Made by a program: the position numbers and the translations under genes | Notes under the pieces: generated by a model | Told to the model about the DNA's origin: nothing | Seen by the model: only the letters and a program-made list of their open reading frames with translations | Databases searched by the model: none | Shown here: positions 1 through 64,000 of the stretch, piece after piece | Layout of the letters: each line of letters opens with the position of its first letter | How positions within the stretch are numbered: position 1 is the first letter of the stretch | Assembly: GCA_964542475.1 (NCBI GenBank) | Contig: CAZIUL010000005.1 | Coordinates: forward strand, 91,066 to 155,065 | From: an uncultured Phycisphaerales bacterium | GTDB taxonomy: Bacteria > Planctomycetota > B15-G4 > CAYZWU01 | DNA: 64,000 nucleotides | Direction of reading: 5' to 3'

Positions 1-1151
1 CGGATCCTGGGGGCGCGAACCCGGAAAATCCCGCTGGGGACAAGCGTTTCGATTATTTGCACATGAGAACCAGGCTTCGCTTTGATCTGGAGGTGATGGA
101 GAACATCGACGCTATCATCGAGCTCCAGGATGTGAGGACAATGGGGGAGAGTACGGTAAATGATAACGAGGGGGTGGACATCAAGAGGAGTGAGATTGTT
201 TTGACCGATCTTCTAGCAAAAAACCTTTCCATGGAAGCAGGCCGTTTTGTTCTGGCTTACGGCGATCAGCGCCTGATAGGACATCTCGAGTGGTGGGACC
301 AGGGCCGGACCTATGACGGAGTTCGCATTTCCTATGAACCCAGTGATTGGTATGTAGACTTTTTCGGGTTCAGAACAAACGACCTCGCAACCTCTGACGA
401 CAACGATCAGGACATGGTCGGGATCTACGCGGGCAAGGAAATAGCACCGCTTTTTAATGCCGAAGGTTATGTTCTACTTTACCGGGACCAGATACGGGAT
501 ACTGTAACGCCCACACCCTTGAACGTAACCGAAAAACGGTTCGTGACCGTGGGGATGCGCGCTTTCGGCGATGACATGGGATTCGATTACAGCGGCGAGG
601 TTGCTCTACAGAGGGGTGATGTCGGGGGAACCGACGACGATCTCAAGGCCTGGGCCTTCGCGGTTAAAGGCGGTTACACGCTTGATGAAGTCGCTTGCAA
701 GCCCCGCCTCGGCGTGGAGGTTGACTATGCTACAGGCGACCACCGCCCGGGAGACGGCGACTGCGAGCAGTTCCAGCACCTCTTCCCCACGAATCATGGG
801 CATTACGGCTACGCTGACCTCATGGGTTGGAGCAATATGTGGGATTTCCGCTCAGGTATTTCCATCGAACCGGCAAGCAACGTGTCAGCCTCTTTGGATT
901 TCCACCATCTCCTGCTTGCTGATGCGGACGGCGGCTGGATCAACGCGGGAGGAGGCATGATTCGAGCCGGCACCGAGAACGACTCTCGCCACATTGGAGA
1001 AGAGCTCGACCTTTCAATAAAGTGGAATCCTCTGAAGCCCCTTTCCTTTCTGACGGGCTGGTCACACTTTTTTCCGGGTGGGTTCGTGGACGACACCGGG
1101 CGCAGCAGGCAGGCGGATTTCTTTTACCTTCAGACCAGGCTGGTTTTTTAG
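1..1151 (+). CDS. Outer-membrane beta-barrel protein, alginate-export (AlgE)-like family. It is 5'-partial: the frame is open back to the window start.
   Basis: ORF 57..1151 continues in frame to nt 3 with no stop. It has alternating hydrophobic/polar beta-strand-like segments, is Gly/Asp/Tyr-rich, and ends with a C-terminal aromatic residue (…TRLVF), as beta-barrel proteins typically do. Confidence 0.4.
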   Translation, partial: DPGGANPENPAGDKRFDYLHMRTRLRFDLEVMENIDAIIELQDVRTMGESTVNDNEGVDIKRSEIVLTDLLAKNLSMEAGRFVLAYGDQRLIGHLEWWDQGRTYDGVRISYEPSDWYVDFFGFRTNDLATSDDNDQDMVGIYAGKEIAPLFNAEGYVLLYRDQIRDTVTPTPLNVTEKRFVTVGMRAFGDDMGFDYSGEVALQRGDVGGTDDDLKAWAFAVKGGYTLDEVACKPRLGVEVDYATGDHRPGDGDCEQFQHLFPTNHGHYGYADLMGWSNMWDFRSGISIEPASNVSASLDFHHLLLADADGGWINAGGGMIRAGTENDSRHIGEELDLSIKWNPLKPLSFLTGWSHFFPGGFVDDTGRSRQADFFYLQTRLVF

Positions 1152-1321
1152 CGCGGGCTCCGGATCCTGACGGGCGGGCACGTGGTTCGCCCGTATACGG
1201 TCAACTGTATGTTTGCGTTCATCGTATGGGCACGGGCACGGGCGGTTCGCGAACCGCCCCTTCTACAACGAATATCAGGCGTGAAGCGTACAGTCGTCTT
1301 TCTTCACGCTTCACACTTCTC

Positions 1322-2056
1322 TTACCCTCCGCCCGTGACGAGCAGGTTGTTTCCTGTGATGTAGGAAGATTCCTCTTTCAAGAGAAAGAGCACCGCGTTC
1401 ACCAGATCGCTGTATCGCGCATACCTTCCGGCCGGAATGGTTTTTACAGGGGGGCGGTTCACCGAGTTGAACATTGTTCCCGGGGAGATCATGTTCACAG
1501 TGATTCCCTTTGAGGCCTCTTCGCGTGCAAGACCTTTTGTGTAGACGAGAAGTGCGGTTTTGGCCATGTGGTATGTCGTGGTGCGCCCCTTGGAATCTAC
1601 CCCCTGGCAGGGGCCGTATCCCAGGTTGATGATGCGTCCGAACCCCTGCTCCCGCATCCCGGGAAGCGCCAGCCTGCAGCAGTAAAAAGCGCTGTTCAGG
1701 TTGGAGTCGATCACCCCTTGCCATTCCCCGGCGCTGATTCCGGATATAGGTTTCAGCAGAAACGAGCCCACGTTGTTGATGAGCACATCCACCTTGCCTA
1801 ATTTTCGTTCCACAACACCGAACATCCTCTCCACCTGTTTTTCGTCGGTGACATCCGCTTTGACCGTGATTGCGCGCTTTCCTTTCGCACGGATCTTTGC
1901 AGCCGTTCTTTTAGCTGCGTCTTCACGCGTCAGGTAGTGGACAGCTACGTCTCCGCCTGATTCGGCCAGTGCCATGGCGAAGGCGCTCCCCATCTTGCGG
2001 GAGCTTCCTGTTACCAGACAGACCCTGCCTTTCAGAAACAGCGCTTCGGTTTTCAT
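1322..2056 (-). CDS. Short-chain dehydrogenase/reductase (SDR family, FabG-like)
   Basis: N-terminal Rossmann motif LVTGSSRKMGSA. Catalytic YxxxK (Y-HMAK). Length 244 aa, typical for SDR. Confidence 0.85.
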   Translation of the reverse strand: MKTEALFLKGRVCLVTGSSRKMGSAFAMALAESGGDVAVHYLTREDAAKRTAAKIRAKGKRAITVKADVTDEKQVERMFGVVERKLGKVDVLINNVGSFLLKPISGISAGEWQGVIDSNLNSAFYCCRLALPGMREQGFGRIINLGYGPCQGVDSKGRTTTYHMAKTALLVYTKGLAREEASKGITVNMISPGTMFNSVNRPPVKTIPAGRYARYSDLVNAVLFLLKEESSYITGNNLLVTGGG

Positions 2057-2181
2057 GTATAGTCCTTCCAGAGGAGGCCTGACAAGTCCGACATGTCCGA
2101 CAAGAAAAGCGAGTTATAAAAAGCGCCCTTCCCGGATCGGAAAGGGCGCTTTATTAAACAACATCTGATTTCAGTCCGCGA

Positions 2182-4296
2182 TCAGCTGGACCAGTATTTT
2201 ACGAGAAGAGGAGCGATCACGAGGCTCACAACAGCCATGAGCTTGATGAGGATGTTGAGGCTCGGTCCCGCGGTGTCCTTGAACGGGTCGCCCACGGTAT
2301 CGCCCACAACAGCTGCCTTGTGGGTTTCGCTTCCCTTGCCCCCGAGGTTTCCCGCCTCGATGTGCTTTTTCGCGTTGTCCCACGCTCCGCCGGCGTTGGC
2401 CATGAAAAGAGCCATGAGAACGCCGGATGCGGTGACGCCCGCCAGAAGTCCGCCGAGCATCTCCGTGCCTCCTAGATAACCCACGGCAACAGGGGTGAGC
2501 ACAGCGATCAGGCCGGGTACTATCATCTGCTTGATGGCCGCGGCGGTTGATATGTCCACGCACCTTCGGTGATCAGCTTCCGCCTTGCCTTCCATGAGAC
2601 CGGGGATGTTCTTGAACTGGCGGCGCACCTCTTCGATCATGGCGAAAGCCGCGCGACCGACCGCGTTCATGGCATAGCTCGAGAACAGAAACGGCAGCAT
2701 GGTGCCGAGCAGGATGCCGACCATGACCAGGGGAACCATGAGGTCGATGGATTTCAGCTCCACGATCTGTGTATAAGCTGAAAAAAGCGCCAGGGCTGTC
2801 AAGGCTGCGGAGCCGATGGCAAAACCCTTTCCGATGGCCGCGGTTGTGTTGCCCACCGCATCCAGGCGGTCGGTCCGTTCGCGGACTTTCGGATCAAGGC
2901 CGGCCATCTCGGCGATTCCGCCGGCGTTGTCAGCAACCGGGCCGTACGCGTCGACAGCGAGCTGGATGCCGGTTGTTGACAGCATGCCCAGGGCCGCGAT
3001 ACCGATGCCGTAGAGCCCTGCTGTATTATATGCCACCAGGATTGTTGCTCCGAGCACGAGGATCGGGAACATTGTGCTTTTCATTCCGGTTCCGAGTCCT
3101 GCGATGATGTTGGTGGCTGCGCCGGTTTCGCTCTGCTTGGCTATATTCCGGGCGGGACCCTTGTTTTCAGCGGTGTAGTACTCGGTAATCAGCCCGATGG
3201 CGGTTCCGCCTGCCAGACCCGCGATTGTGGCCCAGAAGACTCCAATGGCCGAGTATTCGAACCCTTTGACGGTCCATGTTTCCGGGAGGAACTTCATGAT
3301 CAGGAAGTAGGATGCTATCAGCATGAGGATGGCTGCTCCGAACGTTCCGATGTTCAGCGCTGCTTGCGGATTTCCGCCTTCCTTGGTCCTGACGAAAAGC
3401 GTTCCCACTATGGAAACCACGATACCTACGCCTGCCAGCATGAGGGGAAGGAATACCGCCTGGAGGCCATCGAATCCGGCCCCTGTCATTTGCGGGATGA
3501 ATGCAGCGCCCAGGATCATGGAGCCCACGATTGAGCCCACGTACGATTCAAACAGGTCCGCGCCCATGCCTGCAACATCACCCACGTTGTCACCCACATT
3601 GTCAGCGATCACAGCAGGATTGCGGGGGTCGTCCTCCGGGATTCCCGCTTCCACCTTGCCCACAAGATCAGCGCCCACATCAGCAGCCTTGGTGTAGATT
3701 CCGCCGCCAACGCGCGCGAAAAGCGCGATTGAGCTGGCCCCGAGAGAAAACCCGGAAACCACCTGCAGCACCCTGGCCATGTTCCATCCTTCCAGGGCGA
3801 GGAATGTGTTCGAATAGATGATCATGAGTACGCTGAGTCCGATCACGCCAAGCCCCACAACGCTCATCCCCATGACTGCCCCGCCTGAGAACGCAATGGA
3901 AAGAGCCTTGGCGAGTCCGTCCCGGGCAGCGTTGGTGGTGCGAACGTTTGCCTTGGTCGCCACCTTCATGCCGAAGAAACCCGCCAGTCCCGAGCAGATG
4001 GCGCCGCAAACGAAAGAGATCCCGATCAGCCAGTGGCTGTTTTCGAGAGATGCGTTGCCCCATGCCAGGAGTATTGCAACGATCACCACGAATATCGCCA
4101 GGACCTTGTACTCACGCGCCAAGAACGCCATGGCACCTTCCTGGATGTGCCCGGCAATCTTTTTCATGGTGTCATTGCCGGCATCGATCCGGTTTATCGA
4201 CATCGATTTGACAATTGCGTAAAGGAGCGCTAACACTCCAGCCGCAGGAATCAGGTAAAACCACGTCGGAAATCCTGAAAAAACCATAAAACACAC
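2182..4296 (-). CDS. hppA: Membrane-bound K+-stimulated, H+/Na+-translocating pyrophosphatase
   Basis: About 700 aa polytopic membrane protein carrying conserved V-PPase motifs ([47 protein letters not shown]). The true start is probably the MVFSGF Met 3 codons downstream. Confidence 0.9.
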
Positions 4297-4650
4297 TCCT
4301 AAAAAGAATTACAGATAAAGTATACGCTGATTTATTCGTAAACAACAGCTAACAATCGATTATTAGAGAGAACGGGAAAAGGCTTGTTCAATGAACCCGA
4401 ATGAGTTGGCAATTCGAAACCTGATAAAATAGCAGGGAGATCAGAATAAAAAAAGGAAAAAAACACTGATTCTTATTCTTGATCCGCGCTTGTTCCGCAC
4501 TCAAAACATACATGCTTCATTTCCCGGCCCGGCTTCAGCTCATAACTCCCGGGAATTCCACAAACCTTTTGGAACTTTGTCCTCCATGCCATTTTATCCT
4601 TGTATCTAATGGTATGTTATTCAACGTGTTACAGTTTATTCTTTTTTTAC

Positions 4651-4681
4651 TTGAAAAGGGTAGGGTAGTTGGTTCTAAAAT
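4651..4681 (+). promoter_or_regulatory. Candidate sigma70-like promoter upstream of sat
   Basis: TTGAAA (4651-4656) and TAAAAT (4676-4681) lie in an AT-rich tract about 55 nt upstream of the sat start. The spacer is 19 nt, which is suboptimal. Confidence 0.2.
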
Positions 4682-4733
4682 CGTTTTCTTTTGTCATCAT
4701 TTACAAGATGTTTGCTAAAAAAAGGATCAAACC

Positions 4734-5972
4734 ATGGCTAAATCCAACCTTGTTCCCCCACACGGCGGCGGGGATTTGAAACCGTTACTGCTCGATGGAA
4801 AAGAGCTCGGAGCAGAACTAACAAAAGCGAAGGATCTCCCCAAGGTCCTGATGACTTCCAGGGAAACCAGCGACTGTATCATGCTGGGAATAGGGGCGTT
4901 TACGCCTCTCGAAGGCTTCATGAACAAGGCGGACTGGCAGGGAGTCTGCGACAAGATGGTCATGAGCAACGGTGTTTTCTGGCCCATCCCCATCACCCTT
5001 TCCACGGACAAGGGAACCGCGGGCGAGATCTCCGACGGTTCAGAGGTCGCTCTCTGGGACGAGGAAAACAACGAGCTGATCGCCACCATGAAGGTGACGG
5101 AGAAGTACACCATCGACAAGAAGTACGAGTGCAAGTCGGTTTACACGACCGACGACACCGAGCATCCCGGCGTGGCCAAGGTAATGGATCAGAAAGACAT
5201 CAACCTTGCCGGCCCGATCAAGGTTCTCTCCGAAAGCTTCTACCCGGAAGAGTTCAAAGAGATTTACCAACGTCCTGCCGAGTCCCGGAAGATTTTCGAG
5301 GATAAAGGTTGGGTAAAAGTCGCTGCTCTCCAGCTCAGGAATCCGATGCACCGTTCTCACGAATACCTGGCCAAGATCGCCATCGAGGTGTGCGACGGCC
5401 TCTACATCCACCAGCTCGTGGGCAAGCTGAAAGCCGGCGACATTCCCGGTGACGTGCGAGTCCAAGCCATTGGAGCGCTCGTGGACAACTATTTTGTGGA
5501 CAACACCGTTGTCCAGGGCGGATACCCGATGGAGATGCGTTATGCCGGTCCTCGCGAGGCCCTGCTTCACGCGGTCTTCCGCCAGAACTACGGCTGCTCC
5601 CACCTGATCGTTGGCCGCGACCACGCGGGCGTGGGCGACTACTACGGCCCGTTCGATGCGCAAACGATTTTCAACGATATCCCCAAGGGCGCTCTCGAGC
5701 TGCAGCCGCTTCCCATCGACTGGACCTTTCACTGCTACAAATGCGGCGGGATGGCTTCCATGAAAACCTGCCCCCACGGCAAGGACGACCGCCTGCTTCT
5801 GTCCGGTACAATGGTCCGCAAGACACTGTCCGAGGGCGAAGAGCTTCCCAAAGAGTTCAGCCGTCCCGAGGTGGTTGCAATTTTGCAGGAGTACTACCAG
5901 AACCTGGATGATAAGGTCGAAGTCAAGCTTCACGGGGCTGCTACCGGCGATGTGAAGAAAGACAAAAAATAA
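4734..5972 (+). CDS. sat: Sulfate adenylyltransferase (ATP sulfurylase)
   Basis: [13 protein letters not shown] and [12 protein letters not shown] signatures of homo-oligomeric ATP sulfurylase. AGGAT ribosome-binding site 9 nt upstream. Confidence 0.95.
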
Positions 5973-6045
5973 CGGGGCTCGTTGCCTCGATGCAGAGATA
6001 CAGCATTAGTTCTAAAACAAGTTAATCTTTTGGTTTACAAATTTG

Positions 6046-6090
6046 GGGCGGATGAACCTCATCCGTCCCTCGGTTCCTAAGTTTTTGGGA
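6046..6090 (+). terminator. Possible attenuator or terminator hairpin between sat and aprB
   Basis: GGCGGATGA-acct-TCATCCGTCC stem, followed by GTTTTTGGG. Confidence 0.25.
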
Positions 6091-6099
6091 GGATTATGA

Positions 6100-6540
6100 A
6101 TGCCCAGTTATGTAATTCCTGAAAAATGTGACGGGTGCAAGGCGCTGGACAAGACCGCTTGCCAGTACGTTTGCCCCAACGATCTGATGGTTTTGGACAA
6201 GAAAACCGAGAAGGCTTACAACCAAGAGCCGGACACCTGCTGGGAGTGCCAGTGCTGCGTCAAGATCTGCCCCACCCAGGCGGTCGAGGTCAGAGGATAC
6301 GCCGACTTCATTCCCATGGGCGCGAGCGTTACCCCCTTGCGGAGTACCGACTCGATCATGTGGACGGTCAAGTTCCGCAACGGTTCCATCAAGCGTTTCA
6401 AGTTCCCCATCCGGACGACGGAAGAAGGCAAGGCAGAGCCTGCCGGTGGTTTCGACACCGGAACCGAGGATATCCATGATGCGACTCTTTACACGGAGCC
6501 GACATCGCTTGGCCTGGACAAGGTCTGGACCAGGGGCTAG
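6100..6540 (+). CDS. aprB: Adenylylsulfate (APS) reductase beta subunit
   Basis: Two [4Fe-4S] ferredoxin motifs (CDGCKAL…CQYVCP; CWECQCCVKICP) and the characteristic C-terminal AprB tail. GGAGG ribosome-binding site. Confidence 0.95.
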   Translation: MPSYVIPEKCDGCKALDKTACQYVCPNDLMVLDKKTEKAYNQEPDTCWECQCCVKICPTQAVEVRGYADFIPMGASVTPLRSTDSIMWTVKFRNGSIKRFKFPIRTTEEGKAEPAGGFDTGTEDIHDATLYTEPTSLGLDKVWTRG

Positions 6541-6642
6541 AACCGGGAACGATTGATTTTCCGGATCCGGTCGAATTGGTAGCTCATTCAACAAAAAGTA
6601 AAAATGAAAACGTAGCAGAATACAATTCATGGAGGTAGCAAA

Positions 6643-8529
6643 GTGGCCAATTTTGAAACTGTCGAAGTCACCACTGATCTGTTGATCGTGGGTGGTGGAA
6701 TGGCTTCCTGCGGCGCAGCCGTTGAAGCCTCTTACTGGGCCAAGAAAAACGGCCTGAAGGTAACCTTGGTTGACAAGGCCGGGATAGACCGCAGCGGCGC
6801 TGTCGCGATGGGGCTGTCCGCCATCAACCAGTATGTCGGCCTGAAAGACGGCGACAACACTGTGAAAGATTATGTGGATTATGTCCGCAACGACCTTATG
6901 GGCGTCGCCCGCGAGGATCTCGTTGCAAGCATCGCCCGTCACGTCGATGGAAGCGTGCATCTTTTCGAGAAGTGGGGACTCCCCATCTGGAAGGACGACG
7001 AAGGCAAGTACGTGCACGAGGGCAGGTGGCAGCTCATGATCAACGGTGAGTCGTACAAGGTCATCGTTGCCGAGGCTGCAAAGAACGCGCTGACCGAGAA
7101 CGGGCACGAGTACTTCGAGCGCGTCTACATCACCGAGCCGCTCATGGACGGTGACCGCGTTGCAGGCGCTGTCGGTTTCAGCGTACGCGACAACAAGTTC
7201 TATGTATTCAAGGCCAAGGCCGTGCTTTGCGCCATGGGCGGCGCTGTGCATGTGTTCAGGCCCAGGTCCACGGGCGAGGGTCTCGGGCGTTCCTGGTATC
7301 CTCCGTTCAACTCCGGCTCCAGCGCTTACTTCACACTGAGGGCCGGCGCCGAGATGACCTGCCAGGAAGTTCGCTTCATTCCCATCCGGTTCAAGGACGC
7401 ATACGGCCCTGTGGGCGCGTGGTTCCTGCTTTTCAAGTCCCGCGCTACCAACGCCTTCGGCGGAGAGTACATGCAGGAGCGCAGGGATGAGCTTCAGAAC
7501 TGGGCTCCATACGGGCTGGTAAAGCCGATTCCGGCAAACCTTCGCAACTGGCTCGGGATGCTCGACATCATGGAAGGCAAGGGCCCGATCTTCATGAGAA
7601 CAGAAGAAGCCATGCAAAAGATCGCGGACAAGTACAAGGACGATCCCAAGGCCCTCAAGAAGAAGAAAAAAGAGCTCGAGTCCGAGGCTTGGGAAGACTT
7701 CCTTGATATGACCATTTCCCAGGCTCACCTGTGGGCTGCCACGAATGTCCAGCCCGAGGAAAAATCCTCGGAAATCGCTGCTTGCGAGCCGTACTTCATC
7801 GGTTCCCACTCCGGCGCTTCCGGCGCCTGGGTCAGCGGCCCCGAGGACCTGGCTCCCGACGAATACTTCTGGGGCTATGCGCACATGAGCACGCTGAACG
7901 GCCTCTTCTGTGCCGGCGACGCTTCGGGCGCATCCAGCCACAAGTTCTCCTCCGGCTCGCACGCCGAGGGCAGGATCGCCGGTAAAGCGGCTGTTGCCTA
8001 CATCGTGGACAACAACTCACAGCCCAATGTGGACATGGCTGCGGTCGAGAAGATCAAAGAAGTTACATACAATCCGTTCGATCTTTTCGAGAAAAACCAG
8101 GACAAGTCCACTGACCCGACCGTGAACCCCGAGTACATCCGGCCCCGCCAGTTCATGTTCCGCCTCCAGAAGATCATGGACGAGTACGCAGGCGGCGTGT
8201 CCGCGCAGTTCAGCACCAACAAGTTCCAGCTCGAGAGAGGTATGGAGCTTCTCGCCTTCCTCAAGGAAGATTCCGAGAAGCTCGCCGCCGAAACGGGCGA
8301 CTACCACGAACTGATGAGGTGCTGGGAAGCGGTTCACCGCATGTGGCAGGCCGAGGCTCACGTGCGCACGGTTCTTTTCCGCGAGGAGACCCGTTGGCCA
8401 GGCTACTATTTCCGTTCAGACACTCCCAAGATGAGTGATGACTGGGCATGCTTTGCCAACTGCAAGTGGGATCCCAAGAGCGGCGAATGGGAGATGATGA
8501 AGAAACCCATCATCAGCATGAACCTCTAA
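6643..8529 (+). CDS. aprA: Adenylylsulfate (APS) reductase alpha subunit (FAD flavoprotein)
   Basis: FAD-binding GGGMASCGAA N-terminus. 628 aa of fumarate-reductase-family flavoprotein, immediately downstream of aprB. GTG start with a GGAGG ribosome-binding site. Confidence 0.95.
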   Translation: MANFETVEVTTDLLIVGGGMASCGAAVEASYWAKKNGLKVTLVDKAGIDRSGAVAMGLSAINQYVGLKDGDNTVKDYVDYVRNDLMGVAREDLVASIARHVDGSVHLFEKWGLPIWKDDEGKYVHEGRWQLMINGESYKVIVAEAAKNALTENGHEYFERVYITEPLMDGDRVAGAVGFSVRDNKFYVFKAKAVLCAMGGAVHVFRPRSTGEGLGRSWYPPFNSGSSAYFTLRAGAEMTCQEVRFIPIRFKDAYGPVGAWFLLFKSRATNAFGGEYMQERRDELQNWAPYGLVKPIPANLRNWLGMLDIMEGKGPIFMRTEEAMQKIADKYKDDPKALKKKKKELESEAWEDFLDMTISQAHLWAATNVQPEEKSSEIAACEPYFIGSHSGASGAWVSGPEDLAPDEYFWGYAHMSTLNGLFCAGDASGASSHKFSSGSHAEGRIAGKAAVAYIVDNNSQPNVDMAAVEKIKEVTYNPFDLFEKNQDKSTDPTVNPEYIRPRQFMFRLQKIMDEYAGGVSAQFSTNKFQLERGMELLAFLKEDSEKLAAETGDYHELMRCWEAVHRMWQAEAHVRTVLFREETRWPGYYFRSDTPKMSDDWACFANCKWDPKSGEWEMMKKPIISMNL

Positions 8530-8607
8530 GCGTTTTACAGGCTTTCGCTGTGCTGTTGCGATATGCCTTACAGCACGGCGGATAGCTTTTCAGAACGAAA
8601 CACGACA

Positions 8608-8646
8608 GTCAACAGGCGCCGTATAGGCGCCTGTTGACGCTTTTCT
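8608..8646 (+). terminator. Rho-independent terminator after aprA
   Basis: Perfect 13-bp stem GTCAACAGGCGCC-gtata-GGCGCCTGTTGAC, followed by GCTTTTCT. Confidence 0.7.
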
Positions 8647-8665
8647 GACAAGGCTGCTGAGAGCG

Positions 8666-8944
8666 ATGACTGAAAAGACGATGGAAAACTGTCCCCACTG
8701 CGATGTCAAGCTGTTGAGATGGCTGAATCCTGATGAATCTTCATGGGGGTTGGGGTATCAAAAGGTTTGCTTCAACGATGAGTGTCCATATTTCCAAAGG
8801 GGATGGAAATGGATGCAGAAGAAATACAATGTGAAAGCATCGTACCGCTTTCGCTATAACCCTGAAAACGGCGCAACAGGTCCTTTGCCGGTCTGGACTA
8901 TGACAGCGGGCAGGGGTAATATTGCCGAGGAGGCCGATGAGTAG
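8666..8944 (+). CDS. Small Zn-ribbon-like hypothetical protein (CxxC…CxxxC)
   Basis: 92-aa ORF with CPHCDV and CFNDECPYF motifs. Located between the aprA terminator and the YkgJ-like gene. Confidence 0.45.
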   Translation: MTEKTMENCPHCDVKLLRWLNPDESSWGLGYQKVCFNDECPYFQRGWKWMQKKYNVKASYRFRYNPENGATGPLPVWTMTAGRGNIAEEADE

Positions 8945-8997
8945 GCACGGCTCCTGCAGTTTCTTGACGCTCTACATTGAAAAAAACGAGGATTCCC

Positions 8998-9798
8998 ATG
9001 GATGTGATGAAGAACCTGGATAACCTGAAAAAGTCCGTGCTGAAAGACTATCCGAGAATGACGCTTGACAGCAAGTTCCGGTTCAAATGCCACCCTGGAG
9101 TCGAATGTTTCAACAGGTGCTGCGCGGACGTGAACATCTTCCTGACTCCTTACGATGTGCTCAGGATGAAGAACAGGCTCGGAATCACATCGACAGAGTT
9201 CATGAACCGCTACACAGCCCTGCCCATCGACAAGAAACAGAAATACCCGGTGGTCCTCTTCCATTTAAAGGAAGACGAAGCCAAGAGCTGTCATTTCGTG
9301 GATTCTGAAAAGGGATGCACGATTTACGAGGACCGTCCCTGGGCGTGCCGCATCTATCCGATAGGACTGGCTTCACCCAAGGAGGGGAGCGTCGAGGGAG
9401 AAGAAGAGTTCTATTTCCTGTTGAAAGAAGATGTGTGCCTGGGGCACGATGATGAATGCGAGTTCACCGTGAGGCAGTGGATCGATAACCAGGGTGTAAA
9501 CGAGCACGACGAGTTCGGAATGCTTTACAAGGAGCTCACACTGCACGATTTTTTCGAGAAGGGGGGAGAGCTTAACGCACAGCAGATGGAGATGTTCTAC
9601 ACCGCGTGCTACGATCTGGACATGTTCAAGCGTTTTGTTTTCGAGAGCTCGTTTTTGAAACGGTTCGAGGTTGAGCCCGAGGTTGTCGACGCCGCAAAAA
9701 AAGATGACGAGGCCCTGCTGAGGTTTGCTTTCAGATGGCTCAAGTTCTGCCTTTTTGGGGAAAAAACCATGAAGGTCGTGGATAAGATTAAGAAGTAG
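8998..9798 (+). CDS. YkgJ/UPF0153-family putative Fe-S/Zn-binding protein (Cx4Cx3CC motif)
   Basis: Cys cluster KCHPGVECFNRCC plus downstream CHF…C…C. ATG at 8998 with a GAGGA ribosome-binding site. The ORF-track start at 8977 is a TTG codon. Confidence 0.5.
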   Translation: MDVMKNLDNLKKSVLKDYPRMTLDSKFRFKCHPGVECFNRCCADVNIFLTPYDVLRMKNRLGITSTEFMNRYTALPIDKKQKYPVVLFHLKEDEAKSCHFVDSEKGCTIYEDRPWACRIYPIGLASPKEGSVEGEEEFYFLLKEDVCLGHDDECEFTVRQWIDNQGVNEHDEFGMLYKELTLHDFFEKGGELNAQQMEMFYTACYDLDMFKRFVFESSFLKRFEVEPEVVDAAKKDDEALLRFAFRWLKFCLFGEKTMKVVDKIKK

Positions 9799-9810
9799 AA
9801 AGTAGAAGCG

Positions 9811-9862
9811 GAAGAAAGAAAGAAGAAGAGAACCACGGATAAACACGGATTAACACGGACAA
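9811..9862 (+). repeat. Purine-rich plus CACGGAT direct-repeat element (family C, copy 1)
   Basis: GAAGAAAGAAAGAAGAAGAG followed by AACCACGGAT-AAACACGGAT-TAACACGGAC with ~10-bp periodicity. Related copies at 29913-30000 and 31288-31330. Confidence 0.6.
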
Positions 9863-9890
9863 TTTTCCTTGGCGAAGCAGGAGAGAGTTC

Positions 9891-11060
9891 ATGAATCAAA
9901 CCATGAAGATCGAGCCTGATCTGGATTTCATTCGCAATGTTCGGGGCCTTGGCGGAGATTCGTTGAAAAAGTGTTATCAGTGCGCCACATGCTCGGTGGT
10001 GTGCGAACTTTCGCCGGAGCAGAACCCGTTTCCACGCAAGGAGATGCTGTGGGCCCAGTGGGGGCTGAAGGACAGGCTCATGGCGGATCCGGATGTTTGG
10101 CTCTGCTATCAATGCGCGGATTGTTCGACTCACTGTCCGCGAGGCGCGAACCCGGGAGATGTCTTAAGCGCCGTGCGCTCCGCTGTGATCGCGGACTATG
10201 CTTTTCCGCGTTTTTTGGGCAAAGCCCTTTCTTCCCGCGCGGCTGTTCCGTTTTTATTCCTCGTTGCGATTGCAGCCATCTTTCTGATAATGTTTTTCAG
10301 TGCCCCTGATTCGGGCGGCTGGGGCCTCAACGCACCCATCCCCGAACCGGCAGGTGCCGGGTATGAAGGGGGCTATTTCGGAAACTTCCTGAGCCGCCAT
10401 ATTATTGATCCTGTTTTCATTTTCGGTTCCATCCTGATCGTGATCTGCGTGGCTTTAAGCCTCATGCGTTTCTGGAAGGACATGAAAAAGGCTTATGGAA
10501 AAGAAAACGGCCCTTCTTTCGTTTCCTGCGTCATCGAGGCCGTGAAAGAGATAATCACTCATTCATCGTTCAAGAACTGCGTTGAAAACAAACCCCGCTT
10601 CCTGTCGCATTTTCTTGTTTTTTACGGTTTCGTCGGCCTGCTCATTACCACGTCCCTGGCCTTTCTGTTGATAATCCTGGGCCATGAACCGCCCATTCCC
10701 TTGCTGCACCCGGTCAAGATTCTCGGCAACATCAGCTTTGTTGCAATCCTTGCCGGATGCCTGCTCCTGATCGTGCGAAGGCTTGGTAACAGCGACGGTT
10801 CCGTGGGCAAGGGCGGGTACACGAATACTCTTTTCCTCTCCGTTCTTTTTATGGTTGTGATGTCGGGGGGTCTGACACAAGCCGCTCGCCTTGCAGAGGT
10901 CCGACAGCTTTCATACGCGTTTTACTTCATTCACATGACAACAGTTTTTTTTCTGCTTTGGTACTCGCCCTTTTCGAAGTTTGCCCACATGTTCTACAGG
11001 ACCCTGGCCATTGTTTTCGCAAGATCCATTGGCAGGGCAAGGGCAGGAACCGGAAGCTGA
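9891..11060 (+). CDS. qmoC: QmoC-like membrane subunit (HdrC-like 2x[4Fe-4S] N-domain fused to HdrE/NarI-like heme-b membrane domain)
   Basis: CYQCATCSVVCE and CYQCADCSTHCP ferredoxin motifs, followed by about 6 transmembrane helices with conserved His. Sits immediately upstream of qmoA/qmoB. Confidence 0.7.
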   Translation: MNQTMKIEPDLDFIRNVRGLGGDSLKKCYQCATCSVVCELSPEQNPFPRKEMLWAQWGLKDRLMADPDVWLCYQCADCSTHCPRGANPGDVLSAVRSAVIADYAFPRFLGKALSSRAAVPFLFLVAIAAIFLIMFFSAPDSGGWGLNAPIPEPAGAGYEGGYFGNFLSRHIIDPVFIFGSILIVICVALSLMRFWKDMKKAYGKENGPSFVSCVIEAVKEIITHSSFKNCVENKPRFLSHFLVFYGFVGLLITTSLAFLLIILGHEPPIPLLHPVKILGNISFVAILAGCLLLIVRRLGNSDGSVGKGGYTNTLFLSVLFMVVMSGGLTQAARLAEVRQLSYAFYFIHMTTVFFLLWYSPFSKFAHMFYRTLAIVFARSIGRARAGTGS

Positions 11061-11101
11061 TGTCCCTCCGGTTATAAAGATAATTTAATATCAGGTTCTC
11101 T

Positions 11102-11134
11102 GTCCGACTTTCTTGCCGGACTTGTCGGACTTGG
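11102..11134 (+). terminator. Possible terminator hairpin after qmoC
   Basis: GTCCGAC-(15 nt)-GTCGGAC stem followed by TTGG. This is a weak call. Confidence 0.25.
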
Positions 11135-11505
11135 ATTGCATGGACGCGGCCCCTATATCCCCATTCTCATCCGCACTTTTGCTCTCTTTCATAATTTTGT
11201 ATTTAACAACAGGTTAAAGAAGAGTATCCAAGCAAAGATTTTTAGGATTTTTGTTTGAGGGGTATCTACTTTTTGTTATTTATAAAACTTTAAAATTCAT
11301 TGCGCAAATGCCATTAGTCCAGAGTGCTTCAGAACGCTTTTATGCGTGGTGCGGCCAGGATATTGGACGATATCCATGATGCGGCCCATCGATCAATCAG
11401 TGCATTAACATATTGTTTTTAACGGGGTTATGTGCTTTTAACACTGCATGGTGCCGGTGTTCCGACTCAGGCGGTGCGGCTGCATAACCACGGTGTTCCG
11501 GAGAG

Positions 11506-12816
11506 ATGCGCGGAAGCAGTCAGATGCAGATGCAGAAGGAGAAAGAAGTGACCAATTCAGAGAACCTTTCAGCAAAGCTGCTGGTGGTGGGTGGTGGAAT
11601 AGCGGGGATCACCGCTGCCCTCGAAGCCGCCGAAACAGGGCTTGATGTGGTACTCATCGAGCGAGAAGCTTATCTCGGTGGGCGCGTGGCAGCCATGAAC
11701 AAGTATTTTCCAAAGCTCTGCCCTCCCACCTGTGGGCTCGAGATCAACTTCCGCAGGCTGAGGAACAATCCCCGGATCCGCTTTTTCACTTTAACTGAGG
11801 TAAAAGGCATATCCGGCGGGAAAGGCGACTATGAAGTCACGCTTCTGGAAAACCCCCGGTTCGTGAAGGAAGACCGTCCGTTGGGTGATGATGTTGAGAA
11901 GGCCTGCGACGTCGAGAGGCCGGACAGCTTCAACTACGGAATAGGTAAGACAAAAGCACTTTACATTCCCCACGAGATGGCTTTTCCCATGCGCCATGTC
12001 ATCGATCCCGAGTACGTGAACGACGAACGCATGCAAAAATGCGTGGATGCCTGCAAGGAGGGCTCCATCGACCTGGCGATGAAACCCAGGGAGTTCACGG
12101 TCAAGACTGAGTCGATAATCTGGGCAACAGGCTGGAAGCCTTATGACGCGGCCAAGCTCGAGAACCTGGGTTTCGGGCAATACGAGAACGTGGTGACCAA
12201 CGTGATGATGGAGCGGCTGGCCGCTCCCAACGGTCCAACGGAAGGGAAGATAGTTCGGCCTTCAGATGGCGCCGAGATAAAGAGCGTGGCCTTTGTGCAG
12301 TGCGCCGGGTCGCGTGACGAGAACCACCTTCCCTACTGTTCCGCTGTTTGCTGCATGGCTTCCATGAAACAGGCATCGTATATCCGCGAGCTCTGTCCGG
12401 ATGCCGAGATCACCATCTTTTACATCGATGTGAGAGCGCCCGGCCGCCTCGAGGATGTTTATGTCAAGCTGCAGGCTGACGAGAAGATCGTTTTCCATCG
12501 AGGCAAGGTGGCCAAGGTGGAACAGCTCGATGGAAGCAAGAACTGCCTGGTAAAGGCTGAAAACACGCTTACCGGAGAGATGACCGAAAAGGAAGTCGAG
12601 CTCGTTGTCCTGGCGACCGGCATGGTGCCGAACACCGTGGATGAGCCGCCTCCTGTCGAGGTAAATCGTGATGACTTCGGCTTTCTCGTTCAGGAAGAAG
12701 GCAGCGGCGTGGTAGGAGCTGGCACTTCTGTCAGGCCGTTCGAGGTTTCCGCCACTGTCCAGGATGCAACAGGAGCGGTTTTAAAAGCGATCAGCAAGGT
12801 TAAGCCCAAGGAGTGA
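11506..12816 (+). CDS. qmoA: QmoA (HdrA-like FAD flavoprotein)
   Basis: FAD-binding VVGGGIAGITAALEAA and the HdrA-type Cys cluster CAGSRD…YCSAVCC. Overlaps qmoB by 4 nt. The true start may be an internal Met or a GTG at about 11524-11548 that is preceded by AAGGAG. Confidence 0.85.
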   Translation: MRGSSQMQMQKEKEVTNSENLSAKLLVVGGGIAGITAALEAAETGLDVVLIEREAYLGGRVAAMNKYFPKLCPPTCGLEINFRRLRNNPRIRFFTLTEVKGISGGKGDYEVTLLENPRFVKEDRPLGDDVEKACDVERPDSFNYGIGKTKALYIPHEMAFPMRHVIDPEYVNDERMQKCVDACKEGSIDLAMKPREFTVKTESIIWATGWKPYDAAKLENLGFGQYENVVTNVMMERLAAPNGPTEGKIVRPSDGAEIKSVAFVQCAGSRDENHLPYCSAVCCMASMKQASYIRELCPDAEITIFYIDVRAPGRLEDVYVKLQADEKIVFHRGKVAKVEQLDGSKNCLVKAENTLTGEMTEKEVELVVLATGMVPNTVDEPPPVEVNRDDFGFLVQEEGSGVVGAGTSVRPFEVSATVQDATGAVLKAISKVKPKE

Positions 12817-15107
12817 TAAAAATGGCGGATGACGCAGCAGCCAAGATCGGTGTATATATCTGTTCCGGGTACGGGATCGGCGAATCCATTGACGTGGAAA
12901 AGCTGGTTTCCATGGTAGAGGAGGAAGGCGAGGCCGCTGTATGCAAGGCCTTAGAGTCGCTGGAGTCCGAAGAGAGCGTAAACGCGATCAAGGAAGACAT
13001 CTCGTCGGAAGGCATCAACAGGCTTGTCCTTGCCGGGTTGTCGGGCCGGTTTACAAGGGACATCGAAACCGATGTGCACAACTTCGGACCCGAGGTGCTC
13101 GTGGAGAAGATCCCGTTGCGCGAGTTCGTCATCTGGCCGCATAAGAAACAAGACGAAGACACCCAGATGCTCGCGGAGGATTATCTTCGCATGGGGATTG
13201 TCAAGATGAAGAACTCAGCTCCCTCGCAGCCGGAGCCCGAAGAGGAGTTCAGCAAGCGCCTTTTAGTGGTGGGGGGCGGTGTCACAGGCTTGACCTCTGC
13301 GAAAGCCGCGGCAGGTGCAGGCTACGAGGTGGTACTCGTGGAGAAGGAAGCCGAGCTCGGTGGTCGTGTCAGGGGCTTTGCAAGCACATTTCCCAAAAGA
13401 CCGCCCTACCGCGATGTGGAGCCTACCGGTGTGGAGGAGATGATAGATGCGGTCAAAAGCAACGACTCGATCTCGGTTTACACTTCCTCTACCATATTAT
13501 CGATAACCGGCCAGCCCGGGCAGTTCGATGTCACCATCAAGAACGGAAACGGCGAAAACAAGGAGATGATCGGCGCGATCGTTCAGGCTTCCGGCTGGAA
13601 CCCGTACGATCCAAGCAACCTCGACCATCTGGGACACGGCAAATGCGCAAACGTCGTGACAAACATGGATGTCGAATCGATGGCCTTGAAAAATGGGTTC
13701 GAGCGCCCTTCGGATGGTTCCACTCCAAAGAGTGTGGCTTTTATCCAGTGTGCCGGATCCAGGGATGAGGAGCGCCTTCCATACTGTTCCGGCGTGTGCT
13801 GCAGGGTTAGCCTGAAGCAGGCAATGTACATACGCCAAAAACACCCTGACACCAAGGTGTACATCCTTTACAAGGATGTGCGTTCCCCCATGCAGTACGA
13901 GCTCTTCTATGCCCAGGCCCAGGAAGACGAAGGCATATTCCTGACCAAGGGCGAGGTGCAGAGCGTTGAGGAGAACAGCGACAAGAGCGTCACGATCACC
14001 GTGGATGATACGCTTCTTGGCGAGCACATAACCGTGACCGCTGACATGGCGGTTCTGGCGACCGGTATGGTGCCCACCACGCAGGTGGATGAACCGGCCG
14101 AGGAGGCGCCGGAAGGCGAGGAGCCCTCGAAAGAAACGGATGAAAAGCAGGCATCCGGAGACAACGGGGATGACAAGGATGCAGGGGCTTCCGCCGAGAA
14201 AGGTGCCCAAATCCTGAACCTGGGCTACCGCCTGGGCACTGACCTGCCCACGCTCAAGTACGGCTTCCCTGACTCTCACTTTGTTTGTTTTCCATATGAA
14301 ACACGACGCACAGGGATCTATGCCGCTGGTGCGGTCAGGGCTCCGCTGGATATCGATGCCTGCAAAAACGATGCGTTCGGGGCCACGTTGAAAGCCATCC
14401 AGGCCATGGAGCTGCTCTCACAGGGCCGTGCTGTTCACCCGAGGGTTATGGATCATTCACTTCCCGATTTCAACCTGAACCGCTGCACCCAGTGCAAGCG
14501 CTGCACGGAAGAGTGCCCGTTCGGTTCCTTGAACGAGGACGAAAAAGGCACGCCTCAGCCCAATCCCAACCGGTGCCGCCGCTGCGCGATCTGCCTTGGC
14601 GCCTGCCCTGAGCGTATAGTCACGTTCAACGAGTATTCCGTGCATATCATCGCCTCCCAGATCAAGACGATCGAGATCCCGGATGAAGAGGACGAGAAAC
14701 CTAGGATCCTGATCTTTGCCTGTGAAAACGATGCGATCCCCGCGCTCGAAATGGCGGGCGCACGCAAGAAGGAGTACAGCCCCTTCGTCAGGATCATACC
14801 GCTCAGATGCCTCGGCTCGATGAACATCGTGTGGATCGCTGATGCGCTTTCCACCGGCTTTGACGGGGTGATGTTGTTCGGGTGCAAATCCGGTGACGAT
14901 TACCAGTGCCATTACATCAAGGGCAGCGAGCTGTGCGAGACCAGGATGGACAATGTGAAAGATAAGCTGAAGCAGCTCGCGCTCGAGGAGGAGCGGGTGT
15001 TCCTGCAGGAGCTTTCAATCGATGAATACGACAAGGTACCGGGCCTGATCAACGAGTTCGCGGATCAGATCGAGGAGATAGGCTACAACCCGTTCAAGGG
15101 CTTCTGA
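12813..15107 (+). CDS. qmoB: QmoB (HdrA-like flavoprotein with 2x[4Fe-4S] and C-terminal MvhD-like domain)
   Basis: VVGGGVTGLTSAKAAA FAD motif. CAGSRDEERLPYCSGVCC. Ferredoxin motifs CTQCKRCTEECP and CRRCAICLGACP. Length 764 aa. Confidence 0.9.
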   Translation: MIKMADDAAAKIGVYICSGYGIGESIDVEKLVSMVEEEGEAAVCKALESLESEESVNAIKEDISSEGINRLVLAGLSGRFTRDIETDVHNFGPEVLVEKIPLREFVIWPHKKQDEDTQMLAEDYLRMGIVKMKNSAPSQPEPEEEFSKRLLVVGGGVTGLTSAKAAAGAGYEVVLVEKEAELGGRVRGFASTFPKRPPYRDVEPTGVEEMIDAVKSNDSISVYTSSTILSITGQPGQFDVTIKNGNGENKEMIGAIVQASGWNPYDPSNLDHLGHGKCANVVTNMDVESMALKNGFERPSDGSTPKSVAFIQCAGSRDEERLPYCSGVCCRVSLKQAMYIRQKHPDTKVYILYKDVRSPMQYELFYAQAQEDEGIFLTKGEVQSVEENSDKSVTITVDDTLLGEHITVTADMAVLATGMVPTTQVDEPAEEAPEGEEPSKETDEKQASGDNGDDKDAGASAEKGAQILNLGYRLGTDLPTLKYGFPDSHFVCFPYETRRTGIYAAGAVRAPLDIDACKNDAFGATLKAIQAMELLSQGRAVHPRVMDHSLPDFNLNRCTQCKRCTEECPFGSLNEDEKGTPQPNPNRCRRCAICLGACPERIVTFNEYSVHIIASQIKTIEIPDEEDEKPRILIFACENDAIPALEMAGARKKEYSPFVRIIPLRCLGSMNIVWIADALSTGFDGVMLFGCKSGDDYQCHYIKGSELCETRMDNVKDKLKQLALEEERVFLQELSIDEYDKVPGLINEFADQIEEIGYNPFKGF

Positions 15108-15384
15108 TAAGAAAATCCGAAACATCCGGATCAAGGGATATCCGAGTTGTTCACTGGGTTTTTTAATTGTTGGAATGGAAAAACCTTGAAAGTTGGAAGC
15201 CGTACTGCTAATTTTAATTTTTTGTATCAAGAGAGCGTCAGGCACTGTGTCGTTAGTTATCAGCTCATTATCAACTCATGACCCAGAAATAACTAACCAT
15301 TTAACTGATAAAGAGATAGGCAATTTTAACAATTGAAAATTAATTGGGTACGCATTGCGAAGGATAAACTAAGGAGGTTACATT

Positions 15385-16590
15385 ATGCCAAAGGATTTAC
15401 CCAAAACGCCAATGCTTGACGAGCTGGAAAAAGGGCCATGGCCCAGCTTTGTCAAAGAGATCAAGATGGCTTCAGAGACCAGCGACATGAGTGTTGATTT
15501 GCTGGGCCAGCTTGAGCTTTCTTACAACGAGAAGATCGGTTACTGGAAACACGGGGGCATCGTGGGTGTCATGGGGTACGGCGGCGGTGTGATCGGCCGC
15601 TATTCGGCCCTCCCCGACAAGTTCCCGAGCATCTCCCATTTTCACACATTGCGGATAAACCAGCCTTCAGGATGGTTTTATACCTCCGATGTACTTCGCA
15701 AGATCTGTGATATATGGGACAGGCGGGGTTCCGGCCTGACCAACATGCACGGTTCCACAGGCGACATCATTTTCCTTGGAACGGTTACTGACGAGCTCGA
15801 GCCTGTATTCGAAGAGCTGACCGCCATGGGATTCGACCTCGGTGGATCCGGCTCTGATGTCAGAACCCCTAGCTGCTGTGTCGGTCCTGCCCGCTGCGAA
15901 TGGGCGTGCTACGACACGCTGAAAACTTGCTACGATTTCACGCAGCGCTACCAGGACGAGCTTCACCGCCCGGCCTTCCCGTACAAGTGGAAGTTCAAGT
16001 TTTCCGGGTGCGCGAACGACTGCGTTGCTGCCAAGGCCCGCGCCGACATCTCGGTGATCGGAACATGGCGCGACGACATACGCGTAGACCAGGCTGCTGT
16101 GAGCGATTATGCCAAGGGCGGCCTGAACATAGTCCGCGACGTGGTAGGCAACTGCCCCTCCAAATGCATGGAGTATGACGGCAATGAGCTCGCGATCGAC
16201 AACTCGAACTGCCGCAGGTGCATGCACTGCATAAACGTCATGACAAAGGCACTCAGGCCCGGAACAGACACGGGCGCCACGGTGCTTATCGGCTCCAAGG
16301 CTCCGATCGTGGAAGGTGCGCTTCTTTCTTCGGTGCTGATCCCGTTTCTCAAGATGGATGACCCGGAAGAGGTGGATGAGTTCTGCGATCTCATGGAAGA
16401 GATTATCGATGTCTGGTGCGAAGAGGGCAAGGCACGCGAGCGTATCGGCGAGTTCATACAGCGTGTTGGAATGGGCAACTTCCTCGACGCAGTCGGCCTT
16501 GAACCGACCCCGGAAATGGTTGCTTTCCCGCGAGACAACCCCTACGTCTTCTACGACCTCAGCGGCGAAGAAGAAGATGATGAAGGTTAG
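15385..16590 (+). CDS. dsrA: Dissimilatory sulfite reductase alpha subunit
   Basis: Siroheme/[4Fe-4S]-binding Cys motifs ([17 protein letters not shown]; CPSKCMEYD; [10 protein letters not shown]). Strong AAGGAGG ribosome-binding site. Followed directly by dsrB and dsrD. Confidence 0.95.
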
Positions 16591-16667
16591 CCATTTCATC
16601 TGCACGGCAGATGCATGGATTAGAGAAGTGAAAATCGTAAATAATGATAGATTAAGGAGTTCTCATA

Positions 16668-17759
16668 ATGGCTGAGCCGGAAAAGAAAAAGAGAATAACC
16701 GATATAGGGCCTCCGAACTACGAACAGTTCCTGCCCCCGGTTATCAAGAATAACTATGGAAAGTGGAAGTACCACGAAATCGTCAAGCCGGGCGTCATGG
16801 TCCACGTGTCAGAGAGCGGTGACAAGCTTTACACTGTCAGGGCCGGATCCCCCCGCCTTGTCAGCACCAAAAAAATCCGCATGTACTCGGACCTGGCTGA
16901 CAAGTACTGCGGCGGGCACCTGCGCTTTACCAGCCGTCACAACGTGGAGTTTATGCTGGATGATGACAGCAAGATCGATGATCTCATCAAGGAGCTCGCC
17001 GATCTCGGCCATCCGGTGGGTGGAATCGGAAACGCCATATCGAGCATCGTGCACACCCAGGGATGGATTCACTGCCACTCGGCAGCGACCGACGCCTCTG
17101 GAATCGTAAAATGCGTCATGGACGATCTGGACGAGTATTTCACAAGCACCAAGCTTCCGGGCAAGATCCGCATCGCCCTGGCATGCTGTCTGAACATGTG
17201 CGGTGCTGTCCACTGCTCGGACATCGCGATTTTAGGTATTCACCGCAAGCCCCCTGTCACCGACCATTCGAAGCTGAAGAAGATGTGCGAGATCCCCACG
17301 GTCAGCGCATCATGTCCCACGGCTGCCATCAGGCCGGCCACGGTGGATGGATTTGAATCCGTGGAAGTGATCGAAGAGCAGTGCATGTTCTGCGCCAACT
17401 GCTACACGGTCTGCCCTGCCATGCCCATGAACGATCCGGTTGACGATGGAGTTTCGATCTGGGTCGGCGGCAAGGTTTCCGATGCGCGCACCCCTCCCAT
17501 GTTCTCCAAGCTGGCGGTTCCTTATATCCCGAACAACCCGCCTAGATGGCCGGAGGTTGTGAGTGTAATAAGGACGATCGTCGAGGTGTGGGCCAAGAAC
17601 GCAAGGCCGTACGAGCGCATAGGCGAGTGGATCGAGCGGGTCACATGGCCGCGTTTTTTCAAGCTCACCGGGATCGAGTTCCAGAAGGAACACATAGACG
17701 ATTTCAAGCATGCCGGCCTGAGTTTCAACAGGACCGCGCAGATTACCCATGTTCAGTAA
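16668..17759 (+). CDS. dsrB: Dissimilatory sulfite reductase beta subunit
   Basis: CHSAATD…[18 protein letters not shown] and a ferredoxin insert [18 protein letters not shown] ribosome-binding site. Confidence 0.95.
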
Positions 17760-17773
17760 CATTGAGGTGAGAT

Positions 17774-18028
17774 ATGTCGGATACAATGAGTGTCGAAGAA
17801 GTTGCCGATGCCATGTTCAAATTGGTAGAGGAAGCCTTCGGGAAAAAGAAGCTGAAACCCGGGGACCTCACCAAGGCAATGATTCAGATGTTCGAGGAAA
17901 AGGGTGTGGACAAGAAGCTTTGCAAGAAGGCGATCAGGGAGCTGGTCGAGAACGGCCGGTGCGTCTACACCTATTTCGGCGGAAGCTTCATCGAAATACC
18001 GCACAAGGAGGGGGCGGACAACGATTAA
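17774..18028 (+). CDS. dsrD: DsrD (small winged-helix protein that marks reductive-type dsr clusters)
   Basis: 84-aa Lys-rich protein immediately 3' of dsrB, ending …GRCVYTYFGGSFIEIP. Confidence 0.85.
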   Translation: MSDTMSVEEVADAMFKLVEEAFGKKKLKPGDLTKAMIQMFEEKGVDKKLCKKAIRELVENGRCVYTYFGGSFIEIPHKEGADND

Positions 18029-18061
18029 TCGTTGTGCCGGGCCGGTAAGGCCGGTGCGATT

Positions 18062-19462
18062 ATGAATATTAGTTGTCCCCGTCTCATGATCGCCGGCATG
18101 TCCGGCGATTCTGGAAAAACAATGATCACCGTAGGCCTTGCCCGGGCATTGACCGGGCAGGGCTTGACGGTTGCTACTTTTAAAAAAGGCCCCGACTACA
18201 TCGACGCTGCTTGGCTCGGCTCGGCCTCGGGAAGGGCGTGCAGGAACCTGGACACCTTTCTTGCCGAACCCGAAGCTGTAAAGCGCTCTTTCATGAGGAA
18301 CGCTCATCGTACGGGCGTCAACCTGGTCGAAGGGAACCGAGGCTTTCATGATGGAATGGATGTCGAGGGAAGCCACAGTTCCGCTGCTCTTTCAAAGCTG
18401 ATTGAATGCCCTGTGGTCCTTACGCTGGATGTCACCAAGACAACCAGGAGCGCGGCAGCGTTCGTGATCGGATCGAGGATGCTTGATCCCGGAGTGAACA
18501 TCCGCGGAGTGATCATCAACCGGGTTGCCGGGGAAAGGCACGAAAGAGTGGTGCGCCGATCGATAGAGAAACACTGCGGTGTGCCTGTCTTCGGCTCAAT
18601 ACCAAAGCTGCCTCCTGAATCCAGGATACCTTCACGCCACTTGGGCCTCATCACTCCGGGTGAGGAAGGCCGGATCCGCGAGTTGATCGATTCCCTTGGA
18701 AGACTCGCTGAAAAGCAACTGGATCTCGGCGGGTTGTTGGAAGTGGCCCAAAATGCTGCCGAGCCCGAAGGGGAAACCGGTGCGGTGCCTTTCACGGCCG
18801 ACGGTCCAAAGGTAAAAAAGGCCAGGATCTGTTTTCTGAACGATTCCGCCTTCTCTTTCTACTACCCGGAAAACCTGGAAGCGCTGGAAGAGGCCGGAGC
18901 TGAACTGGTTCCTGTTTCCGCCCTGGACGCCCAAGAGCTTCCCGGGTGCGAGGCTCTTTATGTGGGAGGCGGGTTTCCGGAAACGCACGCCGCGGACCTG
19001 GCCGATAACCGCAATTTTCGCGAAAGCCTGTTCAATGCGGCACAAAGCGGTTTGCCCGTTTATGCGGAATGCGGCGGATTGATATACATGGCCGAAAGCC
19101 TTTCCTGGAAAGGGAAGGAGTATCCCATGGCCGGTGTTTTTCCGGTGCGCATGAGGATGGAAGAGAAGCCGCAGGGTCACGGCTACACCAGGTACCTGGT
19201 GGACGAAGAAAACCCCTTCTTCGAGAAGGGCGTTGAATTGAAAGGACACGAGTTTCACTACTCCCGTATCGAAAAAGGGGAGGTGAAAAGCGTATTTGAC
19301 GTAAAACGCGGCACGGGATGCGGCAAGGGCCGCGACGGGCTGCTCAGATGGAGAGTTCTTGGAACCTATCTTCATGTTCACGCCCTCGGGTGCCCTGTTT
19401 GGGCGGATGGGATCGTGAAAGCCGCCGAAAAGTTTGGAAAGGAAAACACAACATGGGATTGA
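18062..19462 (+). CDS. dsrN: DsrN (CbiA/CobB-family amidotransferase; siroheme amidase homologue)
   Basis: N-terminal P-loop GMSGDSGKT. C-terminal glutamine amidotransferase domain with AECGGLIYM. Position after dsrABD. Confidence 0.8.
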   Translation: MNISCPRLMIAGMSGDSGKTMITVGLARALTGQGLTVATFKKGPDYIDAAWLGSASGRACRNLDTFLAEPEAVKRSFMRNAHRTGVNLVEGNRGFHDGMDVEGSHSSAALSKLIECPVVLTLDVTKTTRSAAAFVIGSRMLDPGVNIRGVIINRVAGERHERVVRRSIEKHCGVPVFGSIPKLPPESRIPSRHLGLITPGEEGRIRELIDSLGRLAEKQLDLGGLLEVAQNAAEPEGETGAVPFTADGPKVKKARICFLNDSAFSFYYPENLEALEEAGAELVPVSALDAQELPGCEALYVGGGFPETHAADLADNRNFRESLFNAAQSGLPVYAECGGLIYMAESLSWKGKEYPMAGVFPVRMRMEEKPQGHGYTRYLVDEENPFFEKGVELKGHEFHYSRIEKGEVKSVFDVKRGTGCGKGRDGLLRWRVLGTYLHVHALGCPVWADGIVKAAEKFGKENTTWD

Positions 19463-21177
19463 AGCGAAAAGAGAAGAAGAAGGGCGGCTTAAAGTCGTTG
19501 AAAAGCCATTCGGGCGGATCCTCGGTGGAAACATCACCGGAGCGCCCGGTTCACATCGAAAAGACAGCCCCTTGTATGAGCGGATGCCCCCAGGGGACGA
19601 ACATTCGCGCGCTCATGAACACGATCTCTCTGGCTGAGAAGCACGAGATCTCATACGACGACGCTTTCAAAAAGGGCTTCGAGATCATAACCGAGAAGAA
19701 CCCTTTTCCCGCTGTTTGCGGCCGTGTCTGCCCGCATCCGTGCGAGACCGAGTGCAACCGCAAGGAAAAAGAAGGGCCGGTTGCGATCAACTCTTTGGAG
19801 CGGTTCATCGGAGACTACGGAATAGAGCACGGACTTGAGTTGAAAAGGCTTGAAGGTGCCGAGGACCGCGAAGAGAAGATAGCGGTGATCGGTGCCGGCC
19901 CTGCCGGGCTGGCCTGCGCTTATCACCTGGCGAGGATGGGCTACAAGGTGACGGTATTCGAGGGCTTTCCAAAGGCGGGCGGAATGCTTCGATACGGCAT
20001 CCCCGCCTACCGCCTGCCAAGAGAGGTTCTCGACCATGAGATTGACAGTATCCTGAAACTCGGGGTTGAGCTCAAGTGCGATGTCAGCATCGGAACCGAC
20101 ATTCCCTACGAGGACCTCAAAAAAGAGTATAGCGCGATCTTTGTAGGCATTGGCGCGCACAAGGGCCGCTCTCTCAGGCTCGAAGGCGAGGACTCGGAAA
20201 ACGTGCTCACAGGCGCCGAGTTCCTGAACATGGCCAACTCGGGCAAGGAGATCCCGATCGGAAAGAAGGTCGTGGTCATCGGCGGCGGCGACACGGCTGT
20301 TGATGCCGCGCGCGTGGCCAGACGGATGGGCGCGGACGAGGTGTTGATCCTCTACCGCCGTACCCGCACCGAGATGCCTGCCATTGACGAGGAGATCGAG
20401 GGCGCAGAGGAAGAAGGGATCAAGATCGACCTGCTCGTGGCCCCTTCCGGCTTCACCGTGGAAAACGGCAGAGCCGTCAAGATGAAGTTTCAGCGGTGCG
20501 AGCTCGGTGAGCCTGACGATTCCGGCCGCCGCCGCCCCGTTCCCATAGAAGGCGACTATTTCGACGTCCAAGCCGATTTCTTCATCCCTGCCATCAGCCA
20601 GGCGCCGATTTTTGACGGCCTGGAAGAGGTTGGCAATCCCAAGGACTGGGTCAAGGCGGACGAGTGGATGCAGACCGAAAACGAGAACGTGTACGCCGGC
20701 GGCGACGTTGTCAATCTCGGGCTGGTGACCATCGCTATCGCCCAGGGCAGGCTGGCTGCGAACACAATTCACGAAAATTTGAGGGGACAAGAGCATACCA
20801 AGCCCGGAAACCCTCCGCCGGTTATCGGGGTGGACAAGGTGCTCCCCAATTTTTACGAGGAGAAGGCCGTGGCCACGTGCGAGCAGCTGTCCGTGGATGC
20901 CCGCTTTGCCGAGCCTGACAAGGAGATTGCCGAGGGGCTTTCCCGCGAACAGGCGATCGAGGAAGCAAAACGCTGCATGAGCTGCGGATTTTGTTTCGAG
21001 TGCGGGGAGTGCTGGAACTATTGCCAGGACCAGGCGGTAATCAAGCCTTATGTAAAAGGCGAAAAATATACGTTCAAAATGGAGCTTTGCAACGGCTGCA
21101 AGAAATGTGCTGAGCAATGCCCCTGCGGCTACATCGAGATGTACCTGCCGGGTCAGGCCCCGGTTTATGATTATTGA
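19453..21177 (+). CDS. dsrL: DsrL-like NAD(P)H-dependent oxidoreductase (GltD-like small-subunit fold plus C-terminal 2x[4Fe-4S] ferredoxin domain)
   Basis: N-terminal CMSGCPQG…CGRVCPHPCETECNR. Two Rossmann motifs (VIGAGPAGLACAY; VVIGGGDTAVDAA). C-terminal CMSCGFCFECGECWNYC…CNGCKKCAEQCPC. Start taken at ATG 19453, overlapping the dsrN stop; the longer ORF from 19318 overlaps dsrN. Confidence 0.7.
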   Translation: MGLKRKEKKKGGLKSLKSHSGGSSVETSPERPVHIEKTAPCMSGCPQGTNIRALMNTISLAEKHEISYDDAFKKGFEIITEKNPFPAVCGRVCPHPCETECNRKEKEGPVAINSLERFIGDYGIEHGLELKRLEGAEDREEKIAVIGAGPAGLACAYHLARMGYKVTVFEGFPKAGGMLRYGIPAYRLPREVLDHEIDSILKLGVELKCDVSIGTDIPYEDLKKEYSAIFVGIGAHKGRSLRLEGEDSENVLTGAEFLNMANSGKEIPIGKKVVVIGGGDTAVDAARVARRMGADEVLILYRRTRTEMPAIDEEIEGAEEEGIKIDLLVAPSGFTVENGRAVKMKFQRCELGEPDDSGRRRPVPIEGDYFDVQADFFIPAISQAPIFDGLEEVGNPKDWVKADEWMQTENENVYAGGDVVNLGLVTIAIAQGRLAANTIHENLRGQEHTKPGNPPPVIGVDKVLPNFYEEKAVATCEQLSVDARFAEPDKEIAEGLSREQAIEEAKRCMSCGFCFECGECWNYCQDQAVIKPYVKGEKYTFKMELCNGCKKCAEQCPCGYIEMYLPGQAPVYDY

Positions 21178-21227
21178 AATCGTTGTTAGTAAATATGGTT
21201 GAGCTTTTAAGTAAGGAGAGTGCTGAA

Positions 21228-21545
21228 ATGGCCATTTTCGAGCATGGAGAAATAAAGATCGAGGTAGACGAAGATGGGTTCATGCAGGAACCTGAACAGT
21301 GGACCAAAGATGTTGCCGCCGCGCTGGCAACGACCGAAGGTGTTGATGAGCTGACGGATGAACACTGGAAACTTGTGGACTACTTGAGGGAGTATTACCA
21401 GGAGTTCGGTATCGCCCCCATGATCCGCAAGCTGTGCAAGAAGACAGGTTTTCCTCTCAAGAAGATCTATGAACTTTTTCCGTCAGGCCCGGCAAAAGGC
21501 GCCTGCAAGGTCGCCGGTCTTGCCAAGCCCACTGGCTGCGTCTAA
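21228..21545 (+). CDS. dsrC: DsrC (sulfur-carrier/trisulfide substrate protein)
   Basis: Ends with the diagnostic C-terminal arm CKVAGLAKPTGCV, containing both conserved Cys. AAGGAGAG ribosome-binding site 8 nt upstream of ATG 21228. Confidence 0.95.
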   Translation: MAIFEHGEIKIEVDEDGFMQEPEQWTKDVAAALATTEGVDELTDEHWKLVDYLREYYQEFGIAPMIRKLCKKTGFPLKKIYELFPSGPAKGACKVAGLAKPTGCV

Positions 21546-21563
21546 TATCAGTTGAAGTTTTTA

Positions 21564-21604
21564 TCCGCGGGGGTTCGGCCTTTGAACCGAACCATCCTGC
21601 GGTT
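21564..21604 (+). terminator. Terminator-like hairpin after dsrC
   Basis: GGTTCGG-cctttgaa-CCGAACC inner stem flanked by CCGCGGG/CCTGCGG, then TTT. Confidence 0.45.
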
Positions 21605-21802
21605 TAACCCCGAAGCCGGCGCGTTTGCCGTTTTTATACATGGCTTTTGCCGGCTGATGGGACGAAGCTTTGACAACAATGCCGGCAGTGCGTCAGAAGG
21701 GCCTCCACTTGATCAGGCGGAGATCCTTCGCTCGGCCCGTAAACGGTGTGGTATGATGTTTTGTTGACAGGCAAAAACAGTTGTTGATCCGGACAGGCCT
21801 AG

Positions 21803-22354
21803 ATGCTGAATAGCCTATTATCGCAGAAGAAAAAAGCCATCCTTGAGAGGTGGCAGAAGCTGGTACTGGAATCTTATCCGGACGACACCGCCTCTTTTTT
21901 CAAGAAAGAGAGCGACCGGTTCAACAACCCCGTGGGGTTTACGATCAGCCATGATCTTGGTAAGCTTTTCGATAAACTGCTCGAAGAGATGGACCGGGAC
22001 GAGTTCAATAGCGATGAGTTCGTTTCCCTCATGGAGTATTTCATAAAAATACGATCCGTGCAGGGATTCAAGCCATCCCACGCGGTCTCGTTCGTTTTTC
22101 AGCTCAAAAGCGCTATCAGGGAAACCCTGGCGGACGAGATACGGGAAGGGAATGCCTGCGGGGAGCTGTGCCGGTTCGAATCGAGGCTGGACGAGGTAGG
22201 CCTTCTGGCCTTTGACTCGTACATGGAGAGCAGGGAAAAAATATTTGACTTGAGAACGAGACAGATCAAGGCCGGCAGAGAACGGCTTTTGCGAAAAGCC
22301 GGAATGTCAATGGACGAGAAAAACGAAAAGGATCAAAGAAATGGCGAGACCTGA
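21803..22354 (+). CDS. Hypothetical protein. Candidate DsrT (RsbRD-N-like), which precedes dsrMKJOP in many sulfate reducers and green sulfur bacteria.
   Basis: The call rests on position only: immediately upstream of dsrM and in the same orientation. No catalytic motifs recognised. Confidence 0.35.
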   Translation: MLNSLLSQKKKAILERWQKLVLESYPDDTASFFKKESDRFNNPVGFTISHDLGKLFDKLLEEMDRDEFNSDEFVSLMEYFIKIRSVQGFKPSHAVSFVFQLKSAIRETLADEIREGNACGELCRFESRLDEVGLLAFDSYMESREKIFDLRTRQIKAGRERLLRKAGMSMDEKNEKDQRNGET

Positions 22355-22384
22355 TCAGGTTCGTACCCGGGACGGAGGTGGCAG

Positions 22385-23419
22385 ATGATTTCGCAAGAGA
22401 ACCCTTTATCTGCAGCTCCACCCAAGAACAACAAGCTGATTTTCATGGCGGGAGGGGGCGCGGTCGTGTTCGCCCTGCTTTGGTTGATCGGACTTCTGCC
22501 GCTCATTTTCGGGGTGCTGATCCCGTACATCGCCGCTCTGGTTTTTTTTGTGGGATTCATCTCCAAGGTGACCGGCTGGGCGAAGTCCCCGGTCCCTTTC
22601 CGCATCCCCACAACCTCCGGCCAGCAGAAGTCGCTCCCGTGGATCAAGCATAGCAACCTGGAGAGCCCGCACAACCTGCGCGGCGTGATCGGCAGGATGT
22701 TCCTGGAGATCGTTCTGTTCAGGTCTTTGTTCAAGAACACCCGAACAGAGCTGAGAAGCGGGCCCAAGGTTGTGTACAGCACCAGCCTCTGGCTGTGGGC
22801 CGCTGCCATGGCGTTTCACTGGTGCTTCCTGGTCATCTTCTTGAGGCACATCAGGTTTTTCGCGGAACCGGTGCCCGGTTTCGCGCTCTTTTTGCAGGAG
22901 ATCGACGGGCTTTTCAAGCTCGGGGTGCCAACGCTTTTCTTGACGAACATCGTTATCCTGGGCGCCCTGGGGTTTCTCGTTTTCAGAAGGCTATTCGACC
23001 CGAAGATCCGCTACATCTCCCTCTTTTCGGACTACTTCGCGCTGTTCCTCATCTTGGGCATCGTGATCACGGGCATGCTGACGCGCCATGTTTTCAAGAC
23101 CGATATCGTGGAGGTGAAGAAGCTGGCCGCGGGGCTCATAACGCTCCATCCCTATGTACCCGGATCGGGCGCGATAGGTTTTTGGTTCTACGCCCATTTC
23201 TTTCTGCTCTGCTCCCTTCTGGCATACTTCCCGTTCAGCAAGCTGATGCACATGCCGGGGGTTTTTCTCAGCCCGACGAGGAACCTCGCAAACAACAACC
23301 GGGTGAAGAGGCACATAAACCCCTGGGACTATCCGGTCAAGGTGCATACCTATGAGGAGTACGAGGACGAGTTCAGGGACAAAATGAAAGCGGCTGGAAT
23401 GCCTTTGGAGAAGGAATAA
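22385..23419 (+). CDS. dsrM: DsrM (NarI-like di-heme b membrane subunit of the DsrMKJOP complex)
   Basis: Five to six transmembrane helices with conserved His. Directly followed by dsrK. Confidence 0.9.
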   Translation: MISQENPLSAAPPKNNKLIFMAGGGAVVFALLWLIGLLPLIFGVLIPYIAALVFFVGFISKVTGWAKSPVPFRIPTTSGQQKSLPWIKHSNLESPHNLRGVIGRMFLEIVLFRSLFKNTRTELRSGPKVVYSTSLWLWAAAMAFHWCFLVIFLRHIRFFAEPVPGFALFLQEIDGLFKLGVPTLFLTNIVILGALGFLVFRRLFDPKIRYISLFSDYFALFLILGIVITGMLTRHVFKTDIVEVKKLAAGLITLHPYVPGSGAIGFWFYAHFFLLCSLLAYFPFSKLMHMPGVFLSPTRNLANNNRVKRHINPWDYPVKVHTYEEYEDEFRDKMKAAGMPLEKE

Positions 23420-23421
23420 AG

Positions 23422-25074
23422 ATGTCAGACGAAAACACACCAAAAGCTGAAGAGCTCGTCCAGATCGACTTCAAGCCGTGCGGCAAGGACTGGATGGACC
23501 CTAAGGTCGAGATGAAGAAGGGCACGTTCAACTACATAGCCAACCCGAAGAGCCTGGAATACCTCGACCTCCCGTCTCTCGGCACGTGGTATCCCCTGGA
23601 CGAGGATTGGAAGCTTCCGGAAAACTGGAAGGAGACCGTTCTCAACGGCATAAGAGACCGGCTGGTGAAGTACCGGTCGTTCAAGATATTCATGGATATC
23701 TGCGTCCGGTGCGGAGCGTGCGCTGACAAGTGCCACTTCTTCATCGGCGGGGGCGATCCCAAGAACATGCCCGTGCTGCGCGCCGAGCTTTTGCGATCGA
23801 TCTACCGCAAAGAGTTCACCAAGGCGGGGAAGATATTGAGCAAGCTGGGCGGAGGCAGGGAGCTGACCCTTGACGTGATAAAGGAGTGGTTTCTCTACTT
23901 CTACCAGTGCACCGAGTGCCGTCGCTGCTCCGTGTTCTGCCCCTACGGGATCGACACGGCCGAGATAACCATGATGGGCAGGGAGCTTCTAAACCTCATC
24001 GGCGTCGGCATCGACTGGATCTGCACACCCGCCGCGAACTGCTTCCGCACGGGCAACCACCTCGGCATCCAGCCCCACGGCTTCCAGGACAGCGTGGATT
24101 TCGCGATAGACGATCTCGAGGAGATCACCGGCATCAAGGTCGATGCCCCGGTGAACAAGAAAGGCGCTGAGATACTTTTCGTGGTGCCCTCCGCCGACTA
24201 CTTTGCGGACCCGCACTACTACGGCTTTCTCGGCTACATGGCCCTGTTTCACGAGATCGGCCTGGACTATACCTTCAGCTCGTTCGCCTCGGAAGGCGGC
24301 AACTTTGGCCTTTTCCACTCGGCTGACATGATGAAGCGCCTGAACTCCAAGATCTATTCCGAGGCCAGGCGGCTCGGCGTTAAGTGGATAATCGGCGGAG
24401 AGTGCGGCCACATGTGGCGCGTTCTCCACCAGTACATGGACACGATCAGCGGCCCGGCCGATTTCCTTGAGGTGCCGGTTTCGCCATTGACAGGGACCAG
24501 GTTCGACAACGCTAGCTCCACCAAGATGGTGCACATCTGCGAGTTCACGGCCGACCTGATAAAGGAGGGCAAGCTGAACCTCGACAAGAGCCGCAACGAC
24601 AACTGGAAGGTCACCTATCACGACTCGTGCAACACGGCGCGCGCGATGGGTATCCTGGACGAGCCGCGTTATGTGATCAAAGCCGCTTGCAACCATTTTT
24701 ACGACATGCCTGAGAACACCATCAGGGAGCAGACGTTTTGCTGCGGCAGCGGTTCTGGCATAGGCACCGACGAAAACCTGGAGATGCGTATGCGCGGGGG
24801 GCTCCCGCGCGCGAACGCGGTGAAGCACGTGCACGAAAAACACGGTGTGAACCTGCTGTCATGCATTTGCGCCATAGACAAGGCAACGCTGCCCGCGCTC
24901 ATGGATTTCTGGGTTCCGGGAGTAGAGGTCGGCGCGGTGCACGAGCTTTTGGGCAACGCGCTGGTCATGAAGGGCGAGAAGAGATCCACCGACCTGCGCG
25001 GCGAGCCTTTGCCGGGCATAGAGGACGCCGAAGGCGACGAGGAAAGCCAAGAGGAGGGCAAAGCTGATGAATGA
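23422..25074 (+). CDS. dsrK: DsrK (HdrD-like catalytic subunit with CCG domains)
   Basis: Ferredoxin motifs CVRCGACADKCH and CTECRRCSVFCPYG. CCG-domain cysteines (…HDSCNTAR…FCCGSGSGIG). Confidence 0.95.
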   Translation: MSDENTPKAEELVQIDFKPCGKDWMDPKVEMKKGTFNYIANPKSLEYLDLPSLGTWYPLDEDWKLPENWKETVLNGIRDRLVKYRSFKIFMDICVRCGACADKCHFFIGGGDPKNMPVLRAELLRSIYRKEFTKAGKILSKLGGGRELTLDVIKEWFLYFYQCTECRRCSVFCPYGIDTAEITMMGRELLNLIGVGIDWICTPAANCFRTGNHLGIQPHGFQDSVDFAIDDLEEITGIKVDAPVNKKGAEILFVVPSADYFADPHYYGFLGYMALFHEIGLDYTFSSFASEGGNFGLFHSADMMKRLNSKIYSEARRLGVKWIIGGECGHMWRVLHQYMDTISGPADFLEVPVSPLTGTRFDNASSTKMVHICEFTADLIKEGKLNLDKSRNDNWKVTYHDSCNTARAMGILDEPRYVIKAACNHFYDMPENTIREQTFCCGSGSGIGTDENLEMRMRGGLPRANAVKHVHEKHGVNLLSCICAIDKATLPALMDFWVPGVEVGAVHELLGNALVMKGEKRSTDLRGEPLPGIEDAEGDEESQEEGKADE

Positions 25075-25450
25075 CAAGGGAAAAATCTTGTTCGGCCTGG
25101 TGATCTTTTTCGTGCTTTTGTCCATCCCCTTCTGGTATACGCTGGCAAGCGGGAAGCGGGGTTACTACCCCGAGATGGAAAAGGCTGCCAAGGGCGAAAA
25201 ATGCATCATGGAAAAACAGGAGATGATACCGGGGCACATGGGGCTCTTGAACGAATGGCGGGACCTTGTTGTGCGGGAAGGCAAGAGGACGCACACTGCT
25301 GAGGACGGGACCGAATACAAGATGAGCCTCACGAACACATGTCTTGACTGCCACCAGGACAAGAGCGAGTTCTGCGACAAGTGCCACGATTATCTCGGCG
25401 TAAAACCGTACTGCTGGGATTGCCATGTCGACCCAAAGGAGATCGAGTGA
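25067..25450 (+). CDS. dsrJ: DsrJ (triheme periplasmic cytochrome c)
   Basis: N-terminal membrane anchor. Three heme-binding motifs: CLDCH, CDKCH, CWDCH. Confidence 0.9.
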   Translation: MNDKGKILFGLVIFFVLLSIPFWYTLASGKRGYYPEMEKAAKGEKCIMEKQEMIPGHMGLLNEWRDLVVREGKRTHTAEDGTEYKMSLTNTCLDCHQDKSEFCDKCHDYLGVKPYCWDCHVDPKEIE

Positions 25451-26235
25451 TGGATGTGAACAGAAGAAGGTTTCTCAAGGTAGCGGGGGTCGGCGCGCTC
25501 GGGCTAGCGGGTGCTAAACCCGTGCTGGATGCCTTTTCCGATGAGGAAACGCACGAAAGCGCTCCTTCCAAGGATAAGAAGGGCAAACAGCACGCCGGAA
25601 AGAGGCTGGCAATGGCCATCGACCTGAAGAAGTTTGATGAAAACACTGCCAAGGCCTGCCGGGATGCCTGCCACATAACCCACAACGTTCCTGATTTCGG
25701 CAATGCAAAGGACGAGATCAAGTGGATCTGGACCGAGCCGTTCGGGCACGCGTTCCCGGAGCAGGAGCACGAGTTCATCGAGGATGCGCTCAAATCCGCG
25801 TCTGTGCCGGTGTTGTGCAACCACTGCGACAATCCGTCGTGTGTCAGGGTTTGCCCCACGCAGGCCACCTTTCGCAGGGATGACGGCATCGTGGTGATGG
25901 ACTGGCACAGATGCATCGGGTGCAGGTACTGCATGGCTGCATGCCCCTACGGATCCAGGAGCTTCAACTGGCGTGATCCCAGGGAGTTCATCGATAAGAT
26001 CGATCCGAAGTTTCCCACGCGGTCGCGAGGTGTCGTGGAGAAGTGCACCTTCTGCGACGAACGGCTGGCCGATGGCAAGGAACCCGCGTGCGTTGAGGCG
26101 TGCGGCAACGATGAGATGATATTCGGGGATGTCGAAGACCCCGAATCGAAGATACGGGAGGTGCTGAGTAAGCGTTTCTCGATCAGGCGTAAACCCGGGT
26201 TGGGTACGAAGCCGGAAGTATACTATCTCGTGTGA
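25450..26235 (+). CDS. dsrO: DsrO (Tat-exported ferredoxin-like Fe-S subunit)
   Basis: Twin-arginine signal NRRRFLKVAGVGALGLAG. Multiple CxxCxxCxxxCP clusters. The ATG overlaps the dsrJ stop (ATGA). Confidence 0.9.
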   Translation: MDVNRRRFLKVAGVGALGLAGAKPVLDAFSDEETHESAPSKDKKGKQHAGKRLAMAIDLKKFDENTAKACRDACHITHNVPDFGNAKDEIKWIWTEPFGHAFPEQEHEFIEDALKSASVPVLCNHCDNPSCVRVCPTQATFRRDDGIVVMDWHRCIGCRYCMAACPYGSRSFNWRDPREFIDKIDPKFPTRSRGVVEKCTFCDERLADGKEPACVEACGNDEMIFGDVEDPESKIREVLSKRFSIRRKPGLGTKPEVYYLV

Positions 26236-26242
26236 GGCAGAC

Positions 26243-27451
26243 ATGCTAGAAAAGGCGATGTTCGGAAGTAGAAGGTACTGGGCCTGGGTCGTTTTTCTGC
26301 TGGTGTTGATTGGAGTCGGCCTCCTATGCTATCTCCAGCAGCTTAGCCAGGGGCTTGGAATAACTGGAATGGGCAGGGACGTGACATGGGGATTCTACAT
26401 CGCCCAGTTCACCTTCCTGGTGGGTGTGGCAGCATCAGCCGTGATGGTGGTTCTGCCCTACTACCTGCATGACTACAAGGCGTTCGGCAAGCTCACCATC
26501 TTGGGGGAGTTTCTTGCCATTTCCGCTGTGATCATGTGCCTGCTGTTCATTTTCGCGGACCTGGGCCAGCCCCAGCGCGGCATGAACATGATACGGTTCA
26601 TGAGCCCCAAATCGGTCCTCTTCTGGGACATGATAGTGCTCAACGGCTACCTCGTGATCAACCTCGTGTTGAGCTGGAAGAGCCTTGACGCGGAGCGAAA
26701 CTCTGTCAAGCCTTCCGGGTGGTGGATCAAGCCGCTGATCATAGTATCGGTCCCATGGGCTATCAGCATCCACACGGTCACGGCAATGATCTACTGCGGC
26801 CTCCCCGGCCGTTCCTTCTGGTACACGGCCATCCTTGCCCCGCGCTTTCTCGCGTCGGCGTTCGCATCCGGCCCCGCGCTCCTGATACTGATCTGTTTCA
26901 TCCTGAAAAAGTTCACCAGGTTCGACGCGGGCAAGGAGCCCGTGCAGAAGCTAGCGGTAATTGCCACGTATGCGATGTTTCTAAACGTTTTCTTTTTCCT
27001 GCTCGAGGTGTTCGTGGCGGTTTACGGAGCCATCCCGGAGCACACTCAGCATTTCGAATACCTGTTCCTCGGCATCGGCGGGAAATCCAAGCTCGTGCCG
27101 TGGATGTGGATGGCCCAGTTCATCTCTGTGTTTGCGATAGTCATCTTCGCTGTTCCTCGGCTCAGAAAGAACGAGAACCTGCTGAAATGGGGGTGCATCG
27201 GCATCTTCGTCGCCATCTGGATAGACAAGGGGCTCGGCATGGTTGTGACCGGCTTCGTGCCTTCGCCGCTTGAGGGCGTGACAGAGTACTGGCCCACCTT
27301 CAGGGAGCTTTGCATCACGATCGGTGCCTATGCGGTGGGTGCGCTGATACTCACAGTGCTCTACAAGGTGGCGCTGGAGGTACGGGGAGAGGTTTGCAGG
27401 CCTTGCTGCGAAGAGGTGGAGCATGAAGCGACAAAGCAAACCGCACCATGA
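26243..27451 (+). CDS. dsrP: DsrP (NrfD/PsrC-like integral membrane quinone-interacting subunit)
   Basis: About 10 transmembrane helices, 402 aa. Position after dsrO. Confidence 0.9.
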   Translation: MLEKAMFGSRRYWAWVVFLLVLIGVGLLCYLQQLSQGLGITGMGRDVTWGFYIAQFTFLVGVAASAVMVVLPYYLHDYKAFGKLTILGEFLAISAVIMCLLFIFADLGQPQRGMNMIRFMSPKSVLFWDMIVLNGYLVINLVLSWKSLDAERNSVKPSGWWIKPLIIVSVPWAISIHTVTAMIYCGLPGRSFWYTAILAPRFLASAFASGPALLILICFILKKFTRFDAGKEPVQKLAVIATYAMFLNVFFFLLEVFVAVYGAIPEHTQHFEYLFLGIGGKSKLVPWMWMAQFISVFAIVIFAVPRLRKNENLLKWGCIGIFVAIWIDKGLGMVVTGFVPSPLEGVTEYWPTFRELCITIGAYAVGALILTVLYKVALEVRGEVCRPCCEEVEHEATKQTAP

Positions 27452-28664
27452 CAGCAGCGGGGAGAACGGTAACGGAACACCGGGCGCCCTGGTGGTGTGC
27501 GGGATCAACCACGCCACGGCCACGCTCTCCGAGCGTGAGCCGTTCCAGATAACCAGGCAGGACCTCATTCCCGCGCTCAAGGAGCTCGAATCCATCAGGG
27601 GCGTGAGAGAGAGCCTTGTCCTTTCCACCTGCAATCGGTTCGAGGCTTACATGGTGCTCGATGCCCACGAGGAACCGTTCACCGTGCTTCGCGATTTTTT
27701 CATCCGTTTGAAGGGGATCGATCCCAAGCCCCTGCGCAGCCTTTTCTACGTGCGCCACGAGAGCACCGCTGTCAGGCACCTTTTCCGCGTGATCGGCGGG
27801 CTCGATTCCATGGTGCTCGGAGAGTACCAGATCAAAAACCAGGTCAAGGAGGCGTACAGCGCGGCATGCAGCGTGAAAGCGCCGGGCAAGGTGCTCCACA
27901 GGCTTTTTCACGCGGCTTTCAGGACGGGCAAATCGGTACAGACACACACGGGCTTGGGCGCGGGGCGCATGTCGGTTGCAGGCATGGCTGTCGGGATAGT
28001 CGAGGAACGCCTGTCCCCTGATGATACGGTTCTGTTAATAGGGGCGAACGAGAACATTCGCATCGTTGCGGATAGGCTGAAGTCCGCCGGGTTCGAACGG
28101 TTTGTTTTCGTGAACCGGACCTCATACAAGGCCAGGAAGCTGGCAAGCCGCTACGGCGGTGAAGGGTCCGGCCTCGATGAACTGTCCGACGCGCTGAAGG
28201 AAGGGGTAGGTGCTTTGGTCAGCTGCACGAGCGCTCCCGGATTCATCGTGACGGCAGAGCAGCTCGAAGCGCTGGCTGCTGACAACCGCTGCCCCGGCCT
28301 TCTGATCGACATGGCTGTTCCCAGGGACATCGAGCGGCCGGAAACCTCTTCTTTTCCGGCGGAACTGATCGACCTCGAGGACCTCAAGGCCTGCAGGAAG
28401 AACGGAGAACAAATCCGCGAGCAGGAGCTCCCCAGGGCTGAAAGCATAGTGGAGGACAAGGTCAGCACGTTTCAGAGCTGGATGGAGAACGCTTTCGATG
28501 AGGGCACCGGAGCGCTCATCAAAGAGTACGACCGCATCAGGCTGGCACGCCTGAAAGATGCGCTTGCCTCGTTCGAGGCGAAAGACCGCGATGTGCTCGA
28601 GCGTTTCTCCCGTGACCTCATGCAGGACTTCCTCAAGGTGCCCACGCAGAACTTCACCGAGTGA
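27423..28664 (+). CDS. hemA: Glutamyl-tRNA reductase (tetrapyrrole/siroheme biosynthesis)
   Basis: Active-site LSTCNRFE motif and NADPH-binding LLIGANENIR region. Overlaps the dsrP 3' end by 29 nt. Confidence 0.85.
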   Translation: MKRQSKPHHDSSGENGNGTPGALVVCGINHATATLSEREPFQITRQDLIPALKELESIRGVRESLVLSTCNRFEAYMVLDAHEEPFTVLRDFFIRLKGIDPKPLRSLFYVRHESTAVRHLFRVIGGLDSMVLGEYQIKNQVKEAYSAACSVKAPGKVLHRLFHAAFRTGKSVQTHTGLGAGRMSVAGMAVGIVEERLSPDDTVLLIGANENIRIVADRLKSAGFERFVFVNRTSYKARKLASRYGGEGSGLDELSDALKEGVGALVSCTSAPGFIVTAEQLEALAADNRCPGLLIDMAVPRDIERPETSSFPAELIDLEDLKACRKNGEQIREQELPRAESIVEDKVSTFQSWMENAFDEGTGALIKEYDRIRLARLKDALASFEAKDRDVLERFSRDLMQDFLKVPTQNFTE

Positions 28665-28826
28665 CCGTTTCATCTCTTCAACATCGAAACACCACCGGCA
28701 GGAAATACAGGGCCTCCCCTTGCAGCCAACCGCCCGTCCGGTTTTTCCCTTCCCCTTTCCGCCCTCCTGTATAAGCTGTTAACCGTACCCTCATGACAAC
28801 AGCTCATTTCCAAAAGGATCCTTCCA

Positions 28827-29912
28827 ATGAAACGAAAAACATTCCGCGTCATCTTGGCCGCTTTCCTTTTCTTTCTGTTTCCCGCTTCATTGGTCTGTGC
28901 TCAGCAACCCGACAACAACCGGGTAAGAATCGCTACATGGAACATCCGTATGCTCTCGGACGGAAGCAGGGATCCGTCCGAAGTCACAAAGATCGTCAAC
29001 CTGATCGATGAGTACGATCTCGTGGCGATCCAGGAGGCAAGGGATACACGGGTTCTCGATCGCATGAAGGCAAAGCTTCCGGGATGGACATACATCGCCT
29101 CACAAAAGGTCGGAAGAGGCCAAAAGGAGATCTATGCCTTCTTCTGGAGGACATCAAGGGTTTCCCGGATCGGCAGGCCGTGGACACTCATGGACAGGCA
29201 GGACCTTTTCATCAGGGAGCCTTTTGCCGCGACATTCAGGGCGGGCAAGTTCGATTTCACCTTGTGTACGGTTCACGTTCTTTTCGGCAAGAGCAAGTCA
29301 CAGCGCAGAAAGGAGCTTGTTCTGATGGACGAGTATGTGGCCGCGATCCAGTCCGCGAACGAAAGCGAGCAGGACATACTTCTCGTGGGTGATTTCAACT
29401 TTCCCCCTGATGACATAGGATGGCAGCTTGCCGGGTGGACACCGCTTTTCAAGGCGCCAATGAAAACCACGATAGGCGACAAGAGCCTGTACGATAACAT
29501 CTGGATCGACCCGGAGCACACCAGCGAGTTCACCGGGGAAAAGGGAGTGAACAGGTTCGATCAGGCTCTTTATGGGAACGACCTCAAGAAAGCCTCCTTG
29601 GAGGTGTCGGATCACAGGCCGGTCTGGGCGGTTTTCAGCACGCAAGAAGATGATGACGTGAACGAATACGGGGAGCTCTCGCGCGCACATGTCAAGGTTG
29701 AAGCACAGGAAAACGCGGGCGCTGCCGTACCGGAGAACAAACCGGCCTCCGAGCAGGGCAAAGGCGGGATCGCTGTTTATGCGACCCCTTCCGGAAAAAA
29801 ATACCACCTCAAAACATGCAGGTACGCGAAGGAAAACGCGTCAGCCCTTACCGTTGCCGCGGCCAGAAAGAAAGGTCTCGAACCGTGCAAGGTTTGCGGT
29901 CCCCCGAAATAG
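28827..29912 (+). CDS. Secreted endonuclease/exonuclease/phosphatase (EEP, DNase-I-like) family protein with C-terminal Cys/His tail
   Basis: Signal peptide. EEP motifs (IATWNIR; DLVAIQEA; LVGDFN; SDHRPV). C-terminal YHLKTCRY…PCKVCGP metal-binding-like tail. Confidence 0.7.
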   Translation: MKRKTFRVILAAFLFFLFPASLVCAQQPDNNRVRIATWNIRMLSDGSRDPSEVTKIVNLIDEYDLVAIQEARDTRVLDRMKAKLPGWTYIASQKVGRGQKEIYAFFWRTSRVSRIGRPWTLMDRQDLFIREPFAATFRAGKFDFTLCTVHVLFGKSKSQRRKELVLMDEYVAAIQSANESEQDILLVGDFNFPPDDIGWQLAGWTPLFKAPMKTTIGDKSLYDNIWIDPEHTSEFTGEKGVNRFDQALYGNDLKKASLEVSDHRPVWAVFSTQEDDDVNEYGELSRAHVKVEAQENAGAAVPENKPASEQGKGGIAVYATPSGKKYHLKTCRYAKENASALTVAAARKKGLEPCKVCGPPK

Positions 29913-30000
29913 GGAGGAAGAGGAAGAAAGAAAAAGAGAACCACGGATGGAAACGGATAATTCTTAATAAAGCCAAGAGAACCACGGATGAACACGGACA
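29913..30000 (+). repeat. Family C purine-rich/CACGGAT repeat, copy 2 (two half-units)
   Basis: GAGGAAGAGGAAGAAAGAAAAAGAGAACCACGGATGGAAACGGATAA … AGAGAACCACGGATGAACACGGACA. Confidence 0.6.
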
Positions 30001-30051
30001 CTGTTTTTAACCGGGGCTTGAGGCCAGAGGAAAAAACGCAGCATGAGCGCA

Positions 30052-30093
30052 GGTTACGGTGCCGCAGCAGATGAGGATGAAATATGCGGGTTA
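30052..30093 (-). repeat. Family A 3'-end element, copy 1 (its last 3 nt are the stop codon of the minus-strand gene at 30091..31074)
   Basis: GGTTACGGTGCCGCAGCAGATGAGGATGAAATATGCGGGTTA. Gene-sense reading: TAACCCGCATATTTCATCCTCATCTGCTGCGGCACCGTAACC. Confidence 0.75.
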
Positions 30094-31074
30094 TCCCGCT
30101 TTGATCGCTGCGAGCCTGCGATCGATCTCCCGCCGGAGTTTTCCGATGAACTCTTCTGTCTTGCCCGGTTCGACCAGTTCGATCGACGAGCTGTTGGTCC
30201 GGATTGTGCCGCATGGCAGTCCGAGATCCTCGTAATAGCGGTAGCCGTTTTTGAAAACCTCCCTGAAGAAGACAACGCGGCTCCATTTTAAAAAAGGCAT
30301 GCCTTTCTGATACGGGTTTCGAAAAAGCTCGAAGCTGACAAACCCGCTGTTGTCGACAGGGATAGGCGGGGCAGCCGGGTCGTATTCGAAGAAGGCTCCT
30401 CCTTCAGGAAACAGATGGCGGGCGGATCGGTTGCAGGAGGAGGGCAGGAGCTCGCCGTATGCTTCGAAACGGTCGAACGGTGTACGGAAAACGAGGGAGA
30501 GCTCGTAAAGGCGAAGGAAAACATTGATGCAGTAAAGGTTCCTTTGACGGCTCAGAATTACGGTGCCTTCTTCGGGCGCGGCGAATGTAATCGTCAGCTC
30601 CTGCGTTTCGCACTTGGAACCGCCCTCGAGACAGTGTCCGTTTGTTTGACCGCTGATGTCGATTTCTACGCTGTGGCTCCCTGCTATTACGCAGAGCTTT
30701 TGATTAATGAACCGTATGAAGGCGTTGACATCCGGCTCAGGGAAGGAGCTGTCCAGGGGCAGGGTGAACGATTCTACCACCGGCTCCATGGACGCCCGCG
30801 CGACAGCCGGCCCTGTTGTCACCTGTTCTGATGCGGGGATCCTCTCTTTGCGCGCCTCTTCCGAAAAACCGGGAGCACCCGTTGCTTCCGTCATGATCCG
30901 GGAAATAACGGTTGCAGGTTTGCCGCGGTGAAAACCGTATGGAGCGGTGCCGGGCCACGCATTCGATTCGCAGTGTTGCCCTGTTCGGGCAAGAAAAACA
31001 GAGGCTGCGAGCACCAGGGAAAGGGCAGTGATAACCAGAACGGCGGCTTTCTGCCACTGGTTTCCAGGATGCAT
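30091..31074 (-). CDS. Hypothetical membrane-anchored protein
   Basis: N-terminal transmembrane anchor. No recognisable catalytic motif. Confidence 0.45.
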   Translation of the reverse strand: MHPGNQWQKAAVLVITALSLVLAASVFLARTGQHCESNAWPGTAPYGFHRGKPATVISRIMTEATGAPGFSEEARKERIPASEQVTTGPAVARASMEPVVESFTLPLDSSFPEPDVNAFIRFINQKLCVIAGSHSVEIDISGQTNGHCLEGGSKCETQELTITFAAPEEGTVILSRQRNLYCINVFLRLYELSLVFRTPFDRFEAYGELLPSSCNRSARHLFPEGGAFFEYDPAAPPIPVDNSGFVSFELFRNPYQKGMPFLKWSRVVFFREVFKNGYRYYEDLGLPCGTIRTNSSSIELVEPGKTEEFIGKLRREIDRRLAAIKAG

Positions 31075-31110
31075 CTCTATCCACCTTCGAATAGAAACAT
31101 AATATTAGAG

Positions 31111-31173
31111 TCCGTTGAAAAAGTCAGATCGGCTACGGCCTGACCTTTTGCCCGATCTGACTTTTTCAACGGG
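31111..31173. repeat. Family B long perfect hairpin (21-bp arms, 19-nt loop)
   Basis: CCGTTGAAAAAGTCAGATCGG-ctacggcctgaccttttgc-CCGATCTGACTTTTTCAACGG. A truncated second copy is at 32638-32685. Confidence 0.8.
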
Positions 31174-31287
31174 TTCATAAGCATTCAACGATGTATGAAG
31201 TGACCCGGGAGGCAATAAGATAACAGACAAATTTCGCTCCCGCGGCTTGAGGTGGAGCAGATAAACGCAGAGGAAGCGGCGTAGGGA

Positions 31288-31330
31288 AGGGAAGAAAGAA
31301 GAAGAGAAGCACGGATTGACACGGATAATT
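31288..31330 (+). repeat. Family C purine-rich/CACGGAT repeat, copy 3
   Basis: GGAAGGGAAGAAAGAAGAAGAGAAGCACGGATTGACACGGATAA. Confidence 0.6.
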
Positions 31331-31529
31331 CATAACAAGCAATGATGAGGGCACTGTCATGCCTTGTTGATTGTTTATGGTGTATTCGAACATTGAGCCG
31401 GATTGGATAAACAAAAATATGGCTCGCTTGAGCTGTTGTCTGGGATCAGGTGGTGTAGGATAATGAACCTTCCTATGTTCTCATTGGTTTTTCGGAGAAC
31501 GTAAGAACGGTACAGGAGTAGATTATATA

Positions 31530-32612
31530 TTGGTAGCCATGAACTCAAAAAAAACCGATGGACCAAAACGCCGATCCGTCCTGCTAAAGCTTTTCTTTCG
31601 ACTGCTGTTAATGGTAGTCGCCATTATCGTTGGGGTGCTCCTTGTCGAGATCTTTCTCGCAGTCTTTGCACCCTTTGGCATTGATCACTTCGCGAACCGC
31701 CGCGTCTACGAGGAGGTCTTCGTGGGGCCGGCCGGCGCACCAGGGGTGAACTACGAGCTGAAGCGCGAACGCTCTGTAGAGGCTGGAGTCCTGTACCGTA
31801 CAAACAACCTCGGCGCCCGCGGCGGTGAGGTGGCTATCCCCAAGCCGGACGGCATCTACCGTATAGTGTTTTCCGGCGATTCCAACACCTTCGGGTGGGG
31901 CGTGGCCGAGGAGGACACCTTCGTGGCGCGGGTGGAGCGCGGCCTCAATGAACGTGCTCGGCCTCCCGGCACAAAGCGTTTCGAGTGCGTGAATCTCAGC
32001 GCCTTGGCATACAATACCGTGCAGGAGGCGGCACTGTTGCGCTCCAAGGGGATGATGGCAGAGCCTGATGTGATGTGTATCGTTTTCTGCATGAACGACG
32101 TGTTAATAAAGGGGAAGGACGATGACTATGTGCGTATCGAGCGAGACATGTTCGAGTCGCGGCGGTCAACGCTGGACCGGTTCTTCGCGGACAACCTGGG
32201 ACCTTTCCTCAAACGGGCGGGACTTTACCACATCCACGATTTCCTCACGTACCTGTTTATTTCGCGGTACAACCAGACCTATTACGAAACAGTGGAGAGA
32301 TTTTTCCACGGCATCGATGAAGGCTTTGTCCTTGTGAAGGACTCTTTAAAGGAATTCAACAGGTTCGCGAAGAAGCGAGGGCTTCCGTTTGTACTGCTCG
32401 ACCTGACGGGCAAGAAGGAGCTCGAGGCGCTCGCGAACGAGCACGGCTTCGGTTACGTGAACCTTTTCGATGCCGAGATCCAACGCAGCCCCGAGTATTG
32501 GAATTCGTACTGCGATCCCCACCCCAACGCCGACGGGCATGCCTTCTATGCGGGCCGGATCTTGGATGGGATCCACCCATGGATCGAGGGTGAGGAGTTT
32601 CCAGGGAGATGA
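31530..32612 (+). CDS. SGNH/GDSL-family hydrolase, N-terminally membrane-anchored
   Basis: Transmembrane helix, then the GDSNTFGWG block (catalytic Ser), then a DxxH block near the C-terminus (DPHPNADGH). Confidence 0.75.
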   Translation: MVAMNSKKTDGPKRRSVLLKLFFRLLLMVVAIIVGVLLVEIFLAVFAPFGIDHFANRRVYEEVFVGPAGAPGVNYELKRERSVEAGVLYRTNNLGARGGEVAIPKPDGIYRIVFSGDSNTFGWGVAEEDTFVARVERGLNERARPPGTKRFECVNLSALAYNTVQEAALLRSKGMMAEPDVMCIVFCMNDVLIKGKDDDYVRIERDMFESRRSTLDRFFADNLGPFLKRAGLYHIHDFLTYLFISRYNQTYYETVERFFHGIDEGFVLVKDSLKEFNRFAKKRGLPFVLLDLTGKKELEALANEHGFGYVNLFDAEIQRSPEYWNSYCDPHPNADGHAFYAGRILDGIHPWIEGEEFPGR

Positions 32613-32637
32613 TACCCGTCCCTCGATTCCAAGGAGC

Positions 32638-32685
32638 CCGTTGAAAAAGTCAGATCGGCTACGGCCGGACCTTTTGCCCGATCTC
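32638..32685. repeat. Family B hairpin, truncated copy 2 (left arm plus loop plus 8 nt of right arm)
   Basis: CCCGTTGAAAAAGTCAGATCGGCTACGGCCGGACCTTTTGCCCGATCT. It is followed at 32684-32756 by a further imperfect hairpin (CTGCGTTGCGAGATCCTCAAC…GTTGAGGATCGTCTC…ACGCAG). Confidence 0.7.
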
Positions 32686-32757
32686 TGCGTTGCGAGATCC
32701 TCAACGAATCCCCTGAGGTTGAGGATCGTCTCCCGGCATGAAACGCAGGCACAGCGC

Positions 32758-32800
32758 AGTTTACGGTGCCGCAGCAGAAGAGGATGAAATATGCGGGTTA
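32758..32800 (-). repeat. Family A 3'-end element, copy 2 (contains the stop codon of the gene at 32798..33790)
   Basis: GTTTACGGTGCCGCAGCAGAAGAGGATGAAATATGCGGGTTA. Confidence 0.75.
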
Positions 32801-33790
32801 AAACTCGAGATCGGGAAGCTCCTTCTCTTGAACCAGTTTCACGGTTAACAAGATGACATGGTTCTTGTTGTCTTTGTCCTTGCCGGGGATGGCATAGATC
32901 ATGGAACCGGTGTCTTTTAGAATGGCCATGGTTTCCATTTCCACCGTTTTTGTGGCTGCTCTGGCAACGGGGCCGTGCACGGTTTCGATCTCTTCGATGG
33001 GCCGCTGGATCATCATGTTTTTTGAGGACAGGTTGAGGCCGATATTATTTTCCTGGAGCAGGGAAGCCCTGACATCAATGATGAGACCTTCCTGGAGAAT
33101 TTCTATTTGGGGATCCACTATACTGTTTTTGGTGGGCTCAACATATACGTGGACTTCGTAACCGGTAATAAGGGCGATCTGGTTTATGATAGAAATTATT
33201 CCTTTCCGACCATTATTAACGAGGAGCCTGGGCGCGGAGAGAATGCAGCTTTCCTTGTCTTTTTGACATTCATCCAGCAGCTTCTTGCTTTTTTCGTCGG
33301 CAATGGTCAGAGCCACTTTTGACCCCTTCTCTCCCATTAACCGGTTGAAGGCACCCGGAGACAGCGCGTAGTAGGTGAGCTCCACCAGGAACTGCACATC
33401 GCCGGCTGAACGCCGCGTTTCAAGGAATGACTGAATCCATTCGTGTTGCTTGGGGCGAACCAGGGCGACCAGGGAGCTGGCGCCGATGGCCTTGACCTCT
33501 TCACGGTTTTCAACCAGGGGCGGTTGGATAAAGTCACGGATGATATCCGCCAGGTTTTCCGTGTGTTTCCACATTTCATCGGCCACATCGATTTTTTCCT
33601 CGTGATCACCGGTACCACTTTTCACAGCCTTTGAAATGAGCCGAATATGATTCCCGACATCGTATATTTGCAAGACCAGCGTGTTATCAGATGCGTTCAT
33701 GTCGTTAGTGATGGTCGTAACTTGATCCTGTGCCGCAAGGCACGAAAGCAGGATAAAAAAGAAAAATGTACATGAAAAACATCTAGTCAT
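32798..33790 (-). CDS. Hypothetical secreted protein, downstream of an ECF sigma/anti-sigma pair
   Basis: Signal peptide (FFFFILLSCLAAQDQ). No confident domain call. Confidence 0.45.
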   Translation of the reverse strand: MTRCFSCTFFFFILLSCLAAQDQVTTITNDMNASDNTLVLQIYDVGNHIRLISKAVKSGTGDHEEKIDVADEMWKHTENLADIIRDFIQPPLVENREEVKAIGASSLVALVRPKQHEWIQSFLETRRSAGDVQFLVELTYYALSPGAFNRLMGEKGSKVALTIADEKSKKLLDECQKDKESCILSAPRLLVNNGRKGIISIINQIALITGYEVHVYVEPTKNSIVDPQIEILQEGLIIDVRASLLQENNIGLNLSSKNMMIQRPIEEIETVHGPVARAATKTVEMETMAILKDTGSMIYAIPGKDKDNKNHVILLTVKLVQEKELPDLEF

Positions 33791-33848
33791 TGTTGAACTC
33801 CTTGTTTAGGATCAATCATCCAAGTTAACATACGCCAATTGATGTGAT

Positions 33849-34382
33849 CTAAAACTGAACGTGATCTTTACACACAATAGATGCAAAGCATATGAATCCA
33901 TTTTCGATTTCCCTTTTATCAGGGATAACTATGCTGTGAGTTGAGCTCCAACCGTCCTGTGTTCGGACCATGGTGCTCTTCTCGAAGGTATTGGTGAGTG
34001 TGATCTTGTATTTGAAATCCAGAATGGTGCTCCTTGTCTGTTCGCCCGGCTCCTGGTCCTGAATCACAACATGCCGTTCCCTTTCCAGAGGCGCATTGTT
34101 GTAGGAATCCAAGAACATCCACAACAGGAAGGCAACCGTCCCCGCAGCCAGGACCATTACCCATGTGAGTCCGTGACGTTTGGTTGACCTGGTTTCATCG
34201 ACCATGGTATATGCCTCCCTGAGGACGGCCAGGCGGTCACAAAGGGAGGTCAGCTTATGGGCATGTTCCGGGTGTTCCAAAAGGTAATCCTGAACAAGTG
34301 TGTCTTTGAAAGGATCGTTTTTCTGATCCAGGATCTCCTGCACCCTGTTCCAGAACCCTTCTTTGGTTTTCATCTCAGGCAT
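33849..34382 (-). CDS. Putative anti-sigma factor (single transmembrane helix)
   Basis: Cytoplasmic N-domain, then a transmembrane helix (WVMVLAAGTVAFLLWMFL), then a periplasmic C-domain. Overlaps the ECF sigma gene. Confidence 0.5.
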   Translation of the reverse strand: MPEMKTKEGFWNRVQEILDQKNDPFKDTLVQDYLLEHPEHAHKLTSLCDRLAVLREAYTMVDETRSTKRHGLTWVMVLAAGTVAFLLWMFLDSYNNAPLERERHVVIQDQEPGEQTRSTILDFKYKITLTNTFEKSTMVRTQDGWSSTHSIVIPDKREIENGFICFASIVCKDHVQF

Positions 34383-34959
34383 CCTTTTCTCGTGACTCAG
34401 CCAGCTTACGTCGTGCCCGGTGCAAGAGGGACTTTACAGTGCCCTCCGGTTTGTTCAATGCTGATGCAATGTCTGATATCGATTCGTCATAGCAGTGGAA
34501 GCGAACCAGAACGTCCCGTTCCTTGGAACCGAGTCCCTCGATCAGCTTTGCGACCAGCTCTCGGTTTTCGATCTCACTCCTGGAAGGCGCCTGGATTTCC
34601 GATACCCGGTCACCTAACAGGCCGGGTGCCTGTCCCCTTTTCAGGCGATGGTCTAGAAAGGCGCGGAAAGCGGTTTTTTTGAGCCAGCCGTAAAGCGATC
34701 CCTCCGGTTCAAAGGCATGGCGGTACCGCAAGGCGCGTTCCACCACATCGTGTAGAAGGTCTTCGCCTTCTTCCGGAGCCAATCTCTGGAGAAAGGCCTT
34801 GAGCTTCGGAATTTCCGCTGCCAGTTGATTGTCCGATGTTTCCACCGGTTTGGTACGATTGTTTGCCATTGTTCTTATAGTACACTTACCTGCAAGAGAT
34901 GAAAAAGGTTGCAGCGAATTGAAATTAATACGAAAATCCTCTGACTCCCTTTTGTCCAT
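34375..34959 (-). CDS. ECF-subfamily RNA polymerase sigma-70 factor
   Basis: Region-2 motifs (…YRHAFEPEGSLYGWL…) and the region-4 helix-turn-helix (ESISDIASALNKPEGTVKSLLHRARRKL). The likely true start is MANNRTK, internal to the ORF. Confidence 0.75.
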   Translation of the reverse strand: MDKRESEDFRINFNSLQPFSSLAGKCTIRTMANNRTKPVETSDNQLAAEIPKLKAFLQRLAPEEGEDLLHDVVERALRYRHAFEPEGSLYGWLKKTAFRAFLDHRLKRGQAPGLLGDRVSEIQAPSRSEIENRELVAKLIEGLGSKERDVLVRFHCYDESISDIASALNKPEGTVKSLLHRARRKLAESREKDA

Positions 34960-35000
34960 TCCTCTTTTGATTGGGCTTTGATTACTGCTGTTGATTATTT

Positions 35001-37151
35001 GTGGAGAAGGAGAAGGAGAAGGAGATGAAGATGAAAAAATTCACCGTAACATTGCTCGCTGTTTTATTTACATTGTGCACAACGGTTTTTGCGAAGAAAG
35101 AAAACACCAACACCGAGCTCTATGTGGCTCCCGATGGAAACGATGCCTGGTCGGGCCGGTTCCTGGTTCCGAATGGGAATGGAACGGACGGCCCCCTGGC
35201 CAGCCTTGCCGGCGCCCGGGACACCATTCGAGCTCTTCGAAGTGCCGGTGATTTGCAGGGCCAGGGTGCGACTGTCCGAATCCGAGGTGGATTTTACCGT
35301 CTCGAAGCACCGTTTGTCCTTGCTCCAGAGGATAGCGGCCGGGAGAGCCCCATCGTGTACGAAGCCATGTCGGGCGAAAGGCCGGTTTTTTCCGGCGGCC
35401 GAGAGGTTCGGCACTGGCAAAAAGGTGATGGTTCCCTCTGGATCGCTGATATCCCCGATGTTAAGGCGGGGGAATGGTATTTTCACCAGCTTTTTGTGAA
35501 CGGCCGAAGAGCGTGCCGTGCCCGGACACCGAATGAGGATTGCCTGCGCACACAGGGGCAGCTTCCCGGTTTCGAGACCCCTCAGCGGTTTCGCGGCAAC
35601 CAGGACGCCTGCATGGGATTCAAGTACCGCCCCGATGACCTGACTGTTTTTTCGAACATGGAAGATGTGAACATTTTTCTCTACCACTCGTGGACCAGCT
35701 CGCTTCACTGGGTAAGGGAACTGGACGAGAAGGAGAGGCTTGTACATTTTCGCAACCGATGCGGCTGGCCCGTTGGGTGGTGGGATGGAGGGAATCAGCG
35801 TTACCATGTGGAAAACTGTTACGAAGCCCTGGATGCCCCCGGCGAATGGTACCTGGAACGGAGTTCGGGAAAGCTATACTACTGGCCTCTGGAAGACGAA
35901 GATCCTGATGACGTTACTGTCGTGGCGCCGGTTCTCGATCAGCTTGTAAGGTTCGAAGGGGACCAGGACAGCCCCGTCGGCTTGATTCACTTGAAGGGGC
36001 TCTGCTTCAGCCACGCCGACTGGAACCTGCCCAAAGATAATATCGCCGACGGGCAGGCAGCGACTTTCCTCAATGGTGCGCTCCACCTTAAATTTGCTAC
36101 TTCGTGCCGGTTTGAAAGCTGTGAGATATCCCACGTGGGTTCGTACGGCGTCTGGTTTGACGAAGGAACCCGGAACTGCCTGCTCAGCCGGTGCGAGCTT
36201 TTTGACATGGGTGGCGGAGGAGCGCGCATCGGCTGCCACAAAGCGCCGTCCAACGGCGGGCAGGTCGATCAGAGCCGGACCTGCTTCAACAATCACATTG
36301 ATAACTGTTTTATCCATGACGGCGGAAAAGTTTTTCCCGCAGGGTGTGGTGTGATTATTCAGCATGCCCATGACAACCGGATCACCCATAATGAGATTTC
36401 AGATTTTTTTTATACGGGTATTTCAATAGGTTGGAGCTGGGGGTACCAGAAAAGCCCGGCTTACGGCAATGTGGCGGAATACAACCATGTCCATCATCTG
36501 GGCTGGAAGGTGTTGAGCGACATGGGCGGGGTTTACACCCTGGGTGTTTCGCCCGGTACCCGTGTCAATCACAACATTTTTCACCACATCCAATCGTACG
36601 GCTACGGCGGGTGGGGGCTTTACACAGATGAGGGCAGCTCCGGGATCGAGATGGCATACAACGTGGTATACAAGACAAAAACCGGCTCTTTTCATCAGCA
36701 CTACGGAAAGAACAATCACATTCACAACAACATCCTGGCCTTCTCCGCGACCCACCAGCTCCAGCGCAGCAGGGAGGAGGATCACAACTCCTTTTTCTTC
36801 GAGAGGAATATCATCTACTATGACAATGGAAAGCTTCTGAGCGAGGGAGGCTGGAGTAACAACCGGTATACCATGGATTCCAACCTCTACTGGAATGCCG
36901 GAGGCGATGAGCCGCTCTGGAACAAGGACGCCCTCGATGCCTGGCAGGCGAGGGGGCATGATCGGCTGTCGGTTGTCACGGATCCGCTTTTTGAGGATCC
37001 CTATGCGTTTGACTTCCGGCTGCTGCCCGGCTCCCCGGCCCTTGGGATAGGATTTGTGCCGATTGCTGTGGGGGAGGTGGGGCTATATGGAGATCCGGAG
37101 TGGGTGAACAAGCCTCAAGATGTCAGCCGGAGGGTGATGCTGTTCGAGTGA
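35001..37151 (+). CDS. Secreted right-handed parallel beta-helix repeat protein (pectate-lyase-fold; glycoside hydrolase or polysaccharide lyase-like)
   Basis: Signal peptide after MKMKKF. Repeated beta-helix turns (NxxxHN…, GGWGLYTDEGSSGIEMAYN). A (GGAGAA)n tandem array spans 35003-35024 at the start. Confidence 0.65.
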   Translation: MEKEKEKEMKMKKFTVTLLAVLFTLCTTVFAKKENTNTELYVAPDGNDAWSGRFLVPNGNGTDGPLASLAGARDTIRALRSAGDLQGQGATVRIRGGFYRLEAPFVLAPEDSGRESPIVYEAMSGERPVFSGGREVRHWQKGDGSLWIADIPDVKAGEWYFHQLFVNGRRACRARTPNEDCLRTQGQLPGFETPQRFRGNQDACMGFKYRPDDLTVFSNMEDVNIFLYHSWTSSLHWVRELDEKERLVHFRNRCGWPVGWWDGGNQRYHVENCYEALDAPGEWYLERSSGKLYYWPLEDEDPDDVTVVAPVLDQLVRFEGDQDSPVGLIHLKGLCFSHADWNLPKDNIADGQAATFLNGALHLKFATSCRFESCEISHVGSYGVWFDEGTRNCLLSRCELFDMGGGGARIGCHKAPSNGGQVDQSRTCFNNHIDNCFIHDGGKVFPAGCGVIIQHAHDNRITHNEISDFFYTGISIGWSWGYQKSPAYGNVAEYNHVHHLGWKVLSDMGGVYTLGVSPGTRVNHNIFHHIQSYGYGGWGLYTDEGSSGIEMAYNVVYKTKTGSFHQHYGKNNHIHNNILAFSATHQLQRSREEDHNSFFFERNIIYYDNGKLLSEGGWSNNRYTMDSNLYWNAGGDEPLWNKDALDAWQARGHDRLSVVTDPLFEDPYAFDFRLLPGSPALGIGFVPIAVGEVGLYGDPEWVNKPQDVSRRVMLFE

Positions 37152-37190
37152 TGGACGGATCCGGGCCGTTCCAGGCGCGGGCTTTCCACG

Positions 37191-37232
37191 GGTTACGGCG
37201 CCGCAGCAGAAAAGGATGAAATATGCGGGTTA
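37191..37232 (-). repeat. Family A 3'-end element, copy 3 (29 nt downstream of the stop of the gene at 37261..38418)
   Basis: GGTTACGGCGCCGCAGCAGAAAAGGATGAAATATGCGGGTTA. Confidence 0.75.
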
Positions 37233-37260
37233 ACTGTTGTAACGAGTTCACTTCGGTTCC

Positions 37261-38418
37261 TCAAACAAGGGGTGCATCTTCGTTCCCCTGTTCCGTGTTT
37301 TCATGGGAAGGGTCTTCCTCGCCGTTCTCCTGGTCCTTTTTTCCGAGGATCCGGTCGAAAGCGGTGAGGCCGCCCATGGCACCCAGTCCCATGGTTTCCA
37401 CGGCCGTGCTTGGAACTATGATCATGGATCCCTTCTTCTTGAGCCCTTCGAACACCATGTTCATGGCCCTGAGATGCAGGGCGGCCGGATTGTTTTTGTA
37501 GAATTGAGATGCATCCGCGAATTTCTCCGCAATCTCGGCTTCAGCATTGCTCAAAATGATGCGTGATTGGCGTTCCCGTTCGGCCTGGGCCTTCCGGCTC
37601 ATGGCATCTTCCAGCGCCTCGGGGATGATGATATCCTTGATCTCCACCGACTGTACGGTAATTCCCCATGCACTCGTTTTGGCCTCGAGCACCTGCTGGA
37701 TCTCCTTTCCCAGCCTGTCCCTGTGGGAAAGCATCTCCGCGAGTTCACTCCTCCCTATGGCATCCCTGAGAGCGGTCTGGGCGGAGTAACTCACCGCCTC
37801 GGTGAACTTCTCCACCTCGAGCACGCTCTTTTCAGCATCCCAAACCATCCAGAAGGCGATGGCATCCACACTCACAGGGACGGTGTCACGGGTGAGCGTT
37901 GTTTCAGCATTGAAGTCGATGACGCGGATTCTCTGATCCACATAGTTGGCGACTTTGTCGATTACAGGGAATAGAAAAAAAATGCCAGACCCGCGCAGCC
38001 CTTTGAACCTGCCGAAGCGCAGGATCAGGGCTTTTTCCCACTGGTACGCCATCTGAAAACAGGGTGAGATAAGCCCTGCCGCAACCACGGTGGTGACAAG
38101 GACCCAGCTTTCCGGACGGTGGCGCAGGAACACAGCCAGTGCTCCCAGAGTTGTGAGAACGAGGATCGATTCCCATATCTGCGTCAGGCGAAACACCAGT
38201 ACCATTCCCAGGGCCACGGCAGCCATGGTGATCACTACAGGCAACTGAAACGTGTACATCTGAAGATGAACAACAAGCCCGATAAGGCAGAGCGAAAGCA
38301 AGATTGCAACATTCAACGGACCGAACCGATAATCGGCATGGAAGCTGATGGCGAACTGCTCCAGGGTTTTGAGTTTGGACTTTTCTTTTAACATGGACAT
38401 TTCTGTCTCCTTTATCAT
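37261..38418 (-). CDS. SPFH/band-7 (stomatin/HflKC-like) membrane protein
   Basis: N-terminal transmembrane helices followed by an SPFH domain (…RVIDFNAETTLTRDTVPVSVDAIAFW…) and a coiled-coil Ala/Glu-rich region. Confidence 0.8.
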   Translation of the reverse strand: MIKETEMSMLKEKSKLKTLEQFAISFHADYRFGPLNVAILLSLCLIGLVVHLQMYTFQLPVVITMAAVALGMVLVFRLTQIWESILVLTTLGALAVFLRHRPESWVLVTTVVAAGLISPCFQMAYQWEKALILRFGRFKGLRGSGIFFLFPVIDKVANYVDQRIRVIDFNAETTLTRDTVPVSVDAIAFWMVWDAEKSVLEVEKFTEAVSYSAQTALRDAIGRSELAEMLSHRDRLGKEIQQVLEAKTSAWGITVQSVEIKDIIIPEALEDAMSRKAQAERERQSRIILSNAEAEIAEKFADASQFYKNNPAALHLRAMNMVFEGLKKKGSMIIVPSTAVETMGLGAMGGLTAFDRILGKKDQENGEEDPSHENTEQGNEDAPLV

Positions 38419-38789
38419 TGGCGCTTGCGCTGATCGAGGTTTTCCAGGATATCCTCGATGGTGAATCCATAAGAAGAAGCCCTTGAAAGGAACTCCTGGC
38501 AGAGCTGATCGAGCATGCGCTGATGCTCCACCTCGTCCAAAGAAACTTCTTTGTGGCAGGCAAAAGTGCCCGAGCCCATCTGGGTTTCCACCAGGCCCGT
38601 CAGTTCGAGCTCGGTATAGGCGCGGCTGACCGTGTTCGGGTTGATGGAGAGATCCACAGCCAGCTGACGCACGGTTGGAAGGCGATCTCCTGATTCCAGC
38701 AGGCTGGTTGCAATGGCGCTTTTCACCTGATCGATGATCTGTCGGTAGTAGGGAACACCGCTATTTGAGTCGATCTGAATTTGAATCAT
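38415..38789 (-). CDS. GntR-family HTH transcriptional regulator (short, YtrA-like)
   Basis: N-terminal winged helix-turn-helix: GDRLPTVRQLAVDLSINPNTVSRAY. Overlaps the SPFH gene by 4 nt. Confidence 0.8.
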   Translation of the reverse strand: MIQIQIDSNSGVPYYRQIIDQVKSAIATSLLESGDRLPTVRQLAVDLSINPNTVSRAYTELELTGLVETQMGSGTFACHKEVSLDEVEHQRMLDQLCQEFLSRASSYGFTIEDILENLDQRKRQ

Positions 38790-39114
38790 TTTGTTCCTCA
38801 GAATCGATAAAGTCCTAATACACTATTGTATTAAGATAATAGTACATTATACATGTTTGTCAAGTTTGAATTTAGTGGAAATGCAGAACCGAAGGAGTGG
38901 AATGCTTTTAATGCTCTAATTATACCGGAGTTACACCGTAATTTTTTTATGGGGAAGAGTACAAATATTCGCGCTAAAGCAAATTTTGAAATCCAAGAAG
39001 CTCAAGATTAGTGTGCCTGAACCATAAAAACCGAGTTTCAATCACGGCAATAGTTGCTCATGGCGTTCTCAGACCGGGTCATGGATGAATCATCCCATGT
39101 TCGTTTTTATACGG

Positions 39115-39882
39115 TTATTTTTTTTCGAGCTCCGCCACCTTTTTTTCCAGAGCCGCCACCCTTTCCTTGAGCTCGGTGTTCATGGTGTAAATGGGGAGCA
39201 GATAATCGCCGGCATCGTTATCCATTATTTTGATCAGCTTGACCATGGTGTGAACCTTGGTCGCAAAGCTGGTGATGATCAGCCCGTTTGATTTTTGCAC
39301 CGTCCGCACGGACCCCATGGCCTGGTTTGTAAAGAAAGGGTTCAAGGAAGTAAGGGTCTCCCTGGCATCGATATGCTTCAAGGGCACGTGGGTCGTAATC
39401 AGAATGCCCCTGTCCGCATAGTCTTTCACCTCTTCTGGGTTTACGAAGATTGAGCTGTTTATGGCAAGAAAACTGTTACGGCTTTCCCTGCCGGGTGTGA
39501 TTTTAACGATTTGAAAAATGGCGGAAGCTCCTTCACCTGTTTTCAAACACAAGTAGTCATGACACAAAAGCAGACGCTCGAAGAAGCCTTGAAATTTCGA
39601 TTTCGGTATTTGCATCGAAGATGAGAACTGGAAATTGCACCCATCTATTTCCGCTTCATTAAACAGAAACGAAAGGTTTAATGTTTTGCTGGCCAGGTCG
39701 ATGAACTTTTTCATTGTCATGGAACAGTTTTCGTCCAGGGGCAGCACAACAGGGGGCTCTTCTTTCTCTTGGGGACATTGAGGAGGTGCGGCGCACGAAG
39801 AGGCAAGGTCGAGGAAGAGGGCAAGTCCGAGGCAGATGCAAAGGGCGAACAAGGACAAGAGTCCTTTTTTCAAAATGTTCAT
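39115..39882 (-). CDS. Hypothetical secreted protein or lipoprotein with C-terminal coiled-coil
   Basis: Signal peptide with a Cys shortly after it. C-terminal heptad segment ELKERVAALEKKVAELEKK. Confidence 0.45.
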   Translation of the reverse strand: MNILKKGLLSLFALCICLGLALFLDLASSCAAPPQCPQEKEEPPVVLPLDENCSMTMKKFIDLASKTLNLSFLFNEAEIDGCNFQFSSSMQIPKSKFQGFFERLLLCHDYLCLKTGEGASAIFQIVKITPGRESRNSFLAINSSIFVNPEEVKDYADRGILITTHVPLKHIDARETLTSLNPFFTNQAMGSVRTVQKSNGLIITSFATKVHTMVKLIKIMDNDAGDYLLPIYTMNTELKERVAALEKKVAELEKK

Positions 39883-40029
39883 GGCTATAACCTCCCGGAA
39901 AAGAATAATGATTGTTAGCGGAGCGATGTTATTCGCTGTCCCGAATAGATCGCTTTGACCTGATCCAAGCGAGATTACTTCCGATTAAATATACGTTTGT
40001 TTCCGCGGGGATCAAAGCAAGGCGTGCCC

Positions 40030-41709
40030 CTACGTTTCCCACGACGCCTTCATTAAGATTCCGCCCCCGAGATAGACCGCATCTTTGATCCCGTTCTCAA
40101 GCATGATCCTGGTGGATTCGGCCGAGCGAAGGCCCTTCGAACATACAAGGAGCACAGGTTTGTCCTTCGGGACCTCTTCCCACCTTTTGCGAAGCTCTTC
40201 GAGGGGGATGTTGATGATCCCATCCAGGGGGATGGGATCGTTTTCCATCTCTTCGGGCGTGCGCACATCGATGATGGTTCTGCCCCCACAATCCGCTCCA
40301 GGAGATAGCCCTTCCACTCCTTCCCGCACTGCGTTCTGCGCGGCGCATCCCAGCGAGAACAGCGGATCAACAGCCGGGGCGAACGGCGGCGCGTACGCGA
40401 ACTCCGAATCGATCAGGTCGTCGAGTCGCCCCTCTTTCTTGAGCAGCGACGCGAGCAGGTCAACCCTTTTCACCACTTCTCCCGTGCCGTACCCCTGCAT
40501 CCCCAGAAGCCTCTGAGTGCCTTTTTCGAACACGAGCTTGAGAAGCACGTTTTCCGATTCAGGGTAGTACTCAGGCCTGTCCGAAAAGGTGCCCCATGCG
40601 CATGACGCGTCAAATCCAGCCTCGGCGGCAGCTCTTTCGGTGAGCCCTGTGCACGCGACATTCAGGTCGAACACCTTGAGCGCCGCGCTTCCGACCACCG
40701 GACCGAACCCGTCCTTTTTCCCGCCGATGTTCGAGCCTGCCACGCGGCCCTGGCGGTTGGCGAGCGACCCGAGCGGCATAAGAGCCGGCTTGCCCGAGAT
40801 CGCATGCTTCACCTCGATGACGTCACCCGCAGCGTAAATGTCCGGGTCCGATGTGCGCATCTGCTTGTCAACAACGATCCCTCCGAGCTCTCCGATATCG
40901 ATGCCGCATTCGACGGCCAGGCTGTTTTGCGGTTTCACGCCAAGCGCCATCACCGCGTGGTCCGCCTCGATCGAACCGTCCTTCGTCTTGATGACAACCC
41001 CGTCTCCGGTGTCTGTGACCTCCTCCACGGGGCAGCCCGTGTGGATCTCCACGTCCTCGCTTTTCAGGTACGCTTCAACTCCGCGCGCTGTTTCCTCGTC
41101 CATTATCCCGGGCAGGATCTGCGGGGCCGCCTCGATCATTACAACCTCGGCGCCCCAGAGAGATCCGAAAGACTCGGCGAGCTCGCACCCTATGAACCCT
41201 CCTCCGATGATCCCGACCTTCCTGATTTCGCCTTTCGCGAGGGCCTTTTTGATGCTGATGGCATCGTGCAATGTTTTGAACGTTGTGATCCGCGGGCTCT
41301 TTTTTTCGACCCCCGGCAGTACATTCGGGCTCGCTCCCGCAGCGATGACAAGCTTGTCATAAGCGATCTCGGTTTCATCCTGTGTCTCGACCGCTTTGCA
41401 CAGGACTTTCCGCTCTTTCCTGTTGATGCGCTCCACCCTGGTCATGGTGAGCACTTCCAGATCCTTGGCAGCGCTGAAAAAATCGGGATCCCTGACCAGC
41501 CCGTAGGGTGTGCTGCGAAGCTTGTCGACGTTTTCGATGTCTCCGGACACGAAATACGGCATCCCGCAGGCGCCGTAGGAAATGTACGACCCCTGATCAA
41601 TTACGGTTATCTTCGCTTTACCAAGAAGCCTCCTGGCCCTGCACGCAGCGCGAAGCCCTGCTGCTGAAGCGCCTATTACAACTACTTTCAATGATCCGGT
41701 GCTCTCCAT
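40030..41709 (-). CDS. CoA-disulfide reductase-type pyridine-nucleotide disulfide oxidoreductase with C-terminal rhodanese domain (CoADR-RHD/NAD(P)H sulfur reductase-like)
   Basis: FAD motif VVIGASAAGL. Redox-active single Cys SYGACGMPYF. NAD motif GIIGGGFIGCE. C-terminal rhodanese with active Cys (LLVCSKGLRS). Confidence 0.85.
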   Translation of the reverse strand: MESTGSLKVVVIGASAAGLRAACRARRLLGKAKITVIDQGSYISYGACGMPYFVSGDIENVDKLRSTPYGLVRDPDFFSAAKDLEVLTMTRVERINRKERKVLCKAVETQDETEIAYDKLVIAAGASPNVLPGVEKKSPRITTFKTLHDAISIKKALAKGEIRKVGIIGGGFIGCELAESFGSLWGAEVVMIEAAPQILPGIMDEETARGVEAYLKSEDVEIHTGCPVEEVTDTGDGVVIKTKDGSIEADHAVMALGVKPQNSLAVECGIDIGELGGIVVDKQMRTSDPDIYAAGDVIEVKHAISGKPALMPLGSLANRQGRVAGSNIGGKKDGFGPVVGSAALKVFDLNVACTGLTERAAAEAGFDASCAWGTFSDRPEYYPESENVLLKLVFEKGTQRLLGMQGYGTGEVVKRVDLLASLLKKEGRLDDLIDSEFAYAPPFAPAVDPLFSLGCAAQNAVREGVEGLSPGADCGGRTIIDVRTPEEMENDPIPLDGIINIPLEELRKRWEEVPKDKPVLLVCSKGLRSAESTRIMLENGIKDAVYLGGGILMKASWET

Positions 41710-41929
41710 CTCTGCTCTCCTTGATCAACAGGTTTCCAGGTTATTTCGTTTTCATAAATGCCAGATATTGCTTGACATTTGTTGCCAGAATTTTAATTTT
41801 GATCTTTTCTTCTGTACATCTTGGGTTATGACTTCGATTCGGTCAAGACCCGGTTTTGTATTATTGTAACTTGCGACTGCCAAAGGTGTTGCATTATTCT
41901 CGGTTCATAAGGACGGTACTGGTGACAGC

Positions 41930-42337
41930 ATGACCATCAAAATCACAGGCAAAACACACGATCTGGATTTCAGCGCAAAAATCGCGGAAATCTGCGGGGA
42001 AAACATCCACAAGTGCATGCAGTGCGGAACCTGCACGGGCGGCTGCCCAATGACAGGTGAAATGGATGTAACGCCCCGGAAGATGATGCTGCTTTCGCAC
42101 ATGGGCATGAAGGAAGAGGTTTCCGGATCGAACACGGTGTGGCTATGCGCCACATGCAACACCTGTTACGCGCGATGCCCGCGCGGGCTGGACATCCCGA
42201 AGATCATGGAAGCCATCCGCCAGATCAGGCTCAGGGCAAACGAGAACCACGTCGAGCCGAACAAGATCTCAAAAGAGGTGCTTCGCAAGGCACCGCAGAT
42301 CGCCATGGTAAGCTGTTTTCGCAAGCACACCTCATGA
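41930..42337 (+). CDS. hdrC: Heterodisulfide reductase subunit C-like (2x[4Fe-4S])
   Basis: CMQCGTCTGGCP and CATCNTCYARCP motifs. Confidence 0.8.
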   Translation: MTIKITGKTHDLDFSAKIAEICGENIHKCMQCGTCTGGCPMTGEMDVTPRKMMLLSHMGMKEEVSGSNTVWLCATCNTCYARCPRGLDIPKIMEAIRQIRLRANENHVEPNKISKEVLRKAPQIAMVSCFRKHTS

Positions 42338-42354
42338 TTTGATCGAGGAAGTAA

Positions 42355-43239
42355 ATGAAGGTTTCATACTATCCCGGCTGCACGTTGAAGACCAAGTCGA
42401 AGAACCTGGAGAAGCCAGGCATCGCCGCGATGGAAGCGCTGGGCGTGGAGCTCGTCGAGCTCGAACGCTGGAACTGCTGCGGAGTCGTTTATTCCCTGTC
42501 GGATGACGACCTTCTCAAGGTGGTAGCCCCGGTCCGCGACCTGATCAGGGTTGCCGAAGAGGGGTACGACAAGGTCGTGACAATGTGCTCCATGTGCTAC
42601 AACACACTCGCCCGCGCGAACCTTCTGATGCGCACCGACGAGGAAAAGCGCAAAACCCTGAACGACTTCATGGAAGAGGAGCCCGACTACTCAGGCGAGG
42701 TGGAGGTGCTCCATCTGTTGAACTTTCTCCGCGACGAGATCGGCTGGGACAAGGTCAAGGCAGCGGTAAAGGTTCCGCTCGACGGCTTGAAGGCGGCCCC
42801 GTTCTACGGGTGTACCCTTGTCAGGCCTGAAGAGGTTGCCATCGATTCGGCGGAGAACCCGAGGTTCATGCACGATCTCCTGTCCGCCCTTGGTGCATCC
42901 ACGGTCGACCTGCCAAACGGAACCGATTGCTGCGGCGCCTACCAGATGATTAGCCACCCGGATGCCTCCATTAAAGCCGTCGCCAACATCATCGGTCCCG
43001 CTGAAAAACGCGAAGCGGATGCGGTAGTGACCGCATGCCCGCTCTGCGAGTACAACCTCGGAATGCAGCAGTCCGCTGTTCTCGAGAAGCACAGCGATCT
43101 CAAAGCTGTTCCGACCTTTTATTTCACACAACTCATGGCTGTTGCCATGGGTGTTGATGCCCAAGAATGCTGTTTTGGTCTGAACATGCCGGGCGCGAAA
43201 GAGCTGCTCGAAGAAAAGAAGTACCTCGTATCCGCGTGA
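42355..43239 (+). CDS. hdrB: Heterodisulfide reductase subunit B-like (two CCG domains)
   Basis: CCG-domain cysteines: WNCCG…MCSMCYN and DCCGAY…CPLCEYN. Confidence 0.85.
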   Translation: MKVSYYPGCTLKTKSKNLEKPGIAAMEALGVELVELERWNCCGVVYSLSDDDLLKVVAPVRDLIRVAEEGYDKVVTMCSMCYNTLARANLLMRTDEEKRKTLNDFMEEEPDYSGEVEVLHLLNFLRDEIGWDKVKAAVKVPLDGLKAAPFYGCTLVRPEEVAIDSAENPRFMHDLLSALGASTVDLPNGTDCCGAYQMISHPDASIKAVANIIGPAEKREADAVVTACPLCEYNLGMQQSAVLEKHSDLKAVPTFYFTQLMAVAMGVDAQECCFGLNMPGAKELLEEKKYLVSA

Positions 43240-43332
43240 CGCGCTTGTTTTCATCGAACAGGCAAACGAATGACGAAAAGGTTTATTTTTACAAGACTTT
43301 AACAAGAGTTCATTGAACCACAGAGGTAGCAA

Positions 43333-44073
43333 ATGAGTCCGACCACCGAGATTACCGAGGATCTGCTTCCCATTTACATCATGGGAAAAAAGTATGATGT
43401 GCCCCCGTCGCTCACCATCATGAAGGCGATGGAGCACGCGGGCTACCAGTTCGTGCGAGGCTGCGGCTGCCGCGGCGGAATCTGCGGTGCCTGCGGCACT
43501 GTCTACCGCCTTCCCGGAGATTATCACATCCGCGTGGGGCTGGCGTGCCAGACCGTTGTCCAGGCGAACATGTACCTGACGCAGATCCCGTTCTATCCGG
43601 CGAACAGGGCCGAGTACGATTTCGATAAGACCAAGGGCGACGCGGAGGATGTTTTCGAAGCCTACCCCGAGCTCTTCAGGTGCGTGGCCTGCAACGCCTG
43701 CACCAAGGTGTGCCCGATGGATGTCCAGGTCATGGACTACATCGCCGCAATCAAGAGGGGCGACCTCGAGAAGGCGACCGATCTTTCCTTTGACTGCATC
43801 CAGTGCGGGCTCTGCACGACCAGGTGCATGGGAGAGCTGCCCCAGTACCACATCGCCCAAATGGTCCGCCGCATCGCGGGCGCAAGGCTCGCACCTGTTT
43901 CCAAGCATTGCGACGAGATGGTGGACCAGATCAAGGGAGGCAGATACAAGGAGCACCTTGCCAAGCTCAAAGAGATGGGCGAGGACGAGCTCAAGGAGCT
44001 TTACAAGGCGCGCGAAAACGAACCCGCTCTTGCGGAAGAGATGTGGGAGCCAAAGGAAAAAACGTACCTGTAG
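43333..44073 (+). CDS. Succinate dehydrogenase/fumarate reductase iron-sulfur subunit-like ([2Fe-2S] plus [4Fe-4S]/[3Fe-4S])
   Basis: CGCRGGICGACG (2Fe-2S). CVACNACTKVCP and CIQCGLCTTRC ferredoxin motifs. Confidence 0.75.
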   Translation: MSPTTEITEDLLPIYIMGKKYDVPPSLTIMKAMEHAGYQFVRGCGCRGGICGACGTVYRLPGDYHIRVGLACQTVVQANMYLTQIPFYPANRAEYDFDKTKGDAEDVFEAYPELFRCVACNACTKVCPMDVQVMDYIAAIKRGDLEKATDLSFDCIQCGLCTTRCMGELPQYHIAQMVRRIAGARLAPVSKHCDEMVDQIKGGRYKEHLAKLKEMGEDELKELYKARENEPALAEEMWEPKEKTYL

Positions 44074-44219
44074 ACAAGACCGCCATCAGGCGGAACCCGT
44101 CGATGCCTGCTGGAATGCGTACGCGGCATCGAGCCCGTTCGATAGGGCATCCGCGGGATTTCTGCCGGGGCTGTATAAGTGTTGAATCGATCCGTTTTTG
44201 AAGAAACGATAGAGAAAGG

Positions 44220-45899
44220 TTGACAATGCCGTATCCTGAATCACTCAAGGGTTACATCAAGAAAGTCGAAGAGACCAGGCCGTTACGCGTGGAGCGCAAG
44301 AAGAAGGACGAAGAGGTCCCCTTCATGTCTCTGGAGGAGCGCGCCGAAATATTAAAAAAATTCCATCCCGATGCCAAGGAGGAAGGCCGCCGCGAGATAA
44401 AGGTCGGGCCGTCCAAGGGTTACGGGATCGCGCACGAGATGGTGGATCTCCTGGAAGCCAAAAGCCGGGTCGATCCGGCGAAGGTGGATTTGAGTAAGCC
44501 GGAGCATGAAACCGACGTGCTGATCATCGGAGGCGGCGGCGCGGGCAGCTCCGCGGCGCTACTGGCACAGGAGCAGGGCGCCAAGGTGACAATCGTCACG
44601 AAGCTTCGCCACGGCGATGCGAACACCATGATGGCTGAAGGCGGGATTCAGGCCGCAACCAAGGGGGAAAAGGATTCGCCGTACTGCCACTACCTGGATG
44701 TAATGGGCGGCGGACACTTCAAGAACGTTCCCGAGCTGGTGGAAGGGCTTGTGACCGAAGCGCCTGACGTGATCAACTGGCTTCTGAAGCTGGGATGCAA
44801 CTTCGACAAGTTCGATGACGGCAGGTTGAGAACGCTTCACGGCGGGGGAACATCGCGCAAGCGCATGCACTCGGCCGCCGACATCACCGGCGCCGAGATG
44901 ATGCGTACGGTGCGCGACGAGGTCCGCAACCGCTCATCCGACATTAAGGTCATCGAGTTCGCACCCGCGGTCGAGCTGATTCTCAACGAGCACGGCCACT
45001 GCGCGGGCGCTGTCTTGTACAACATGGATACCGAGGAGTACTTCTTTGTCAAGGCCAAGGCCGTGATCATGGCCACCGGCGGGAGCGGAAGGCTTCACAT
45101 ACAGGACTTCATGACAACAAACCACTACGGCGCCACTGCCGACGGGATCATCATCGCTTACAGGGCGGGCGTGCCCGTCTGCTTCCTGCACACGGTGCAG
45201 TACCATCCGACCGGGGTGATCTTCCCCGAGCAGGCGGAAGGGATTCTCATCACGGAGAAGTTCCGCGGCGCCGGGGCCAACATACTGAACGTCAATGGAG
45301 AGCAGTTCGTGAACGAGCGTGAACCCCGCGACGTGGAGGCTGCCGCGTTCATCAGGGAATGCACGGAGCGCGGGCTCGGCGTGCCCACTCCCACGGGCAA
45401 GGCGGGCGTGTGGCTCGACAGCCCGATGATCGACGATCTGAGCGGCGAAGGGTTCGTGGAGATGAACTTCCGCGGGAAGCACATCCTGTACGACCGTTTC
45501 GAGATCGACATCTCCAAGGAGCCGATGCTGGTTTACCCAACGCTTCACTATCAGAACGGCGGCCTGGAGTTCAAGAAGGACGGCACAACCTGCCTGCCCG
45601 GGCTTTACGTTGCCGGCGAGGTCGGCGGCGGGATACACGGAGAAAACAGGCTCATGGGCAATTCGCTGCTCGACATCATGGTCTACGGCCGTATCTCCGG
45701 CAAGAGCGCCGGCGAGTACGCCAAGGGTTCGGCAAAGGACGGCGCGCTATCGCTCGCGCACGTGGAAAAGTACAACAAGGAGCTCGATGAAGCGGGGGTC
45801 GGCCTCGACCGCGTGGCCCCAATGCTTCTGCCCGACTACACGCTCCAGCAGGTGAAAGATAAGCAGCTCACCAGCAAATACCTCGGAACCATGCGGTAG
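44220..45899 (+). CDS. Fumarate reductase/succinate dehydrogenase flavoprotein subunit-like (TfrA-like)
   Basis: FAD motif VLIIGGGGAGSSAAL. Conserved HxxGG and HYxxGG elements of the FRD/SDH/L-aspartate-oxidase family (LHTVQYHPTG). Confidence 0.8.
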   Translation: MTMPYPESLKGYIKKVEETRPLRVERKKKDEEVPFMSLEERAEILKKFHPDAKEEGRREIKVGPSKGYGIAHEMVDLLEAKSRVDPAKVDLSKPEHETDVLIIGGGGAGSSAALLAQEQGAKVTIVTKLRHGDANTMMAEGGIQAATKGEKDSPYCHYLDVMGGGHFKNVPELVEGLVTEAPDVINWLLKLGCNFDKFDDGRLRTLHGGGTSRKRMHSAADITGAEMMRTVRDEVRNRSSDIKVIEFAPAVELILNEHGHCAGAVLYNMDTEEYFFVKAKAVIMATGGSGRLHIQDFMTTNHYGATADGIIIAYRAGVPVCFLHTVQYHPTGVIFPEQAEGILITEKFRGAGANILNVNGEQFVNEREPRDVEAAAFIRECTERGLGVPTPTGKAGVWLDSPMIDDLSGEGFVEMNFRGKHILYDRFEIDISKEPMLVYPTLHYQNGGLEFKKDGTTCLPGLYVAGEVGGGIHGENRLMGNSLLDIMVYGRISGKSAGEYAKGSAKDGALSLAHVEKYNKELDEAGVGLDRVAPMLLPDYTLQQVKDKQLTSKYLGTMR

Positions 45900-45970
45900 G
45901 TGGCAGGAGGGGCACGGCAAGCATCCGGTTCCGAACAGGCGGATCCACGCGCTTCACTATTGCTGAACCT

Positions 45971-48100
45971 TTGTATCGAGGGCATACCATGGACTCTTTC
46001 CAGCTTGGTTTCGAAGAGGGAAAAAAACTGCTAGAACCGTACGGGATCCCGATCCTCGGACAAGTTGCAGCGTCAAGGGATGAAGCTCTGGCTGCCGCGG
46101 GCGAGCTGGGTTACCCGGTGGCGCTCAAATCCGTGTCCGAGAAGATCATCCACAAGACCGACGTTGGAGTGGTGTTTCTCGATCTCGTGAACGAGGCCGC
46201 TGCAGGGGATGCCTACGACAAGATCGTAGACAACGCGAGGCGGGCGGGCGCAGGCGAGCTGGACGGCGTTCTTGTGCAGAAGATGGCCAAATCGGGCTTT
46301 GAGCTGCTCGTGGGCGCCAAGCAGGACGCATGTTTCGGCACAGTGACCATGGTGGGTCACGGCGGCCGTTTCGTGGAGCTGTTCGAGGACGTGGCGCCCG
46401 GAGTCGGAGTTCTCACTCGCGAAGATGTGCTCCGCATGCTCTCGCACACAATGGCCGGCAGGATACTCGATGGCTTCCGCGGCCCGCCGCTTGACATGGA
46501 AGCGGTCGTCAGCCTTGCAATAAACGTATCCAGGTTCATGGATGAAAATCCTGAAATCCACGAGCTGGACCTGAACCCGGTCCTCGTGTACGAAAGCGGT
46601 TTCGCTGTTGTGGACGCCCGCCTGATCAAAGGCGATGCCGTTGAGTCCGCCCGCTGCACCGACCTTTCCGAAACACGCATGAAGAGCCTCGACTCGGTGT
46701 TCAACCCCGGATCCGTAGCTGTTGTCGGGGCATCCAGGCACGGCACGATCGGGGGGATCATCCTCAAAAACTCGAGCCGGGTCAAAAAGCTCTATCCCAT
46801 AAATCCGCGGTACAAGGAGCTGCTCAAAAGGCCGTGCTATCCGTCTTTGTCCAGCCTTACGGAAACCCCTGATGTGGGGGTCTTCGTGACAGGCGCGGAG
46901 AACGCGGTGAAGAGCTTCGAGGATTTCTGCGAAGCCGGAGGCAAGGGCGCGATCATCGTGAGCGACGGGTTTGCCGAGATCGGCAGGAGCGACCTCGAAG
47001 AGGAGCTCAAACGGATAAGCGTCAAGCACGATGTCGTGTATATCGGGCCCAACTGCCTCGGCGTGATCGACAACTTCTCCGGGCTGAACACGCTTTTTAT
47101 CCCGGAGCAGAGAACAGCCTCGCTTCGAGAACCGTGCGGGTTGGGGATTATTTCCCAGAGCGGCGGGATCGGTCTCGAGTTTCTGGAGATGCTGGAAGCT
47201 GACAACCTTTCGGTCGGCAGATGGATTTCCTGCGGGAACGCGAGCGGCGTGGACCTGGCCGAGATCTTGGCCCACATGGGTGACGATGACCGGATCGATA
47301 CGATAGCCCTGTACCTGGAAGGCATCAAGAACGGTCTCGGTTTCATGGAGGTTGGAAAGAGGGTGAGCCGCGGGAAGCCGGTGATCGTGATCAAGGGCGG
47401 GGTCGGCGGGGGGGCCGCAGCCACGATGTCGCACACCGCATCGCTCGCCGGGAGCTTCCAGGCGTTCAAGGCGTGCTGCGACCAGGCCGGTTTTTTTCTG
47501 GTCGAGGAGCTGACAGAGGATCCGAAGATCCTGATCAACATCATATCCATTCTCTCAACACAGCCCAGAGCCAATGGGAACCGCGTGGCGGTTGTCAGCG
47601 TGGGCGGAGGAGCTGCAATACTTCTCGCGGACCAGGTCACCGAGGAGGGAATGGAGCTTGCCGAGTTCGAGCCGGACACGGTGAAGAGTTTCCAGGGGCT
47701 ACTGGGTGCGAAAGCCAAAGAAGCATCGCCAGCAGAGAGGGATCGGATCATTGCGCGGCTCGGCAACAACCCGGTGGATCTTTTCGGCGAGTGCGATGAC
47801 GAGCGCCTGCTCGAGGCGATCAGAATCCTGGACCGGGATCCGAACACCGATATCATCCTCGTGGGACTTTACCTTCAGGTGCCGTACCTGTCCGAGTACC
47901 TCACGGAGCGTCTCGTGGACCTGAACCTGGAAATTACAAAACCGCTGATAATCTCGCCGCGCGGGTTCTCAAAGCACGTGCTCAGATCCCGGGAGTACCT
48001 CTACTCCAAGGATTTCCAAACCTACACGGTTCCCATGGTAAAGCCGTTAGCCATCGCCACAAAGATATGGCAGAGGTACGAGACCGATTTCACGCGGTAG
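45971..48100 (+). CDS. NDP-forming acyl-CoA synthetase, fused beta-alpha (ATP-grasp domain followed by CoA-binding/ligase domains; ACD/succinyl-CoA-synthetase-like)
   Basis: ATP-grasp N-half (ALKSVSEKIIHKTDVGVV). CoA-binding SVAVVGAS. The phospho-His region is in the C-half (GHTASLAG-like MSHTASLAG). Confidence 0.8.
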   Translation: MYRGHTMDSFQLGFEEGKKLLEPYGIPILGQVAASRDEALAAAGELGYPVALKSVSEKIIHKTDVGVVFLDLVNEAAAGDAYDKIVDNARRAGAGELDGVLVQKMAKSGFELLVGAKQDACFGTVTMVGHGGRFVELFEDVAPGVGVLTREDVLRMLSHTMAGRILDGFRGPPLDMEAVVSLAINVSRFMDENPEIHELDLNPVLVYESGFAVVDARLIKGDAVESARCTDLSETRMKSLDSVFNPGSVAVVGASRHGTIGGIILKNSSRVKKLYPINPRYKELLKRPCYPSLSSLTETPDVGVFVTGAENAVKSFEDFCEAGGKGAIIVSDGFAEIGRSDLEEELKRISVKHDVVYIGPNCLGVIDNFSGLNTLFIPEQRTASLREPCGLGIISQSGGIGLEFLEMLEADNLSVGRWISCGNASGVDLAEILAHMGDDDRIDTIALYLEGIKNGLGFMEVGKRVSRGKPVIVIKGGVGGGAAATMSHTASLAGSFQAFKACCDQAGFFLVEELTEDPKILINIISILSTQPRANGNRVAVVSVGGGAAILLADQVTEEGMELAEFEPDTVKSFQGLLGAKAKEASPAERDRIIARLGNNPVDLFGECDDERLLEAIRILDRDPNTDIILVGLYLQVPYLSEYLTERLVDLNLEITKPLIISPRGFSKHVLRSREYLYSKDFQTYTVPMVKPLAIATKIWQRYETDFTR

Positions 48101-48175
48101 GTGCGGTTCGCGAACTGCCCGGTTCATGCCAGGTTCCAGCCGGGCTCTTCTCTCCCGAAAGCTTGACCCCTCTCT

Positions 48176-48208
48176 GCCGCAGCAGAAGAGTATGAAATAA
48201 GCGGGCTA
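48176..48208 (-). repeat. Family A 3'-end element, copy 4 (truncated; contains the TAG stop of the gene at 48206..48991)
   Basis: GCCGCAGCAGAAGAGTATGAAATAAGCGGGCTA. Confidence 0.65.
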
Positions 48209-48991
48209 CAGCCCCAGCGCTTTGATCTCCTGTTCGAAACGGGAAGGGTTTATCTCCAGAAGCCAGCCTTCGCCGTATGAATCCTGGAGTACTTCTTCAG
48301 GATCCGCGAGCACCTTTTCGTTCACCTTTACCACGCTGCCGGAGAGAGGGGACCAGATCACGTGCGACCTCAGGTCCGCTGTGAACAGCTGCAGGCACAT
48401 GCTTCCCTGGCGGAGTTCGTCGCCGACCGAGGGCATGTCCACGGTCAGTACCTTGCCGATCATGAGAAGGAACGGGCGTTCAACCCCGATGAGCACGTTG
48501 CCGCTCTTCCGGCGCATCATCCAGGTGTGCCCGCCGATTCCATTGAACGCGTTGGCCGGCTTCCGCTCGCCTCTTCCGATGAACTCTTCGGGTTCAGCCG
48601 CTGTCCCGGCTCCTTCCCCGCCAACGAGCTGGGCCGCGCGTTTCACAACCCCCCTCAGCTCCGACTTGGTGAACGGCTTGGAAACATAGTCGAACGCGCC
48701 GAGCTGCATGGCCTGGAGCGCGGTGTTGATGGTGGCGTACCCCGTGACCATGATGATGGGGATCCCTGCATGCTTCGACTTGACCTCCTTCATGAGCTCC
48801 AGCCCGTCCATATCAGGCATCATCAGATCCGTCAGGATGATATGAACCGTTTCCTTTTTCAGGATTTTGAGCGCGTCCTCGGCGGACAGCACCTTGAACA
48901 CTTTGTCCGTGTCCTGTCTCAGGTGCCTCTCAGCGCTGTCGAGCACGATCTGTTCGTCGTCAACCACTAAAATGTTCAATTCTGTTTCCAT
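48206..48991 (-). CDS. Response regulator: CheY-like receiver fused to a GcvH-like (glycine-cleavage H / lipoyl-domain fold) C-terminal domain that lacks the lipoyl-lysine
   Basis: Receiver: VVDDE…D(54)LMMPDMDG…K. C-terminal SPLSGSVVKVNEKVLADPEEVLQDSYGEGWLLEI matches the GcvH C-terminus, but the ESVKA lipoylation site is replaced by TADLRS. Confidence 0.8.
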   Translation of the reverse strand: METELNILVVDDEQIVLDSAERHLRQDTDKVFKVLSAEDALKILKKETVHIILTDLMMPDMDGLELMKEVKSKHAGIPIIMVTGYATINTALQAMQLGAFDYVSKPFTKSELRGVVKRAAQLVGGEGAGTAAEPEEFIGRGERKPANAFNGIGGHTWMMRRKSGNVLIGVERPFLLMIGKVLTVDMPSVGDELRQGSMCLQLFTADLRSHVIWSPLSGSVVKVNEKVLADPEEVLQDSYGEGWLLEINPSRFEQEIKALGL

Positions 48992-49051
48992 AGCTCGACT
49001 CCATGGTTTTATTTTCTATTTCTCGTAGATCCTTTGTCGGCCGCTACCGGT

Positions 49052-50881
49052 CTACCGGGCCGGCGGCAGAACGATCCGGAAGATCGCTCCTTCGTTTTCC
49101 GCAGTGTCCACTTCTATCACGCCGCGATGGCGTTCCACTATACCCCAACTCACGGCCAGCCCAAGCCCGCTCGTCTCCTTGGAAGAAAAAAACGGTTCGA
49201 AAATTTTGTCGATCATGTTCTCCGGGATGCCGGGGCCGGTGTCCTCCACCGAGATGACGCACTTGTTCTGATTGCGATCGTATTCGGTTTTCAACGTAAT
49301 CGTGCCTTTTTCCTTCATCGCATCCAGGGCGTTCAGCATGAGGTTCAAAACCACCTGCTGAAGCTGGGATGGATCTGCACGGATGAGCGGCAGCTCCTCG
49401 GCTTTTTTCATCTCAAGAGTAACGTTTTTGAACCTGGGCAGCTTTTCCACCAGTGAAAGAGTTTTATCCACAATGCTGTTCGCATCCGTTTTTTCAAACC
49501 TGGGTGTTTCCTGTTTCGCGAAATCCAGCAGGTTCCGCACGATGTCTCTGCAGCGCAGGGTTTCCCTGATGATGACTTTGACATCATTGTGAAGGTCGCT
49601 GTCTTCGGGAACCTCCTCAAGGATGCTTTCGGCAAAGGCGAGCACCCCTGTCAGGGGGTTGTTGATCTCGTGAGCCACACCGGCTGCGAGCTTGCCCACT
49701 GCGGCGAGCTTGGTGGACTGGACCAGCTTGTCCTGGAGCTGCTTCTTCACTGTGACATCGCGAGCAATTGTACACACCCCCGTGGCTTTGCCCTTGTAGT
49801 CCGGCAGGGGAAACCGCACAGTGTTGAAGTGCCGGTTCTGTTCGTTGATCTGGAAGGTCTCCTCGTATGTGCGGTGAACGTTTTTTTTCATTACCTCCCG
49901 GTCGTTGCGGTCCACGATCATGGCGACTCCCTCGGGCAGGACCTCCTCGACCTTTTTTCCAATGAAATCCTTTTTCTCGAGGCCGTATGCTTTGGCAATG
50001 GTCTTGTTTACCACCAGGTAGCGCCCTTCCAGATCCTTGATGCAGATGTGATCCATGGCTGCGTCGATGAACCGCCTGAAACGTTCCTCCGCGCGCTCGA
50101 TTTCGCGCCGAAGCATGACCCGCTCGGTTATGCGGTGCCATGTTTCTATGACCGCCTCGATGTCGCCCCGCTCGTTCTTGATGGGAGTCTGCGTTACCTC
50201 CCAGAAAGATTCCGCCGGTGATATGCTTTGGTGTACGCTGCTCAACGGTTTACCCGATGCAAACACCTTGTCGAGGTTGCAGGCCGCGTACAGGCAGTCG
50301 ATTGCAAGGTTCGTGCTCTGGAACAGCTCGAAACATTGCTTGCCGATGGCGTCTTTCTGGGGGATGCCCGTGTATTCCGTGAACCTTGCGTTTGTCCGTA
50401 TCACCTTTCTCTCTTTGTTCAGCACCATGACAAGGTCAGGGATGCTGTCGAACAGGCTTTGGATGTACAGCTGCTCCTTCTCGACCTCCTGCTTCAGCTC
50501 GGTCTTTTCCGCAAGCCTTCGTTCCTGTTCCGCCTGGGCGTTTGCCAGGTCCCAGAAGATGTGAGCGAACGTGTGGTCAATGAGCTTGGCACCGCGCGGG
50601 AGGTTCTGAATTATCTTGTCCAGCACGGCGTTGCTGCCTGTGAGCTCGATTATGAGCTCTATGTCCGGAATGGAAAGGGCCGCGGCCATGTCGTTCGTAG
50701 TCTTCATGCCGTGCGATTTCGCATAGGCAAGCCCGGGCGCGTCATGATCGAGGTCCATCACGCAGATGACATCCAGGATCATTTCTTTGAGAAAAGCTCC
50801 CCTGGCAAGATCAAGGATGGCCTGGCAGCCTTTTCCTCCGCCTATGATAACGGTTTTCATGCGAGCGAGTTCCCCAACCAA
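49052..50881 (-). CDS. Cytoplasmic sensor histidine kinase: N-terminal Rossmann-like domain, two PAS domains, HisKA, HATPase
   Basis: N-terminus VIIGGGKGCQAIL. H-box AAGVAHEINNPL. G-boxes DTGPGIP…GLGL. The likely start is MKTVIIGG at about 50860. Adjacent and co-oriented with the response regulator. Confidence 0.85.
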   Translation of the reverse strand: MVGELARMKTVIIGGGKGCQAILDLARGAFLKEMILDVICVMDLDHDAPGLAYAKSHGMKTTNDMAAALSIPDIELIIELTGSNAVLDKIIQNLPRGAKLIDHTFAHIFWDLANAQAEQERRLAEKTELKQEVEKEQLYIQSLFDSIPDLVMVLNKERKVIRTNARFTEYTGIPQKDAIGKQCFELFQSTNLAIDCLYAACNLDKVFASGKPLSSVHQSISPAESFWEVTQTPIKNERGDIEAVIETWHRITERVMLRREIERAEERFRRFIDAAMDHICIKDLEGRYLVVNKTIAKAYGLEKKDFIGKKVEEVLPEGVAMIVDRNDREVMKKNVHRTYEETFQINEQNRHFNTVRFPLPDYKGKATGVCTIARDVTVKKQLQDKLVQSTKLAAVGKLAAGVAHEINNPLTGVLAFAESILEEVPEDSDLHNDVKVIIRETLRCRDIVRNLLDFAKQETPRFEKTDANSIVDKTLSLVEKLPRFKNVTLEMKKAEELPLIRADPSQLQQVVLNLMLNALDAMKEKGTITLKTEYDRNQNKCVISVEDTGPGIPENMIDKIFEPFFSSKETSGLGLAVSWGIVERHRGVIEVDTAENEGAIFRIVLPPAR

Positions 50882-51168
50882 TGAACTGTTTATGCGGCCC
50901 GCTTGGCCAGGTGCTTTACCTGAGCAGATCAGAGTCTAACGTCTGGGAAATTCCGTGTCCAGCATCTCGTCGTACTCATTTGTGAACCGGGAGAGGCTGC
51001 TGTAAAACGCTTTGGGCTTGATAGTGAAATGGAGCAGCAGCGCCTCGAGCTTTGGCGGAATATTTTGAAAGCTCTTTTGAATCGTTCATCCGCTTTGTTC
51101 TCCGGCACAGGGGGTTTCGCGTGTATAATGCGTGCCGTAATCGATCAAACTGAGGAGCTTCGGATAAA

Positions 51169-51378
51169 GTGAAGCGCGGAAACAAGCAAAAAAGAAGAAA
51201 AAAGCGCGAAAAAAAGCCACAGCTTTGCTGCTGCTGCCGGCAAAGCTATTCTTTTTGCTGGGCATGCCCGTGCGGTTTCCTGATATGCCAGGCCTGCCTG
51301 GACGAGAACCTCTGGGGCATGACCTGCAACAATGTGACATGGACATGTCCTGATTGCGGGCAGGCCCGGTCCTTTTGA
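51169..51378 (+). CDS. Small, highly Cys-rich basic protein (69 aa, 13 Cys; Zn-ribbon/treble-clef-like). Hypothetical.
   Basis: GTG start preceded by GAGGAG (11-nt spacer), with TATAAT at 51124-51129. Sequence KRGNKQKRRKKREKK then CCCC…CWAC…CQAC…CPDC. Confidence 0.3.
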   Translation: MKRGNKQKRRKKREKKPQLCCCCRQSYSFCWACPCGFLICQACLDENLWGMTCNNVTWTCPDCGQARSF

Positions 51379-51393
51379 GTCGGCAACCCTTTT

Positions 51394-51517
51394 TCCTGGA
51401 GGTCGGCAGTCCCTTGTAGCGTGTGTTCATTACCGGCGCCGACGGAGCGGCGCCCTCCATTGTTTAACCGACGCATTCACTTTATCCTGGAGGGCGGCAG
51501 TCCCTTGCCGCCTCTTT
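51394..51517. repeat. Family D GC-rich structured repeat, copy 1
   Basis: …CCGGCGCCGACGGAGCGGCGCCCTCCATTGTTTAACCG…CTGGAGGGCGGCAGTCCCTTGCCGCCTCTT. Stems: GGCGCCG/CGGCGCC and GGGCGGC/GCCGCC. Confidence 0.75.
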
Positions 51518-51558
51518 TCTTCCCTGAACCCAGAACGCCTTAACCGCATTATTACCGA

Positions 51559-51948
51559 CTAATGATAGTCATGTGTCTGCTGCACCACCTTCACGCCTGT
51601 TTTGTTTTCTATGTACTTCGCCATGTCGTCCGCGCTGGCGTAGGGGCATTCCGGCATGGCTTTCACCATGCAGGTGCTCATGTACACCGCATCAGGCTTG
51701 GTTTCGGACTGTTTTATGTTCAGCCCAATGTTCGGCGGGGTGGAGCGCCCGGGGCACTGGCACCTTACGAAACCGATGACGCGTGCTTCCTCGTCGAAGT
51801 TGCCTTCGCCGAGCGCGGCCGCTTTCAGGCAGCGCCACTCTCCGGGGCAGCCGTAGCCCGAGTCCATGTAAGCTCCGCATCCGACTACTATCACGTTTTT
51901 CATCTGTTTATCCTTGGTTTGATTGAAAGAGCCTGCTGCTTTGCTCAA
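51559..51948 (-). CDS. CGGC-domain protein (Cys-rich, redox/Fe-S-like)
   Basis: VVGCGAYMDSGYGCPGEWRC…CQCPG…CPYA. The likely start is MKNVIVVG at about 51900. Confidence 0.65.
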   Translation of the reverse strand: MSKAAGSFNQTKDKQMKNVIVVGCGAYMDSGYGCPGEWRCLKAAALGEGNFDEEARVIGFVRCQCPGRSTPPNIGLNIKQSETKPDAVYMSTCMVKAMPECPYASADDMAKYIENKTGVKVVQQTHDYH

Positions 51949-51977
51949 CGAAAAACGAGCTGTCGGCCCAGTCTGAT

Positions 51978-52556
51978 TTATTTGGTAAGAAACCGATCCA
52001 GGACCTTCTTCGATTGCGCTTCCACTGTTTCGTGGATGCTGTTTCCATGGGTGTCCATGGTCACGATCACGGGGAACTCCTTCGCTTGTACGACCCAGAA
52101 CGCTTCAGGGGTTCCGAGCTCTTCAAGCAGGTGGACATCGAGCACCTCCTCTATTGCCACTGCTGTAGAGGTCCCGCAGCCGCCCACCGCATGGAAGTAA
52201 ACAGCGCCGAGCCTTTGGCACGCTTCCATGGTCTTTTTCCCCATGCCGCCCTTGCCGATCACGCCGCGCACACCGTAGCTTTCGATGACCTTTGCCTGGT
52301 ACGGCTCTTCGCGTATGCTCGTGGTGGGGCCGGCGGCAACGAAAGACCACTTGCCGTCCTCGTTCTTTACAACCGGGCCGCAGTGATAGATCACGCCTTG
52401 GGCGAGAAGGTCGTCCAAGAAGTCCGGGCGCTCTTCAACCATCAGCTTGTGAGCAGCGTCGCGTGCGGTCACCATGACGCCGGAGAGAAGCACCGTGTCC
52501 CCTACCTTCAGGGATCTGATTTTTTCATCGGATATGGGAATGTCTATTTTAATCAT
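51978..52556 (-). CDS. fumB: Class I (Fe-S) fumarate hydratase, beta subunit (C-terminal domain type)
   Basis: Fe-S hydro-lyase beta fold (…GPTTSIREEPY…GKGGMG…). Overlaps the alpha subunit gene by 8 nt. Confidence 0.85.
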   Translation of the reverse strand: MIKIDIPISDEKIRSLKVGDTVLLSGVMVTARDAAHKLMVEERPDFLDDLLAQGVIYHCGPVVKNEDGKWSFVAAGPTTSIREEPYQAKVIESYGVRGVIGKGGMGKKTMEACQRLGAVYFHAVGGCGTSTAVAIEEVLDVHLLEELGTPEAFWVVQAKEFPVIVTMDTHGNSIHETVEAQSKKVLDRFLTK

Positions 52557-53421
52557 AGCTGGCTTCTCCGTTTTTACACGTCATTGTTTTCCGCCTGCAT
52601 GCCCAGCACATGTAGGAGACCGAAACATAGAAGGTGGCGGGATGGCGGTGTTGCTTGGCAGCAAAAACGTTGAGCACCGTGGTTTTTCCGCCGAACCCCA
52701 TGGGACCTATTCCAAGCTCGTTGAGCTCGGTCAACAGCCTGTTTTCGAGATTTGCCAGGTCGGGATCCAGGTTGACCGAGTCGAACTTCCGGAAGAACTG
52801 CTCCTTGCCGAGCATGTATGAGGTAGTGCGGTCGCCCCCGATGCCGACGCCGATAATGCCCGGGCTGCACCCTTTGCCCTGGGCCTTGAACACGGCGTCG
52901 AGCACACACCTCCTGACACCGTCGAGATCGCGTCCCGCGCCCAGCGCCGCGTCGGGAAGCTTGTACTGGGCGCTCACGTTTTCGCTGCCCCCTCCCTTTT
53001 GCATGAGCTTGACCAGGGTCTGGTCCTTGTCCCATTGTTTGAACGAGACATAGGGCGTGTTGACGCCTACGTTGTTCCCCGTGTTTTTGCCTGTGACAGG
53101 GTCAACCGCGTTCGGCCTGAGCAACAGATCCTTTGTGGCCCTTTCTGCCGCGGCCTCCACGGCCTTCCGGAACATGACGGTGTCGGTTCCCTGTGGATGA
53201 TACACGTAAAGTATGAGCGATCCCGTGTCCTGACAGATGGGAGTCACCGCTTCTCTGGCCATCTCGACGTTGTCAAGTATTGCCTGGAAGGTGTTGGCCG
53301 GCGTGGATCCGGCCTCCTCCTTTGCCAGGGCTTCCTGCAGCGCGGCTTCCACATCGTGTGACAGGTCGGTGCTCGAACTTTTTATCAGGTGATAAAGCTG
53401 GTTGACAACTGTTTCGTTCAT
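52549..53421 (-). CDS. fumA: Class I (Fe-S) fumarate hydratase, alpha subunit
   Basis: Conserved CQDTGS Fe-S ligand region and catalytic-domain blocks. Gene pair arrangement as in two-subunit class I fumarases. Confidence 0.85.
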   Translation of the reverse strand: MNETVVNQLYHLIKSSSTDLSHDVEAALQEALAKEEAGSTPANTFQAILDNVEMAREAVTPICQDTGSLILYVYHPQGTDTVMFRKAVEAAAERATKDLLLRPNAVDPVTGKNTGNNVGVNTPYVSFKQWDKDQTLVKLMQKGGGSENVSAQYKLPDAALGAGRDLDGVRRCVLDAVFKAQGKGCSPGIIGVGIGGDRTTSYMLGKEQFFRKFDSVNLDPDLANLENRLLTELNELGIGPMGFGGKTTVLNVFAAKQHRHPATFYVSVSYMCWACRRKTMTCKNGEASYD

Positions 53422-53630
53422 GACACTCCTCTCTGTAAACGCCGGTTATCGTTGACAGCAGCCATTCTATTGAATCTCGACACTTCTTTCCTCAATGTAA
53501 TAAGGTTTGTTTCGATTTTTTCCCGTGTATAATTCACGGTTTTCAATCGGTTGCGCGCGAAGCGTTTTTTTGTGTGTGTGAGGACACCCCCTTCGTTTAT
53601 TGAAGGGAACACGTTGTTCGAGGAGGCATC

Positions 53631-54809
53631 ATGATACGCGAGAAGATTGAGCAGACCTACGGCATTCTTGACGAGATGAACATCGACATGTGGATGATAT
53701 TCGCACGCGAAAGCGCGGTCATCTCAGACCCGGCTATCGAGCTCGTGGTCGGCACCGAGTGCACGTGGCAGTCAGCGTTCGTTTACACGCGGGACAGGAA
53801 ATCGTACGCAATCGTGGGCAACCTGGACGAGGCGAGGTTCAAGGGCCTCGGGGTCTTCGACGACGTTCGCTCGTACGTGACCGGAATCAAGGAGACGCTG
53901 CTGGACCTGTTCAAGACGCTGAACCCGTCCAGGTTCGCGCTCAACATATCAAAGAACGACTACATGGCGGATGGGCTCACATACGGAATGTTCCAGCTCT
54001 TGCAGCAGCATCTCGCGGGTACCGAGTGGGCAGACCGCTGGGTTCCATCCGAGAAGATCGTCGCGGCGTTGCGCGGCCGCAAGTCGTCCACGGAGCAGGA
54101 GCGCATACGCAAGGCCGTTGAGATGACCGAGGAGATCTACTCGAAAGTCACCGGTTTTTTGAAGCCCGGCAGGACCGAGAAGGAGGTGGCCGCGTTCATC
54201 CTGAAACAGGTGGACGAAGCAGGGATCGAGACGGCATGGAACCGCTCCGAATGCCCCGCGGTGTTCACCGGCCCCGAATCCGCGGGCGCGCACTGCGGGC
54301 CCACGGACAGGCCCATGGAGCCGGGGCACATCATGAACATCGACTTCGGCGTCAAAATCGAAGGGTTCTGTTCGGATATCCAGCGGACCTGGTACTTCCT
54401 GAAGGAGGGTGAGAAGGAGGCTCCCGATACCGTGAAGAAGGCGTTTCAGACCATCGTGGATTCCATACGGACGGGCGCTGAAAAGATCCGGCCCGGCATG
54501 ACAGGGCTCGAAGTGGACACCATCGTGCGAAGCTTCATAACGGACAGCGGCTATCCCGAGTACCCGCATGCAACAGGCCACCAGGTCGGCCGCTCGGCGC
54601 ATGACGGGGCCGCGACCCTTGCGCCGGAGTGGGAGCGGTACGGCGAGATCCCGCACATGAAGATGGAAGAAGGGCAGGTCTACACCATAGAGCCGCGCAT
54701 CCCGGTAGAGGCCCACGGCGTGGCCACATCCGAGGAGATCATCGTTGTGACGAAGGATGGCGGAAAGTTCCTGTCCCACCCGCAGACCGAGCTGTTTTAT
54801 GTCGGATAG
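53631..54809 (+). CDS. M24-family metallopeptidase (Xaa-Pro aminopeptidase/creatinase-like)
   Basis: Pita-bread fold metal ligands D…D…H…E…E (NIDFGVKIEGFCSDIQRT…HATGHQVGRS…YTIEP…). Confidence 0.8.
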   Translation: MIREKIEQTYGILDEMNIDMWMIFARESAVISDPAIELVVGTECTWQSAFVYTRDRKSYAIVGNLDEARFKGLGVFDDVRSYVTGIKETLLDLFKTLNPSRFALNISKNDYMADGLTYGMFQLLQQHLAGTEWADRWVPSEKIVAALRGRKSSTEQERIRKAVEMTEEIYSKVTGFLKPGRTEKEVAAFILKQVDEAGIETAWNRSECPAVFTGPESAGAHCGPTDRPMEPGHIMNIDFGVKIEGFCSDIQRTWYFLKEGEKEAPDTVKKAFQTIVDSIRTGAEKIRPGMTGLEVDTIVRSFITDSGYPEYPHATGHQVGRSAHDGAATLAPEWERYGEIPHMKMEEGQVYTIEPRIPVEAHGVATSEEIIVVTKDGGKFLSHPQTELFYVG

Positions 54810-54848
54810 ACCGCATGGTTCATAACCATCTGCTGCGGCGTTGTAAAC
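54807..54848 (+). repeat. Family A 3'-end element, copy 5 (diverged; plus orientation; begins with the TAG stop of the M24 peptidase gene)
   Basis: TAGACCGCATGGTTCATAACCATCTGCTGCGGCGTTGTAAAC, aligned against gene-sense copies 1-4 TAACCCGCATATTTCATCCTCTTCTGCTGCGGCACCGTAAAC. Confidence 0.6.
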
Positions 54849-54858
54849 AGCGCCGCGG

Positions 54859-56217
54859 CTACTCTGCCTGAGAGGCGATCTTTTTCGCGTCGATTCTGTC
54901 GGTCACGAACTTGAACACCATGAGGGCCAGGAAAGCGGTGATGCCTACACCTACCCAGAAGAACCATATATAATGGGCGTGATCATAGGCGTGGGCTTGT
55001 TCCGCTTCCGGCATGGCTGCCACCACATCCGGCGCAGGGCAGAACTTGTCGAGCAGGCGCCCTGAAGCCGCAAAGCCGAATAGCCAGGACCAGGCAGTGG
55101 TCAGGTGCGAATATCCCATGTACATGCCCACCTCGCCGGGGGGCGCCTGTTTGGAGGCGTACTCGAGAAACCGCGGGGAAAGGAAACATTCCGCGGTTCC
55201 CTGCATGAAGATTCCGATTATCAGCATCAGTTCGATGGGGTGCAAGGAAATGGCAAGGAGCTGAATTCGTTCCGTACCCAGGTTTGGGGCGAGCGCCACG
55301 GGCAGGGCGGAAAAGGGGATGATGAAAAGAGCGATGCTGATGGAAGTTACCGGCCGAATCTTGCGCACGAACTGTGTGATGAGGACCACGAGACAGGTGA
55401 CCGTCAACGGATTCACGATGGCGATCCAACCCGGTTTGGAATAATCACCAACCATGCGGAACAAGTACTTGGGCATGGTTGCATAAAGCTGGCCTTGGAT
55501 CGCCCAGAACCCGCCGATGATGATTATCAGACATAAGAAGCGGATGTTTTTGAGTACCCTCCCCAGCCCGTTAAAAAGCTCAGCAACACTCTTGCCTTCG
55601 CCACTCCTATCCGTGGTTTTGAAAGAAAAAAAGATCACGATTAATCCAAGGAGTGAAACAAGCGCGGACAACAGGTTTACCGCCTGGAATCCGGTGATTC
55701 CGAGGTCCATCTCGTTTATGCTGATCCGGATAGGATCCGCCACTATCTTTGATATGGTTGATCCGATGTTTACAGCCATGTAAAAAAGAGAAAAGGCTCG
55801 GGCCCGGTTGGCGTCGGTCGAACACTTGGCAGTGGTGCCGGAAATGACGGGCTTTACAATGGCTCCTCCCAGCATGATCAATACAAGCGCAAGCACGGCC
55901 GCCCACTTCTCCGGTACCGCGCCGAGCATGCCGTACCCGACAGATCCGAGGGCGAAAGCGATCATCAGGGCTTTACGAAACCCGATCTTGTCGGACAAGG
56001 CTCCCAAGAAAGTGGGCATGAAATAGAGAAGAAAGGCAAAACCGCCCACGAGGTCACCGGATTCTTCATCCGTGAATCCCACGTCCTCTGTCAGGTAAGC
56101 CACCATAAAAAGGAAGGCGCCGTAATAAGCCAACCGCTCGAGTAGCTCAGAGAAGTTGGCTACCCAGAAAACCTTGGGGAACTTCCAGGACATGCTAGCA
56201 GCGGTTTTTTCTTCCAT
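54859..56217 (-). CDS. POT/PTR2-family proton-dependent di/tripeptide transporter (MFS)
   Basis: PTR2 signature ELLERLAYYG near the N-terminus. About 12 transmembrane helices. Confidence 0.85.
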   Translation of the reverse strand: MEEKTAASMSWKFPKVFWVANFSELLERLAYYGAFLFMVAYLTEDVGFTDEESGDLVGGFAFLLYFMPTFLGALSDKIGFRKALMIAFALGSVGYGMLGAVPEKWAAVLALVLIMLGGAIVKPVISGTTAKCSTDANRARAFSLFYMAVNIGSTISKIVADPIRISINEMDLGITGFQAVNLLSALVSLLGLIVIFFSFKTTDRSGEGKSVAELFNGLGRVLKNIRFLCLIIIIGGFWAIQGQLYATMPKYLFRMVGDYSKPGWIAIVNPLTVTCLVVLITQFVRKIRPVTSISIALFIIPFSALPVALAPNLGTERIQLLAISLHPIELMLIIGIFMQGTAECFLSPRFLEYASKQAPPGEVGMYMGYSHLTTAWSWLFGFAASGRLLDKFCPAPDVVAAMPEAEQAHAYDHAHYIWFFWVGVGITAFLALMVFKFVTDRIDAKKIASQAE

Positions 56218-56298
56218 TGGTTGTTCCTTCGTTTTTTAATTCCGGGGACGGGGTATTCATTCTCCCCAGCCCGACCGGTCCGACGAGCCCGACAAAAC

Positions 56299-57543
56299 TT
56301 AATCCCCGAAAAGCTGCACCAGGTTCAGAACGGTGCATGCCGAAAGCGCCAGCGACCTGTCCGCTATCCACTCCTGCGGGCCGTGGAAGTTCACTCCTCC
56401 GGCGAAGACGTTGGGTGTTGGCATGCCCATTGCCGTGAGCCGCGATCCGTCCGTGCCCCCGCGTATGGGGTCGACGCTCGGCGTGAGCCCGGTCATCTCG
56501 ATCGCCTTTTTCAGGCTGTCCGTGATCTCGGCATGCTTTGAAAGCTCGTCGTACATGTTCCTGTACTGCTCGACGATCTCCACCGTGACCTTGAGCTTGG
56601 GCTCCTCAGCCATGAGTGCCTTGCCGATCTCTTTCAAGCGCTCGCACCGTTCCTCCAGGATCTTGACCGTGAAGTCCCTTATGATCAGGTTGGCCTTGCA
56701 CTCGGCCGCGTCTCCCGAGACATCGGTCGGGTGGTAGAAGCCGTCCCTTCCGTCCGTGCATTCAGGCGTTTCAGCCATGGGAAGGCGCGCCAGGAACTTG
56801 CCCATGTAAGTTAGCGCGTTCACCATCTTGCCTTTTGCGTAGCCGGGGTGCACGGAAACGCCCTTGAACGTGACGATGCCCTTGTTCGCGGAGAAGGTCT
56901 CGATGTTCATCTCGCCCGGGAAACCGCCGTCGAGCGTGAACGCAAAAGGCGATGCGAAATCCTTCATCGGGAACTTGTTCGCTCCCCTGCCCACCTCCTC
57001 GTCCGGGTTGAAGCAGATCCTGAGAGTGGGCCGCTTGATCTCCGGGTCCGAGAGCAGCACCTCGACGGCAGCCATGATCGCCGCGATGCCCGCCTTGTCA
57101 TCAGCACCGAGCAGCGTGGTCCCGTCCGCCGTGATGATGGTGTCGCCCTTGCATTTCAGGAGCTCCGGTGAATCTTTCGGATCGATTGTAACGCCGTCCT
57201 TGAGCTTGATGGGGGAGCAGTCGTAGTTTTTGTGGAACTGCGGCTTGACATCGGTTCCTGAAAACGCGGGTGCTGTGTCCATGTGGGCGCAGAGCCCAAC
57301 CAGGCCCTTGGCGTTCCCTTTCAGTTCTGCCCTCACATACCCGTTCTCATCCATTTCAGCGCCTTTTACGCCGAGCTCCTTCAGCTCATTAACCAGGTGC
57401 TTGCCGAGCGCGAGCTGCTTGTCCGTGCTAGGACATTTTTCGCATTCCTCGTCCGATTGGGTGTCGAACTTCACGTATTCGAGAAACCTGTCCAGTATCT
57501 TGGTGTTTTTCAGGATTTCTTCGGGTTTGTTGAATGTGCGCAT
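56299..57543 (-). CDS. pepT: Peptidase T (tripeptide aminopeptidase, M20B)
   Basis: M20 metal-binding blocks (CAHMDT; GADDKAGIAAI; NPDEEVG). Length 414 aa. Confidence 0.9.
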   Translation of the reverse strand: MRTFNKPEEILKNTKILDRFLEYVKFDTQSDEECEKCPSTDKQLALGKHLVNELKELGVKGAEMDENGYVRAELKGNAKGLVGLCAHMDTAPAFSGTDVKPQFHKNYDCSPIKLKDGVTIDPKDSPELLKCKGDTIITADGTTLLGADDKAGIAAIMAAVEVLLSDPEIKRPTLRICFNPDEEVGRGANKFPMKDFASPFAFTLDGGFPGEMNIETFSANKGIVTFKGVSVHPGYAKGKMVNALTYMGKFLARLPMAETPECTDGRDGFYHPTDVSGDAAECKANLIIRDFTVKILEERCERLKEIGKALMAEEPKLKVTVEIVEQYRNMYDELSKHAEITDSLKKAIEMTGLTPSVDPIRGGTDGSRLTAMGMPTPNVFAGGVNFHGPQEWIADRSLALSACTVLNLVQLFGD

Positions 57544-57650
57544 GAAAATCTCTCCTTACGTGGCAATGAATTATCCGCTCTGCTCTCTATAATCTGTCCG
57601 GAACCCGCCATGGTAGCAGAGGGGGAGGAAGAGGACACGAATGAAATGCC

Positions 57651-57756
57651 AAGAGGGCGAAAGATTTTTCGCCCCTACGGCGGCTGACTGAGCGGCGCCC
57701 TCCACTGTTTAGCATGCCGTTTTACCTGGAGGGCGGCAGTCTCTTGCCGCCTCTTG
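57651..57756. repeat. Family D GC-rich structured repeat, copy 2 (preceded by hairpin GGGCGAAAGATTTTTCGCCC)
   Basis: CTACGGCGGCTGACTGAGCGGCGCCCTCCACTGTTTAGC…CTGGAGGGCGGCAGTCTCTTGCCGCCTCTT. Confidence 0.75.
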
Positions 57757-57857
57757 ATCGGTTTGTGTGAGTGTCTCCGGTTGTTGCAATTCAACAACAC
57801 TTTCCCACAGAAAGCGGACCAGGCAAGAATGCCTAACCCGAACATAGCCTAGTCTCA

Positions 57858-59450
57858 TCAAGGCTGGTAAATTTCAGCAGTATCGCTTACCGAGGCAGGG
57901 TTGCCGCTGAATCCGCCCGCGAGCAGCCAGGTCCCATCCGGCAGGGGCGCGAAACCGAAAGCGAAGCGGGTCATGTTCAGGCTTGGCCCGGCGCTCCACG
58001 TGCCGCTCGACAGGTTGTAGATCTCGCTTGAGCCCAGGATCATCGGGTTGTTGAGGTCTCCCGCGCCTCCGGCCATGGCGATCACGGTGCCGTTGTCCCT
58101 GGTCAGCATCTGGCACCCGATGCGTGATGTTGTCATGTCACCGGTCGATGAAAATGTCTGCCCGGACGAATCGACAAGGCTGCAGGTTGTTGTCAGGTCG
58201 TAGTCGATGAACGTGCCCGTGGCCCCGCTCACTATCAGGACCTTGCCGCTCGGCAGAAGATGGGCCGAATGAGCAGTCCTTGTGCGAGTCATCGATATTG
58301 GCGAGCCGAAAGAACCGATGCCCGTGTTAGGCGTGTAGAGCTCGGCCTTGTCGAGAAGCTCCGGAATCTTTATGCCGAACAGTTCGAAGTATGAAACGCC
58401 GCCGGCCACAATTACCTTGGCGTTGCCGAGCCGGGTCGCGGTGAACGCCACCCTGGGCTTGGCCATGTTCGGGCCGCTGCCGAAGCTGCTCGTTGCGGGA
58501 TCGAAGATCTCGGTCGTTTTCTGCATGGTGTTGATCATCGAGGTCTCGTCCGTGGGATCGGTGTATCCGCCGATCACGAGCACGCGGCCGTCCTCCAGAA
58601 GAACCGGCTGGTACATGATCCTCGTCAGCGACATTGCTCCTGCGATGGAGAAGCTGCTTGTGGCCGGGTCGAATACCCACGATGTGGTGGTGGGGTCGTT
58701 GGACCCGTTCATTCCGCCGAGAAAGAGCACGCGCCCGTCATCCAAAACGGTTGCCGTCATTCCCGTGCGGGGTGCGGGCAGCGAATAGGGAGCAGCCGCG
58801 AACCGCTCGAGGCCCGGTTCGTATAAAAGAACTCCGGCCGTGACATAGGTGCCCGCGCCGGTCACAACAGTGCCGCCCGCCATGATCACTGTCCCGTCAG
58901 GAAGCCCGGCTGTTGCAGCGCCTGCTATCCGGTCCGGCATCGTTTCCAGGGTGTATGCAAAGCTGTTGGGATATGCGAACGTCACCCTGTACAGGTTGGA
59001 TATGTCCAGGATCGGGGTTGCCATGTTGTTGAGCAGGCAGTTTTGAAAGTTAAGGTTCAACCCGTCGAGCAGGGGATCGTTCGGCGCGAACAGGGCCAGC
59101 TCCTTTGTGCCGTCAGCTTCGAAGTAATCCACGAAACCCGGTATGGTGGCGCAGAAGGTCAGAAGATCAAACCCCACGTCCAGAGTGCACCACGGCGTGA
59201 CAGTCGGTCCTGTTGTCAAGGACATGAGAAGGTAGTAGCTCCCGTTCGGCGGGCCCTCGAGGTTTATTGTGAACGTCTGTCCGATCCCTCCGCCGTCCAT
59301 GCTGATGGACATCTCCTGTGGAGCTGCCATGCCCATGAAAAGACAGCAGAGGAGCGGAACTAGGAACAAGGCTTTCTTGGCTTGGGGGGGGAACATATCA
59401 GCTCCTTTTTTCAAAGCGGTTTTATTAGGCGGATGGTGTAGGCTTTCCAA
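57858..59450 (-). CDS. Secreted Kelch-repeat beta-propeller protein (galactose-oxidase-central-domain-like)
   Basis: Signal peptide after MFPPQAKK. Repeated …DGRVL.LGG…/…AGG… Kelch blades. Confidence 0.65.
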   Translation of the reverse strand: MESLHHPPNKTALKKGADMFPPQAKKALFLVPLLCCLFMGMAAPQEMSISMDGGGIGQTFTINLEGPPNGSYYLLMSLTTGPTVTPWCTLDVGFDLLTFCATIPGFVDYFEADGTKELALFAPNDPLLDGLNLNFQNCLLNNMATPILDISNLYRVTFAYPNSFAYTLETMPDRIAGAATAGLPDGTVIMAGGTVVTGAGTYVTAGVLLYEPGLERFAAAPYSLPAPRTGMTATVLDDGRVLFLGGMNGSNDPTTTSWVFDPATSSFSIAGAMSLTRIMYQPVLLEDGRVLVIGGYTDPTDETSMINTMQKTTEIFDPATSSFGSGPNMAKPRVAFTATRLGNAKVIVAGGVSYFELFGIKIPELLDKAELYTPNTGIGSFGSPISMTRTRTAHSAHLLPSGKVLIVSGATGTFIDYDLTTTCSLVDSSGQTFSSTGDMTTSRIGCQMLTRDNGTVIAMAGGAGDLNNPMILGSSEIYNLSSGTWSAGPSLNMTRFAFGFAPLPDGTWLLAGGFSGNPASVSDTAEIYQP

Positions 59451-59616
59451 AACATCACATTAATATCATACAACGCATTGGTTTTCAAGGCGGGAACCTT
59501 CCCGGAAATTTCCCGGGCCGGGCCCGGCCAAGCCCGGCACGGCATGGGTGCGGCCCGGGAACGCAGCGACTTGCGATACGGGCGAGGTTGCCGCGTGTAT
59601 TCACCGACACTCCGGA

Positions 59617-61431
59617 TCAGTATGTGATCGTTGTCTCACCGATGTTGCTCGTCCCCCGGAACAGACCGGTTCCTTGATCGAAAGTGGCCACCTGGGATTG
59701 GAATATGATGCCGTTGAGCCCGAGCGGAATCTGAATCTCGAGGGAACCCAGCCCGGCGGTATCCAGGCTTTGCGAGTTGATGATGATGAACTGCAGCAGA
59801 ACCGGGAAGCCGTAATATGTGAATGTCGTGTTATCCAGCGAAACGAGAAGGTGCGAAAAATCATCCGCGCCGCCGCCGAAGCTCCATGCGAACATTTGAC
59901 CTTCCGGGGCAAGATCAGCAACACTGAGGACCGGCGGATCGTTTTCGATGTAGGTTAAGTACCCCGGATTGCTCGTTTCCCATGCGTTGGAGACCCTGAC
60001 CTCGGTTATTCCTAGCATCGACGCTTCAGGCGCGGGGAAAAAGATCGTTTGATCATCATCGATCGTAAATCCGGCCGGGGCGCTCAAGCACACGTCTCCG
60101 CACTGAACCTCTGTTGCCAGGGAAAAGTTGTCTCCGGTCAAAATGACATTCCCGCCCATGAAGGATTTGACAAGGGCCGGGCTGACCTGGCTGATCTCAG
60201 GGGTCATCGAAGGGGCTATCGCCTCCATGGCCGCCTCCACATCAAGCCTTCCGTGTTTGACCCAGGTTCCCACGTCGACTGCAGAGGTTTGAATCGCGTT
60301 GCGCACGGTCCACGCGTTAGCCTGGGTCCTCTGGCTGCCAAGGAGCGAGTAAAGAAGCACTGCCGCGCCCGCGACATGCGGGCAGGCCATGGATGTGCCG
60401 TTGGATATCGTGTAACCGCCGGAGTTCCATGTGGACACGATGTCCTTGCCCGGCGCCGCCACGCTGACCCAGCTTCCGTATGTTGAAAACGATGCCCTGG
60501 AATCGTTGGACTTTGATGCGGCCACCGCGATGACACGGGAGTACGCCGCGGGGTAGTGTTTCGAGGTGTTGCCGCTGTTGCCGGCCGCTGCAACGCATAC
60601 GCAGCCGGCGCTGTACGCCGCATCGATCGCTGTTTCCATGCTTGAGCTTTTACTCGTGCTCCCGAACGACATGGAGATCACGAGCGCGCCCGAGCTCTTT
60701 GCCTCGTTGATGCACTGGATTATCGTGCTTACGGCAAATGCGTCCTTGCCGGCCCTGTAAGACAGGAACCTGCAGTCATGAGCCACACCCGCAACACCGA
60801 TGAGGTTGTTCGTGGCGGCTGCCGCGATCCCCGCGGTGAGCGTTCCGTGGCCGTTTGTGTCGTTGGGATTCGAATCGTTGCCGTAAAAGTCGTAGCCGCC
60901 GGCATAGTTGGGAACCAGGTCGGAATGGTTCATGTCCACGCCCGTGTCGATCAAGGCCACGAGCGCTCCGGGCGATCCTGTGAAATGGTCCCATGCATCA
61001 TCGCACTCGATCTTTTTCGGGCCCCATTGCTGGCTCCAGAAAGGGTCGTCCGGCACGTGGAAAGGTTTGTACACGAAGTTCGGCTCGGCAAAGAGCACGC
61101 CCGGCATGCTGCCGAGCGCCTCGATCGTATCGTCGAGCGATCCGTTGTCGAAACGAAGGCGTTCGATTTCATGCGGAAGCGCCTCTATCTTCCGTGCCCC
61201 GGCCTGCTCGCGAACCTCGGCCCTGGCCGCGGCGTGCACAACGCTTTTTTTGAAGCGCACCAGCACCTCTCCCTTGACAACCCAGGCGCCTTTCCATTTT
61301 TCAAGCTCAAGAACGGGGTCGGGATTTTCGCCCGCCTGGGCGTACACCGCAACGGGCGCCGACAAAACAAGAGCGCAGAACACAGCGGCGGATAATACAA
61401 TAGCGATGGGCCTCGTGCGGTGTGATAACAT
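59617..61431 (-). CDS. Secreted S8-family subtilisin-like serine peptidase with C-terminal extension domains
   Basis: Signal peptide. Catalytic triad blocks: VALIDTGVD (Asp), NGHGTLTAG (His), GTSMACPHVAG (Ser). Confidence 0.9.
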   Translation of the reverse strand: MLSHRTRPIAIVLSAAVFCALVLSAPVAVYAQAGENPDPVLELEKWKGAWVVKGEVLVRFKKSVVHAAARAEVREQAGARKIEALPHEIERLRFDNGSLDDTIEALGSMPGVLFAEPNFVYKPFHVPDDPFWSQQWGPKKIECDDAWDHFTGSPGALVALIDTGVDMNHSDLVPNYAGGYDFYGNDSNPNDTNGHGTLTAGIAAAATNNLIGVAGVAHDCRFLSYRAGKDAFAVSTIIQCINEAKSSGALVISMSFGSTSKSSSMETAIDAAYSAGCVCVAAAGNSGNTSKHYPAAYSRVIAVAASKSNDSRASFSTYGSWVSVAAPGKDIVSTWNSGGYTISNGTSMACPHVAGAAVLLYSLLGSQRTQANAWTVRNAIQTSAVDVGTWVKHGRLDVEAAMEAIAPSMTPEISQVSPALVKSFMGGNVILTGDNFSLATEVQCGDVCLSAPAGFTIDDDQTIFFPAPEASMLGITEVRVSNAWETSNPGYLTYIENDPPVLSVADLAPEGQMFAWSFGGGADDFSHLLVSLDNTTFTYYGFPVLLQFIIINSQSLDTAGLGSLEIQIPLGLNGIIFQSQVATFDQGTGLFRGTSNIGETTITY

Positions 61432-61581
61432 AACCAGTTCCCCTTCATGAACCTCGTAGGATCAACAACTATTAATATTATCATCAATTGCCTGAAAAAC
61501 CATTAATATTTTTTAATGTTTTATTTTTGAGAAGACGTTTTTAAGGGGGGTCGTTATTAGCGCTTCCTCTCCATTATTCCC

Positions 61582-61792
61582 ACGGAGGGCGGACACATAG
61601 GTCCGCCCCTACGGCGGCTGACGGAGCGGCGCCCTACACTGTTAATAGGTCGGTTGACCATCTTCTGGAGGGCGGCACTCTGTTGCCGCCTCTTCGGTTC
61701 CGGCGCCGACAAAGCGGCGCCCTCCACTGTTTAACCGGTGCTTGCCGTTTCTTCTGGAGGGCGGCAGTCTCTTGCCGCCTCTTCTCTTCTCT
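61582..61792. repeat. Family D GC-rich structured repeat, copy 3 (two tandem units; leader hairpin GGGCGGAC-acatag-GTCCGCCC)
   Basis: Two units ending CTGGAGGGCGGCACTCTGTTGCCGCCTCTTC and CTGGAGGGCGGCAGTCTCTTGCCGCCTCTTC. Each is preceded by (C)GGCGCCGAC.AGCGGCGCCCT(A/C)CACTGTT(A)A. Confidence 0.8.
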
Positions 61793-61879
61793 TTCCTTTC
61801 CTGAACATTTTCCTTGGTGGGTATCCCTTGACCCCTGTTTCTCCCGGGTGCTATAACATCTCCCTTCGGAGGAGGCAGT

Positions 61880-63954
61880 ATGCCCATCGACAAAGACGAC
61901 AAAAACACCTCCCGGGAAAGGGCGGAAAAGCTCTTCCGCGAGTTTCTCGCCCGCCGCGAGGCCGACGACGAGGTGACGGCGGACGAGTATTTCGCCAAAC
62001 ACCCCGAACTCGAGCATGAGCTGAAGGAGCTTTTCAGCACACTGAAGACTGATGAAACGGAGGAGATAGACCTCGGAGAAGGTAAAGCCCCTGCATCCGG
62101 ACCTGCCAAGGACCGGGAAACCATCGGCGACTTCCGCATCATCCGCGAGATCGGCTCGGGCGGCATGGGCACGGTGTACGAGGCGGAGCAGCTTTCGTTG
62201 AAGCGGCGTGTGGCCCTGAAGGTGCTGCCTTCGCACCTGAGTTTTTCTGACCAGGCAGTGTGTAAGTTCCAGCGCGAGGCTGAAGCCGGCGGCAGGCAGC
62301 AGCACGCTGGTATCGTGGGAGTGATTGCGGTGGGCGAGGAGGAAGGCGTCCACTACATTGCCCAGGAGCTGATCAAGGGCGGGTTCACACTGGCTGACAG
62401 GCTCGGGGATCTCGGCAGAGGGAAGCGGGCTACCTGCGCGAGACAGCAGGGCTTGCAGCGGAGATCGCGGACGCGCTGCAGCACGCGCACTCCACAGGCG
62501 TGATCCACCGGGATGTGAAGCCTTCTAACATCCTTCTGACCCCGGAAGGCGCGCCCAAGGTGACCGACTTCGGCCTTGCCCGCATCGAGGATGCGCTCGC
62601 GCTCTCCCGCACCGGGGATTTCGCGGGCACCCCGTACTACATGTCACCCGAACAGGCAGCCTCGCGCCGTATCGGCATCGACCATCGCACCGACATTTTT
62701 TCGCTCGGTGCCACCCTGTACGAGATGCTGACTCTCAAGCTTCCCTTCGAAGGTGACACCAGCCAGCAGGTCCTGCGGAAAATTCTGCTCGAAGACCCGC
62801 CTGACCCGCGAAAGCTCCGCTCGCGCACCCCGCGCGACCTGGCTGTGATCTGCCTCAAGGCCATGGAGAAGAGGCCGGATCACCGTTACCAGAGCATGGA
62901 GGAGTTATCAGCGGACCTGCGTCGTTTTACGAACAACGAACCGATTGTAGCGAAGCCGCCCGGCCCGATCGCGAGGGGCGTGAAATGGGTGCGGCGCCAT
63001 CCCGTGGTAAGTGTTGCGGGAGCGGTTGCGGTTGTGGCGCTTTTGGTGATCTCTGGTTTATGGTGGCGCGCAACAGAGGCGGAGCAGGCAACCGCTGCCG
63101 CGCTTACACGGATCAAAGAGGAGAAGGCTGCTACTGCTGCAGAGCGCGACCGTGCAATAGCAGCCGAGAAAACGGCAAAACAACTCTCTTACTACGCTTT
63201 TCTTCGCTCAACTCAAGATGCCTTGAATGCGAATAACTTTGCGGAGGCGAGGCGAACGCACGAGCTCTGCCCGGAGGAGTACCGCGAATGGGAATGGCAC
63301 CACTTGGCCTTGAGGCTTGATCAGAGCTTGCAGACGTTGAAGGGGCATGAAAACGGAGTAGACTCCGTCGCCTGGAACCCTACAGGCACGCGGATCGTGT
63401 CAGGATCGGGGGATAATACCCTTCGCGTTTGGGCTACGGCTACTACCGGCGAGTGTGTACAAACGCTTACGGGACATGAAAACGGGGTGACCTCCGTTGC
63501 CTGGAATCCTACGGGCACCCGTATCGTGTCCGCTGAGCCTTATGGGGTTTTTCGCATCTGGGACGCAGCCACTGGGGACTGCATACAAACGGTTACGGGG
63601 AATGAAAGCTATGTGTCCTCCCTCGACTGGAATCCGGCTGGCACGCTGATTGTGTCTGGGGCTCTGAATAGGACCGTTCGCGTCTGGGATGCGTCTAATG
63701 GACGGTGCGTGCAAACGTTAGCTGGGCATGAAAGCGGAGTGACCTCTGTTGCCTGGAATCCTTCAGGCACGCGGATCGCGTCCGGGTCATATGATAGTAC
63801 AATTCGTATCTGGGATGCTGCCACTGGTCAGTGCGTTCAAACGATCACGGGGCATGATGATATGTGGGGGGGGATCTCCGTTGCCTGGAACCCTGCTGGC
63901 ACGCGGATCGTGTCAGGGTCGGATGACGAGACCGTTCGCGTCTGGGACGCGTAG
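61880..63954 (+). pseudogene. Ser/Thr protein kinase with transmembrane helix, coiled coil and C-terminal WD40 repeats. The reading frame is broken by a frameshift near 62410-62425.
   Basis: Kinase subdomains I-V (GSGGMGTVYEA…ALKVL) are in the frame of ORF 61880..62503. Subdomains VIb-XI (VIHRDVKPSNILL…DFGLA…GTPYYMSPE) continue in a different frame (ORF 62500..63954). The sequence …LGDLGR|EAGYLRETAGLAAEIADALQHAHSTG is recovered by a 1-nt shift. The gene ends with a TAG at 63952-63954. Confidence 0.55.
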
Positions 63955-64000
63955 AGCGGGCAGTGTCGCCAAACGCGTCAAGGGGATGAGAGGGATGTAT

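Follow-up and report, generated by a model that had tools for sequence, protein, structure and literature searches.

The genes for dissimilatory sulfate reduction in this DNA form a co-oriented cluster that has probably long been resident in the chromosome of an uncultured marine bacterium, assigned to the Planctomycetota by the labels of metagenome-assembled genomes (MAGs); the GTDB genome nearest to it bears the label Phycisphaerales. The one-block layout is probably normal for both the gene clade and the lineage and not the product of a recent acquisition. To judge from the predicted proteins, its most likely function is sulfate reduction fed by NADPH and menaquinol. Positions are those of the whole 64-kb stretch of DNA that was analysed, here called the window.

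An initial annotation had placed the sulfate reduction genes in a single plus-strand run at 4734-28664, and curated family models agree. Genes were called with NCBIfam models at their own cut-offs (given below as bits/cut-off) unless another basis is named; Sat, AprB, AprA, QmoC, DsrA, DsrB, DsrC and DsrM, K, J, O and P all score above theirs. The run starts with the gene for sulfate adenylyltransferase (sat, 4734-5972, NF003166, 511/387) and those for APS reductase, aprB (6100-6540, TIGR02060, 197/136) and aprA (6643-8529, TIGR02061, 905/642). Behind aprA lie a plus-strand stem-loop with a T-rich tail (8608-8646), recognised by fold energy and conservation, then orf92 (8666-8944), which encodes a small Cys4 zinc-ribbon-like protein and was called by its conserved position after aprA, a gene for a CxxCxxCC-domain (YkgJ-like) putative metal-binding protein (8977-9798, PF03692, 43.5/23) and qmoC for the Qmo membrane subunit (9891-11060, NF038018, 413/300). 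An AT-rich, strandless spacer of 445 nt (11061-11505) separates qmoC from qmoA (11506-12816) and qmoB (12813-15107). The dissimilatory sulfite reductase genes dsrA (15385-16590, TIGR02064, 571/393) and dsrB (16668-17759, TIGR02066, 500/342) are followed by an ORF of 84 amino acids in the dsrD position (17774-18028), dsrN, an a,c-diamide synthase homologue of the cobB family called by TIGR00379 (428/261) and its position in the dsr cluster (18032-19462), a type 2 dsrL (19453-21177, PRK12771, 604/516) and dsrC (21228-21545, TIGR03342, 117/53.5). The block closes with dsrT, encoding a putative regulator with an RsbRD_N domain (21803-22354, PF14361, 72.6/24.3), the five membrane complex genes dsrM (483/300), dsrK (726/400), dsrJ (158/100), dsrO (305/200) and dsrP (473/350) at 22385-27451, all five matched by NCBIfam equivalog models, and the glutamyl-tRNA reductase gene hemA (27423-28664, TIGR01035, 277/210), whose product would supply tetrapyrrole for sirohaem and haems. 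Three of these conserved genes, orf92, the CxxCxxCC-protein gene and dsrT, were missing from the initial annotation. It also lacked hppA (2182-4296, minus strand), which lies just upstream of the block and is transcribed divergently from its neighbour sat. The hppA product is a membrane ion-translocating pyrophosphatase (Pfam H_PPase, 931 bits; NCBIfam sodium-translocating pyrophosphatase, 1121/1059) that would dispose of the PPi produced by Sat, and the divergent pair is also present in a relative whose Sat is 84% identical.

The block encodes sulfate activation, the reduction of APS and sulfite, the two membrane complexes and a link to NAD(P)H, in agreement with the proposed delivery of electrons through DsrL and Qmo. 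Calling it self-contained was an overstatement: the block holds no sulfate transporter or electron-input module, and the ORFs scanned in the window likewise yielded neither a sulfate transporter nor an electron-input complex upstream of the pathway. The qmoA and qmoB genes are described as HdrA-like flavoprotein genes beside qmoC because no dedicated model is available for them. They score 356 and 401 bits with HdrA2, both far under that model's cut-off of 1100, and qmoB carries Fer4 domains and a FlpD/VhuD-like tail. They are putatively assigned to Qmo because qmoC and aprBA lie next to them. The order qmoCAB occurs in the window and in loci L006, L015, L086 and L089; 13 other loci and L088 have qmoABC.

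For DsrAB, the nearest homologues (66-88%) are from Planctomycetota, Zixibacteria, Ignavibacteria, Calditrichota and Acidobacteriota MAGs, groups whose DsrAB have been placed in the reductive branch (PMC10591310, PMC6018805), and these neighbours suggest that the window DsrAB is of reductive type. The DsrC tail (...GACKVAGLAKPTGCV) has both conserved C-terminal cysteines, and DsrJ has three CxxCH motifs (residues 92, 103 and 116), as in a trihaem protein. DsrL, matched by PRK12771 over residues 49-609 of a long ORF, contains an N-terminal Cys cluster (residues 41-101) and the Rossmann motifs GAGPAG at 147 and GGGDTA at 277. The second Rossmann motif is followed, within the NAD(P)-binding domain, by a YRR motif (in LILYRRTRTE), and the C-terminal part has CxxCxxCxxxC twice, at 514 and 546. 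These are the motifs, YRR included, by which Loffler et al. 2020 (PMC7596348) define type 2, and DsrL is thus predicted to be an NADP(H)-linked iron-sulfur flavoprotein. The gene 30 nt upstream of dsrM fits the definition of dsrT, which requires an RsbRD N-terminal domain and a position directly before dsrM (PMC6018805, PMC8477390), and dsrT precedes dsrM in 44 of the 52 loci with enough downstream sequence.

The same gene set could also work in reverse or in disproportionation, taking sulfide or sulfur to sulfate via DsrMKJOP, DsrC, DsrAB, AprBA-Qmo and Sat, with DsrL handing electrons to NADP+; there is a proposed precedent in Desulfurivibrio alkaliphilus and cable bacteria. If this were true, the whole module would be oxidative in anoxic marine water columns, and the source samples do seem to be marine water-column metagenomes, judged from their names alone. 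DsrL was first known in sulfur oxidisers and DsrL-2 is found with both directions (PMC7596348, PMC10591310), disproportionators and D. alkaliphilus, which gene content does not distinguish, possess DsrD and DsrT as well (PMC6018805, PMC8477390), and Hausmann et al. consider the same possibility for Acidobacteria of this layout (PMC6018796). Related loci also carry a gene for a CoA-disulfide-reductase/rhodanese alongside the module. We nevertheless consider reverse operation unlikely. The YRR motif marks the NADPH type of DsrL tied to reduction (PMC7596348), and the neighbours of dsrL are a DsrD-position gene and DsrAB of a clade read as reductive (PMC10591310); the literature on this layout treats DsrD and DsrL-2C beside reductive DsrAB as an indicator of reduction. 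For the equivalent cluster of Kapabacteria, work cited in PMC10591310 is described as indicating reduction under anoxia from in-situ transcription, and the scanned ORFs of the 64 kb contain no dsrEFH, sqr or sox.

The ORF that begins 14 nt past dsrB had been named dsrD, and an ORF at this position bears that name in the literature on this clade. Position, size and a winged-helix fold support the label, but a sequence match to the DsrD family was not found. Neither the window ORF nor any of 25 family members matched the Pfam DsrD model PF08679, even at E<=1, and Desulfovibrio vulgaris DsvD (PDB 1UCR) was not matched by phmmer or profile. Alignment with 1UCR by hhalign gave the expected register at an E value of 0.21. 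None of the 120 best database homologues of the ORF has a Pfam domain, and those named by their source are all called 'hypothetical protein'. An AF2 model (pLDDT 87.8) predicts three helices and a two-stranded wing; it matches winged-helix folds and Z-alpha domains, and 1UCR is not among its top matches. The ORF is kept after dsrB in 48 of the 52 loci, and the dsrD label is best read as one of position, size and predicted fold only.

No Pfam or NCBIfam match was found for orf92 (92 amino acids), which belongs to a small family of 194 clusters at E<=1e-3 and is one of the 'hyp-hyp' genes in PMC6338057. Of the 23 loci with aprA near dsrA, 22 have orf92 beside aprA, and in 22 the gene for the CxxCxxCC protein (273 amino acids) keeps its place as the partner of orf92. 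Because the pair accompanies aprBA so regularly and across many phyla, is not part of the classical models and includes a tiny dedicated family, we tentatively suggest that the two proteins could be uncharacterised accessory parts of APS reduction or Apr-Qmo electron transfer, specific to the large uncultured clade with DsrD and DsrL-2.

The junctions of the block had been described as short or overlapping. The overlaps given for dsrK/dsrJ (8 nt), dsrJ/dsrO (1 nt) and dsrP/hemA (29 nt) are correct, as is that of 4 nt for qmoA/qmoB, where the start codon is uncertain because other gene callers place the start of qmoB 9 nt later. The description does not fit the gaps of 445 nt between qmoC and qmoA, 277 nt between qmoB and dsrA and 257 nt between dsrC and dsrT. 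The qmoC-qmoA spacer yielded no credible ORF, Rfam match or significant fold, and possibly holds an internal promoter or a leader. The corresponding gap is about 390 nt in the relative with 84% Sat identity and 52-73 nt in L086 and L089.

A strong terminator had been proposed after aprA, and the hairpin there (8608-8638) is real and strong (-30.9 kcal/mol, z -5.0), with a 13-bp stem of nine GC pairs followed by the T-rich tail. Its core, CAGGCGCC-N4-5-GGCGCCTG, is unique to this site within the 64-kb window and recurs at the equivalent site in L086/L087 and L089/L090. The stems of L086 and L089 have the same sequence apart from one compensatory change of an A:T to a G:C pair in L089, and both are followed by a T-rich tail as in the window. 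We predict a terminator- or attenuator-like element, which may end or attenuate transcription or stabilise the RNA. Of the other proposed hairpins, that after dsrC is borderline (z -2.0), and the region after qmoC has no significant structure (z +0.4). The aprA stem-loop and the long spacers that precede qmoA, dsrA and dsrT probably split the block into several transcription units, and the hairpin would favour the message for aprBA, plus sat if it is co-transcribed, over the message downstream.

The initial annotation had suggested a transferable sulfate respiration module, and neither composition nor synteny bears this out. The GC content is 0.553 in the block and 0.557 outside it. The tetranucleotide distance of the block, 0.0076, is close to the null of 0.0075 +/- 0.0013, and 34% of equal-sized segments are at least as distant. 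The 64-kb window contains no tRNA, no Rfam element was found, and no convincing repeats occur at the block edges. Among the larger ORFs on the flanks, Pfam searches identified ordinary metabolic, envelope and regulatory genes and no integrase or transposase. Three related lineages, two with 88% DsrA identity and the third with 84% Sat identity, all carry the block among ordinary chromosomal genes, for example gyrase/topoisomerase subunits in L089. At the 84-88% protein level of these relatives the neighbourhoods differ, so some rearrangement or relocation has taken place. A recently acquired and still mobile island would be consistent with these unlike flanks, with an IS21 IstB gene that lies some 6 kb beyond dsrP on the downstream side in the relative L091, with the presence of the module in many phyla where DsrA similarity does not run along phylum lines, and with published evidence of lateral dsrAB transfer (PMC6018805). 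It is very unlikely given the indistinguishable composition, the ordinary surroundings and the fact that the three lineages retain the block along with traits specific to the lineage, namely qmoC ahead of qmoAB, the sequence of the aprA hairpin and a hemA within the block. The retention of such lineage-specific traits indicates vertical descent within the group. The spread over many phyla fits ancient lateral transfer of the module, as published (PMC6018805).

Contiguity could in principle be an artefact of assembly or binning that merged genes of different organisms, as the sequence comes from metagenome assemblies. This is extremely improbable: contigs of this species that were assembled independently, with different pipelines and from different samples (ENA, 155 kb; JGI, 31-52 kb; NCBI, 170 kb), have an identical gene order, the composition is uniform, and related lineages show the same order. 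More widely, dsrB, dsrC, dsrM and dsrK are contiguous in 44 of the 52 species loci and dsrL is present in 51, and aprA lies within 10 kb in 23 of the 54 species loci with enough upstream sequence. The position of hemA differs between relatives, being between dsrC and dsrT in L006, L090 and L091 and downstream of dsrP in L096, L097, L101 and L102.

The layout differs from that of the classical models. Desulfovibrio and Archaeoglobus use the same enzyme families and pathway logic, but their sulfate reduction loci are dispersed, with sat, aprBA-qmoABC, dsrABD, dsrC and dsrMKJOP at separate loci in D. vulgaris and A. fulgidus, and to our knowledge both lack dsrL and the orf92/CxxCxxCC pair. In the newer lineages with DsrD and DsrL-2, Planctomycetes among them, a single region for the whole pathway has already been described as typical (PMC6018805 Fig. 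5 legend, PMC6018796 Fig. 2, PMC6338057). 'Candidatus Thermonerobacter thiotrophicus' of the Kapabacteria (Thiel et al. 2019, PMC6338057) shares sat-aprBA, the two conserved hypothetical genes and qmoC with the window, as well as dsrAB, dsrD, dsrN, dsrL and dsrC, which there come straight after qmoC with an extra hypothetical gene before dsrL. The window differs in having qmoA and qmoB between qmoC and dsrA, behind the spacer, and in continuing from dsrC into a full dsrT-dsrMKJOP and hemA, where the hot-spring MAGs have dsrM2K2, with qmoAB elsewhere. The Kapabacteria-type loci L032, L042 and L050 follow the Thermonerobacter order and contain homologues of every window gene. Acidobacteria of the SbA2 type ('Ca. 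Sulfotelmatobacter' and relatives; Hausmann et al. 2018, PMC6018796) also have a one-run cluster, and five Acidobacteriota loci (L058, L064, L072, L080 and L085) have the same genes in a single co-oriented run. They differ in the order qmoABC, in a sat that is usually not adjacent, in the frequent lack of dsrN between dsrD and dsrL and in having no hemA, and their DsrA is just 67-71% identical to that of the window. Single-region dsr clusters were likewise reported for newly found phyla by Anantharaman et al. 2018 (PMC6018805), with Planctomycetes among the phyla carrying dsrABCD; in the window, sat-aprBA-qmo and hemA lie in one cluster with the dsr genes as well.

From what is known of these families, Sat would turn sulfate into APS, with the divergently encoded membrane pyrophosphatase pulling the reaction and conserving energy. 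AprBA would reduce APS to sulfite with menaquinol electrons arriving via QmoCAB, and reduction of sulfite by DsrAB would yield a trisulfide on DsrC, a step that NADPH could feed through DsrL-2. DsrMKJOP would then use quinol electrons to reduce the DsrC trisulfide and release sulfide. DsrN and HemA may provide amidated sirohaem and haem, and the DsrD-like protein and DsrT may act as modulators. On the reading of a long-resident cluster, which we hold to be probable, this sulfate respiration block is an ordinary case of an already known cluster type, with a layout common to its relatives and to many recently described uncultured sulfate reducers.

The block at window positions 4734-28664 is a single co-oriented run on the plus strand, as seen from the ORF list and curated family scans, and it is probably a sulfate-reduction cluster that has long been part of the chromosome and is typical of its clade. 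It begins with sat, aprB, aprA, a 92-aa ORF and a gene for a CxxCxxCC-domain protein, continues with qmoC, qmoA, qmoB, dsrA, dsrB and an 84-aa ORF in the dsrD position, followed by dsrN, dsrL, dsrC and an RsbRD_N-domain ORF (dsrT), and ends with dsrM, dsrK, dsrJ, dsrO, dsrP and hemA. The core enzymes all score above their NCBIfam cut-offs. The longer spacers lie 5' of qmoA (445 nt), dsrA (277 nt) and dsrT (257 nt). A membrane pyrophosphatase gene (hppA, 2182-4296; NCBIfam sodium-translocating type, 1121 bits against a cut-off of 1059) is divergent from sat. The ORF list and family scans thus bore out, with corrections, the claim of the initial annotation that a whole sulfate-reduction gene set lies in one plus-strand run, and the gene overlaps it quoted were also found. 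A chance arrangement was ruled out, there being a curated family match for each gene and an order repeated in dozens of genomes.

Motif checks found both C-terminal cysteines in DsrC, three haem-binding sites in DsrJ, and the complete domain order together with a YRR motif in DsrL. The YRR motif is the defining mark of the NADP(H)-specific DsrL-2 type (Loffler et al., PMC7596348), and DsrL-2C beside reductive DsrAB and DsrD has been proposed as an indicator of reduction (Diao et al. 2023, PMC10591310). Operation of this gene set in reverse or in disproportionation is a real alternative, to which we assign a low probability; sulfate reduction is the reading preferred here.

The 84-aa ORF in the DsrD position (17774-18028) gave no match to Pfam DsrD or to the D. 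vulgaris protein of known structure, whether searched as a single sequence or as a 25-member family profile, and it had no match in NCBIfam. Alignment to the D. vulgaris protein with hhalign gave an E-value of 0.21, with the register as expected. A profile search recovered 7,417 database relatives of the family; none of the best 120 carries a Pfam domain, and those among them with a source name are all called 'hypothetical protein'. The gene is immediately 3' of dsrB in 48 of 52 related loci, and studies of Kapabacteria, Acidobacteria and further new lineages use the name dsrD for the gene at this position (PMC6338057, PMC6018796, PMC6018805). Because of this placement and the usage in the literature of the clade, the ORF is treated as DsrD-like, by position and predicted fold and not by sequence family. 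Marker pipelines using PF08679/DsrD for reduction would score organisms of this clade as being without DsrD.

All window proteins were compared by tblastn with 80 species loci centred on dsrA and with further loci found by way of Sat and DsrK homologues. Several metagenome contigs from independent assemblies encode the exact DsrA in an identical gene order, and the sample names suggest a marine, apparently water-column, source. The taxonomic placement is based on two labels: NCBI gives 'Planctomycetota bacterium' for one member of the 90%-identity cluster to which the window's AprA belongs, and the closest GTDB species genome by DsrA (88%) carries the label Phycisphaerales. A metagenome scan for relatives with DsrP returned none, and the scan with DsrK gave some.

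The same block was found by tblastn in three related lineages. Two of them (loci L006/L086/L087 and L089/L090/L091, DsrA 88%) have the order sat-aprBA-orf-CxxCxxCC-qmoC-qmoA-qmoB-dsrAB-D-N-L-C, but their hemA is located between dsrC and dsrT, whereas in the window it follows dsrP. The third, a contig with 84% Sat identity, is like the window in its divergent pyrophosphatase gene and in the length of its qmoC-qmoA gap (about 390 nt, compared to 445 nt in the window and 52-73 nt in the DsrA-88% relatives). The neighbourhoods of the block differ from lineage to lineage: upstream are a porin, a dehydrogenase and the pyrophosphatase in the window, sulfatases and HEAT-repeat proteins in L086, and an RND efflux pump and gyrase/topoisomerase subunits in L089, while downstream in L091 are a methyltransferase, a transporter and, about 6 kb away, an IS21 helper gene. 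Outside the window's lineage, dsrB, dsrC, dsrM and dsrK are contiguous in 44 of the 52 loci with enough downstream sequence, dsrL is present in 51 of these 52, and aprA lies ≤10 kb upstream of dsrA in 23 of the 54 loci with enough upstream sequence. Among the loci compared, only those of the Planctomycetota group and of one Elusimicrobiota MAG place qmoC ahead of qmoA and qmoB. The qmoCAB order, hemA inside the block, hppA adjoining sat and the conserved hairpin after aprA are minor lineage-specific traits.

The block had also been interpreted as a self-contained, possibly transferable module, an interpretation that is only partly supported: the gene set stands and a recent mobile island has little in its favour. 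GC content is 0.553 in the block and 0.557 outside it, and the tetranucleotide distance of the block from the rest of the window (0.0076) matches that of arbitrary same-size segments (mean 0.0075 +/- 0.0013), 34% of which are at least as distant. The 64-kb window contains no tRNA and no repeat pair bracketing the block, and Pfam scans found no integrase or transposase in the larger flanking ORFs. Near the copies of the block a single mobility gene was seen, the IS21-type IstB helper gene of L091 (20146-20739, minus strand), downstream of dsrP in this DsrA-88% relative. The two observations that the initial annotation had named as refuting it were both made: relatives share the arrangement amid ordinary genes, and composition is uniform across the window. 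The block is therefore unlikely to be a recent island that is still mobile. The same module occurs in many phyla and DsrA similarity crosses phylum borders, which fits old lateral transfers, as already concluded by Anantharaman et al. (PMC6018805).

Comparable layouts have been described. Anantharaman et al. 2018 (PMC6018805), who defined dsrT, reported that the entire dsr pathway is often in one genomic region in newly reported groups, Planctomycetes among them. An acidobacterial MAG has all its sulfur genes on a single scaffold, including syntenic unknown genes and a dsrL-dsrC pair (Hausmann et al. 2018, PMC6018796), and Thiel et al. 2019 (PMC6338057) found sat-aprBA-hyp-hyp-qmoC followed by dsrAB-D-N-L-C. 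DsrABDNCTMKJOP forms one cluster in several lineages (Neukirchen et al. 2023), and a 2024 survey recorded dsrAB in two Phycisphaerales genomes. The window is therefore one more example of a known layout.

Hairpins had been proposed to divide the block into sub-operons after aprA, qmoC and dsrC, and the first of these held. The stem-loop after aprA (8608-8638) has a folding energy of -30.9 kcal/mol (z -5.0). Its sequence is kept at the same position in both other lineages with readable DNA, with one compensatory A:T to G:C change in L089 and a T-rich tail 3' of the stem-loop in all three, and a weaker variant is found in a more distant Phycisphaerae MAG. The strong fold, sequence conservation, compensatory change and T-rich tail support a functional terminator, attenuator or RNA-stability element, which likely marks a regulatory break in the cluster. 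The fold after qmoC was not significant (z +0.4), that after dsrC was borderline (z -2.0), and no significant fold followed hemA. Scans for sigma-70 promoters and simple terminators gave consensus counts not above shuffled controls, so promoters were left uncalled. Rfam gave no match in the window at the gathering threshold or in the block at E≤0.1.

Searches of the AT-rich 445-nt qmoC-qmoA spacer (11061-11505) for a credible ORF, an RNA family and a stable fold were all negative. A 25-nt motif within the spacer (11109-11133) recurs in inverted orientation, with a 92% match, at 2083-2107, just downstream of hppA. A short tandem motif, CCACGGAT-N3-CACGGAT, with a purine-rich AAGAAAGAAGAAGAGAA stretch in front of it, occurs at 9833-9860, 29941-29999 and 31309-31326. 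Its five intergenic copies (0.24 expected), one of them between the CxxCxxCC gene and qmoC, were found only in loci of the window's species. A repeated intergenic element specific to that species is one possible explanation, a binding site for a regulator another.

The best lead for further work is the gene pair between aprA and qmoC, orf92 (8666-8944, plus strand), which had no match in the curated family scans, and the YkgJ-like CxxCxxCC gene (8977-9798, plus strand). Both are present in 22 of the 23 loci with aprA ≤10 kb upstream of dsrA, and the only literature found on them is a remark on 'two conserved hypothetical genes' (PMC6338057). The orf92 family is tiny, with 194 clusters at E≤1e-3 among 1.84 billion representatives. 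In a few database representatives (P0451, P0464, P0469, P0476, P0519, P0521) the orf92 domain is C-terminal in proteins of 290-360 aa, which could be true fusions or genes called too long; the 120-aa orf92 call in L086, which extends across the conserved hairpin after aprA, is probably too long. In the search for further components of the APS reductase system, the pair makes a well-defined target.

Several other genes in the window were noted. A CoA-disulfide-reductase-like flavoprotein fused to a rhodanese domain (40030-41709, minus strand) is located 11 kb from the block. Homologues (36-42%) are directly 3' of dsrP in L096, L097, L101, L102, L122 and L123, with hemA next in four of these loci, and directly 3' of qmoC in a Phycisphaerae MAG (L088, from 20278). 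The gene appears to accompany the module repeatedly and may serve in persulfide or polysulfide handling. Downstream of the block, near-identical segment pairs (30034-30093 and 32741-32800, 90%; 31108-31158 and 32634-32684, 96%) and a perfect 21-nt inverted repeat within 31112-31172 surround two minus-strand genes, one without a family match and the other with a weak secretin match; the segment pairs suggest a local duplication. The region 42355-48100 encodes an HdrB/SdhE-like CCG protein, an Fe-S protein and a TfrA-like flavoprotein, a set that looks like a thiol- or quinol-linked fumarate reductase, followed by an ADP-forming acetate-CoA ligase. Together with a fumarate hydratase at 52549-53421, these fit an anaerobic, fermentative or respiratory carbon metabolism. 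A response-regulator receiver domain fused to a glycine-cleavage H-protein-like (lipoyl or biotinyl-type) domain, an unusual output domain, is encoded at 48206-48991 (minus strand), adjoining a PAS histidine kinase.

The cluster leaves the understanding of the pathway and its evolution unchanged. With it, the organisms known to have a full sulfate-respiration gene set of the DsrD plus DsrL-2 type come to include a Planctomycetota lineage that is marine and apparently from the water column, an addition that is useful when sulfate reduction or cryptic sulfur cycling in anoxic basins is to be assigned to organisms.

Follow-up and report, generated by a model that had tools for sequence, protein, structure and literature searches.

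A DsrL-2-type oxidoreductase with predicted NADPH specificity encoded in a complete sulfate-reduction locus of a Planctomycetota-labelled lineage

A gene between dsrN and dsrC in the window (the whole 64-kb stretch of DNA that was analysed) raises the question of which oxidoreductase it encodes, and whether that enzyme would deliver electrons to dissimilatory sulfite reductase or withdraw them from it. The region 17774-21177 consists of three consecutive plus-strand genes, dsrD-like, dsrN and dsrL, within a complete cluster of the order sat-aprBA-qmo-dsrAB-(dsrD-like)-N-L-C-T-MKJOP (Table 1). With a probability of about 80%, dsrL encodes a DsrL-2 enzyme of the published DsrL-2C subgroup that would carry electrons from NADPH through its clusters to reductive DsrAB, as judged from sequence comparison and by analogy with other DsrL proteins.

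Table 1 Features of the dsrL locus (positions in the window). Invariance of the Cys/Glu ligands and of YRR was scored over an alignment of 19 homologues.
Feature	Position	Strand	Basis
Upstream sulfate-activation genes: hppA, sat, aprB, aprA, CxxCxxCC protein, QmoC-like, qmoA, qmoB	2182..15107	hppA −	Pfam
dsrA, reductive bacterial type	15385-16590	+	NIR_SIR domains
dsrB, reductive bacterial type	16668-17759	+	NIR_SIR domains
dsrD-like winged-helix protein, 84 aa	17774..18028	+	Position, size, winged-helix fold
dsrN (siroheme amidase, CobB family)	18062..19462	+	TIGR00379 428 bits; CbiA + GATase_3
10-nt overlap, dsrL ATG (19453) with dsrN stop TGA (19460-19462)	19453..19462	+	Sequence read directly
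dsrL (putative DsrL-2, subgroup 2C), 574 aa	19453..21177	+	Pfam Fer4_20 + Pyr_redox_2 + Fer4_21/Fer4_7; NCBIfam PRK12771
DsrL Lys-rich N-terminal tail, aa 1-24; K8 and K10 invariant	19453..19524	+	Alignment; predicted disordered (AF2 pLDDT <50 for residues 1-24)
DsrL S28-P-E-R31 motif (SPER), signature of DsrL-2 with reductive DsrAB	19534..19545	+	Translation; S28, R31, P32 invariant in alignment
DsrL N-terminal Fe-S domain, aa 37-126; C41, C45, C93, C97, C101, E116	19561..19830	+	Fer4_20 profile 28-111; all six invariant
DsrL FAD module with embedded NADP(H) module, aa 142-445	19876..20787	+	Pyr_redox_2 E = 8e-31 (aa 142-432)
DsrL Y301-R302-R303, NADP(H) 2'-phosphate-binding motif	20353..20361	+	Aligned to YRR of T. 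maritima NfnB; invariant in family
DsrL segment KEIAEGLSREQAIEEAKRC508MSC511, post-flavin-module homologue of the NfnB/GltD N-terminal CxxC segment	20920..20985	+	phmmer
DsrL C-terminal two-cluster ferredoxin domain	20986..21144	+	Fer4_21/Fer4_7 at aa 514-563; eight Cys, all invariant
dsrC with C-terminal CysB-X10-CysA motif	21228..21545	+	PF04358, TIGR03342
dsrT	21803-22354	+	Pfam (dsrT-dsrMKJOP block: RsbRD_N, Nitrate_red_gam, Fer4/CCG, Fer4_11, NrfD)
dsrMKJOP	22385-27451	+	Pfam (same block)

The longest ORF for dsrL opens at 19318. The true start is ATG 19453, because all homologues begin there in the alignment (MxLKR..KKKK) and independent gene callers agree, having called an identical 574-aa product on 13 public contigs. 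The ORF is intact and far above chance (top homologue, E = 1e-294), scores 603 bits against NCBIfam PRK12771 (cutoff 516), and lies 1.7-4 kb downstream of dsrA and dsrB on the same strand. The dsrN ORF spans 18032-19462, and its likeliest start is the ATG given in Table 1. An overlap of dsrL with the dsrN stop, together with a position downstream of dsrD and dsrN and upstream of dsrC, had been claimed in the preliminary description of this DNA. Both are borne out by the sequence itself, and GGAAAGGA is located 9-16 nt upstream of the dsrL ATG. The dsrN-dsrL gap is 6 nt in two close relatives (L086 and L087) and 51-529 nt in other lineages, unless these have the order L-N, while dsrN abuts or overlaps dsrL only in a sub-clade of Planctomycetota-labelled MAGs. 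Therefore, the overlap is a lineage-specific feature and not one of the DsrL family. Synteny around dsrL is retained in relatives with 70-72% identity. The gene is probably co-transcribed with dsrAB, the dsrD-like gene, dsrN and dsrC.

The window holds a full sulfate-reduction set, including sat, aprBA, qmo, dsrMKJOP and a dsrC whose product ends in GACKVAGLAKPTGCV with both cysteines present. Neither an oxidative rDsrAB nor dsrEFH was found in the 64 kb. Genes for pyruvate/ketoisovalerate:ferredoxin oxidoreductase were likewise absent from the entire window. The genes flanking dsrL are dsrN and dsrC, with no NfnA/NfnS partner gene beside it. DsrA shows 58-73% identity to its counterparts in dsrD-linked loci, against 45-47% for DsrA encoded beside dsrL without dsrD. 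The cluster had previously been described as a reductive dsrABD-N cluster. The grouping of DsrA with its dsrD-linked counterparts agrees with this, while the dsrD call itself stands on position, size and winged-helix fold.

The dsrD-like gene is kept at the same position in more than 20 loci. Its 84-aa product did not match Pfam DsrD (PF08679) or PDB 1UCR, either as a single sequence or as a 15-sequence profile, the hhalign probability against canonical DsrD was 0.6%, and all its homologues among the matches listed lack a Pfam domain. The AF2 model (pLDDT 87.6) has three helices plus a beta-hairpin, and the Lys-rich sequence carries YTYFGGS at the place matching the YWSSGSTT-type motif of canonical DsrD. 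Position, size, Lys richness, the modelled winged-helix fold and YTYFGGS are compatible with a divergent DsrD. The protein is a member of a large family that neither the Pfam DsrD model nor the solved structure of DsrD picks up.

In DsrL, the six invariant residues of the N-terminal Fe-S domain (in the order of Table 1) align to C47, C51, C90, C96, C100 and E117 of NfnB. The FAD/NADP(H) module is collinear with those of NfnB, StnC and NfnA, with AF2 pLDDT mostly at 80-95. The predicted cofactors are one FAD and four clusters, a [4Fe-4S] pair in the NfnB-like domain and another pair in the C-terminal ferredoxin domain. The CxxC that completes the distal cluster of NfnB is found after the flavin module in DsrL, at Cys508/Cys511. 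NAD segment and linker are 80 and 62 aa long, against 79 and 64 in the published DsrL-2 P0058. By our count the linker is thus about 60 aa, whereas "~100" is given in PMC7596348, where domain borders may differ. As judged from these lengths and from published description, the protein has neither the ~32-aa insertion of DsrL-1A nor its longer linker.

The YRR motif has been related to NADP(H) specificity (PMC7596348). It is common to all NfnB-like relatives and therefore signals NADPH use rather than DsrL identity. At the positions published as "NfnB-Cys39" and "Cys42", DsrL-2 encoded beside reductive DsrAB is reported to have Ser/Thr and Arg, respectively (PMC7596348), and the window protein, with S28 and R31, fits this variant. 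All 20+ dsrAB-dsrD-linked loci have Arg at residue 31, every rDsrAB-linked locus has Cys there, and Lambdaproteobacteria/SAR324 have Leu. The Arg/Cys31 switch thus follows reductive versus oxidative DsrAB, with no exception in the sampled loci, and the Ser/Arg signature is not present in non-dsr relatives.

All three inclusion criteria published for DsrL (Loffler et al. 2020, PMC7596348), among them a complete gene in a dsrAB-containing organism and no adjacency to pyruvate/ketoisovalerate:ferredoxin oxidoreductase genes, place the window protein in the family, as does its architecture. It shares 61% identity, over 95% of the query, with HER00049.1 (P0058), which appears as DsrL-2 in the published tree and table. 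In a neighbour-joining tree of 99 relatives, which had moderate support and was built without DsrL-1, D. amilsii and canonical GltD sequences, the protein fell into a 34-member clade (72% bootstrap) of dsr-adjacent loci and database homologues including P0058. Bootstrap for the split between a wider 56-member DsrL clade and the fused or short non-dsr relatives was 69%, and the window protein formed a sub-clade with P0001, P0002, P0004 and P0009 (98%), all from MAGs labelled Planctomycetota. Profile scores were 871 bits for the dsrABD-linked group, 656 for the rDsrAB-linked group, 696 for proteins of the same architecture without dsr and 592 for fused or short ones; the first profile was therefore preferred by 175 bits over any other. 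Across 80 loci in named genomes, proteins at least 48% identical sit in dsrA-B-D-(N)-L-C-T-MKJOP clusters, the exceptions being short or truncated contigs and one locus (L041) with sat/apr/qmo and no dsr within 8 kb. Synteny of dsrL with dsrAB, dsrD and dsrC is kept across Ignavibacteria, Zixibacteria, Acidobacteriota, Gemmatimonadota, Actinomycetota and others. The earlier naming of the window protein as DsrL is upheld. Its assignment to DsrL-2 agrees with the YRR at 301-303 (the NADP-specificity residues that were to be checked), with Ser28/Arg31 and with its grouping among dsrAB-dsrD-linked proteins. The phylogeny that had been called for places it with the dsr-linked clade and not with non-dsr relatives, at the bootstrap values and with the sampling given above. 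The arrangement has precedents: dsrABDL-2 clusters have been described before, and so has a "DsrL-2C" subgroup (Diao et al. 2023).

Among known proteins, HER00049 (564 aa) has the same Ser/Arg, YRR and Cys pattern and likewise lies beside reductive dsrAB and a dsrD-like gene, but the window protein belongs to the separate Planctomycetota-labelled sub-clade. Two others were compared by description. Desulfurella amilsii DsrL-2 belongs to the same family, carries YRR, and its NADP(H)-specific activity underlies the functional inference; it differs in lying on another branch of the published tree, with Acidulodesulfobacterales, and in having a host without the sulfate-activation pathway. Allochromatium vinosum DsrL-1A shares the domain order and a DsrAB-type partner. 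However, it lacks YRR, prefers NAD(H), has the ~32-aa NAD-module insertion and a linker longer by ~30 aa, carries Cys in place of Arg31 and is partnered by oxidative rDsrAB (PMC7596348).

NfnB/NfnL (T. maritima 4YLF_B, P. furiosus 5JCA_L) is about 40% identical over DsrL aa 38-446 and shares the FAD/NADPH module, YRR and the proximal-cluster ligands including Glu. It differs in its N-terminal CxxC, in the lack of a linker and C-terminal ferredoxin domain, and in its need for the NfnA subunit, and its fold covers only 429 columns of the DsrL model (TMq 0.64). The window protein was considered as an NfnB (~470 aa) and rejected on account of the CxxC at 508/511, the C-terminal ferredoxin domain and the absence of a nearby NfnA-like gene. 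The NfnL-like module of StnC and Bfu-type NfnA (8OH5_C, 9BOV_A, 9N5U_A) gave the best PDB matches in both sequence and fold (E = 2e-108, TMq 0.75, ~600 columns), and is collinear with DsrL through the linker to the RCxxC after the flavin module. In StnC and NfnA, however, this module is fused to NuoG/Fdh-like domains (950-1180 aa in total) and Lys replaces Glu at the proximal cluster; both proteins are part of transhydrogenase complexes with no dsr linkage.

The only biochemically characterised DsrL-2, that of D. amilsii, is active only with NADP(H) and carries YRR (PMC7596348). It was assayed with artificial acceptors, and direct electron transfer from DsrL-2 to reductive DsrAB is an interpretation in the literature. 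By analogy with other DsrL proteins, NADPH would be oxidised at the flavin of the window enzyme and single electrons would pass along the four clusters to reductive DsrAB, which could then reduce sulfite to DsrC trisulfide. DsrMKJOP, encoded just downstream, would in turn reduce the trisulfide with quinol-derived electrons. Through DsrL, sulfate respiration may thereby draw on the NADPH of the cytoplasm, with the whole pathway in one locus. The preliminary description had envisaged NAD(P)H-linked input to DsrAB/DsrC in parallel with DsrMKJOP. DsrAB as the acceptor is retained in the current model, in which DsrL donates to DsrAB and DsrMKJOP reduces the trisulfide. However, the YRR motif predicts NADPH specifically and not NAD(P)H generally, and in the current model the two steps are successive, not parallel. 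Reduction of DsrC trisulfide by DsrL with NADPH is not proposed in the DsrL literature consulted.

The direction of this flow is not fixed by gene content alone. DsrL-2 is known with oxidative as well as reductive DsrAB, and several organisms with dsrAB, dsrD and dsrL disproportionate sulfur. The enzyme might therefore work mainly in reverse, or both ways, taking electrons from DsrAB to reduce NADP+ in a host that disproportionates or oxidises sulfur compounds. We regard this as unlikely, since the window protein has Arg31 where every rDsrAB-linked protein has Cys, DsrA groups with dsrD-linked DsrA, a dsrD-like gene is present and dsrEFH is absent from the 64 kb, and NADPH has been argued in the literature to be needed as donor for reduction.

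Two other readings would keep NADPH as the donor and change the acceptor or add one. Public names for the product and its homologues go no further than "NAD(P)-binding protein" or "glutamate synthase beta subunit-like" and would suit a generic NfnB/GltD-type oxidoreductase that reduces ferredoxin or another acceptor and sits in the dsr cluster without a specific DsrAB partnership; so would the top solved relatives (NfnA/StnC and NfnB) and the nesting of NfnB among DsrL-2 in the published tree. The dsrAB/D/C synteny across many phyla, the 175-bit profile preference, the confinement of the Ser/Arg signature to dsr-linked proteins and the lack of an adjacent NfnA/NfnS gene make such an enzyme highly improbable. 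We give equally little credence to an NfnB-like bifurcating or confurcating enzyme that would send NADPH electrons both to DsrAB and, via the C-terminal ferredoxin domain, to a second acceptor. Glu116 at the Glu-ligand position of the flavin-proximal cluster (Lys in StnC/NfnA) and Arg180 in GGMLRYGIP, equivalent to NfnB R201, are both tied to bifurcation in the literature. However, no gene for a second flavin or [2Fe-2S] subunit lies nearby, the folds nearest to the model are the non-bifurcating NfnL-like modules of StnC/NfnA, and bifurcation is not reported for DsrL in the DsrL literature consulted.

A side observation concerns how the clusters of DsrL are built. DsrL aa 490-511 align to NfnB residues 21-42 in phmmer. 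When this segment was placed before aa 37, the Fer4_20 score rose from 69.7 to 102.5 bits and profile coverage grew from 28-111 to 6-111. Relatives without the ferredoxin domain stop just past the post-flavin CxxC. On balance, these alignments favour a circular permutation of the NfnB-like Fe-S domain in DsrL and throughout the PRK12771/StnC-type clade, in which Cys508/Cys511 would complete the distal [4Fe-4S] cluster. Because the CxxC pair for that cluster sits at Cys508/Cys511, Ser28 and Arg31 may not be cluster ligands, contrary to the published assignment.

If so, the published assignment of Ser28/Arg31 (or Cys31 in oxidative types) as ligands would be wrong, the "linker" of DsrL would act as a structural return path rather than as a flexible tether, and the Arg/Cys31 switch would mark something else, e.g. 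a DsrAB docking surface. The permutation concerns the DsrL family and not this locus specifically, and it could alter the choice of residues to mutate in functional tests. For the locus itself, the assignment adds an uncultured Planctomycetota-labelled lineage to those in which a probable DsrL-2 accompanies the full sulfate-reduction pathway, and backs reductive sulfur metabolism being recognised by the type of dsrL, by dsrD and by the type of dsrAB.

The dsrL gene is located in a complete locus for sulfate reduction, whose genes are listed in the table. The whole pathway, from hppA to hemA, is contained in one 26-kb stretch (2182-28664). Neither dsrEFH nor a second dsrAB was found within the 64-kb window, and Rfam and tRNA scans detected no rRNA or tRNA genes in it. 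The QmoC-like gene is found upstream of qmoA, not after qmoB, and is preceded by the CxxCxxCC gene and a 92-aa ORF. The gene order from the CxxCxxCC gene to dsrP is conserved in two loci of close relatives (L086 and L087), for which the 10-kb flanks end short of sat and apr. In the window, hemA (glutamyl-tRNA reductase) and dsrP overlap at the dsrP end, whereas in these relatives hemA lies between dsrC and dsrT (L086 12240-13643; L087 12282-13757). Because hemA is encoded within the dsr cluster in all of them, tetrapyrrole supply stays in the cluster, beside dsrN.

Features of the window (coordinates in nt)
Feature	Position	Strand	Remark
hppA	2182-4296	-	
sat	4734-5972		
aprB	6100-6540		
aprA	6643-8529		
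92-aa ORF	8666-8944		
CxxCxxCC protein	8977-9798		
QmoC-like protein	9891-11060		
qmoA	11506-12816		
qmoB	12813-15107		
dsrA	15385-16590		
dsrB	16668-17759		
dsrD-like	17774-18028	+	84 aa; dsrD position
dsrN	18062-19462	+	TIGR00379, 428 bits
dsrL	19453-21177	+	
dsrC	21228-21545		CysB-X10-CysA present
Hairpin	21617-21630		terminator-like; 3' of dsrC
dsrT	21803-22354		
dsrMKJOP	22385-27451		
hemA	27423-28664		
Flavoprotein-rhodanese fusion	40030-41709	-	CoA-disulfide-reductase-like
Small protein	41930-42337	+	dicluster ferredoxin-like
Receiver/H-protein-like fusion	48206-48991	-	
PAS histidine kinase	49052-50881		

Two gene pairs outside the locus were also recorded. The flavoprotein-rhodanese fusion gene adjoins the dicluster ferredoxin-like gene, and this pair may be involved in persulfide or polysulfide chemistry. 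The other pair consists of the PAS histidine kinase gene and a gene that joins a response-regulator receiver domain to a glycine-cleavage H-protein-like (lipoyl-type) domain, an unusual output domain.

The range 17774-21177, given for DsrL in the preliminary description, holds three plus-strand genes, and dsrL is the third of them. Translation of dsrL starts at ATG 19453, a start that is shared, together with a Lys-rich N-terminus, by 19 aligned homologues; a start at 19318 in the ORF list was rejected since the homologues begin at ATG 19453. The sequence GGAAAGGA precedes this ATG. The identical 574-aa product is recorded on 13 public metagenome contigs. Reading of the sequence confirmed that dsrL overlaps the dsrN stop (TGA 19460-19462) by 10 nt, from which translational coupling had been proposed. 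However, tight coupling is a trait of the window lineage only: the dsrN-dsrL gap is 6 nt in the closest relatives (L086 and L087) and 51-529 nt in other lineages, or dsrL precedes dsrN. The order dsrD-N-L was found in DsrL-2C clusters of Ignavibacteria, Zixibacteria and the window lineage, and dsrD-L-N in those of Acidobacteriota, Gemmatimonadota and others (loci L006-L029). Apparent DsrL-DsrN fusions in loci L017 and L029 were rejected, as their long ORFs are out of frame with dsrN and probably overlap it because stop codons are scarce in GC-rich DNA. Promoter and terminator scans of the window performed no better than on shuffled controls, and the hairpin 3' of dsrC gives no more than a hint that an operon may end there.

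The gene at the dsrD position, which had been described as dsrD, encodes a protein of 84 aa. An AF2 model predicts a winged helix (pLDDT 87.6), which is also the fold of DsrD, but searches against Pfam and PDB, with the single sequence and with a profile, and hhalign against 1UCR gave nothing significant, including for PF08679. No Pfam domain was detected in the protein or in its more than 3,200 homologue clusters, and Foldseek returned only generic winged-helix matches (E > 0.02). A YTYFGGS motif stands at the position of YWSSGSTT in Desulfobacterota DsrD, and the invariant residues include K28, D31, K34, K51 and Y65-x-Y67-x-G69-G70-S71. The family supplies the "dsrD" of DsrL-2C-type clusters and occupies the matching position in loci L006-L032. 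We therefore treat the protein as a putative divergent DsrD by position and predicted fold, homology not being demonstrated.

The window DsrL consists of Fer4_20 (aa 37-126), Pyr_redox_2 (aa 142-432) and dicluster ferredoxin (aa 514-563) domains according to Pfam, and scored 603 bits against NCBIfam PRK12771 (cutoff 516). Loffler et al. (2020, PMC7596348) define DsrL by a complete gene in an organism with dsrAB, by this domain order, and by the lack of linkage to pyruvate/ketoisovalerate:ferredoxin oxidoreductase genes; all three apply to the window protein. In the same study, a YRR motif divides DsrL-2 from DsrL-1 and is tied to NADP(H) specificity, the single characterised DsrL-2, which bears YRR, being active with NADP(H) only (PMC7596348). 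The window protein has this motif as Y301-R302-R303, aligned to the YRR of Thermotoga maritima NfnB. DsrL-2 from organisms with reductive DsrA has Ser/Thr and Arg at two N-terminal NfnB-Cys positions (PMC7596348), and the window protein has S28 and R31. Residues 1-24 (window 19453-19524) form a conserved Lys-rich tail with invariant K8 and K10 before an S-x-x-R-P motif; the tail is disordered in the AF2 model and could be a docking peptide.

The assignment to the DsrL-2 type was borne out by 61% identity (95% of the query) to HER00049.1 from Zixibacteria SpSt-1246, a protein classed as DsrL-2 in both the published tree and the published table, and the window protein was tied to the published DsrL set via this accession. 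A scan of species-representative genomes yielded at least 80 loci with named organisms, the best among the matches listed being 61% identical; dsr, apr and qmo genes were placed in them by tblastn with the window's own proteins. Among the loci listed, proteins of at least 48% identity are encoded in dsrA-B-D-(N)-L-C-T-MKJOP clusters, except on short or truncated contigs and at L041, where sat/apr/qmo are present and dsr genes are missing within 8 kb. The dsrD-linked hosts include Ignavibacteria, Zixibacteriota, Acidobacteriota, Gemmatimonadota, Actinomycetota and Planctomycetaceae, and their DsrA is 58-73% identical to that of the window. At least five loci (two Gammaproteobacteria, Magnetococcales, Nitrospinota and Desulforhopalus IMCC35007) have dsrAB and no dsrD beside dsrL, with DsrA only 45-47% identical. 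The window DsrA groups with the dsrD-linked DsrA, consistent with the reductive type originally proposed. In the remaining loci listed, dsr genes are missing within 8 kb, and many of these loci encode fusions of 800-1350 aa.

In a neighbour-joining tree (398 core columns) labelled by genomic context and built without A. vinosum DsrL-1A, C. tepidum DsrL-1B and D. amilsii DsrL-2, the window protein fell inside a 34-member clade (72% bootstrap) of dsr-accompanied loci and database homologues, HER00049.1 among them. All dsr-linked proteins formed a 56-member clade, split from the non-dsr fusions at 69%. The window protein thus groups with dsr-linked proteins, apart from the non-dsr fusions. Profiles built per context group separated the groups more sharply than the tree: the window protein scored 871 bits with the dsrABD-linked profile, 696 with that of the same architecture without dsr, 656 with the rDsrAB-linked and 592 with the fused or short one, and HER00049.1 showed the same pattern. 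Residue 31 followed context without exception in the sample (Arg in dsrD-linked proteins, Cys in rDsrAB-linked ones, Leu in Lambdaproteobacteria/SAR324), the pattern already published, here recovered from an independent set.

Several variants were observed among the relatives. Acidobacteriota-type DsrL has an NADP segment lengthened by an insertion of about 11 aa (91 residues against 79-80). The rDsrAB-linked DsrL of Gammaproteobacteria, Magnetococcales and Nitrospinota MAGs (L028, L035-L037) combines YRR with a 37-52-aa insertion in this segment; a comparable insertion has been described for DsrL-1A, a protein without YRR. Proteins of 545-570 aa with a complete DsrL architecture, including all Cys and in most cases YRR, are also encoded without dsr genes within 8 kb (L033, L034, L038-L040, L042, L044, L045, L052, L062), among them those of Lambdaproteobacteria and SAR324, which have Leu31 and CRE replacing YRR.

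In NfnB a CxxC is located at the N-terminus, whereas in DsrL and all PRK12771/StnC-type relatives the NfnB/GltD N-terminal "EA.RCxxC" segment follows the flavin module, which would amount to a circular permutation. By phmmer, DsrL 490-511 (KEIAEGLSREQAIEEAKRC508MSC511; window 20920-20985) aligns to NfnB 21-42, the N-terminal segment holding Cys39 and Cys42. The native N-terminus matched only positions 28-111 of Fer4_20 (69.7 bits), and an artificial construct with DsrL 471-511 ahead of residue 37 matched positions 6-111 (102.5 bits). Ferredoxin-less relatives terminate just past the CxxC; the two-cluster GltD-like region of StnC has been set at residues 102-565 in the StnC paper, and counting from the alignment makes residue 565 the second Cys in RC562LEC565. 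The DsrL C-terminus has ten invariant Cys, and the ferredoxin domain needs eight. From these observations, Cys508 and Cys511 probably complete the distal cluster, with C41, C101, C508 and C511 as its likely ligands and C45, C93, C97 and E116 as those of the proximal cluster. S28 and R31 (window 19534-19545) may therefore not be ligands, and the published Ser/Arg assignment, for which NfnB was the template (PMC7596348), may be wrong; residue 31 tracks the neighbouring dsrAB type regardless of the ligand reading. The AF2 model has a pLDDT of about 75 at 481-511, and it matches the folds of StnC and Bfu-type NfnA best (about 600 columns). PDB holds no DsrL structure, and we found in the literature neither such a structure nor an explicit distal-cluster ligand list for StnC/NfnA.

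Earlier literature already describes the dsrABDL-2 arrangement and the occurrence of DsrL-2 together with reductive DsrAB, and it uses the name DsrL-2C. Planctomycetes were already among DsrL hosts in 2020 (PMC7596348), and the published DsrL table holds a 2005 fosmid of an uncultured sulfate reducer. Related DsrL and DsrD-like proteins occur in MAGs labelled Planctomycetota, and the 90%-identity cluster of the window AprA is represented by a "Planctomycetota bacterium" MAG. The window dsrL adds a member to the already published DsrL-2 kind.

Judged by its sequence, the window protein combines an FAD/NADP(H) module, in which YRR is the phosphate-binding motif, with predicted ligands for four [4Fe-4S] clusters, and its co-location with reductive dsrAB, dsrC and dsrMKJOP is conserved, including in relatives at 70-72% identity. 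Genomic context and signature residues make three readings less likely: a DsrL running in the oxidative or disproportionating direction, a generic NADPH oxidoreductase, and an enzyme that bifurcates electrons like NfnB. By analogy with other DsrL proteins, NADPH would reduce the DsrL flavin, and the iron-sulfur clusters would pass the electrons to DsrAB, which would convert sulfite into the DsrC trisulfide, subsequently reduced by DsrMKJOP. Since DsrAB would make the trisulfide that DsrMKJOP reduces, DsrL and DsrMKJOP would act on successive steps, rather than in parallel as the preliminary description had it.

Follow-up and report, generated by a model that had tools for sequence, protein, structure and literature searches.

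Four of the five copies of a short conserved element in the window, by which we mean the whole 64,000-nt stretch of DNA analysed here, begin exactly on the stop codon of a gene. These stop-codon elements are very probably the leftover ends of a non-coding MITE family that inserts at TA, and the conserved motif, judged by its sequence, most likely corresponds to the terminal inverted repeat and subterminal left arm of such a MITE. The copies are most likely an ordinary relic of selfish DNA rather than an RNA signal of a new kind. One candidate for a new regulatory RNA is therewith struck off, and in its place stands a concrete mechanism: a TA-targeting transposon with a purine as its first base can put a short repeat exactly on stop codons. 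The MITE family is previously undescribed and resides in uncultured Planctomycetota. The host of the window, at first assigned to Desulfobacterota, probably belongs there as well, as its AprA shares 87% identity with a protein named "MAG: Planctomycetota bacterium".

Five one-armed copies in the window

A search of the window for the 29-nt core CCGCNTNNTTCATNNNNNTCTGCTGCGGC, with up to three mismatches allowed, returned exactly five sites, each without a mismatch (30061-30089(-), 32768-32796(-), 37200-37228(-), 48176-48204(-) and 54811-54839(+)), where 100 shuffles gave a chance expectation of 0.00. The original prediction of a conserved five-copy element is thus confirmed. Directly before the core stands TAAC, TAGC or TAGA at every site, and the ORF list agrees with the earlier claim that the leading TAA or TAG is the actual stop codon in four of the five copies; none of the four occupied stops is TGA. 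Every copy lies in a spacer between convergent genes. As had been supposed, the host genes are mutually unrelated by BLASTP, and their Pfam matches differ (none; weak secretin; SPFH/Band 7; response regulator and GCV_H; peptidase M24). The insertions are therefore independent, and no duplicated gene is involved. An origin of the first two copies by tandem segmental duplication, considered in view of the similar size of the neighbouring genes, was rejected because the neighbouring proteins are unrelated. In short form, the family search pattern reads TA-RCCCGSATATTTCATCC. The sample of five copies is small and was picked since it looked striking.

Copy c1 (30034..30093, minus strand; repeat-family extent 60 nt), a probable left-arm remnant of the MITE, starts on TAA 30091-30093, the stop of ORF 30091..31074(-) for a hypothetical protein of 327 aa. 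Against the MITE profile, nhmmer aligns its positions 30092-30002 with positions 2-94 (E 8e-6), weakly past about 65 nt, and a T-run follows the copy. Copy c2 (32718..32800, minus strand), probably the longest left-arm remnant, occupies TAA 32798-32800, the stop of ORF 32798..33790(-) (330 aa, with the weak secretin match); its positions 32799-32718 align with positions 2-83 (E 6e-8), and CGATCCTCAAC is common to c2 and the full element. Homology beyond 40 nt extends over about 60-65 nt between c1 and c2 and over about 83 nt between c2 and the full element. Copy c3 (37185..37232, minus strand), likewise a putative left-arm remnant (37232-37193 align with positions 1-40, E 2e-6), is the one copy not placed on a stop: the TAA at its start (37230-37232) terminates no gene, and the copy follows, after 28 nt, the TGA (37261-37263) that ends the SPFH/Band 7 gene 37261..38418(-). 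The earlier description of one copy as lying past its gene's stop thus holds, and TGA ends both genes bordering this spacer. Copy c4 (48174..48208, minus strand), at about 35 nt apparently the shortest remnant, starts on TAG 48206-48208, which ends the response regulator/GCV_H gene 48206..48991(-), and aligns with positions 1-35 (E 3e-4). Copy c5 (54807..54856, plus strand), a presumably diverged remnant, starts on TAG, the stop of the M24 peptidase gene 53631..54809(+), and fills the 49-nt spacer between this gene and the convergent MFS/POT transporter gene 54859..56217(-), which likewise ends in TAG (CTA 54859-54861).

Each window copy is a single arm, 33-90 nt long, and the alignments to the MITE profile start at one and the same end throughout, reaching over positions 1-35 at the least and 2-94 at the most; the distal ends fall at five different points. 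The first 19 nt of c1-c3 are identical and the copies remain nearly identical to about 33-45 nt, beyond which their sequences are unrelated. Such near-identical starts fit recent truncated copies; constraint on the segment would fit too. The right inverted repeat was not found beside any of the five copies; candidate right repeats near c4 (CGGGAGAGAAGAGCCCGGCT) and c1 (CCCCGGTTAA) were weak, unconvincing matches and are not claimed as ends. A complete two-ended copy was not seen in the roughly 75 kb of the window genome examined, and a further 10 kb of this contig, upstream of the window, added no copies. The window's sequence lies on a 170-kb contig in NCBI and also in ENA ERZ23498668 scaffold_90.

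The intact element in a marine Planctomycete metagenome

The 29-nt core recurs at 11 further metagenome loci, where it is the left end of a repeat of 164-214 nt; the same 33 nt as in the window motif form the left end of a MITE in a marine Planctomycete metagenome. The original prediction had named a mobile-element footprint associated with stop codons among its possible readings and had set membership of an IS or MITE terminal repeat against the more exciting ones; a MITE terminal repeat is what we found. The full copies (L012-L021) have TAGCCCGCATATTTCATCCG... at one terminus and the inverted copy, ...CGGATGAAATATCCGGGCTAG, at the opposite one. The terminal inverted repeats measure ~25 bp and read inward as (TA)RCCCG[C/G]ATATTTCATCCGTTTC, also given as TA-RCCCG[C/G]ATATTTCATCCG... 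The full element is nearly palindromic throughout and folds as one long hairpin (z = -8.75). Our census counts 13 elements at 11 loci, all from a single metagenomic organism, the Planctomycete bin of Ga0310121, none with coding capacity, and no pair of inverted ends more than about 215 nt apart was present in any locus.

TA stands at both junctions in eight of the ten full copies with both junctions readable; the left-junction TA is mutated to CA in L016 and to TC in L021. The flanks are mostly C-TA...TA-G, with C before the left TA in 9/10 cases and G after the right TA in 7/11, and give the consensus (G)C-TA-G(C); L019 has the direct repeat CTAA/CTAA on both sides. The full copies thus possess two terminal inverted repeats, are small and non-coding, lie at unrelated loci and are flanked by a short duplication, as MITEs are, whereas the window copies, with one arm each, lack the two-ended inverted repeat. 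Counting against the MITE reading, the window flanks are A/T/G-TA, unlike the C-TA favoured by the Planctomycete copies.

In 4 of 13 Planctomycete elements, about a third, the TAG of an element end is the stop of a long ORF, encoding respectively a 679-aa protein, ClpC (854 aa), MlaD (378 aa) and a DUF1559-like protein; a solo end in L017 lies at the stop of a fifth ORF of 100 aa. Either kind of end can adjoin a stop codon in these elements. The claim that orientation follows the gene is hence true of the window and does not extend to the full elements. Planctomycete copies also lie in divergent and tandem spacers. When the ends on stops of both organisms are pooled, nine of ten are of the CCCGC type.

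Wider searches yielded little. A scan of genome contigs with a 20-base pattern gave at least four chance matches, inside coding sequence of unrelated phyla. A metagenome scan with CCGCWTATTTCATMCTNNTCTGCTG had no match because this pattern, itself valid in a local check, is too specific to the window subfamily. The inverted-repeat core gave no match in viral contigs and then 58 chance matches without a TA flank or partner end, and a plasmid BLAST of the full MITE had no match. An autonomous element with matching ends, or its transposase, was found nowhere among the loci, viral contigs and plasmids.

Empty sites and a proposed route to stop codons

The orthologous M24 gene in L022 (syntenic), L088 and L089 ends in a TAG stop without the element, at the same or an adjacent position (in L088 after one extra residue), and the response-regulator ortholog in L022 ends in TAA, again without the element. 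For these two genes, the presence/absence polymorphism typical of a MITE is therefore observed, among relatives of 75-79% amino-acid identity whose flanks are too diverged to give exact empty-site boundaries. No copies were found in the 22-kb loci of two further relatives, L090 and L091 (AprA 85-87%).

We propose how a MITE could come to sit on stop codons. As the target holds TA and the element opens with a purine, each inward junction reads TAA or TAG. Insertion at the TA of an existing TAA or TAG stop would then rebuild the stop and leave the protein untouched, insertions in coding sequence or promoters would be selected away, and TGA stops would offer no target. Together, these steps would leave surviving copies enriched on TAA/TAG stops and in convergent-gene spacers, so that the stop-codon overlap would result from a TA (CTAG-like) target, a purine first base and selection against insertions elsewhere. 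In the lineage of the window, the distal arm would since have been deleted to differing extents; because a deletion running into the gene would be lethal to that gene, the stop-touching arm would survive, with the gene-proximal end fixed and the distal end variable as the outcome. The conservation of primary sequence rather than of a hairpin, correctly noted at the outset, would follow from the motif being an end recognised by the transposase. Copies occur on stops more often than a plain random-TA null would give (P = 1.7e-4 over every intergenic TA; P = 0.024 within convergent spacers alone), and an extra target preference or selection must therefore be assumed.

As to the transposase, we favour an IS630/Tc1-mariner-like family. 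IS630-family elements have inverted repeats of ~24 bp and duplicate TA, and a preference of IS630 for CTAG, given in the title of a paper cited in PMC2170065, fits our CTAG-like flank consensus. Most copies fit a 4-bp YTAR duplication just as well, and the same mobile element might instead be of the IS5 type, with the whole TAR belonging to the target and none of it to the element, which we consider possible though not probable. Almost all intact junctions have, as the four bases outside CCCG, one of the YTAR tetranucleotides CTAG, CTAA and TTAA, and identical YTAR tetranucleotides stand on both sides in six of ten full copies, including the non-palindromic CTAA/CTAA of L019. However, for the CTAG/TTAA of L015 a 4-bp duplication needs two changes where a TA duplication needs one, none of the window junctions ATAA, GTAG and ATAG matches YTAR, and no IS5-like transposase is linked to the copies. 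IS5-group ends, moreover, usually begin GG or GA. The likeness to IS and MITEs of the IS5 group thus extends to the CTAG, CTAA and TTAA flanks and to the identical tetranucleotides around most full copies; the window junctions, the unmatched flanks of L015 and the unlinked transposase set our family apart.

Possible host functions and related repeat families

The window copies all retain the same left-type arm (5/5). Together with the nine of ten ends on stops in both organisms, this amounts to a mild bias in orientation, for which the simple model gives no reason. It is conceivable, albeit unlikely, that the family is adapted to stop codons as safe landing sites, with ends shaped to restore TAA/TAG from TA and their first base, and homes to gene 3' ends, and that the left arm is retained gene-sense in the window because the host now has a use for it where convergent genes end, such as a read-through barrier or 3'-end processing site. 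If this were true, the arm bias (9/10 overall) and the excess over random TA would be real signals and not small-sample effects.

We also consider unlikely a domesticated (exapted) transposon arm, kept gene-sense at 3' ends for a role of its RNA or DNA there, be it in 3'-UTR stability or processing, in protein binding or in insulating convergent transcripts from each other. The five gene-sense copies of one arm in the window, the prevalence of the CCCGC type on stops in two organisms, the shared starts of c1-c3, identical over 19 nt, nearly so to about 45 nt and unrelated beyond, the convergent genes flanking all five copies and the stop enrichment beyond the random-TA null speak in its favour. 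Yet Rfam gave no match over the whole window, the folding energies of c1-c4 equal those of shuffles, the five copies have five different end points, and orthologous stops are empty in the 75-79% relatives, with the 22-kb loci of two further relatives devoid of copies. The Planctomycete family, in addition, also occupies divergent and tandem spacers and uses either end, and the sample is small and was chosen for its striking appearance. Given the same lack of an Rfam family, shuffle-like folding in four of five copies, variable ends and empty orthologous stops, two readings of the original prediction find no support, namely a motif for stability or localisation in the 3' UTR and a site for an RNA-binding protein.

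That the motif is an intrinsic terminator of transcription, or some other structured RNA signal common to the 3' ends of several genes, is highly improbable, for although it lies immediately 3' of stop codons, with a T-run after c1 and a 12-bp GC-rich hairpin (GCTGCGGCGTTG/CAGCGCCGCGGC) in c5 (z = -3.83), this hairpin is private to c5, the common stem has only 5 bp (CCGCA/UGCGG) around an 18-nt loop, c1-c4 fold no better than shuffled sequence (z = -0.10, -0.44, -0.31 and +0.37), and a terminator/promoter scan found sites no more frequently than in shuffled sequence, and no site that the copies have in common. Two other ideas were dropped on inspection of the sequence alone: an integron attC site, there being neither attC-like core-site symmetry nor a cassette array, and selenocysteine/pyrrolysine recoding, as TAA and TAG are both used.

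Read as a MITE, the family is close in kind to IS630/Tc1-mariner-derived MITEs such as RUP of Streptococcus pneumoniae, mobilised by IS630-Spn1, and Correia/NEMIS of Neisseria, with which it has in common a non-coding length of about 100-200 nt, terminal inverted repeats of ~25 bp, a whole-element hairpin, TA at both junctions and many intergenic copies (PMC2229807, PMC2170065). It differs from RUP and Correia/NEMIS in having no sequence similarity to them, in the purine first base, which yields TAA/TAG junctions, and in the one-armed state of the window copies. Pneumococcal BOX repeats, too, are small interspersed repeats that lie over the extreme 3' ends of unrelated genes and supply the stop, which they do for 36 genes of S. 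pneumoniae ATCC 700669, with no evidence of a truncated protein (PMC3049150). BOX is, however, modular (boxA/B/C) and not a TA-flanked inverted-repeat element, whereas here the stop would be composed of the target TA and the first element base. RAYT-associated REP/BIME sequences resemble the window copies as short repeats downstream of genes, often between convergent genes, but REPs are imperfect palindromes of 20-40 nt without terminal inverted repeats or target duplication. The conserved 33 nt described here are no such palindrome (5-bp stem), and the full element has inverted ends and TA flanks.

Annotators should accordingly expect one-armed remnants of this MITE family at gene 3' ends, where such copies can mislead motif hunters. 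They can also interrupt the assembly of metagenomes: among the 11 loci recovered, L011 and L014 stop within the element.

Copies at gene ends and the full-length element

Searching the window with CCGCNTNNTTCATNNNNNTCTGCTGCGGC, with up to three mismatches allowed, returned exactly five sites, each without a mismatch and against 0.00 expected from shuffles, and thus recovered the same five copies as the original prediction: c1 (30034..30093), c2 (32718..32800), c3 (37185..37232) and c4 (48174..48208) on the minus strand, and c5 (54807..54856) on the plus strand. In gene sense, the first four bases are TAAC, TAGC or TAGA in every copy, and CCGC comes next. As had been claimed, the leading TAA/TAG is a real stop codon in four of the five copies, namely that of ORFs 30091..31074(-) for c1, 32798..33790(-) for c2, 48206..48991(-) for c4 and 53631..54809(+) for c5; c3 (at 37232) lies 28 nt past the TGA of ORF 37261..38418(-). 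The host genes are indeed unrelated: the five upstream proteins show no kinship to each other and differ in their Pfam matches (from c1 to c5: none, weak secretin, SPFH/Band 7, response regulator with GCV_H, and peptidase M24), and hence the copies were not spread by gene duplication. Convergent genes flank all five. The element had also been described as ~40 nt long and conserved; conservation holds, but the length is not fixed, since in the alignment the likeness runs ~60-65 nt in c1 and c2, ~45 nt in c3 and ~33 nt in c4, while c5 is a diverged version.

The whole window gave no Rfam match, and a scan of species-representative genomes for the core yielded, among the matches listed, only four chance ones inside genes of unrelated phyla. 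A second scan, of metagenomes, revealed 11 loci with the same core, 10 of them from one marine metagenome (Ga0310121). Here the core extends into a 164-214-nt repeat whose far end is an inverted copy of its near end (TAGCCCGCATATTTCATCCGTTTC ... GAAACGGATGAAATATCCGGGCTAG), and the full element folds as one long hairpin (-76.9 kcal/mol, z = -8.75). Full copies mostly carry TA at both junctions; C precedes the left TA in 9/10 copies and G follows the right TA in 7/11, so that the preferred site looks like (G)C-TA-G(C), and in locus L019 CTAA stands on both sides as a direct repeat. Together, the inverted ends, the hairpin spanning the element and the TA junctions with a direct repeat are hallmarks of MITEs, non-autonomous transposons that move by cut and paste. 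PSCyt3/PSD4/PSD5 domains and a DUF1559-like N-terminus show that these loci belong to a Planctomycete. Length variants indicate that arms gain or lose segments: one copy has a 20-nt block in its left arm, and another has the complement of this block on the right. The two copies concerned lie 3.2 kb apart in locus L018 (5012-5223 and 8413-8611, equal to 12563-12774 and 15964-16162 of L086), and both adjoin a stop codon (of ClpC and MlaD); their block, CGGGCACCGAAGCGCAGCTTTGGTCGG, suggests a longer ancestral palindrome, with one side of the block lost in each copy.

The element is a MITE for which IS630-like is our preferred superfamily candidate. IS630 is said, in 1991 work by Tenzen and Ohtsubo, to prefer CTAG. 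The inverted ends, TA junctions and CTAG-like sites fit this family, which is characterised by inverted repeats of ~24 bp and by duplication of TA (PMC2170065). Most full copies, CTAA/CTAA of L019 among them, agree equally well with an IS5-type duplication of 4 bp (YTAR), but L015 (CTAG versus TTAA) and the window junctions ATAA, GTAG and ATAG agree with it poorly. No autonomous partner was found, with no end pair more than ~215 nt apart in any locus; scans of viral contigs for the ends gave chance matches only, and a plasmid BLAST found nothing. TA-flanked MITEs are well known from bacteria, with RUP and Correia elements as examples (PMC2229807); ours adds a new family to this known kind and is present here as relics.

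Single arms and empty sites

Among the readings originally offered, that of a mobile element proved essentially right: the window copies are the left, CCCGC-type arm of the MITE, and the sites of c4 and c5 are empty in relatives. A profile built from the full elements aligned to the window copies only in its left part, at positions 2-83 for c2 (E 6e-8), 1-40 for c3 (E 2e-6), 2-94 for c1 (E 8e-6, weak beyond ~65) and 1-35 for c4 (E 3e-4), with a weak match only for c5 (E 0.16). Neither searches that allowed up to three mismatches nor local alignment found a right, inverted end near any window copy, and the window and an extra 10 kb of the same contig contained no further fragments of the family. 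The Planctomycete locus L017 has a comparable solo end where a 100-aa ORF stops; one-armed remnants at the ends of genes therefore also occur outside the window.

Loss of the distal arm may reflect the instability of long palindromes, in a family that visibly drops arm segments. A deletion from inside the element away from the gene would be harmless, one into the gene would destroy its end, and survivors would share one end, at the stop codon, and differ in how far they extend distally. All five window copies show this combination.

Locus L022 is syntenic with the window and carries both the M24 gene (75% identical, TAG stop) and the response regulator/GCV_H gene (TAA stop), with no element at either. 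In two further relatives, L088 (79%) and L089 (75%), M24 ends with TAG at the same or an adjacent position, again with no element. The stops thus came first and the element later, in the window's lineage. Another two relatives, 22 kb each, held no copy. In L089 (3479-3530), the M24 stop precedes TAGACCGCG, eight bases shared with c5 (TAGACCGCA), and a plain terminator with hairpin and T-run lies behind them; this identity is probably chance but could be the trace of an older insertion.

Stop codons as insertion sites

At the junction, TA is followed by a purine, which is A in c1-c3 and G in c4, in c5 and in most Planctomycete copies. An element that lands in the TA of a TAA or TAG stop therefore restores a stop in frame, which would come without cost to the gene. 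Every occupied stop in the window is TAA or TAG. The sole off-stop copy, c3, lies in the only occupied spacer where both genes end in TGA and no stop-codon TA is on offer. Crude gene calls place 331 TA dinucleotides of the window in intergenic DNA and count 28 TAA/TAG stops; if sites were drawn at random from all intergenic TA, the probability that four copies out of five fall on stops would be P = 1.7e-4, and P = 0.024 within convergent spacers only (31 TA versus 12 stops, likewise from crude calls). In the Planctomycete loci, the TAG at one end of 4/13 elements doubles as the stop of a long ORF, the products being a 679-aa protein, ClpC, MlaD and a DUF1559-like protein, and ends of either type are involved. 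This proportion is unremarkable for a CTAG-like target (P about 0.4 if a 25% share is assumed) and a mild enrichment for a plain TA target (P = 0.024). A preference for TA in CTAG-like context, together with purging of harmful insertions, would suffice to explain the stop-codon pattern.

Small interspersed repeats that give many unrelated genes their stop are already documented, as pneumococcal BOX elements supply the stop codon of 36 genes (PMC3049150). Co-option of the arm at the ends of genes is improbable in our view and is kept in play mainly because of an arm bias: the same arm is kept in 5/5 window copies, and 9/10 ends on stops are of the CCCGC type when both organisms are pooled. This mild bias could be chance, given small numbers and a selected sample. 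The RNA-signal readings of the original prediction are unsupported: its common 5-bp stem is real but weak, c1-c4 fold at shuffled level (z = -0.10, -0.44, -0.31 and +0.37), c5 alone is structured (z = -3.83) via a hairpin absent from the other copies, and the number of sites in a terminator and promoter scan was not above shuffles.

Other repeats and genes of the window

A second repeat family of ~100 nt (D2, D7, D9; 51382-51525, 57670-57755, 61604-61792) has five copies, some in tandem pairs ~90 nt apart, and consists of two hairpins rich in GC (GGCGCCG...CGGCGCC and GGCGGCAGTC..TTGCCGCC) with a CT-rich tail behind them; it has no Rfam match. The third repeat (D3, D8; 9807-9872, 29915-30005, 31283-31338), a purine-rich run (AGGAAGAGGAAGAAAG...) followed by 2-3 copies of CACGGATNNACACGGA, may represent a protein-binding array or another small mobile element; one copy shares the convergent spacer of c1 and directly adjoins it. 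A 51-nt repeat whose two copies are 96% identical (D13, I14; 31108-31158 and 32634-32684, with an inverted pair at 31152-31176 / 32634-32658) has a T-run and, internally, the stem AGATCGG...CCGATCT, and looks like a small terminator-like repeat. One copy is immediately distal to c2, and the spacers around 30-33 kb are thus mosaics of several repeat families.

A tandem array of five units, 126-132 nt long and 63-74% identical (D1, 63326-63957), lies inside a kinase-WD40 gene (18870-21083 of L001), and its units are hence most likely the WD40 repeats of the encoded protein. The organism of the window is probably, like that of the MITE loci, a member of Planctomycetota: among named AprA proteins the nearest to its own, at 87% identity, belongs to a Planctomycetota MAG, and sulfatase and kinase-WD40 genes lie nearby. 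Window positions 1-9000 and L083, DNA of the same contig, carry sat, aprBA, H+-pyrophosphatase and QmoABC-like genes adjoining sulfatases. Relatives have dsrAB-like NIR_SIR genes nearby. By gene content, the sat/aprBA/Qmo-like set and the relatives' NIR_SIR genes point to putative dissimilatory sulfur metabolism in a Planctomycetota lineage.

Follow-up and report, generated by a model that had tools for sequence, protein, structure and literature searches.

MITEs are non-coding elements of 70-300 bp with terminal inverted repeats of 15-30 bp that lie in intergenic regions and are often co-transcribed with their neighbours; examples are RUP of Streptococcus pneumoniae, which is related to IS630-Spn1, Correia/NEMIS of Neisseria and ERIC/IRU of the enterobacteria (PMC3733652). 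REP units are imperfect palindromes of 20-40 bp that carry GTAG (or CGTC) as a tag at one end (PMC3733652). TIR families with TIRYT tyrosine transposases are moderately abundant, occur as singles, dimers and groups, and are also found in the planctomycete R. baltica (Di Nocera et al. 2013, PMC3733652). The transposase gene of a TIRtron lies between such repeats, many of which carry GGGGWSAS (PMC3733652). The locus described here lies within a 64-kb stretch of DNA, the whole of which is called the window below. A long hairpin at 31108-31177 is, on balance, probably a rearranged derivative of about 70 bp of a MITE-type non-autonomous element, and a second copy nearby (copy 2) would be a truncated left half from the same family. 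The best interpretation of this family is that of a previously undescribed, MITE-like one of the Planctomycetota, which makes it an ordinary kind of feature and not a new regulatory device.

The two arms of the hairpin, CCGTTGAAAAAGTCAGATCGG (31112-31132) and CCGATCTGACTTTTTCAACGG (31152-31172), are 21 nt long, 100% complementary and separated by a 19-nt gap, which gives a perfect hairpin of 61 nt. The initial annotation had reported a perfect hairpin of 63 nt at 31111-31173; the hairpin itself with its 21-nt arms and 19-nt loop is real, but that span is one base off on each side and adds a T/G pair to the perfect part; apart from this, the hairpin had been described accurately. Stem pairing reaches 31108/31176 and then covers 25 positions including two G-T pairs. 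Folded as RNA, the hairpin has an energy of -40.3 kcal/mol (z = -7.65), and none of 200 shuffles was as good. With up to three mismatches, the arm occurs three times in the 64-kb window versus 0.00 expected from shuffles. The left arm (31108..31132, plus strand) is a family repeat of the left-terminus type, GAGTCCGTTGAAAAAGTCAGATCGG, of which 31112-31132 is the perfectly paired core. The spacer CTACGGCCTGACCTTTTGC (31133..31151, plus strand, 19 nt) is the loop of a 7-bp stem that lies just inside the left end in subfamily 1; copy 2 has the same base at 18 of its 19 positions, and three relatives from other sources (L002, L005 and L008) align with it in this segment. The right arm (31152..31177, minus strand) is a second repeat of the left-terminus type in inverted orientation, its reverse complement being TGAACCCGTTGAAAAAGTCAGATCGG, and shows 96% complementarity with the left arm of copy 2 across 25 nt. 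Among the three arms of the window the outermost 4-6 nt differ (GAGTCC, GAACCC and GAGCCC), whereas the 21-nt core is invariant, which hints at some constraint and counts against the MITE-type reading.

The hairpin is located between divergently transcribed genes, as had been stated before, and upstream of both, with 34 nt to the ATG of gene 30091-31074 on one side and 362 nt to a GDSL/SGNH gene (31539-32612) on the other. A weak sigma-70-like match on the minus strand (31099..31127), with a -35 box CTGACT in the left arm and a -10 box TATTAT in the flank, points towards gene 30091-31074. It agrees with the consensus at 9 of 12 positions and is a consensus match only, no better than background (two sites versus 1.0 expected). 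If transcribed, the hairpin would place a stem of -40 kcal/mol in the leader of this gene. It is likely that no host function is required of the hairpin and that any effect on expression would be incidental.

Copy 2 aligns at 32634-32684 with 31108-31158 of the hairpin (96% identity over 51 nt) and starts 21 nt past the stop codon of the GDSL/SGNH gene. Its terminus (32634-32658) includes the first strand of the 7-bp stem, AGATCGG at 32652-32658, and the second strand, CCGATCT, follows at 32678-32684. A nhmmer search with a model of the left half of the family extended the match to 32633..32717 on the plus strand (E = 2.3e-24, model positions 2-86), and over 76-82 nt copy 2 is 84-87% identical to L002, L005 and L008. 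Past CCGATCT it follows the family consensus and not the right arm of the hairpin, and as a whole it folds no better than shuffles (z = -0.25). No right terminus is present; where the right half would be expected, at 32717/32718, copy 2 adjoins an unrelated repeat, a D1 unit on the minus strand (32718..32800), which is not part of the element. On these alignments, copy 2 belongs to a further element of this family, of which it is a truncated left half. It had been described as a truncated copy of the hairpin directly after the SGNH stop. The left arm, the spacer and CCGATCT are indeed kept, but the polarity has to be reversed, as the family consensus marks copy 2 as the normal form and the hairpin as the derived one.

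Public scans for the arm were made by exact match only, with 19- and 21-mers, and found single arms in other organisms. The matches were few, and as the scans also missed the JGI contig of this very population, which holds three exact arms, their number is a lower bound. An identical arm was found in a Pirellulales MAG (L001) as part of a full-length element, in a 1-kb contig (L002) in which the sequence continues like copy 2, and in full copies on two contigs of one metagenome (L005 and L008). A solo left-end fragment of 35 nt lies in a contig classed as viral (L006, equal to L009), and solo fragments of 22 nt, a 22-mer common with the arm, are present in L004 and L007. A further match in L003 looks like a chance match inside a gene, and a match in the window at 9960 (TCGTTGAAAAAGT) was likewise attributed to chance, lying in the gene of a Cys-rich Fe-S protein. 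The left end is identical over 21-27 nt in the three window arms, L001, L002, L005, L006 and L008, while the gene contexts differ. To the right of the arm, L002, L005 and L008, and L001 more weakly, resemble copy 2 (..CCGATCTCTGCGTTGCGAATTCCTCGACGAAT..) and not the hairpin. The elements of L001, L005 and L008 end about 165 nt further on with ..GCACTTT(T/A)TCAACG..CTGC, an imperfect inverse of their start. The left-half profile additionally detected three diverged full copies in a 21-kb contig (L012) and, in L005, a second copy, which is short. In all, L001, L008/L015, L005 and, three times, L012 have full-length copies with inverted ends. Per contig, this amounts to three copies in 21 kb in L012, two in L005 and two loci in the window. 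In this genome only these two loci were found in about 74 kb, with no further copies in the 8.7 kb past the left end of the window or in about 1 kb past its right end, and a blastn comparison of the full element with PLSDB plasmids gave no match.

The members of the family range from 70 bp (window) through about 90 bp (L005b) to 164-212 bp (L001, L008 and L012). Their terminal inverted repeats are imperfect and comprise about 17-19 bp in full copies, as compared with 21-25 nt in the window arms. The two ends are consistently unlike, with GCAGCCCGTTGAAAAAGTCA on the left and, as reverse complement, GCAG.CCGTTGATAAAGTGCTTCGA on the right; the family end sequences are GCAGCCCGTTGAAAAAGTCAGATCGG and GCAGGCCGTTGATAAAGTGCTTCGA, and the right end of full-length relatives, GTTGATAAAGTGCTTCGA, differs from the right arm in the window. 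At 11 of 18 termini, versus about 1 in 16 by chance, a TA lies precisely 7 nt outside GTTG, and the inverted repeat stops there. The terminal stem is the only long helix kept in the consensus structure, with negligible covariation. Inside the left end lies a subterminal inverted repeat, which is AGATCGG-19 nt-CCGATCT in subfamily 1 and CCGACC-4 nt-GGTTGG in the L012 subfamily. In single-strand folds, the L012-type stem is drawn in two of three copies and the AGATCGG/CCGATCT pair is not drawn, so the latter stem is read from the sequence. Whole elements fold back as DNA with z = -6.2 (L001) and -8.7 (L008). The suggestion of a MITE-type element in the initial annotation was borne out by these features, as the family is dispersed, non-coding, built on inverted repeats and sharply bounded, and occurs in unrelated contexts in other genomes. 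Searches in Rfam yielded nothing for L001, L002, L005, L006 and L008, and the best results for the window region were spurious miRNA-precursor matches, whose scores of 21 and 18.5 bits fall far short of the gathering thresholds of 60 and 69. In the literature, a search for the motif gave unrelated primer sequences only.

The neighbours of the family include the spacer between a response regulator and a kinase, a PLP enzyme and the end of a phage ORF. Every copy is intergenic, the spacers being divergent, convergent or same-direction ones, and the orientation of the copies relative to transcription is inconsistent. In L006, a 341-aa ORF on the minus strand (31-1056, ..AADLTFSTGS*) ends inside the solo 35-nt left terminus, and 30 nt separate this terminus from the end of the contig. 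The sample number, JGI 3300009009, is adjacent to 3300009008, from which the population of the window is known. The contig L012 also carries an SGNH homologue, 56-57% identical to that of the window. One of its diverged full-length copies (9653-9818) lies 185 nt upstream of this homologue with the left-type end towards the gene, as in the window, and the flank after the terminus is TAAG in both this copy and the window hairpin. No other similarity was found between L012 and the window upstream of the SGNH genes. The upstream synteny differs, and the element may mark a rearrangement breakpoint. Two closer SGNH homologues (L013 and L014) have spacers of 77 nt and 90 nt without the element.

An idea about mobility can be obtained from L001, where the element separates a response-regulator gene from a histidine-kinase gene. 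Removal of the element together with one TA restores a regulator of 202 aa, the TGA of which overlaps the start of the kinase (GTGATG); before insertion, the regulator would have ended ..VPHSYANSLAGPL, overlapping the kinase start. Such an overlap of stop and start is usual in translationally coupled two-component genes. Removal of both TAs also leaves a plausible regulator, of 195 aa, ending 19 nt before the kinase start. Insertion of the element in L001 is thus well supported by the reconstructed reading frames. A duplication of TA would be the favoured accompaniment, and only favoured, because TA is its own reverse complement and could represent the last two bases of the inverted repeat. 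Checking the flanks for a target-site duplication, as had been proposed, revealed TA on both sides of the hairpin, at 31178..31179 (unstranded) with the standard family offset of 7 nt from GTTG (TGCT TA TGAACCC GTTG), and at 31106..31107 (unstranded) one base nearer to GTTG than in other family members. Duplication of TA is a feature of RUP and Correia. Together with the terminal inverted repeats, the TA flanks point to a DDE transposase of the IS630/Tc1-mariner type, and the element would presumably have been moved in trans by such a TA-duplicating enzyme.

A transposase with matching ends was found neither in the window nor in the element-carrying loci, where an unlinked RayT-like gene (L015) was the exception, and none lies near the fragments of L004 and L007. 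No empty site was obtained by way of the SGNH homologues P0002-P0005, whose neighbourhoods are non-syntenic. Contigs from four other samples (L016-L019) are identical to the window across the hairpin and show no presence/absence polymorphism, three of them (L016-L018) also span copy 2 and are identical there, and the four differ from the window at only 2-6 positions elsewhere. Short-read contigs of the same sample (L010, L011 and L020; SRR8062346 / SAMN10231913) are 100% identical to the window. The lack of a transposase and of an empty or polymorphic site speaks against the MITE-type reading, as do the small number of public matches and of loci in this genome.

With regard to its origin, the hairpin consists of two left-type termini arranged head to head, which meet at AGATCGG/CCGATCT and have a common 19-nt loop, whereas full copies have unlike ends. 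Origin by a simple internal deletion is excluded because both arms are of the left type; such a deletion would leave one left-type and one right-type end. Quasi-palindromes can become perfect by template switching in replication, a mechanism reportedly described by Ripley in 1982 and by Dutra and Lovett in 2006. In the simplest route to the hairpin, a template switch across the 7-bp stem during replication would have copied the complement of the left terminus to the right side. Alternatively, two inverted left ends might have recombined, and either route would entail loss of the remaining part of the element. Because the window arms do not agree in their outer 4-6 nt, the event that formed the palindrome is unlikely to be very recent. 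With TA present on both sides, one of them shifted by a base, movement of the 70-bp unit as a mini-element is also conceivable.

A different view of the same repeats is that of a REPIN- or TIRtron-like element which is moved as single-stranded hairpin DNA by a Y1 HUH transposase (RAYT or TIRYT), with the hairpin as an inverted doublet; we regard this as unlikely. It draws on a 311-aa PF01797 (Y1_Tnp) gene 0.9 kb from the element in L008/L015, homologues of which are named RayT by JGI, and on the occurrence of singles (L004, L006 and L007), an inverted doublet (window) and long fold-backs, arrangements that resemble those of REP and TIR repeats (PMC3733652). A short inverted repeat inside the left end is found in both subfamilies, although its sequence differs. 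Solo left-end fragments of 35 and 22 nt and a left-left dimer are not typical of DDE transposition, and they fit a TIRYT/TIRtron mode somewhat better than classical DDE products. Yet the Y1 gene of L015 is not flanked by an element or an inverted repeat, none of 12 loci (L021-L032) with two homologues of this gene carries a copy of the element, and the window, L001, L005 and L012 are devoid of a Y1 gene. About 100 kb of element-carrying DNA of planctomycete type was screened, and the Y1 family is so abundant (399 matches) that one neighbour by chance is unsurprising. The gene (L015 6556-7491, equal to L008 7564-8361) is a RayT-like Y1_Tnp with 399 homologues at E <= 1e-5, mostly of 313 aa and about 52-59% identical, many of which lie on contigs of 1.0-1.7 kb; those examined are single-copy, have conserved neighbours and lack flanking inverted repeats. 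The 25-nt arm has neither an internal palindrome nor a GTAG/CGTC tag. The REP part of the earlier proposal was thus not upheld, the 25-nt unit not being a 20-40-bp palindrome, and the search for a tnpA(REP)/IS200-family gene that it recommended led only to the unflanked gene of L015, with no Y1 transposase in the window. An IS200/IS605-derived element of the PATE type, with hairpins inside both ends, no terminal repeats or duplication and a fixed tetra- or pentanucleotide target, was rejected because terminal inverted repeats and TA on both sides are present and the subterminal repeat is found at the left end only. A related and likewise unlikely proposal is that the family is not a DDE-type MITE but a new hairpin-forming repeat of the Planctomycetota, either handled as single-stranded DNA by a RayT/TIRYT-like Y1 transposase or kept by the host. 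The invariant 21-27-nt core and the short stem would then be a recognition module, and the hairpin a functional inverted doublet, analogous to a REPIN without GTAG.

The hairpin might instead be a cis-acting element selected by the host, which we likewise consider unlikely. It would then control expression or mRNA stability as a protein-binding site or through an RNA stem, formed either in the leader of gene 30091-31074 or by the SGNH mRNA at its 3' end. The very stable RNA stem and the weak -35/-10 match at the left arm would suit such a role, the diverged family copy upstream of the SGNH homologue in L012 is suggestive, and three window arms and five other genomes agree in the 21-nt core but vary in the bases next to it; however, part of this agreement is an artefact, because the searches used exact 19- and 21-mers. 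The same sequence is present in unrelated contexts, L013 and L014 are closer SGNH homologues without the element, the window and L012 share no other upstream similarity, and inconsistent orientation relative to transcription and negligible covariation also argue against a cis-acting function. An intrinsic terminator or attenuator is very improbable. A strong stem-loop and the location of copy 2 21 nt past a stop codon would be expected of one, but there is no T tract on either strand, a terminator scan made no call, copy 1 lies between divergent genes, where none is needed, and the fold of copy 2 as a whole does not surpass that of shuffles (z = -0.25). Terminators have a short G+C-rich stem and a 3-8-nt loop, a geometry far from the 21-bp stem and 19-nt loop present here; the initial annotation had likewise noted that the size and perfection of the hairpin exceed those of typical terminators. 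A coding role, as a small protein or as the 3' end of a gene, in an opposite-strand frame ..ADLTFSTG(C/S)*, is the least credible of these proposals. This frame has its stop in L001, L002, L005, L006 and L008 with TGC/TGT and TAG/TAA variation, but this stop merely comes from the flanking TA, the open frames span 13-53 codons without sharing a start, and indels break every frame, such as a 1-nt indel in L008. No homologue was found among 5.8 billion proteins; a profile of the only frame open in every copy (MKKSDRLR.., forward strand) had no match at E <= 10 in this set. An integron attC site was also considered and rejected, as the ends read GTTGAAA...TTTCAAC on both strands, the opposite order to RYYYAAC...GTTRRRY, and neither a cassette array nor an integrase is present. 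The preferred reading stays that of a rearranged MITE-type element.

Beyond this family (B), the intergenic regions of the window are a mosaic of at least three short repeat families (B, D1 and D2). D1 units are about 60-83 nt long and occur in at least five copies (30034-30093, 32718-32800, 37191-37232, 48175-48205 and L034:1-120, the last just past the right end). On the minus strand, D1 begins TAACCCGCATATTTCATCCTCTTCTGCTGCGGC, and this start coincides exactly with the stop codon of a minus-strand gene at 30093 and again at 32800; the contig Ga0118727_1000473 ends inside a D1 unit with the same GATCGTCTCC..CATG head. D1 might represent another mobile repeat, or else a module of the 3'-UTR or terminator kind. 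D2 (9816-9850, 29915-29998 and 31283-31338) combines a purine-rich tract (GGAAGAAAGAAGAAGAG) with two or three direct CACGGAT boxes at a spacing of 10 nt. One copy precedes an Fe-S (CCG-type) gene by 40-75 nt, another precedes the SGNH gene by about 200 nt, and D2 looks like a putative binding-site array for a protein of the response-regulator type. Further repeats of 30-90 nt with 85-96% identity were noted at 51433-51522, 57670-57755, 61604-61789 and 63343-63922; those at 63.3-63.9 kb belong to a kinase/WD40-repeat gene, close to where every public contig of the population stops.

The window holds a core locus of dissimilatory sulfate reduction with aprA, qmo/hdr-like genes, dsrAB, dsrC and dsrMKJOP (6643-8529, 15385-17759 and 20-27 kb); sat, aprB and an H+-pyrophosphatase gene lie just upstream of it (L037), and sulfatase genes are found nearby. 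The 90% cluster of AprA includes MHC4942206.1, named 'Planctomycetota bacterium' at NCBI. The three short contigs mentioned above, L010 (31182-32804), L011 (31111-32661) and L020 (30064-31140), have ends that fall inside the hairpin, copy 2 or a D1 unit or a few bases away from one of them. The repeats fragment assemblies around the SGNH gene, which explains short-read breaks beside the dsr/apr locus. The finding adds an undescribed family of small inverted-repeat elements to the Planctomycetota, where few such elements have been catalogued, and gives a probable example of how one end of such an element can turn into a long perfect palindrome. No long-standing question is opened by it, and as a caution the hairpin should not be taken for an operator or a terminator.

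In comparison with REP and REPIN sequences, the family is alike in that an inverted doublet forms one long hairpin, in the occurrence of single, doublet and clustered forms, and in its extragenic location; it differs in having true terminal inverted repeats and TA flanks, and in lacking a palindromic unit, a tag and a flanked RAYT. TIRtrons resemble it in their inverted-repeat units, which occur as singles or dimers, and a Y1_Tnp gene is near one locus (L015); this transposase gene, however, is not flanked by repeats, and the window arms are without GGGGWSAS. The likeness to quasi-palindrome correction lies in the extension of a short imperfect repeat, AGATCGG-19 nt-CCGATCT, to a perfect palindrome, a process deduced from the end product, whereas usual events concern a few bases and here 14-18 nt and the loss of the remainder of the element would be involved. 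From RUP, Correia and ERIC, the family is set apart by the absence of sequence similarity and of a known parent insertion sequence, by its unlike ends, by low observed copy numbers and, in the window, by an atypical copy in the form of a 70-bp left-left inverted dimer. With these elements it has in common its size, its non-coding nature, terminal repeats, intergenic sites, TA flanks and the fold-back of the whole element.
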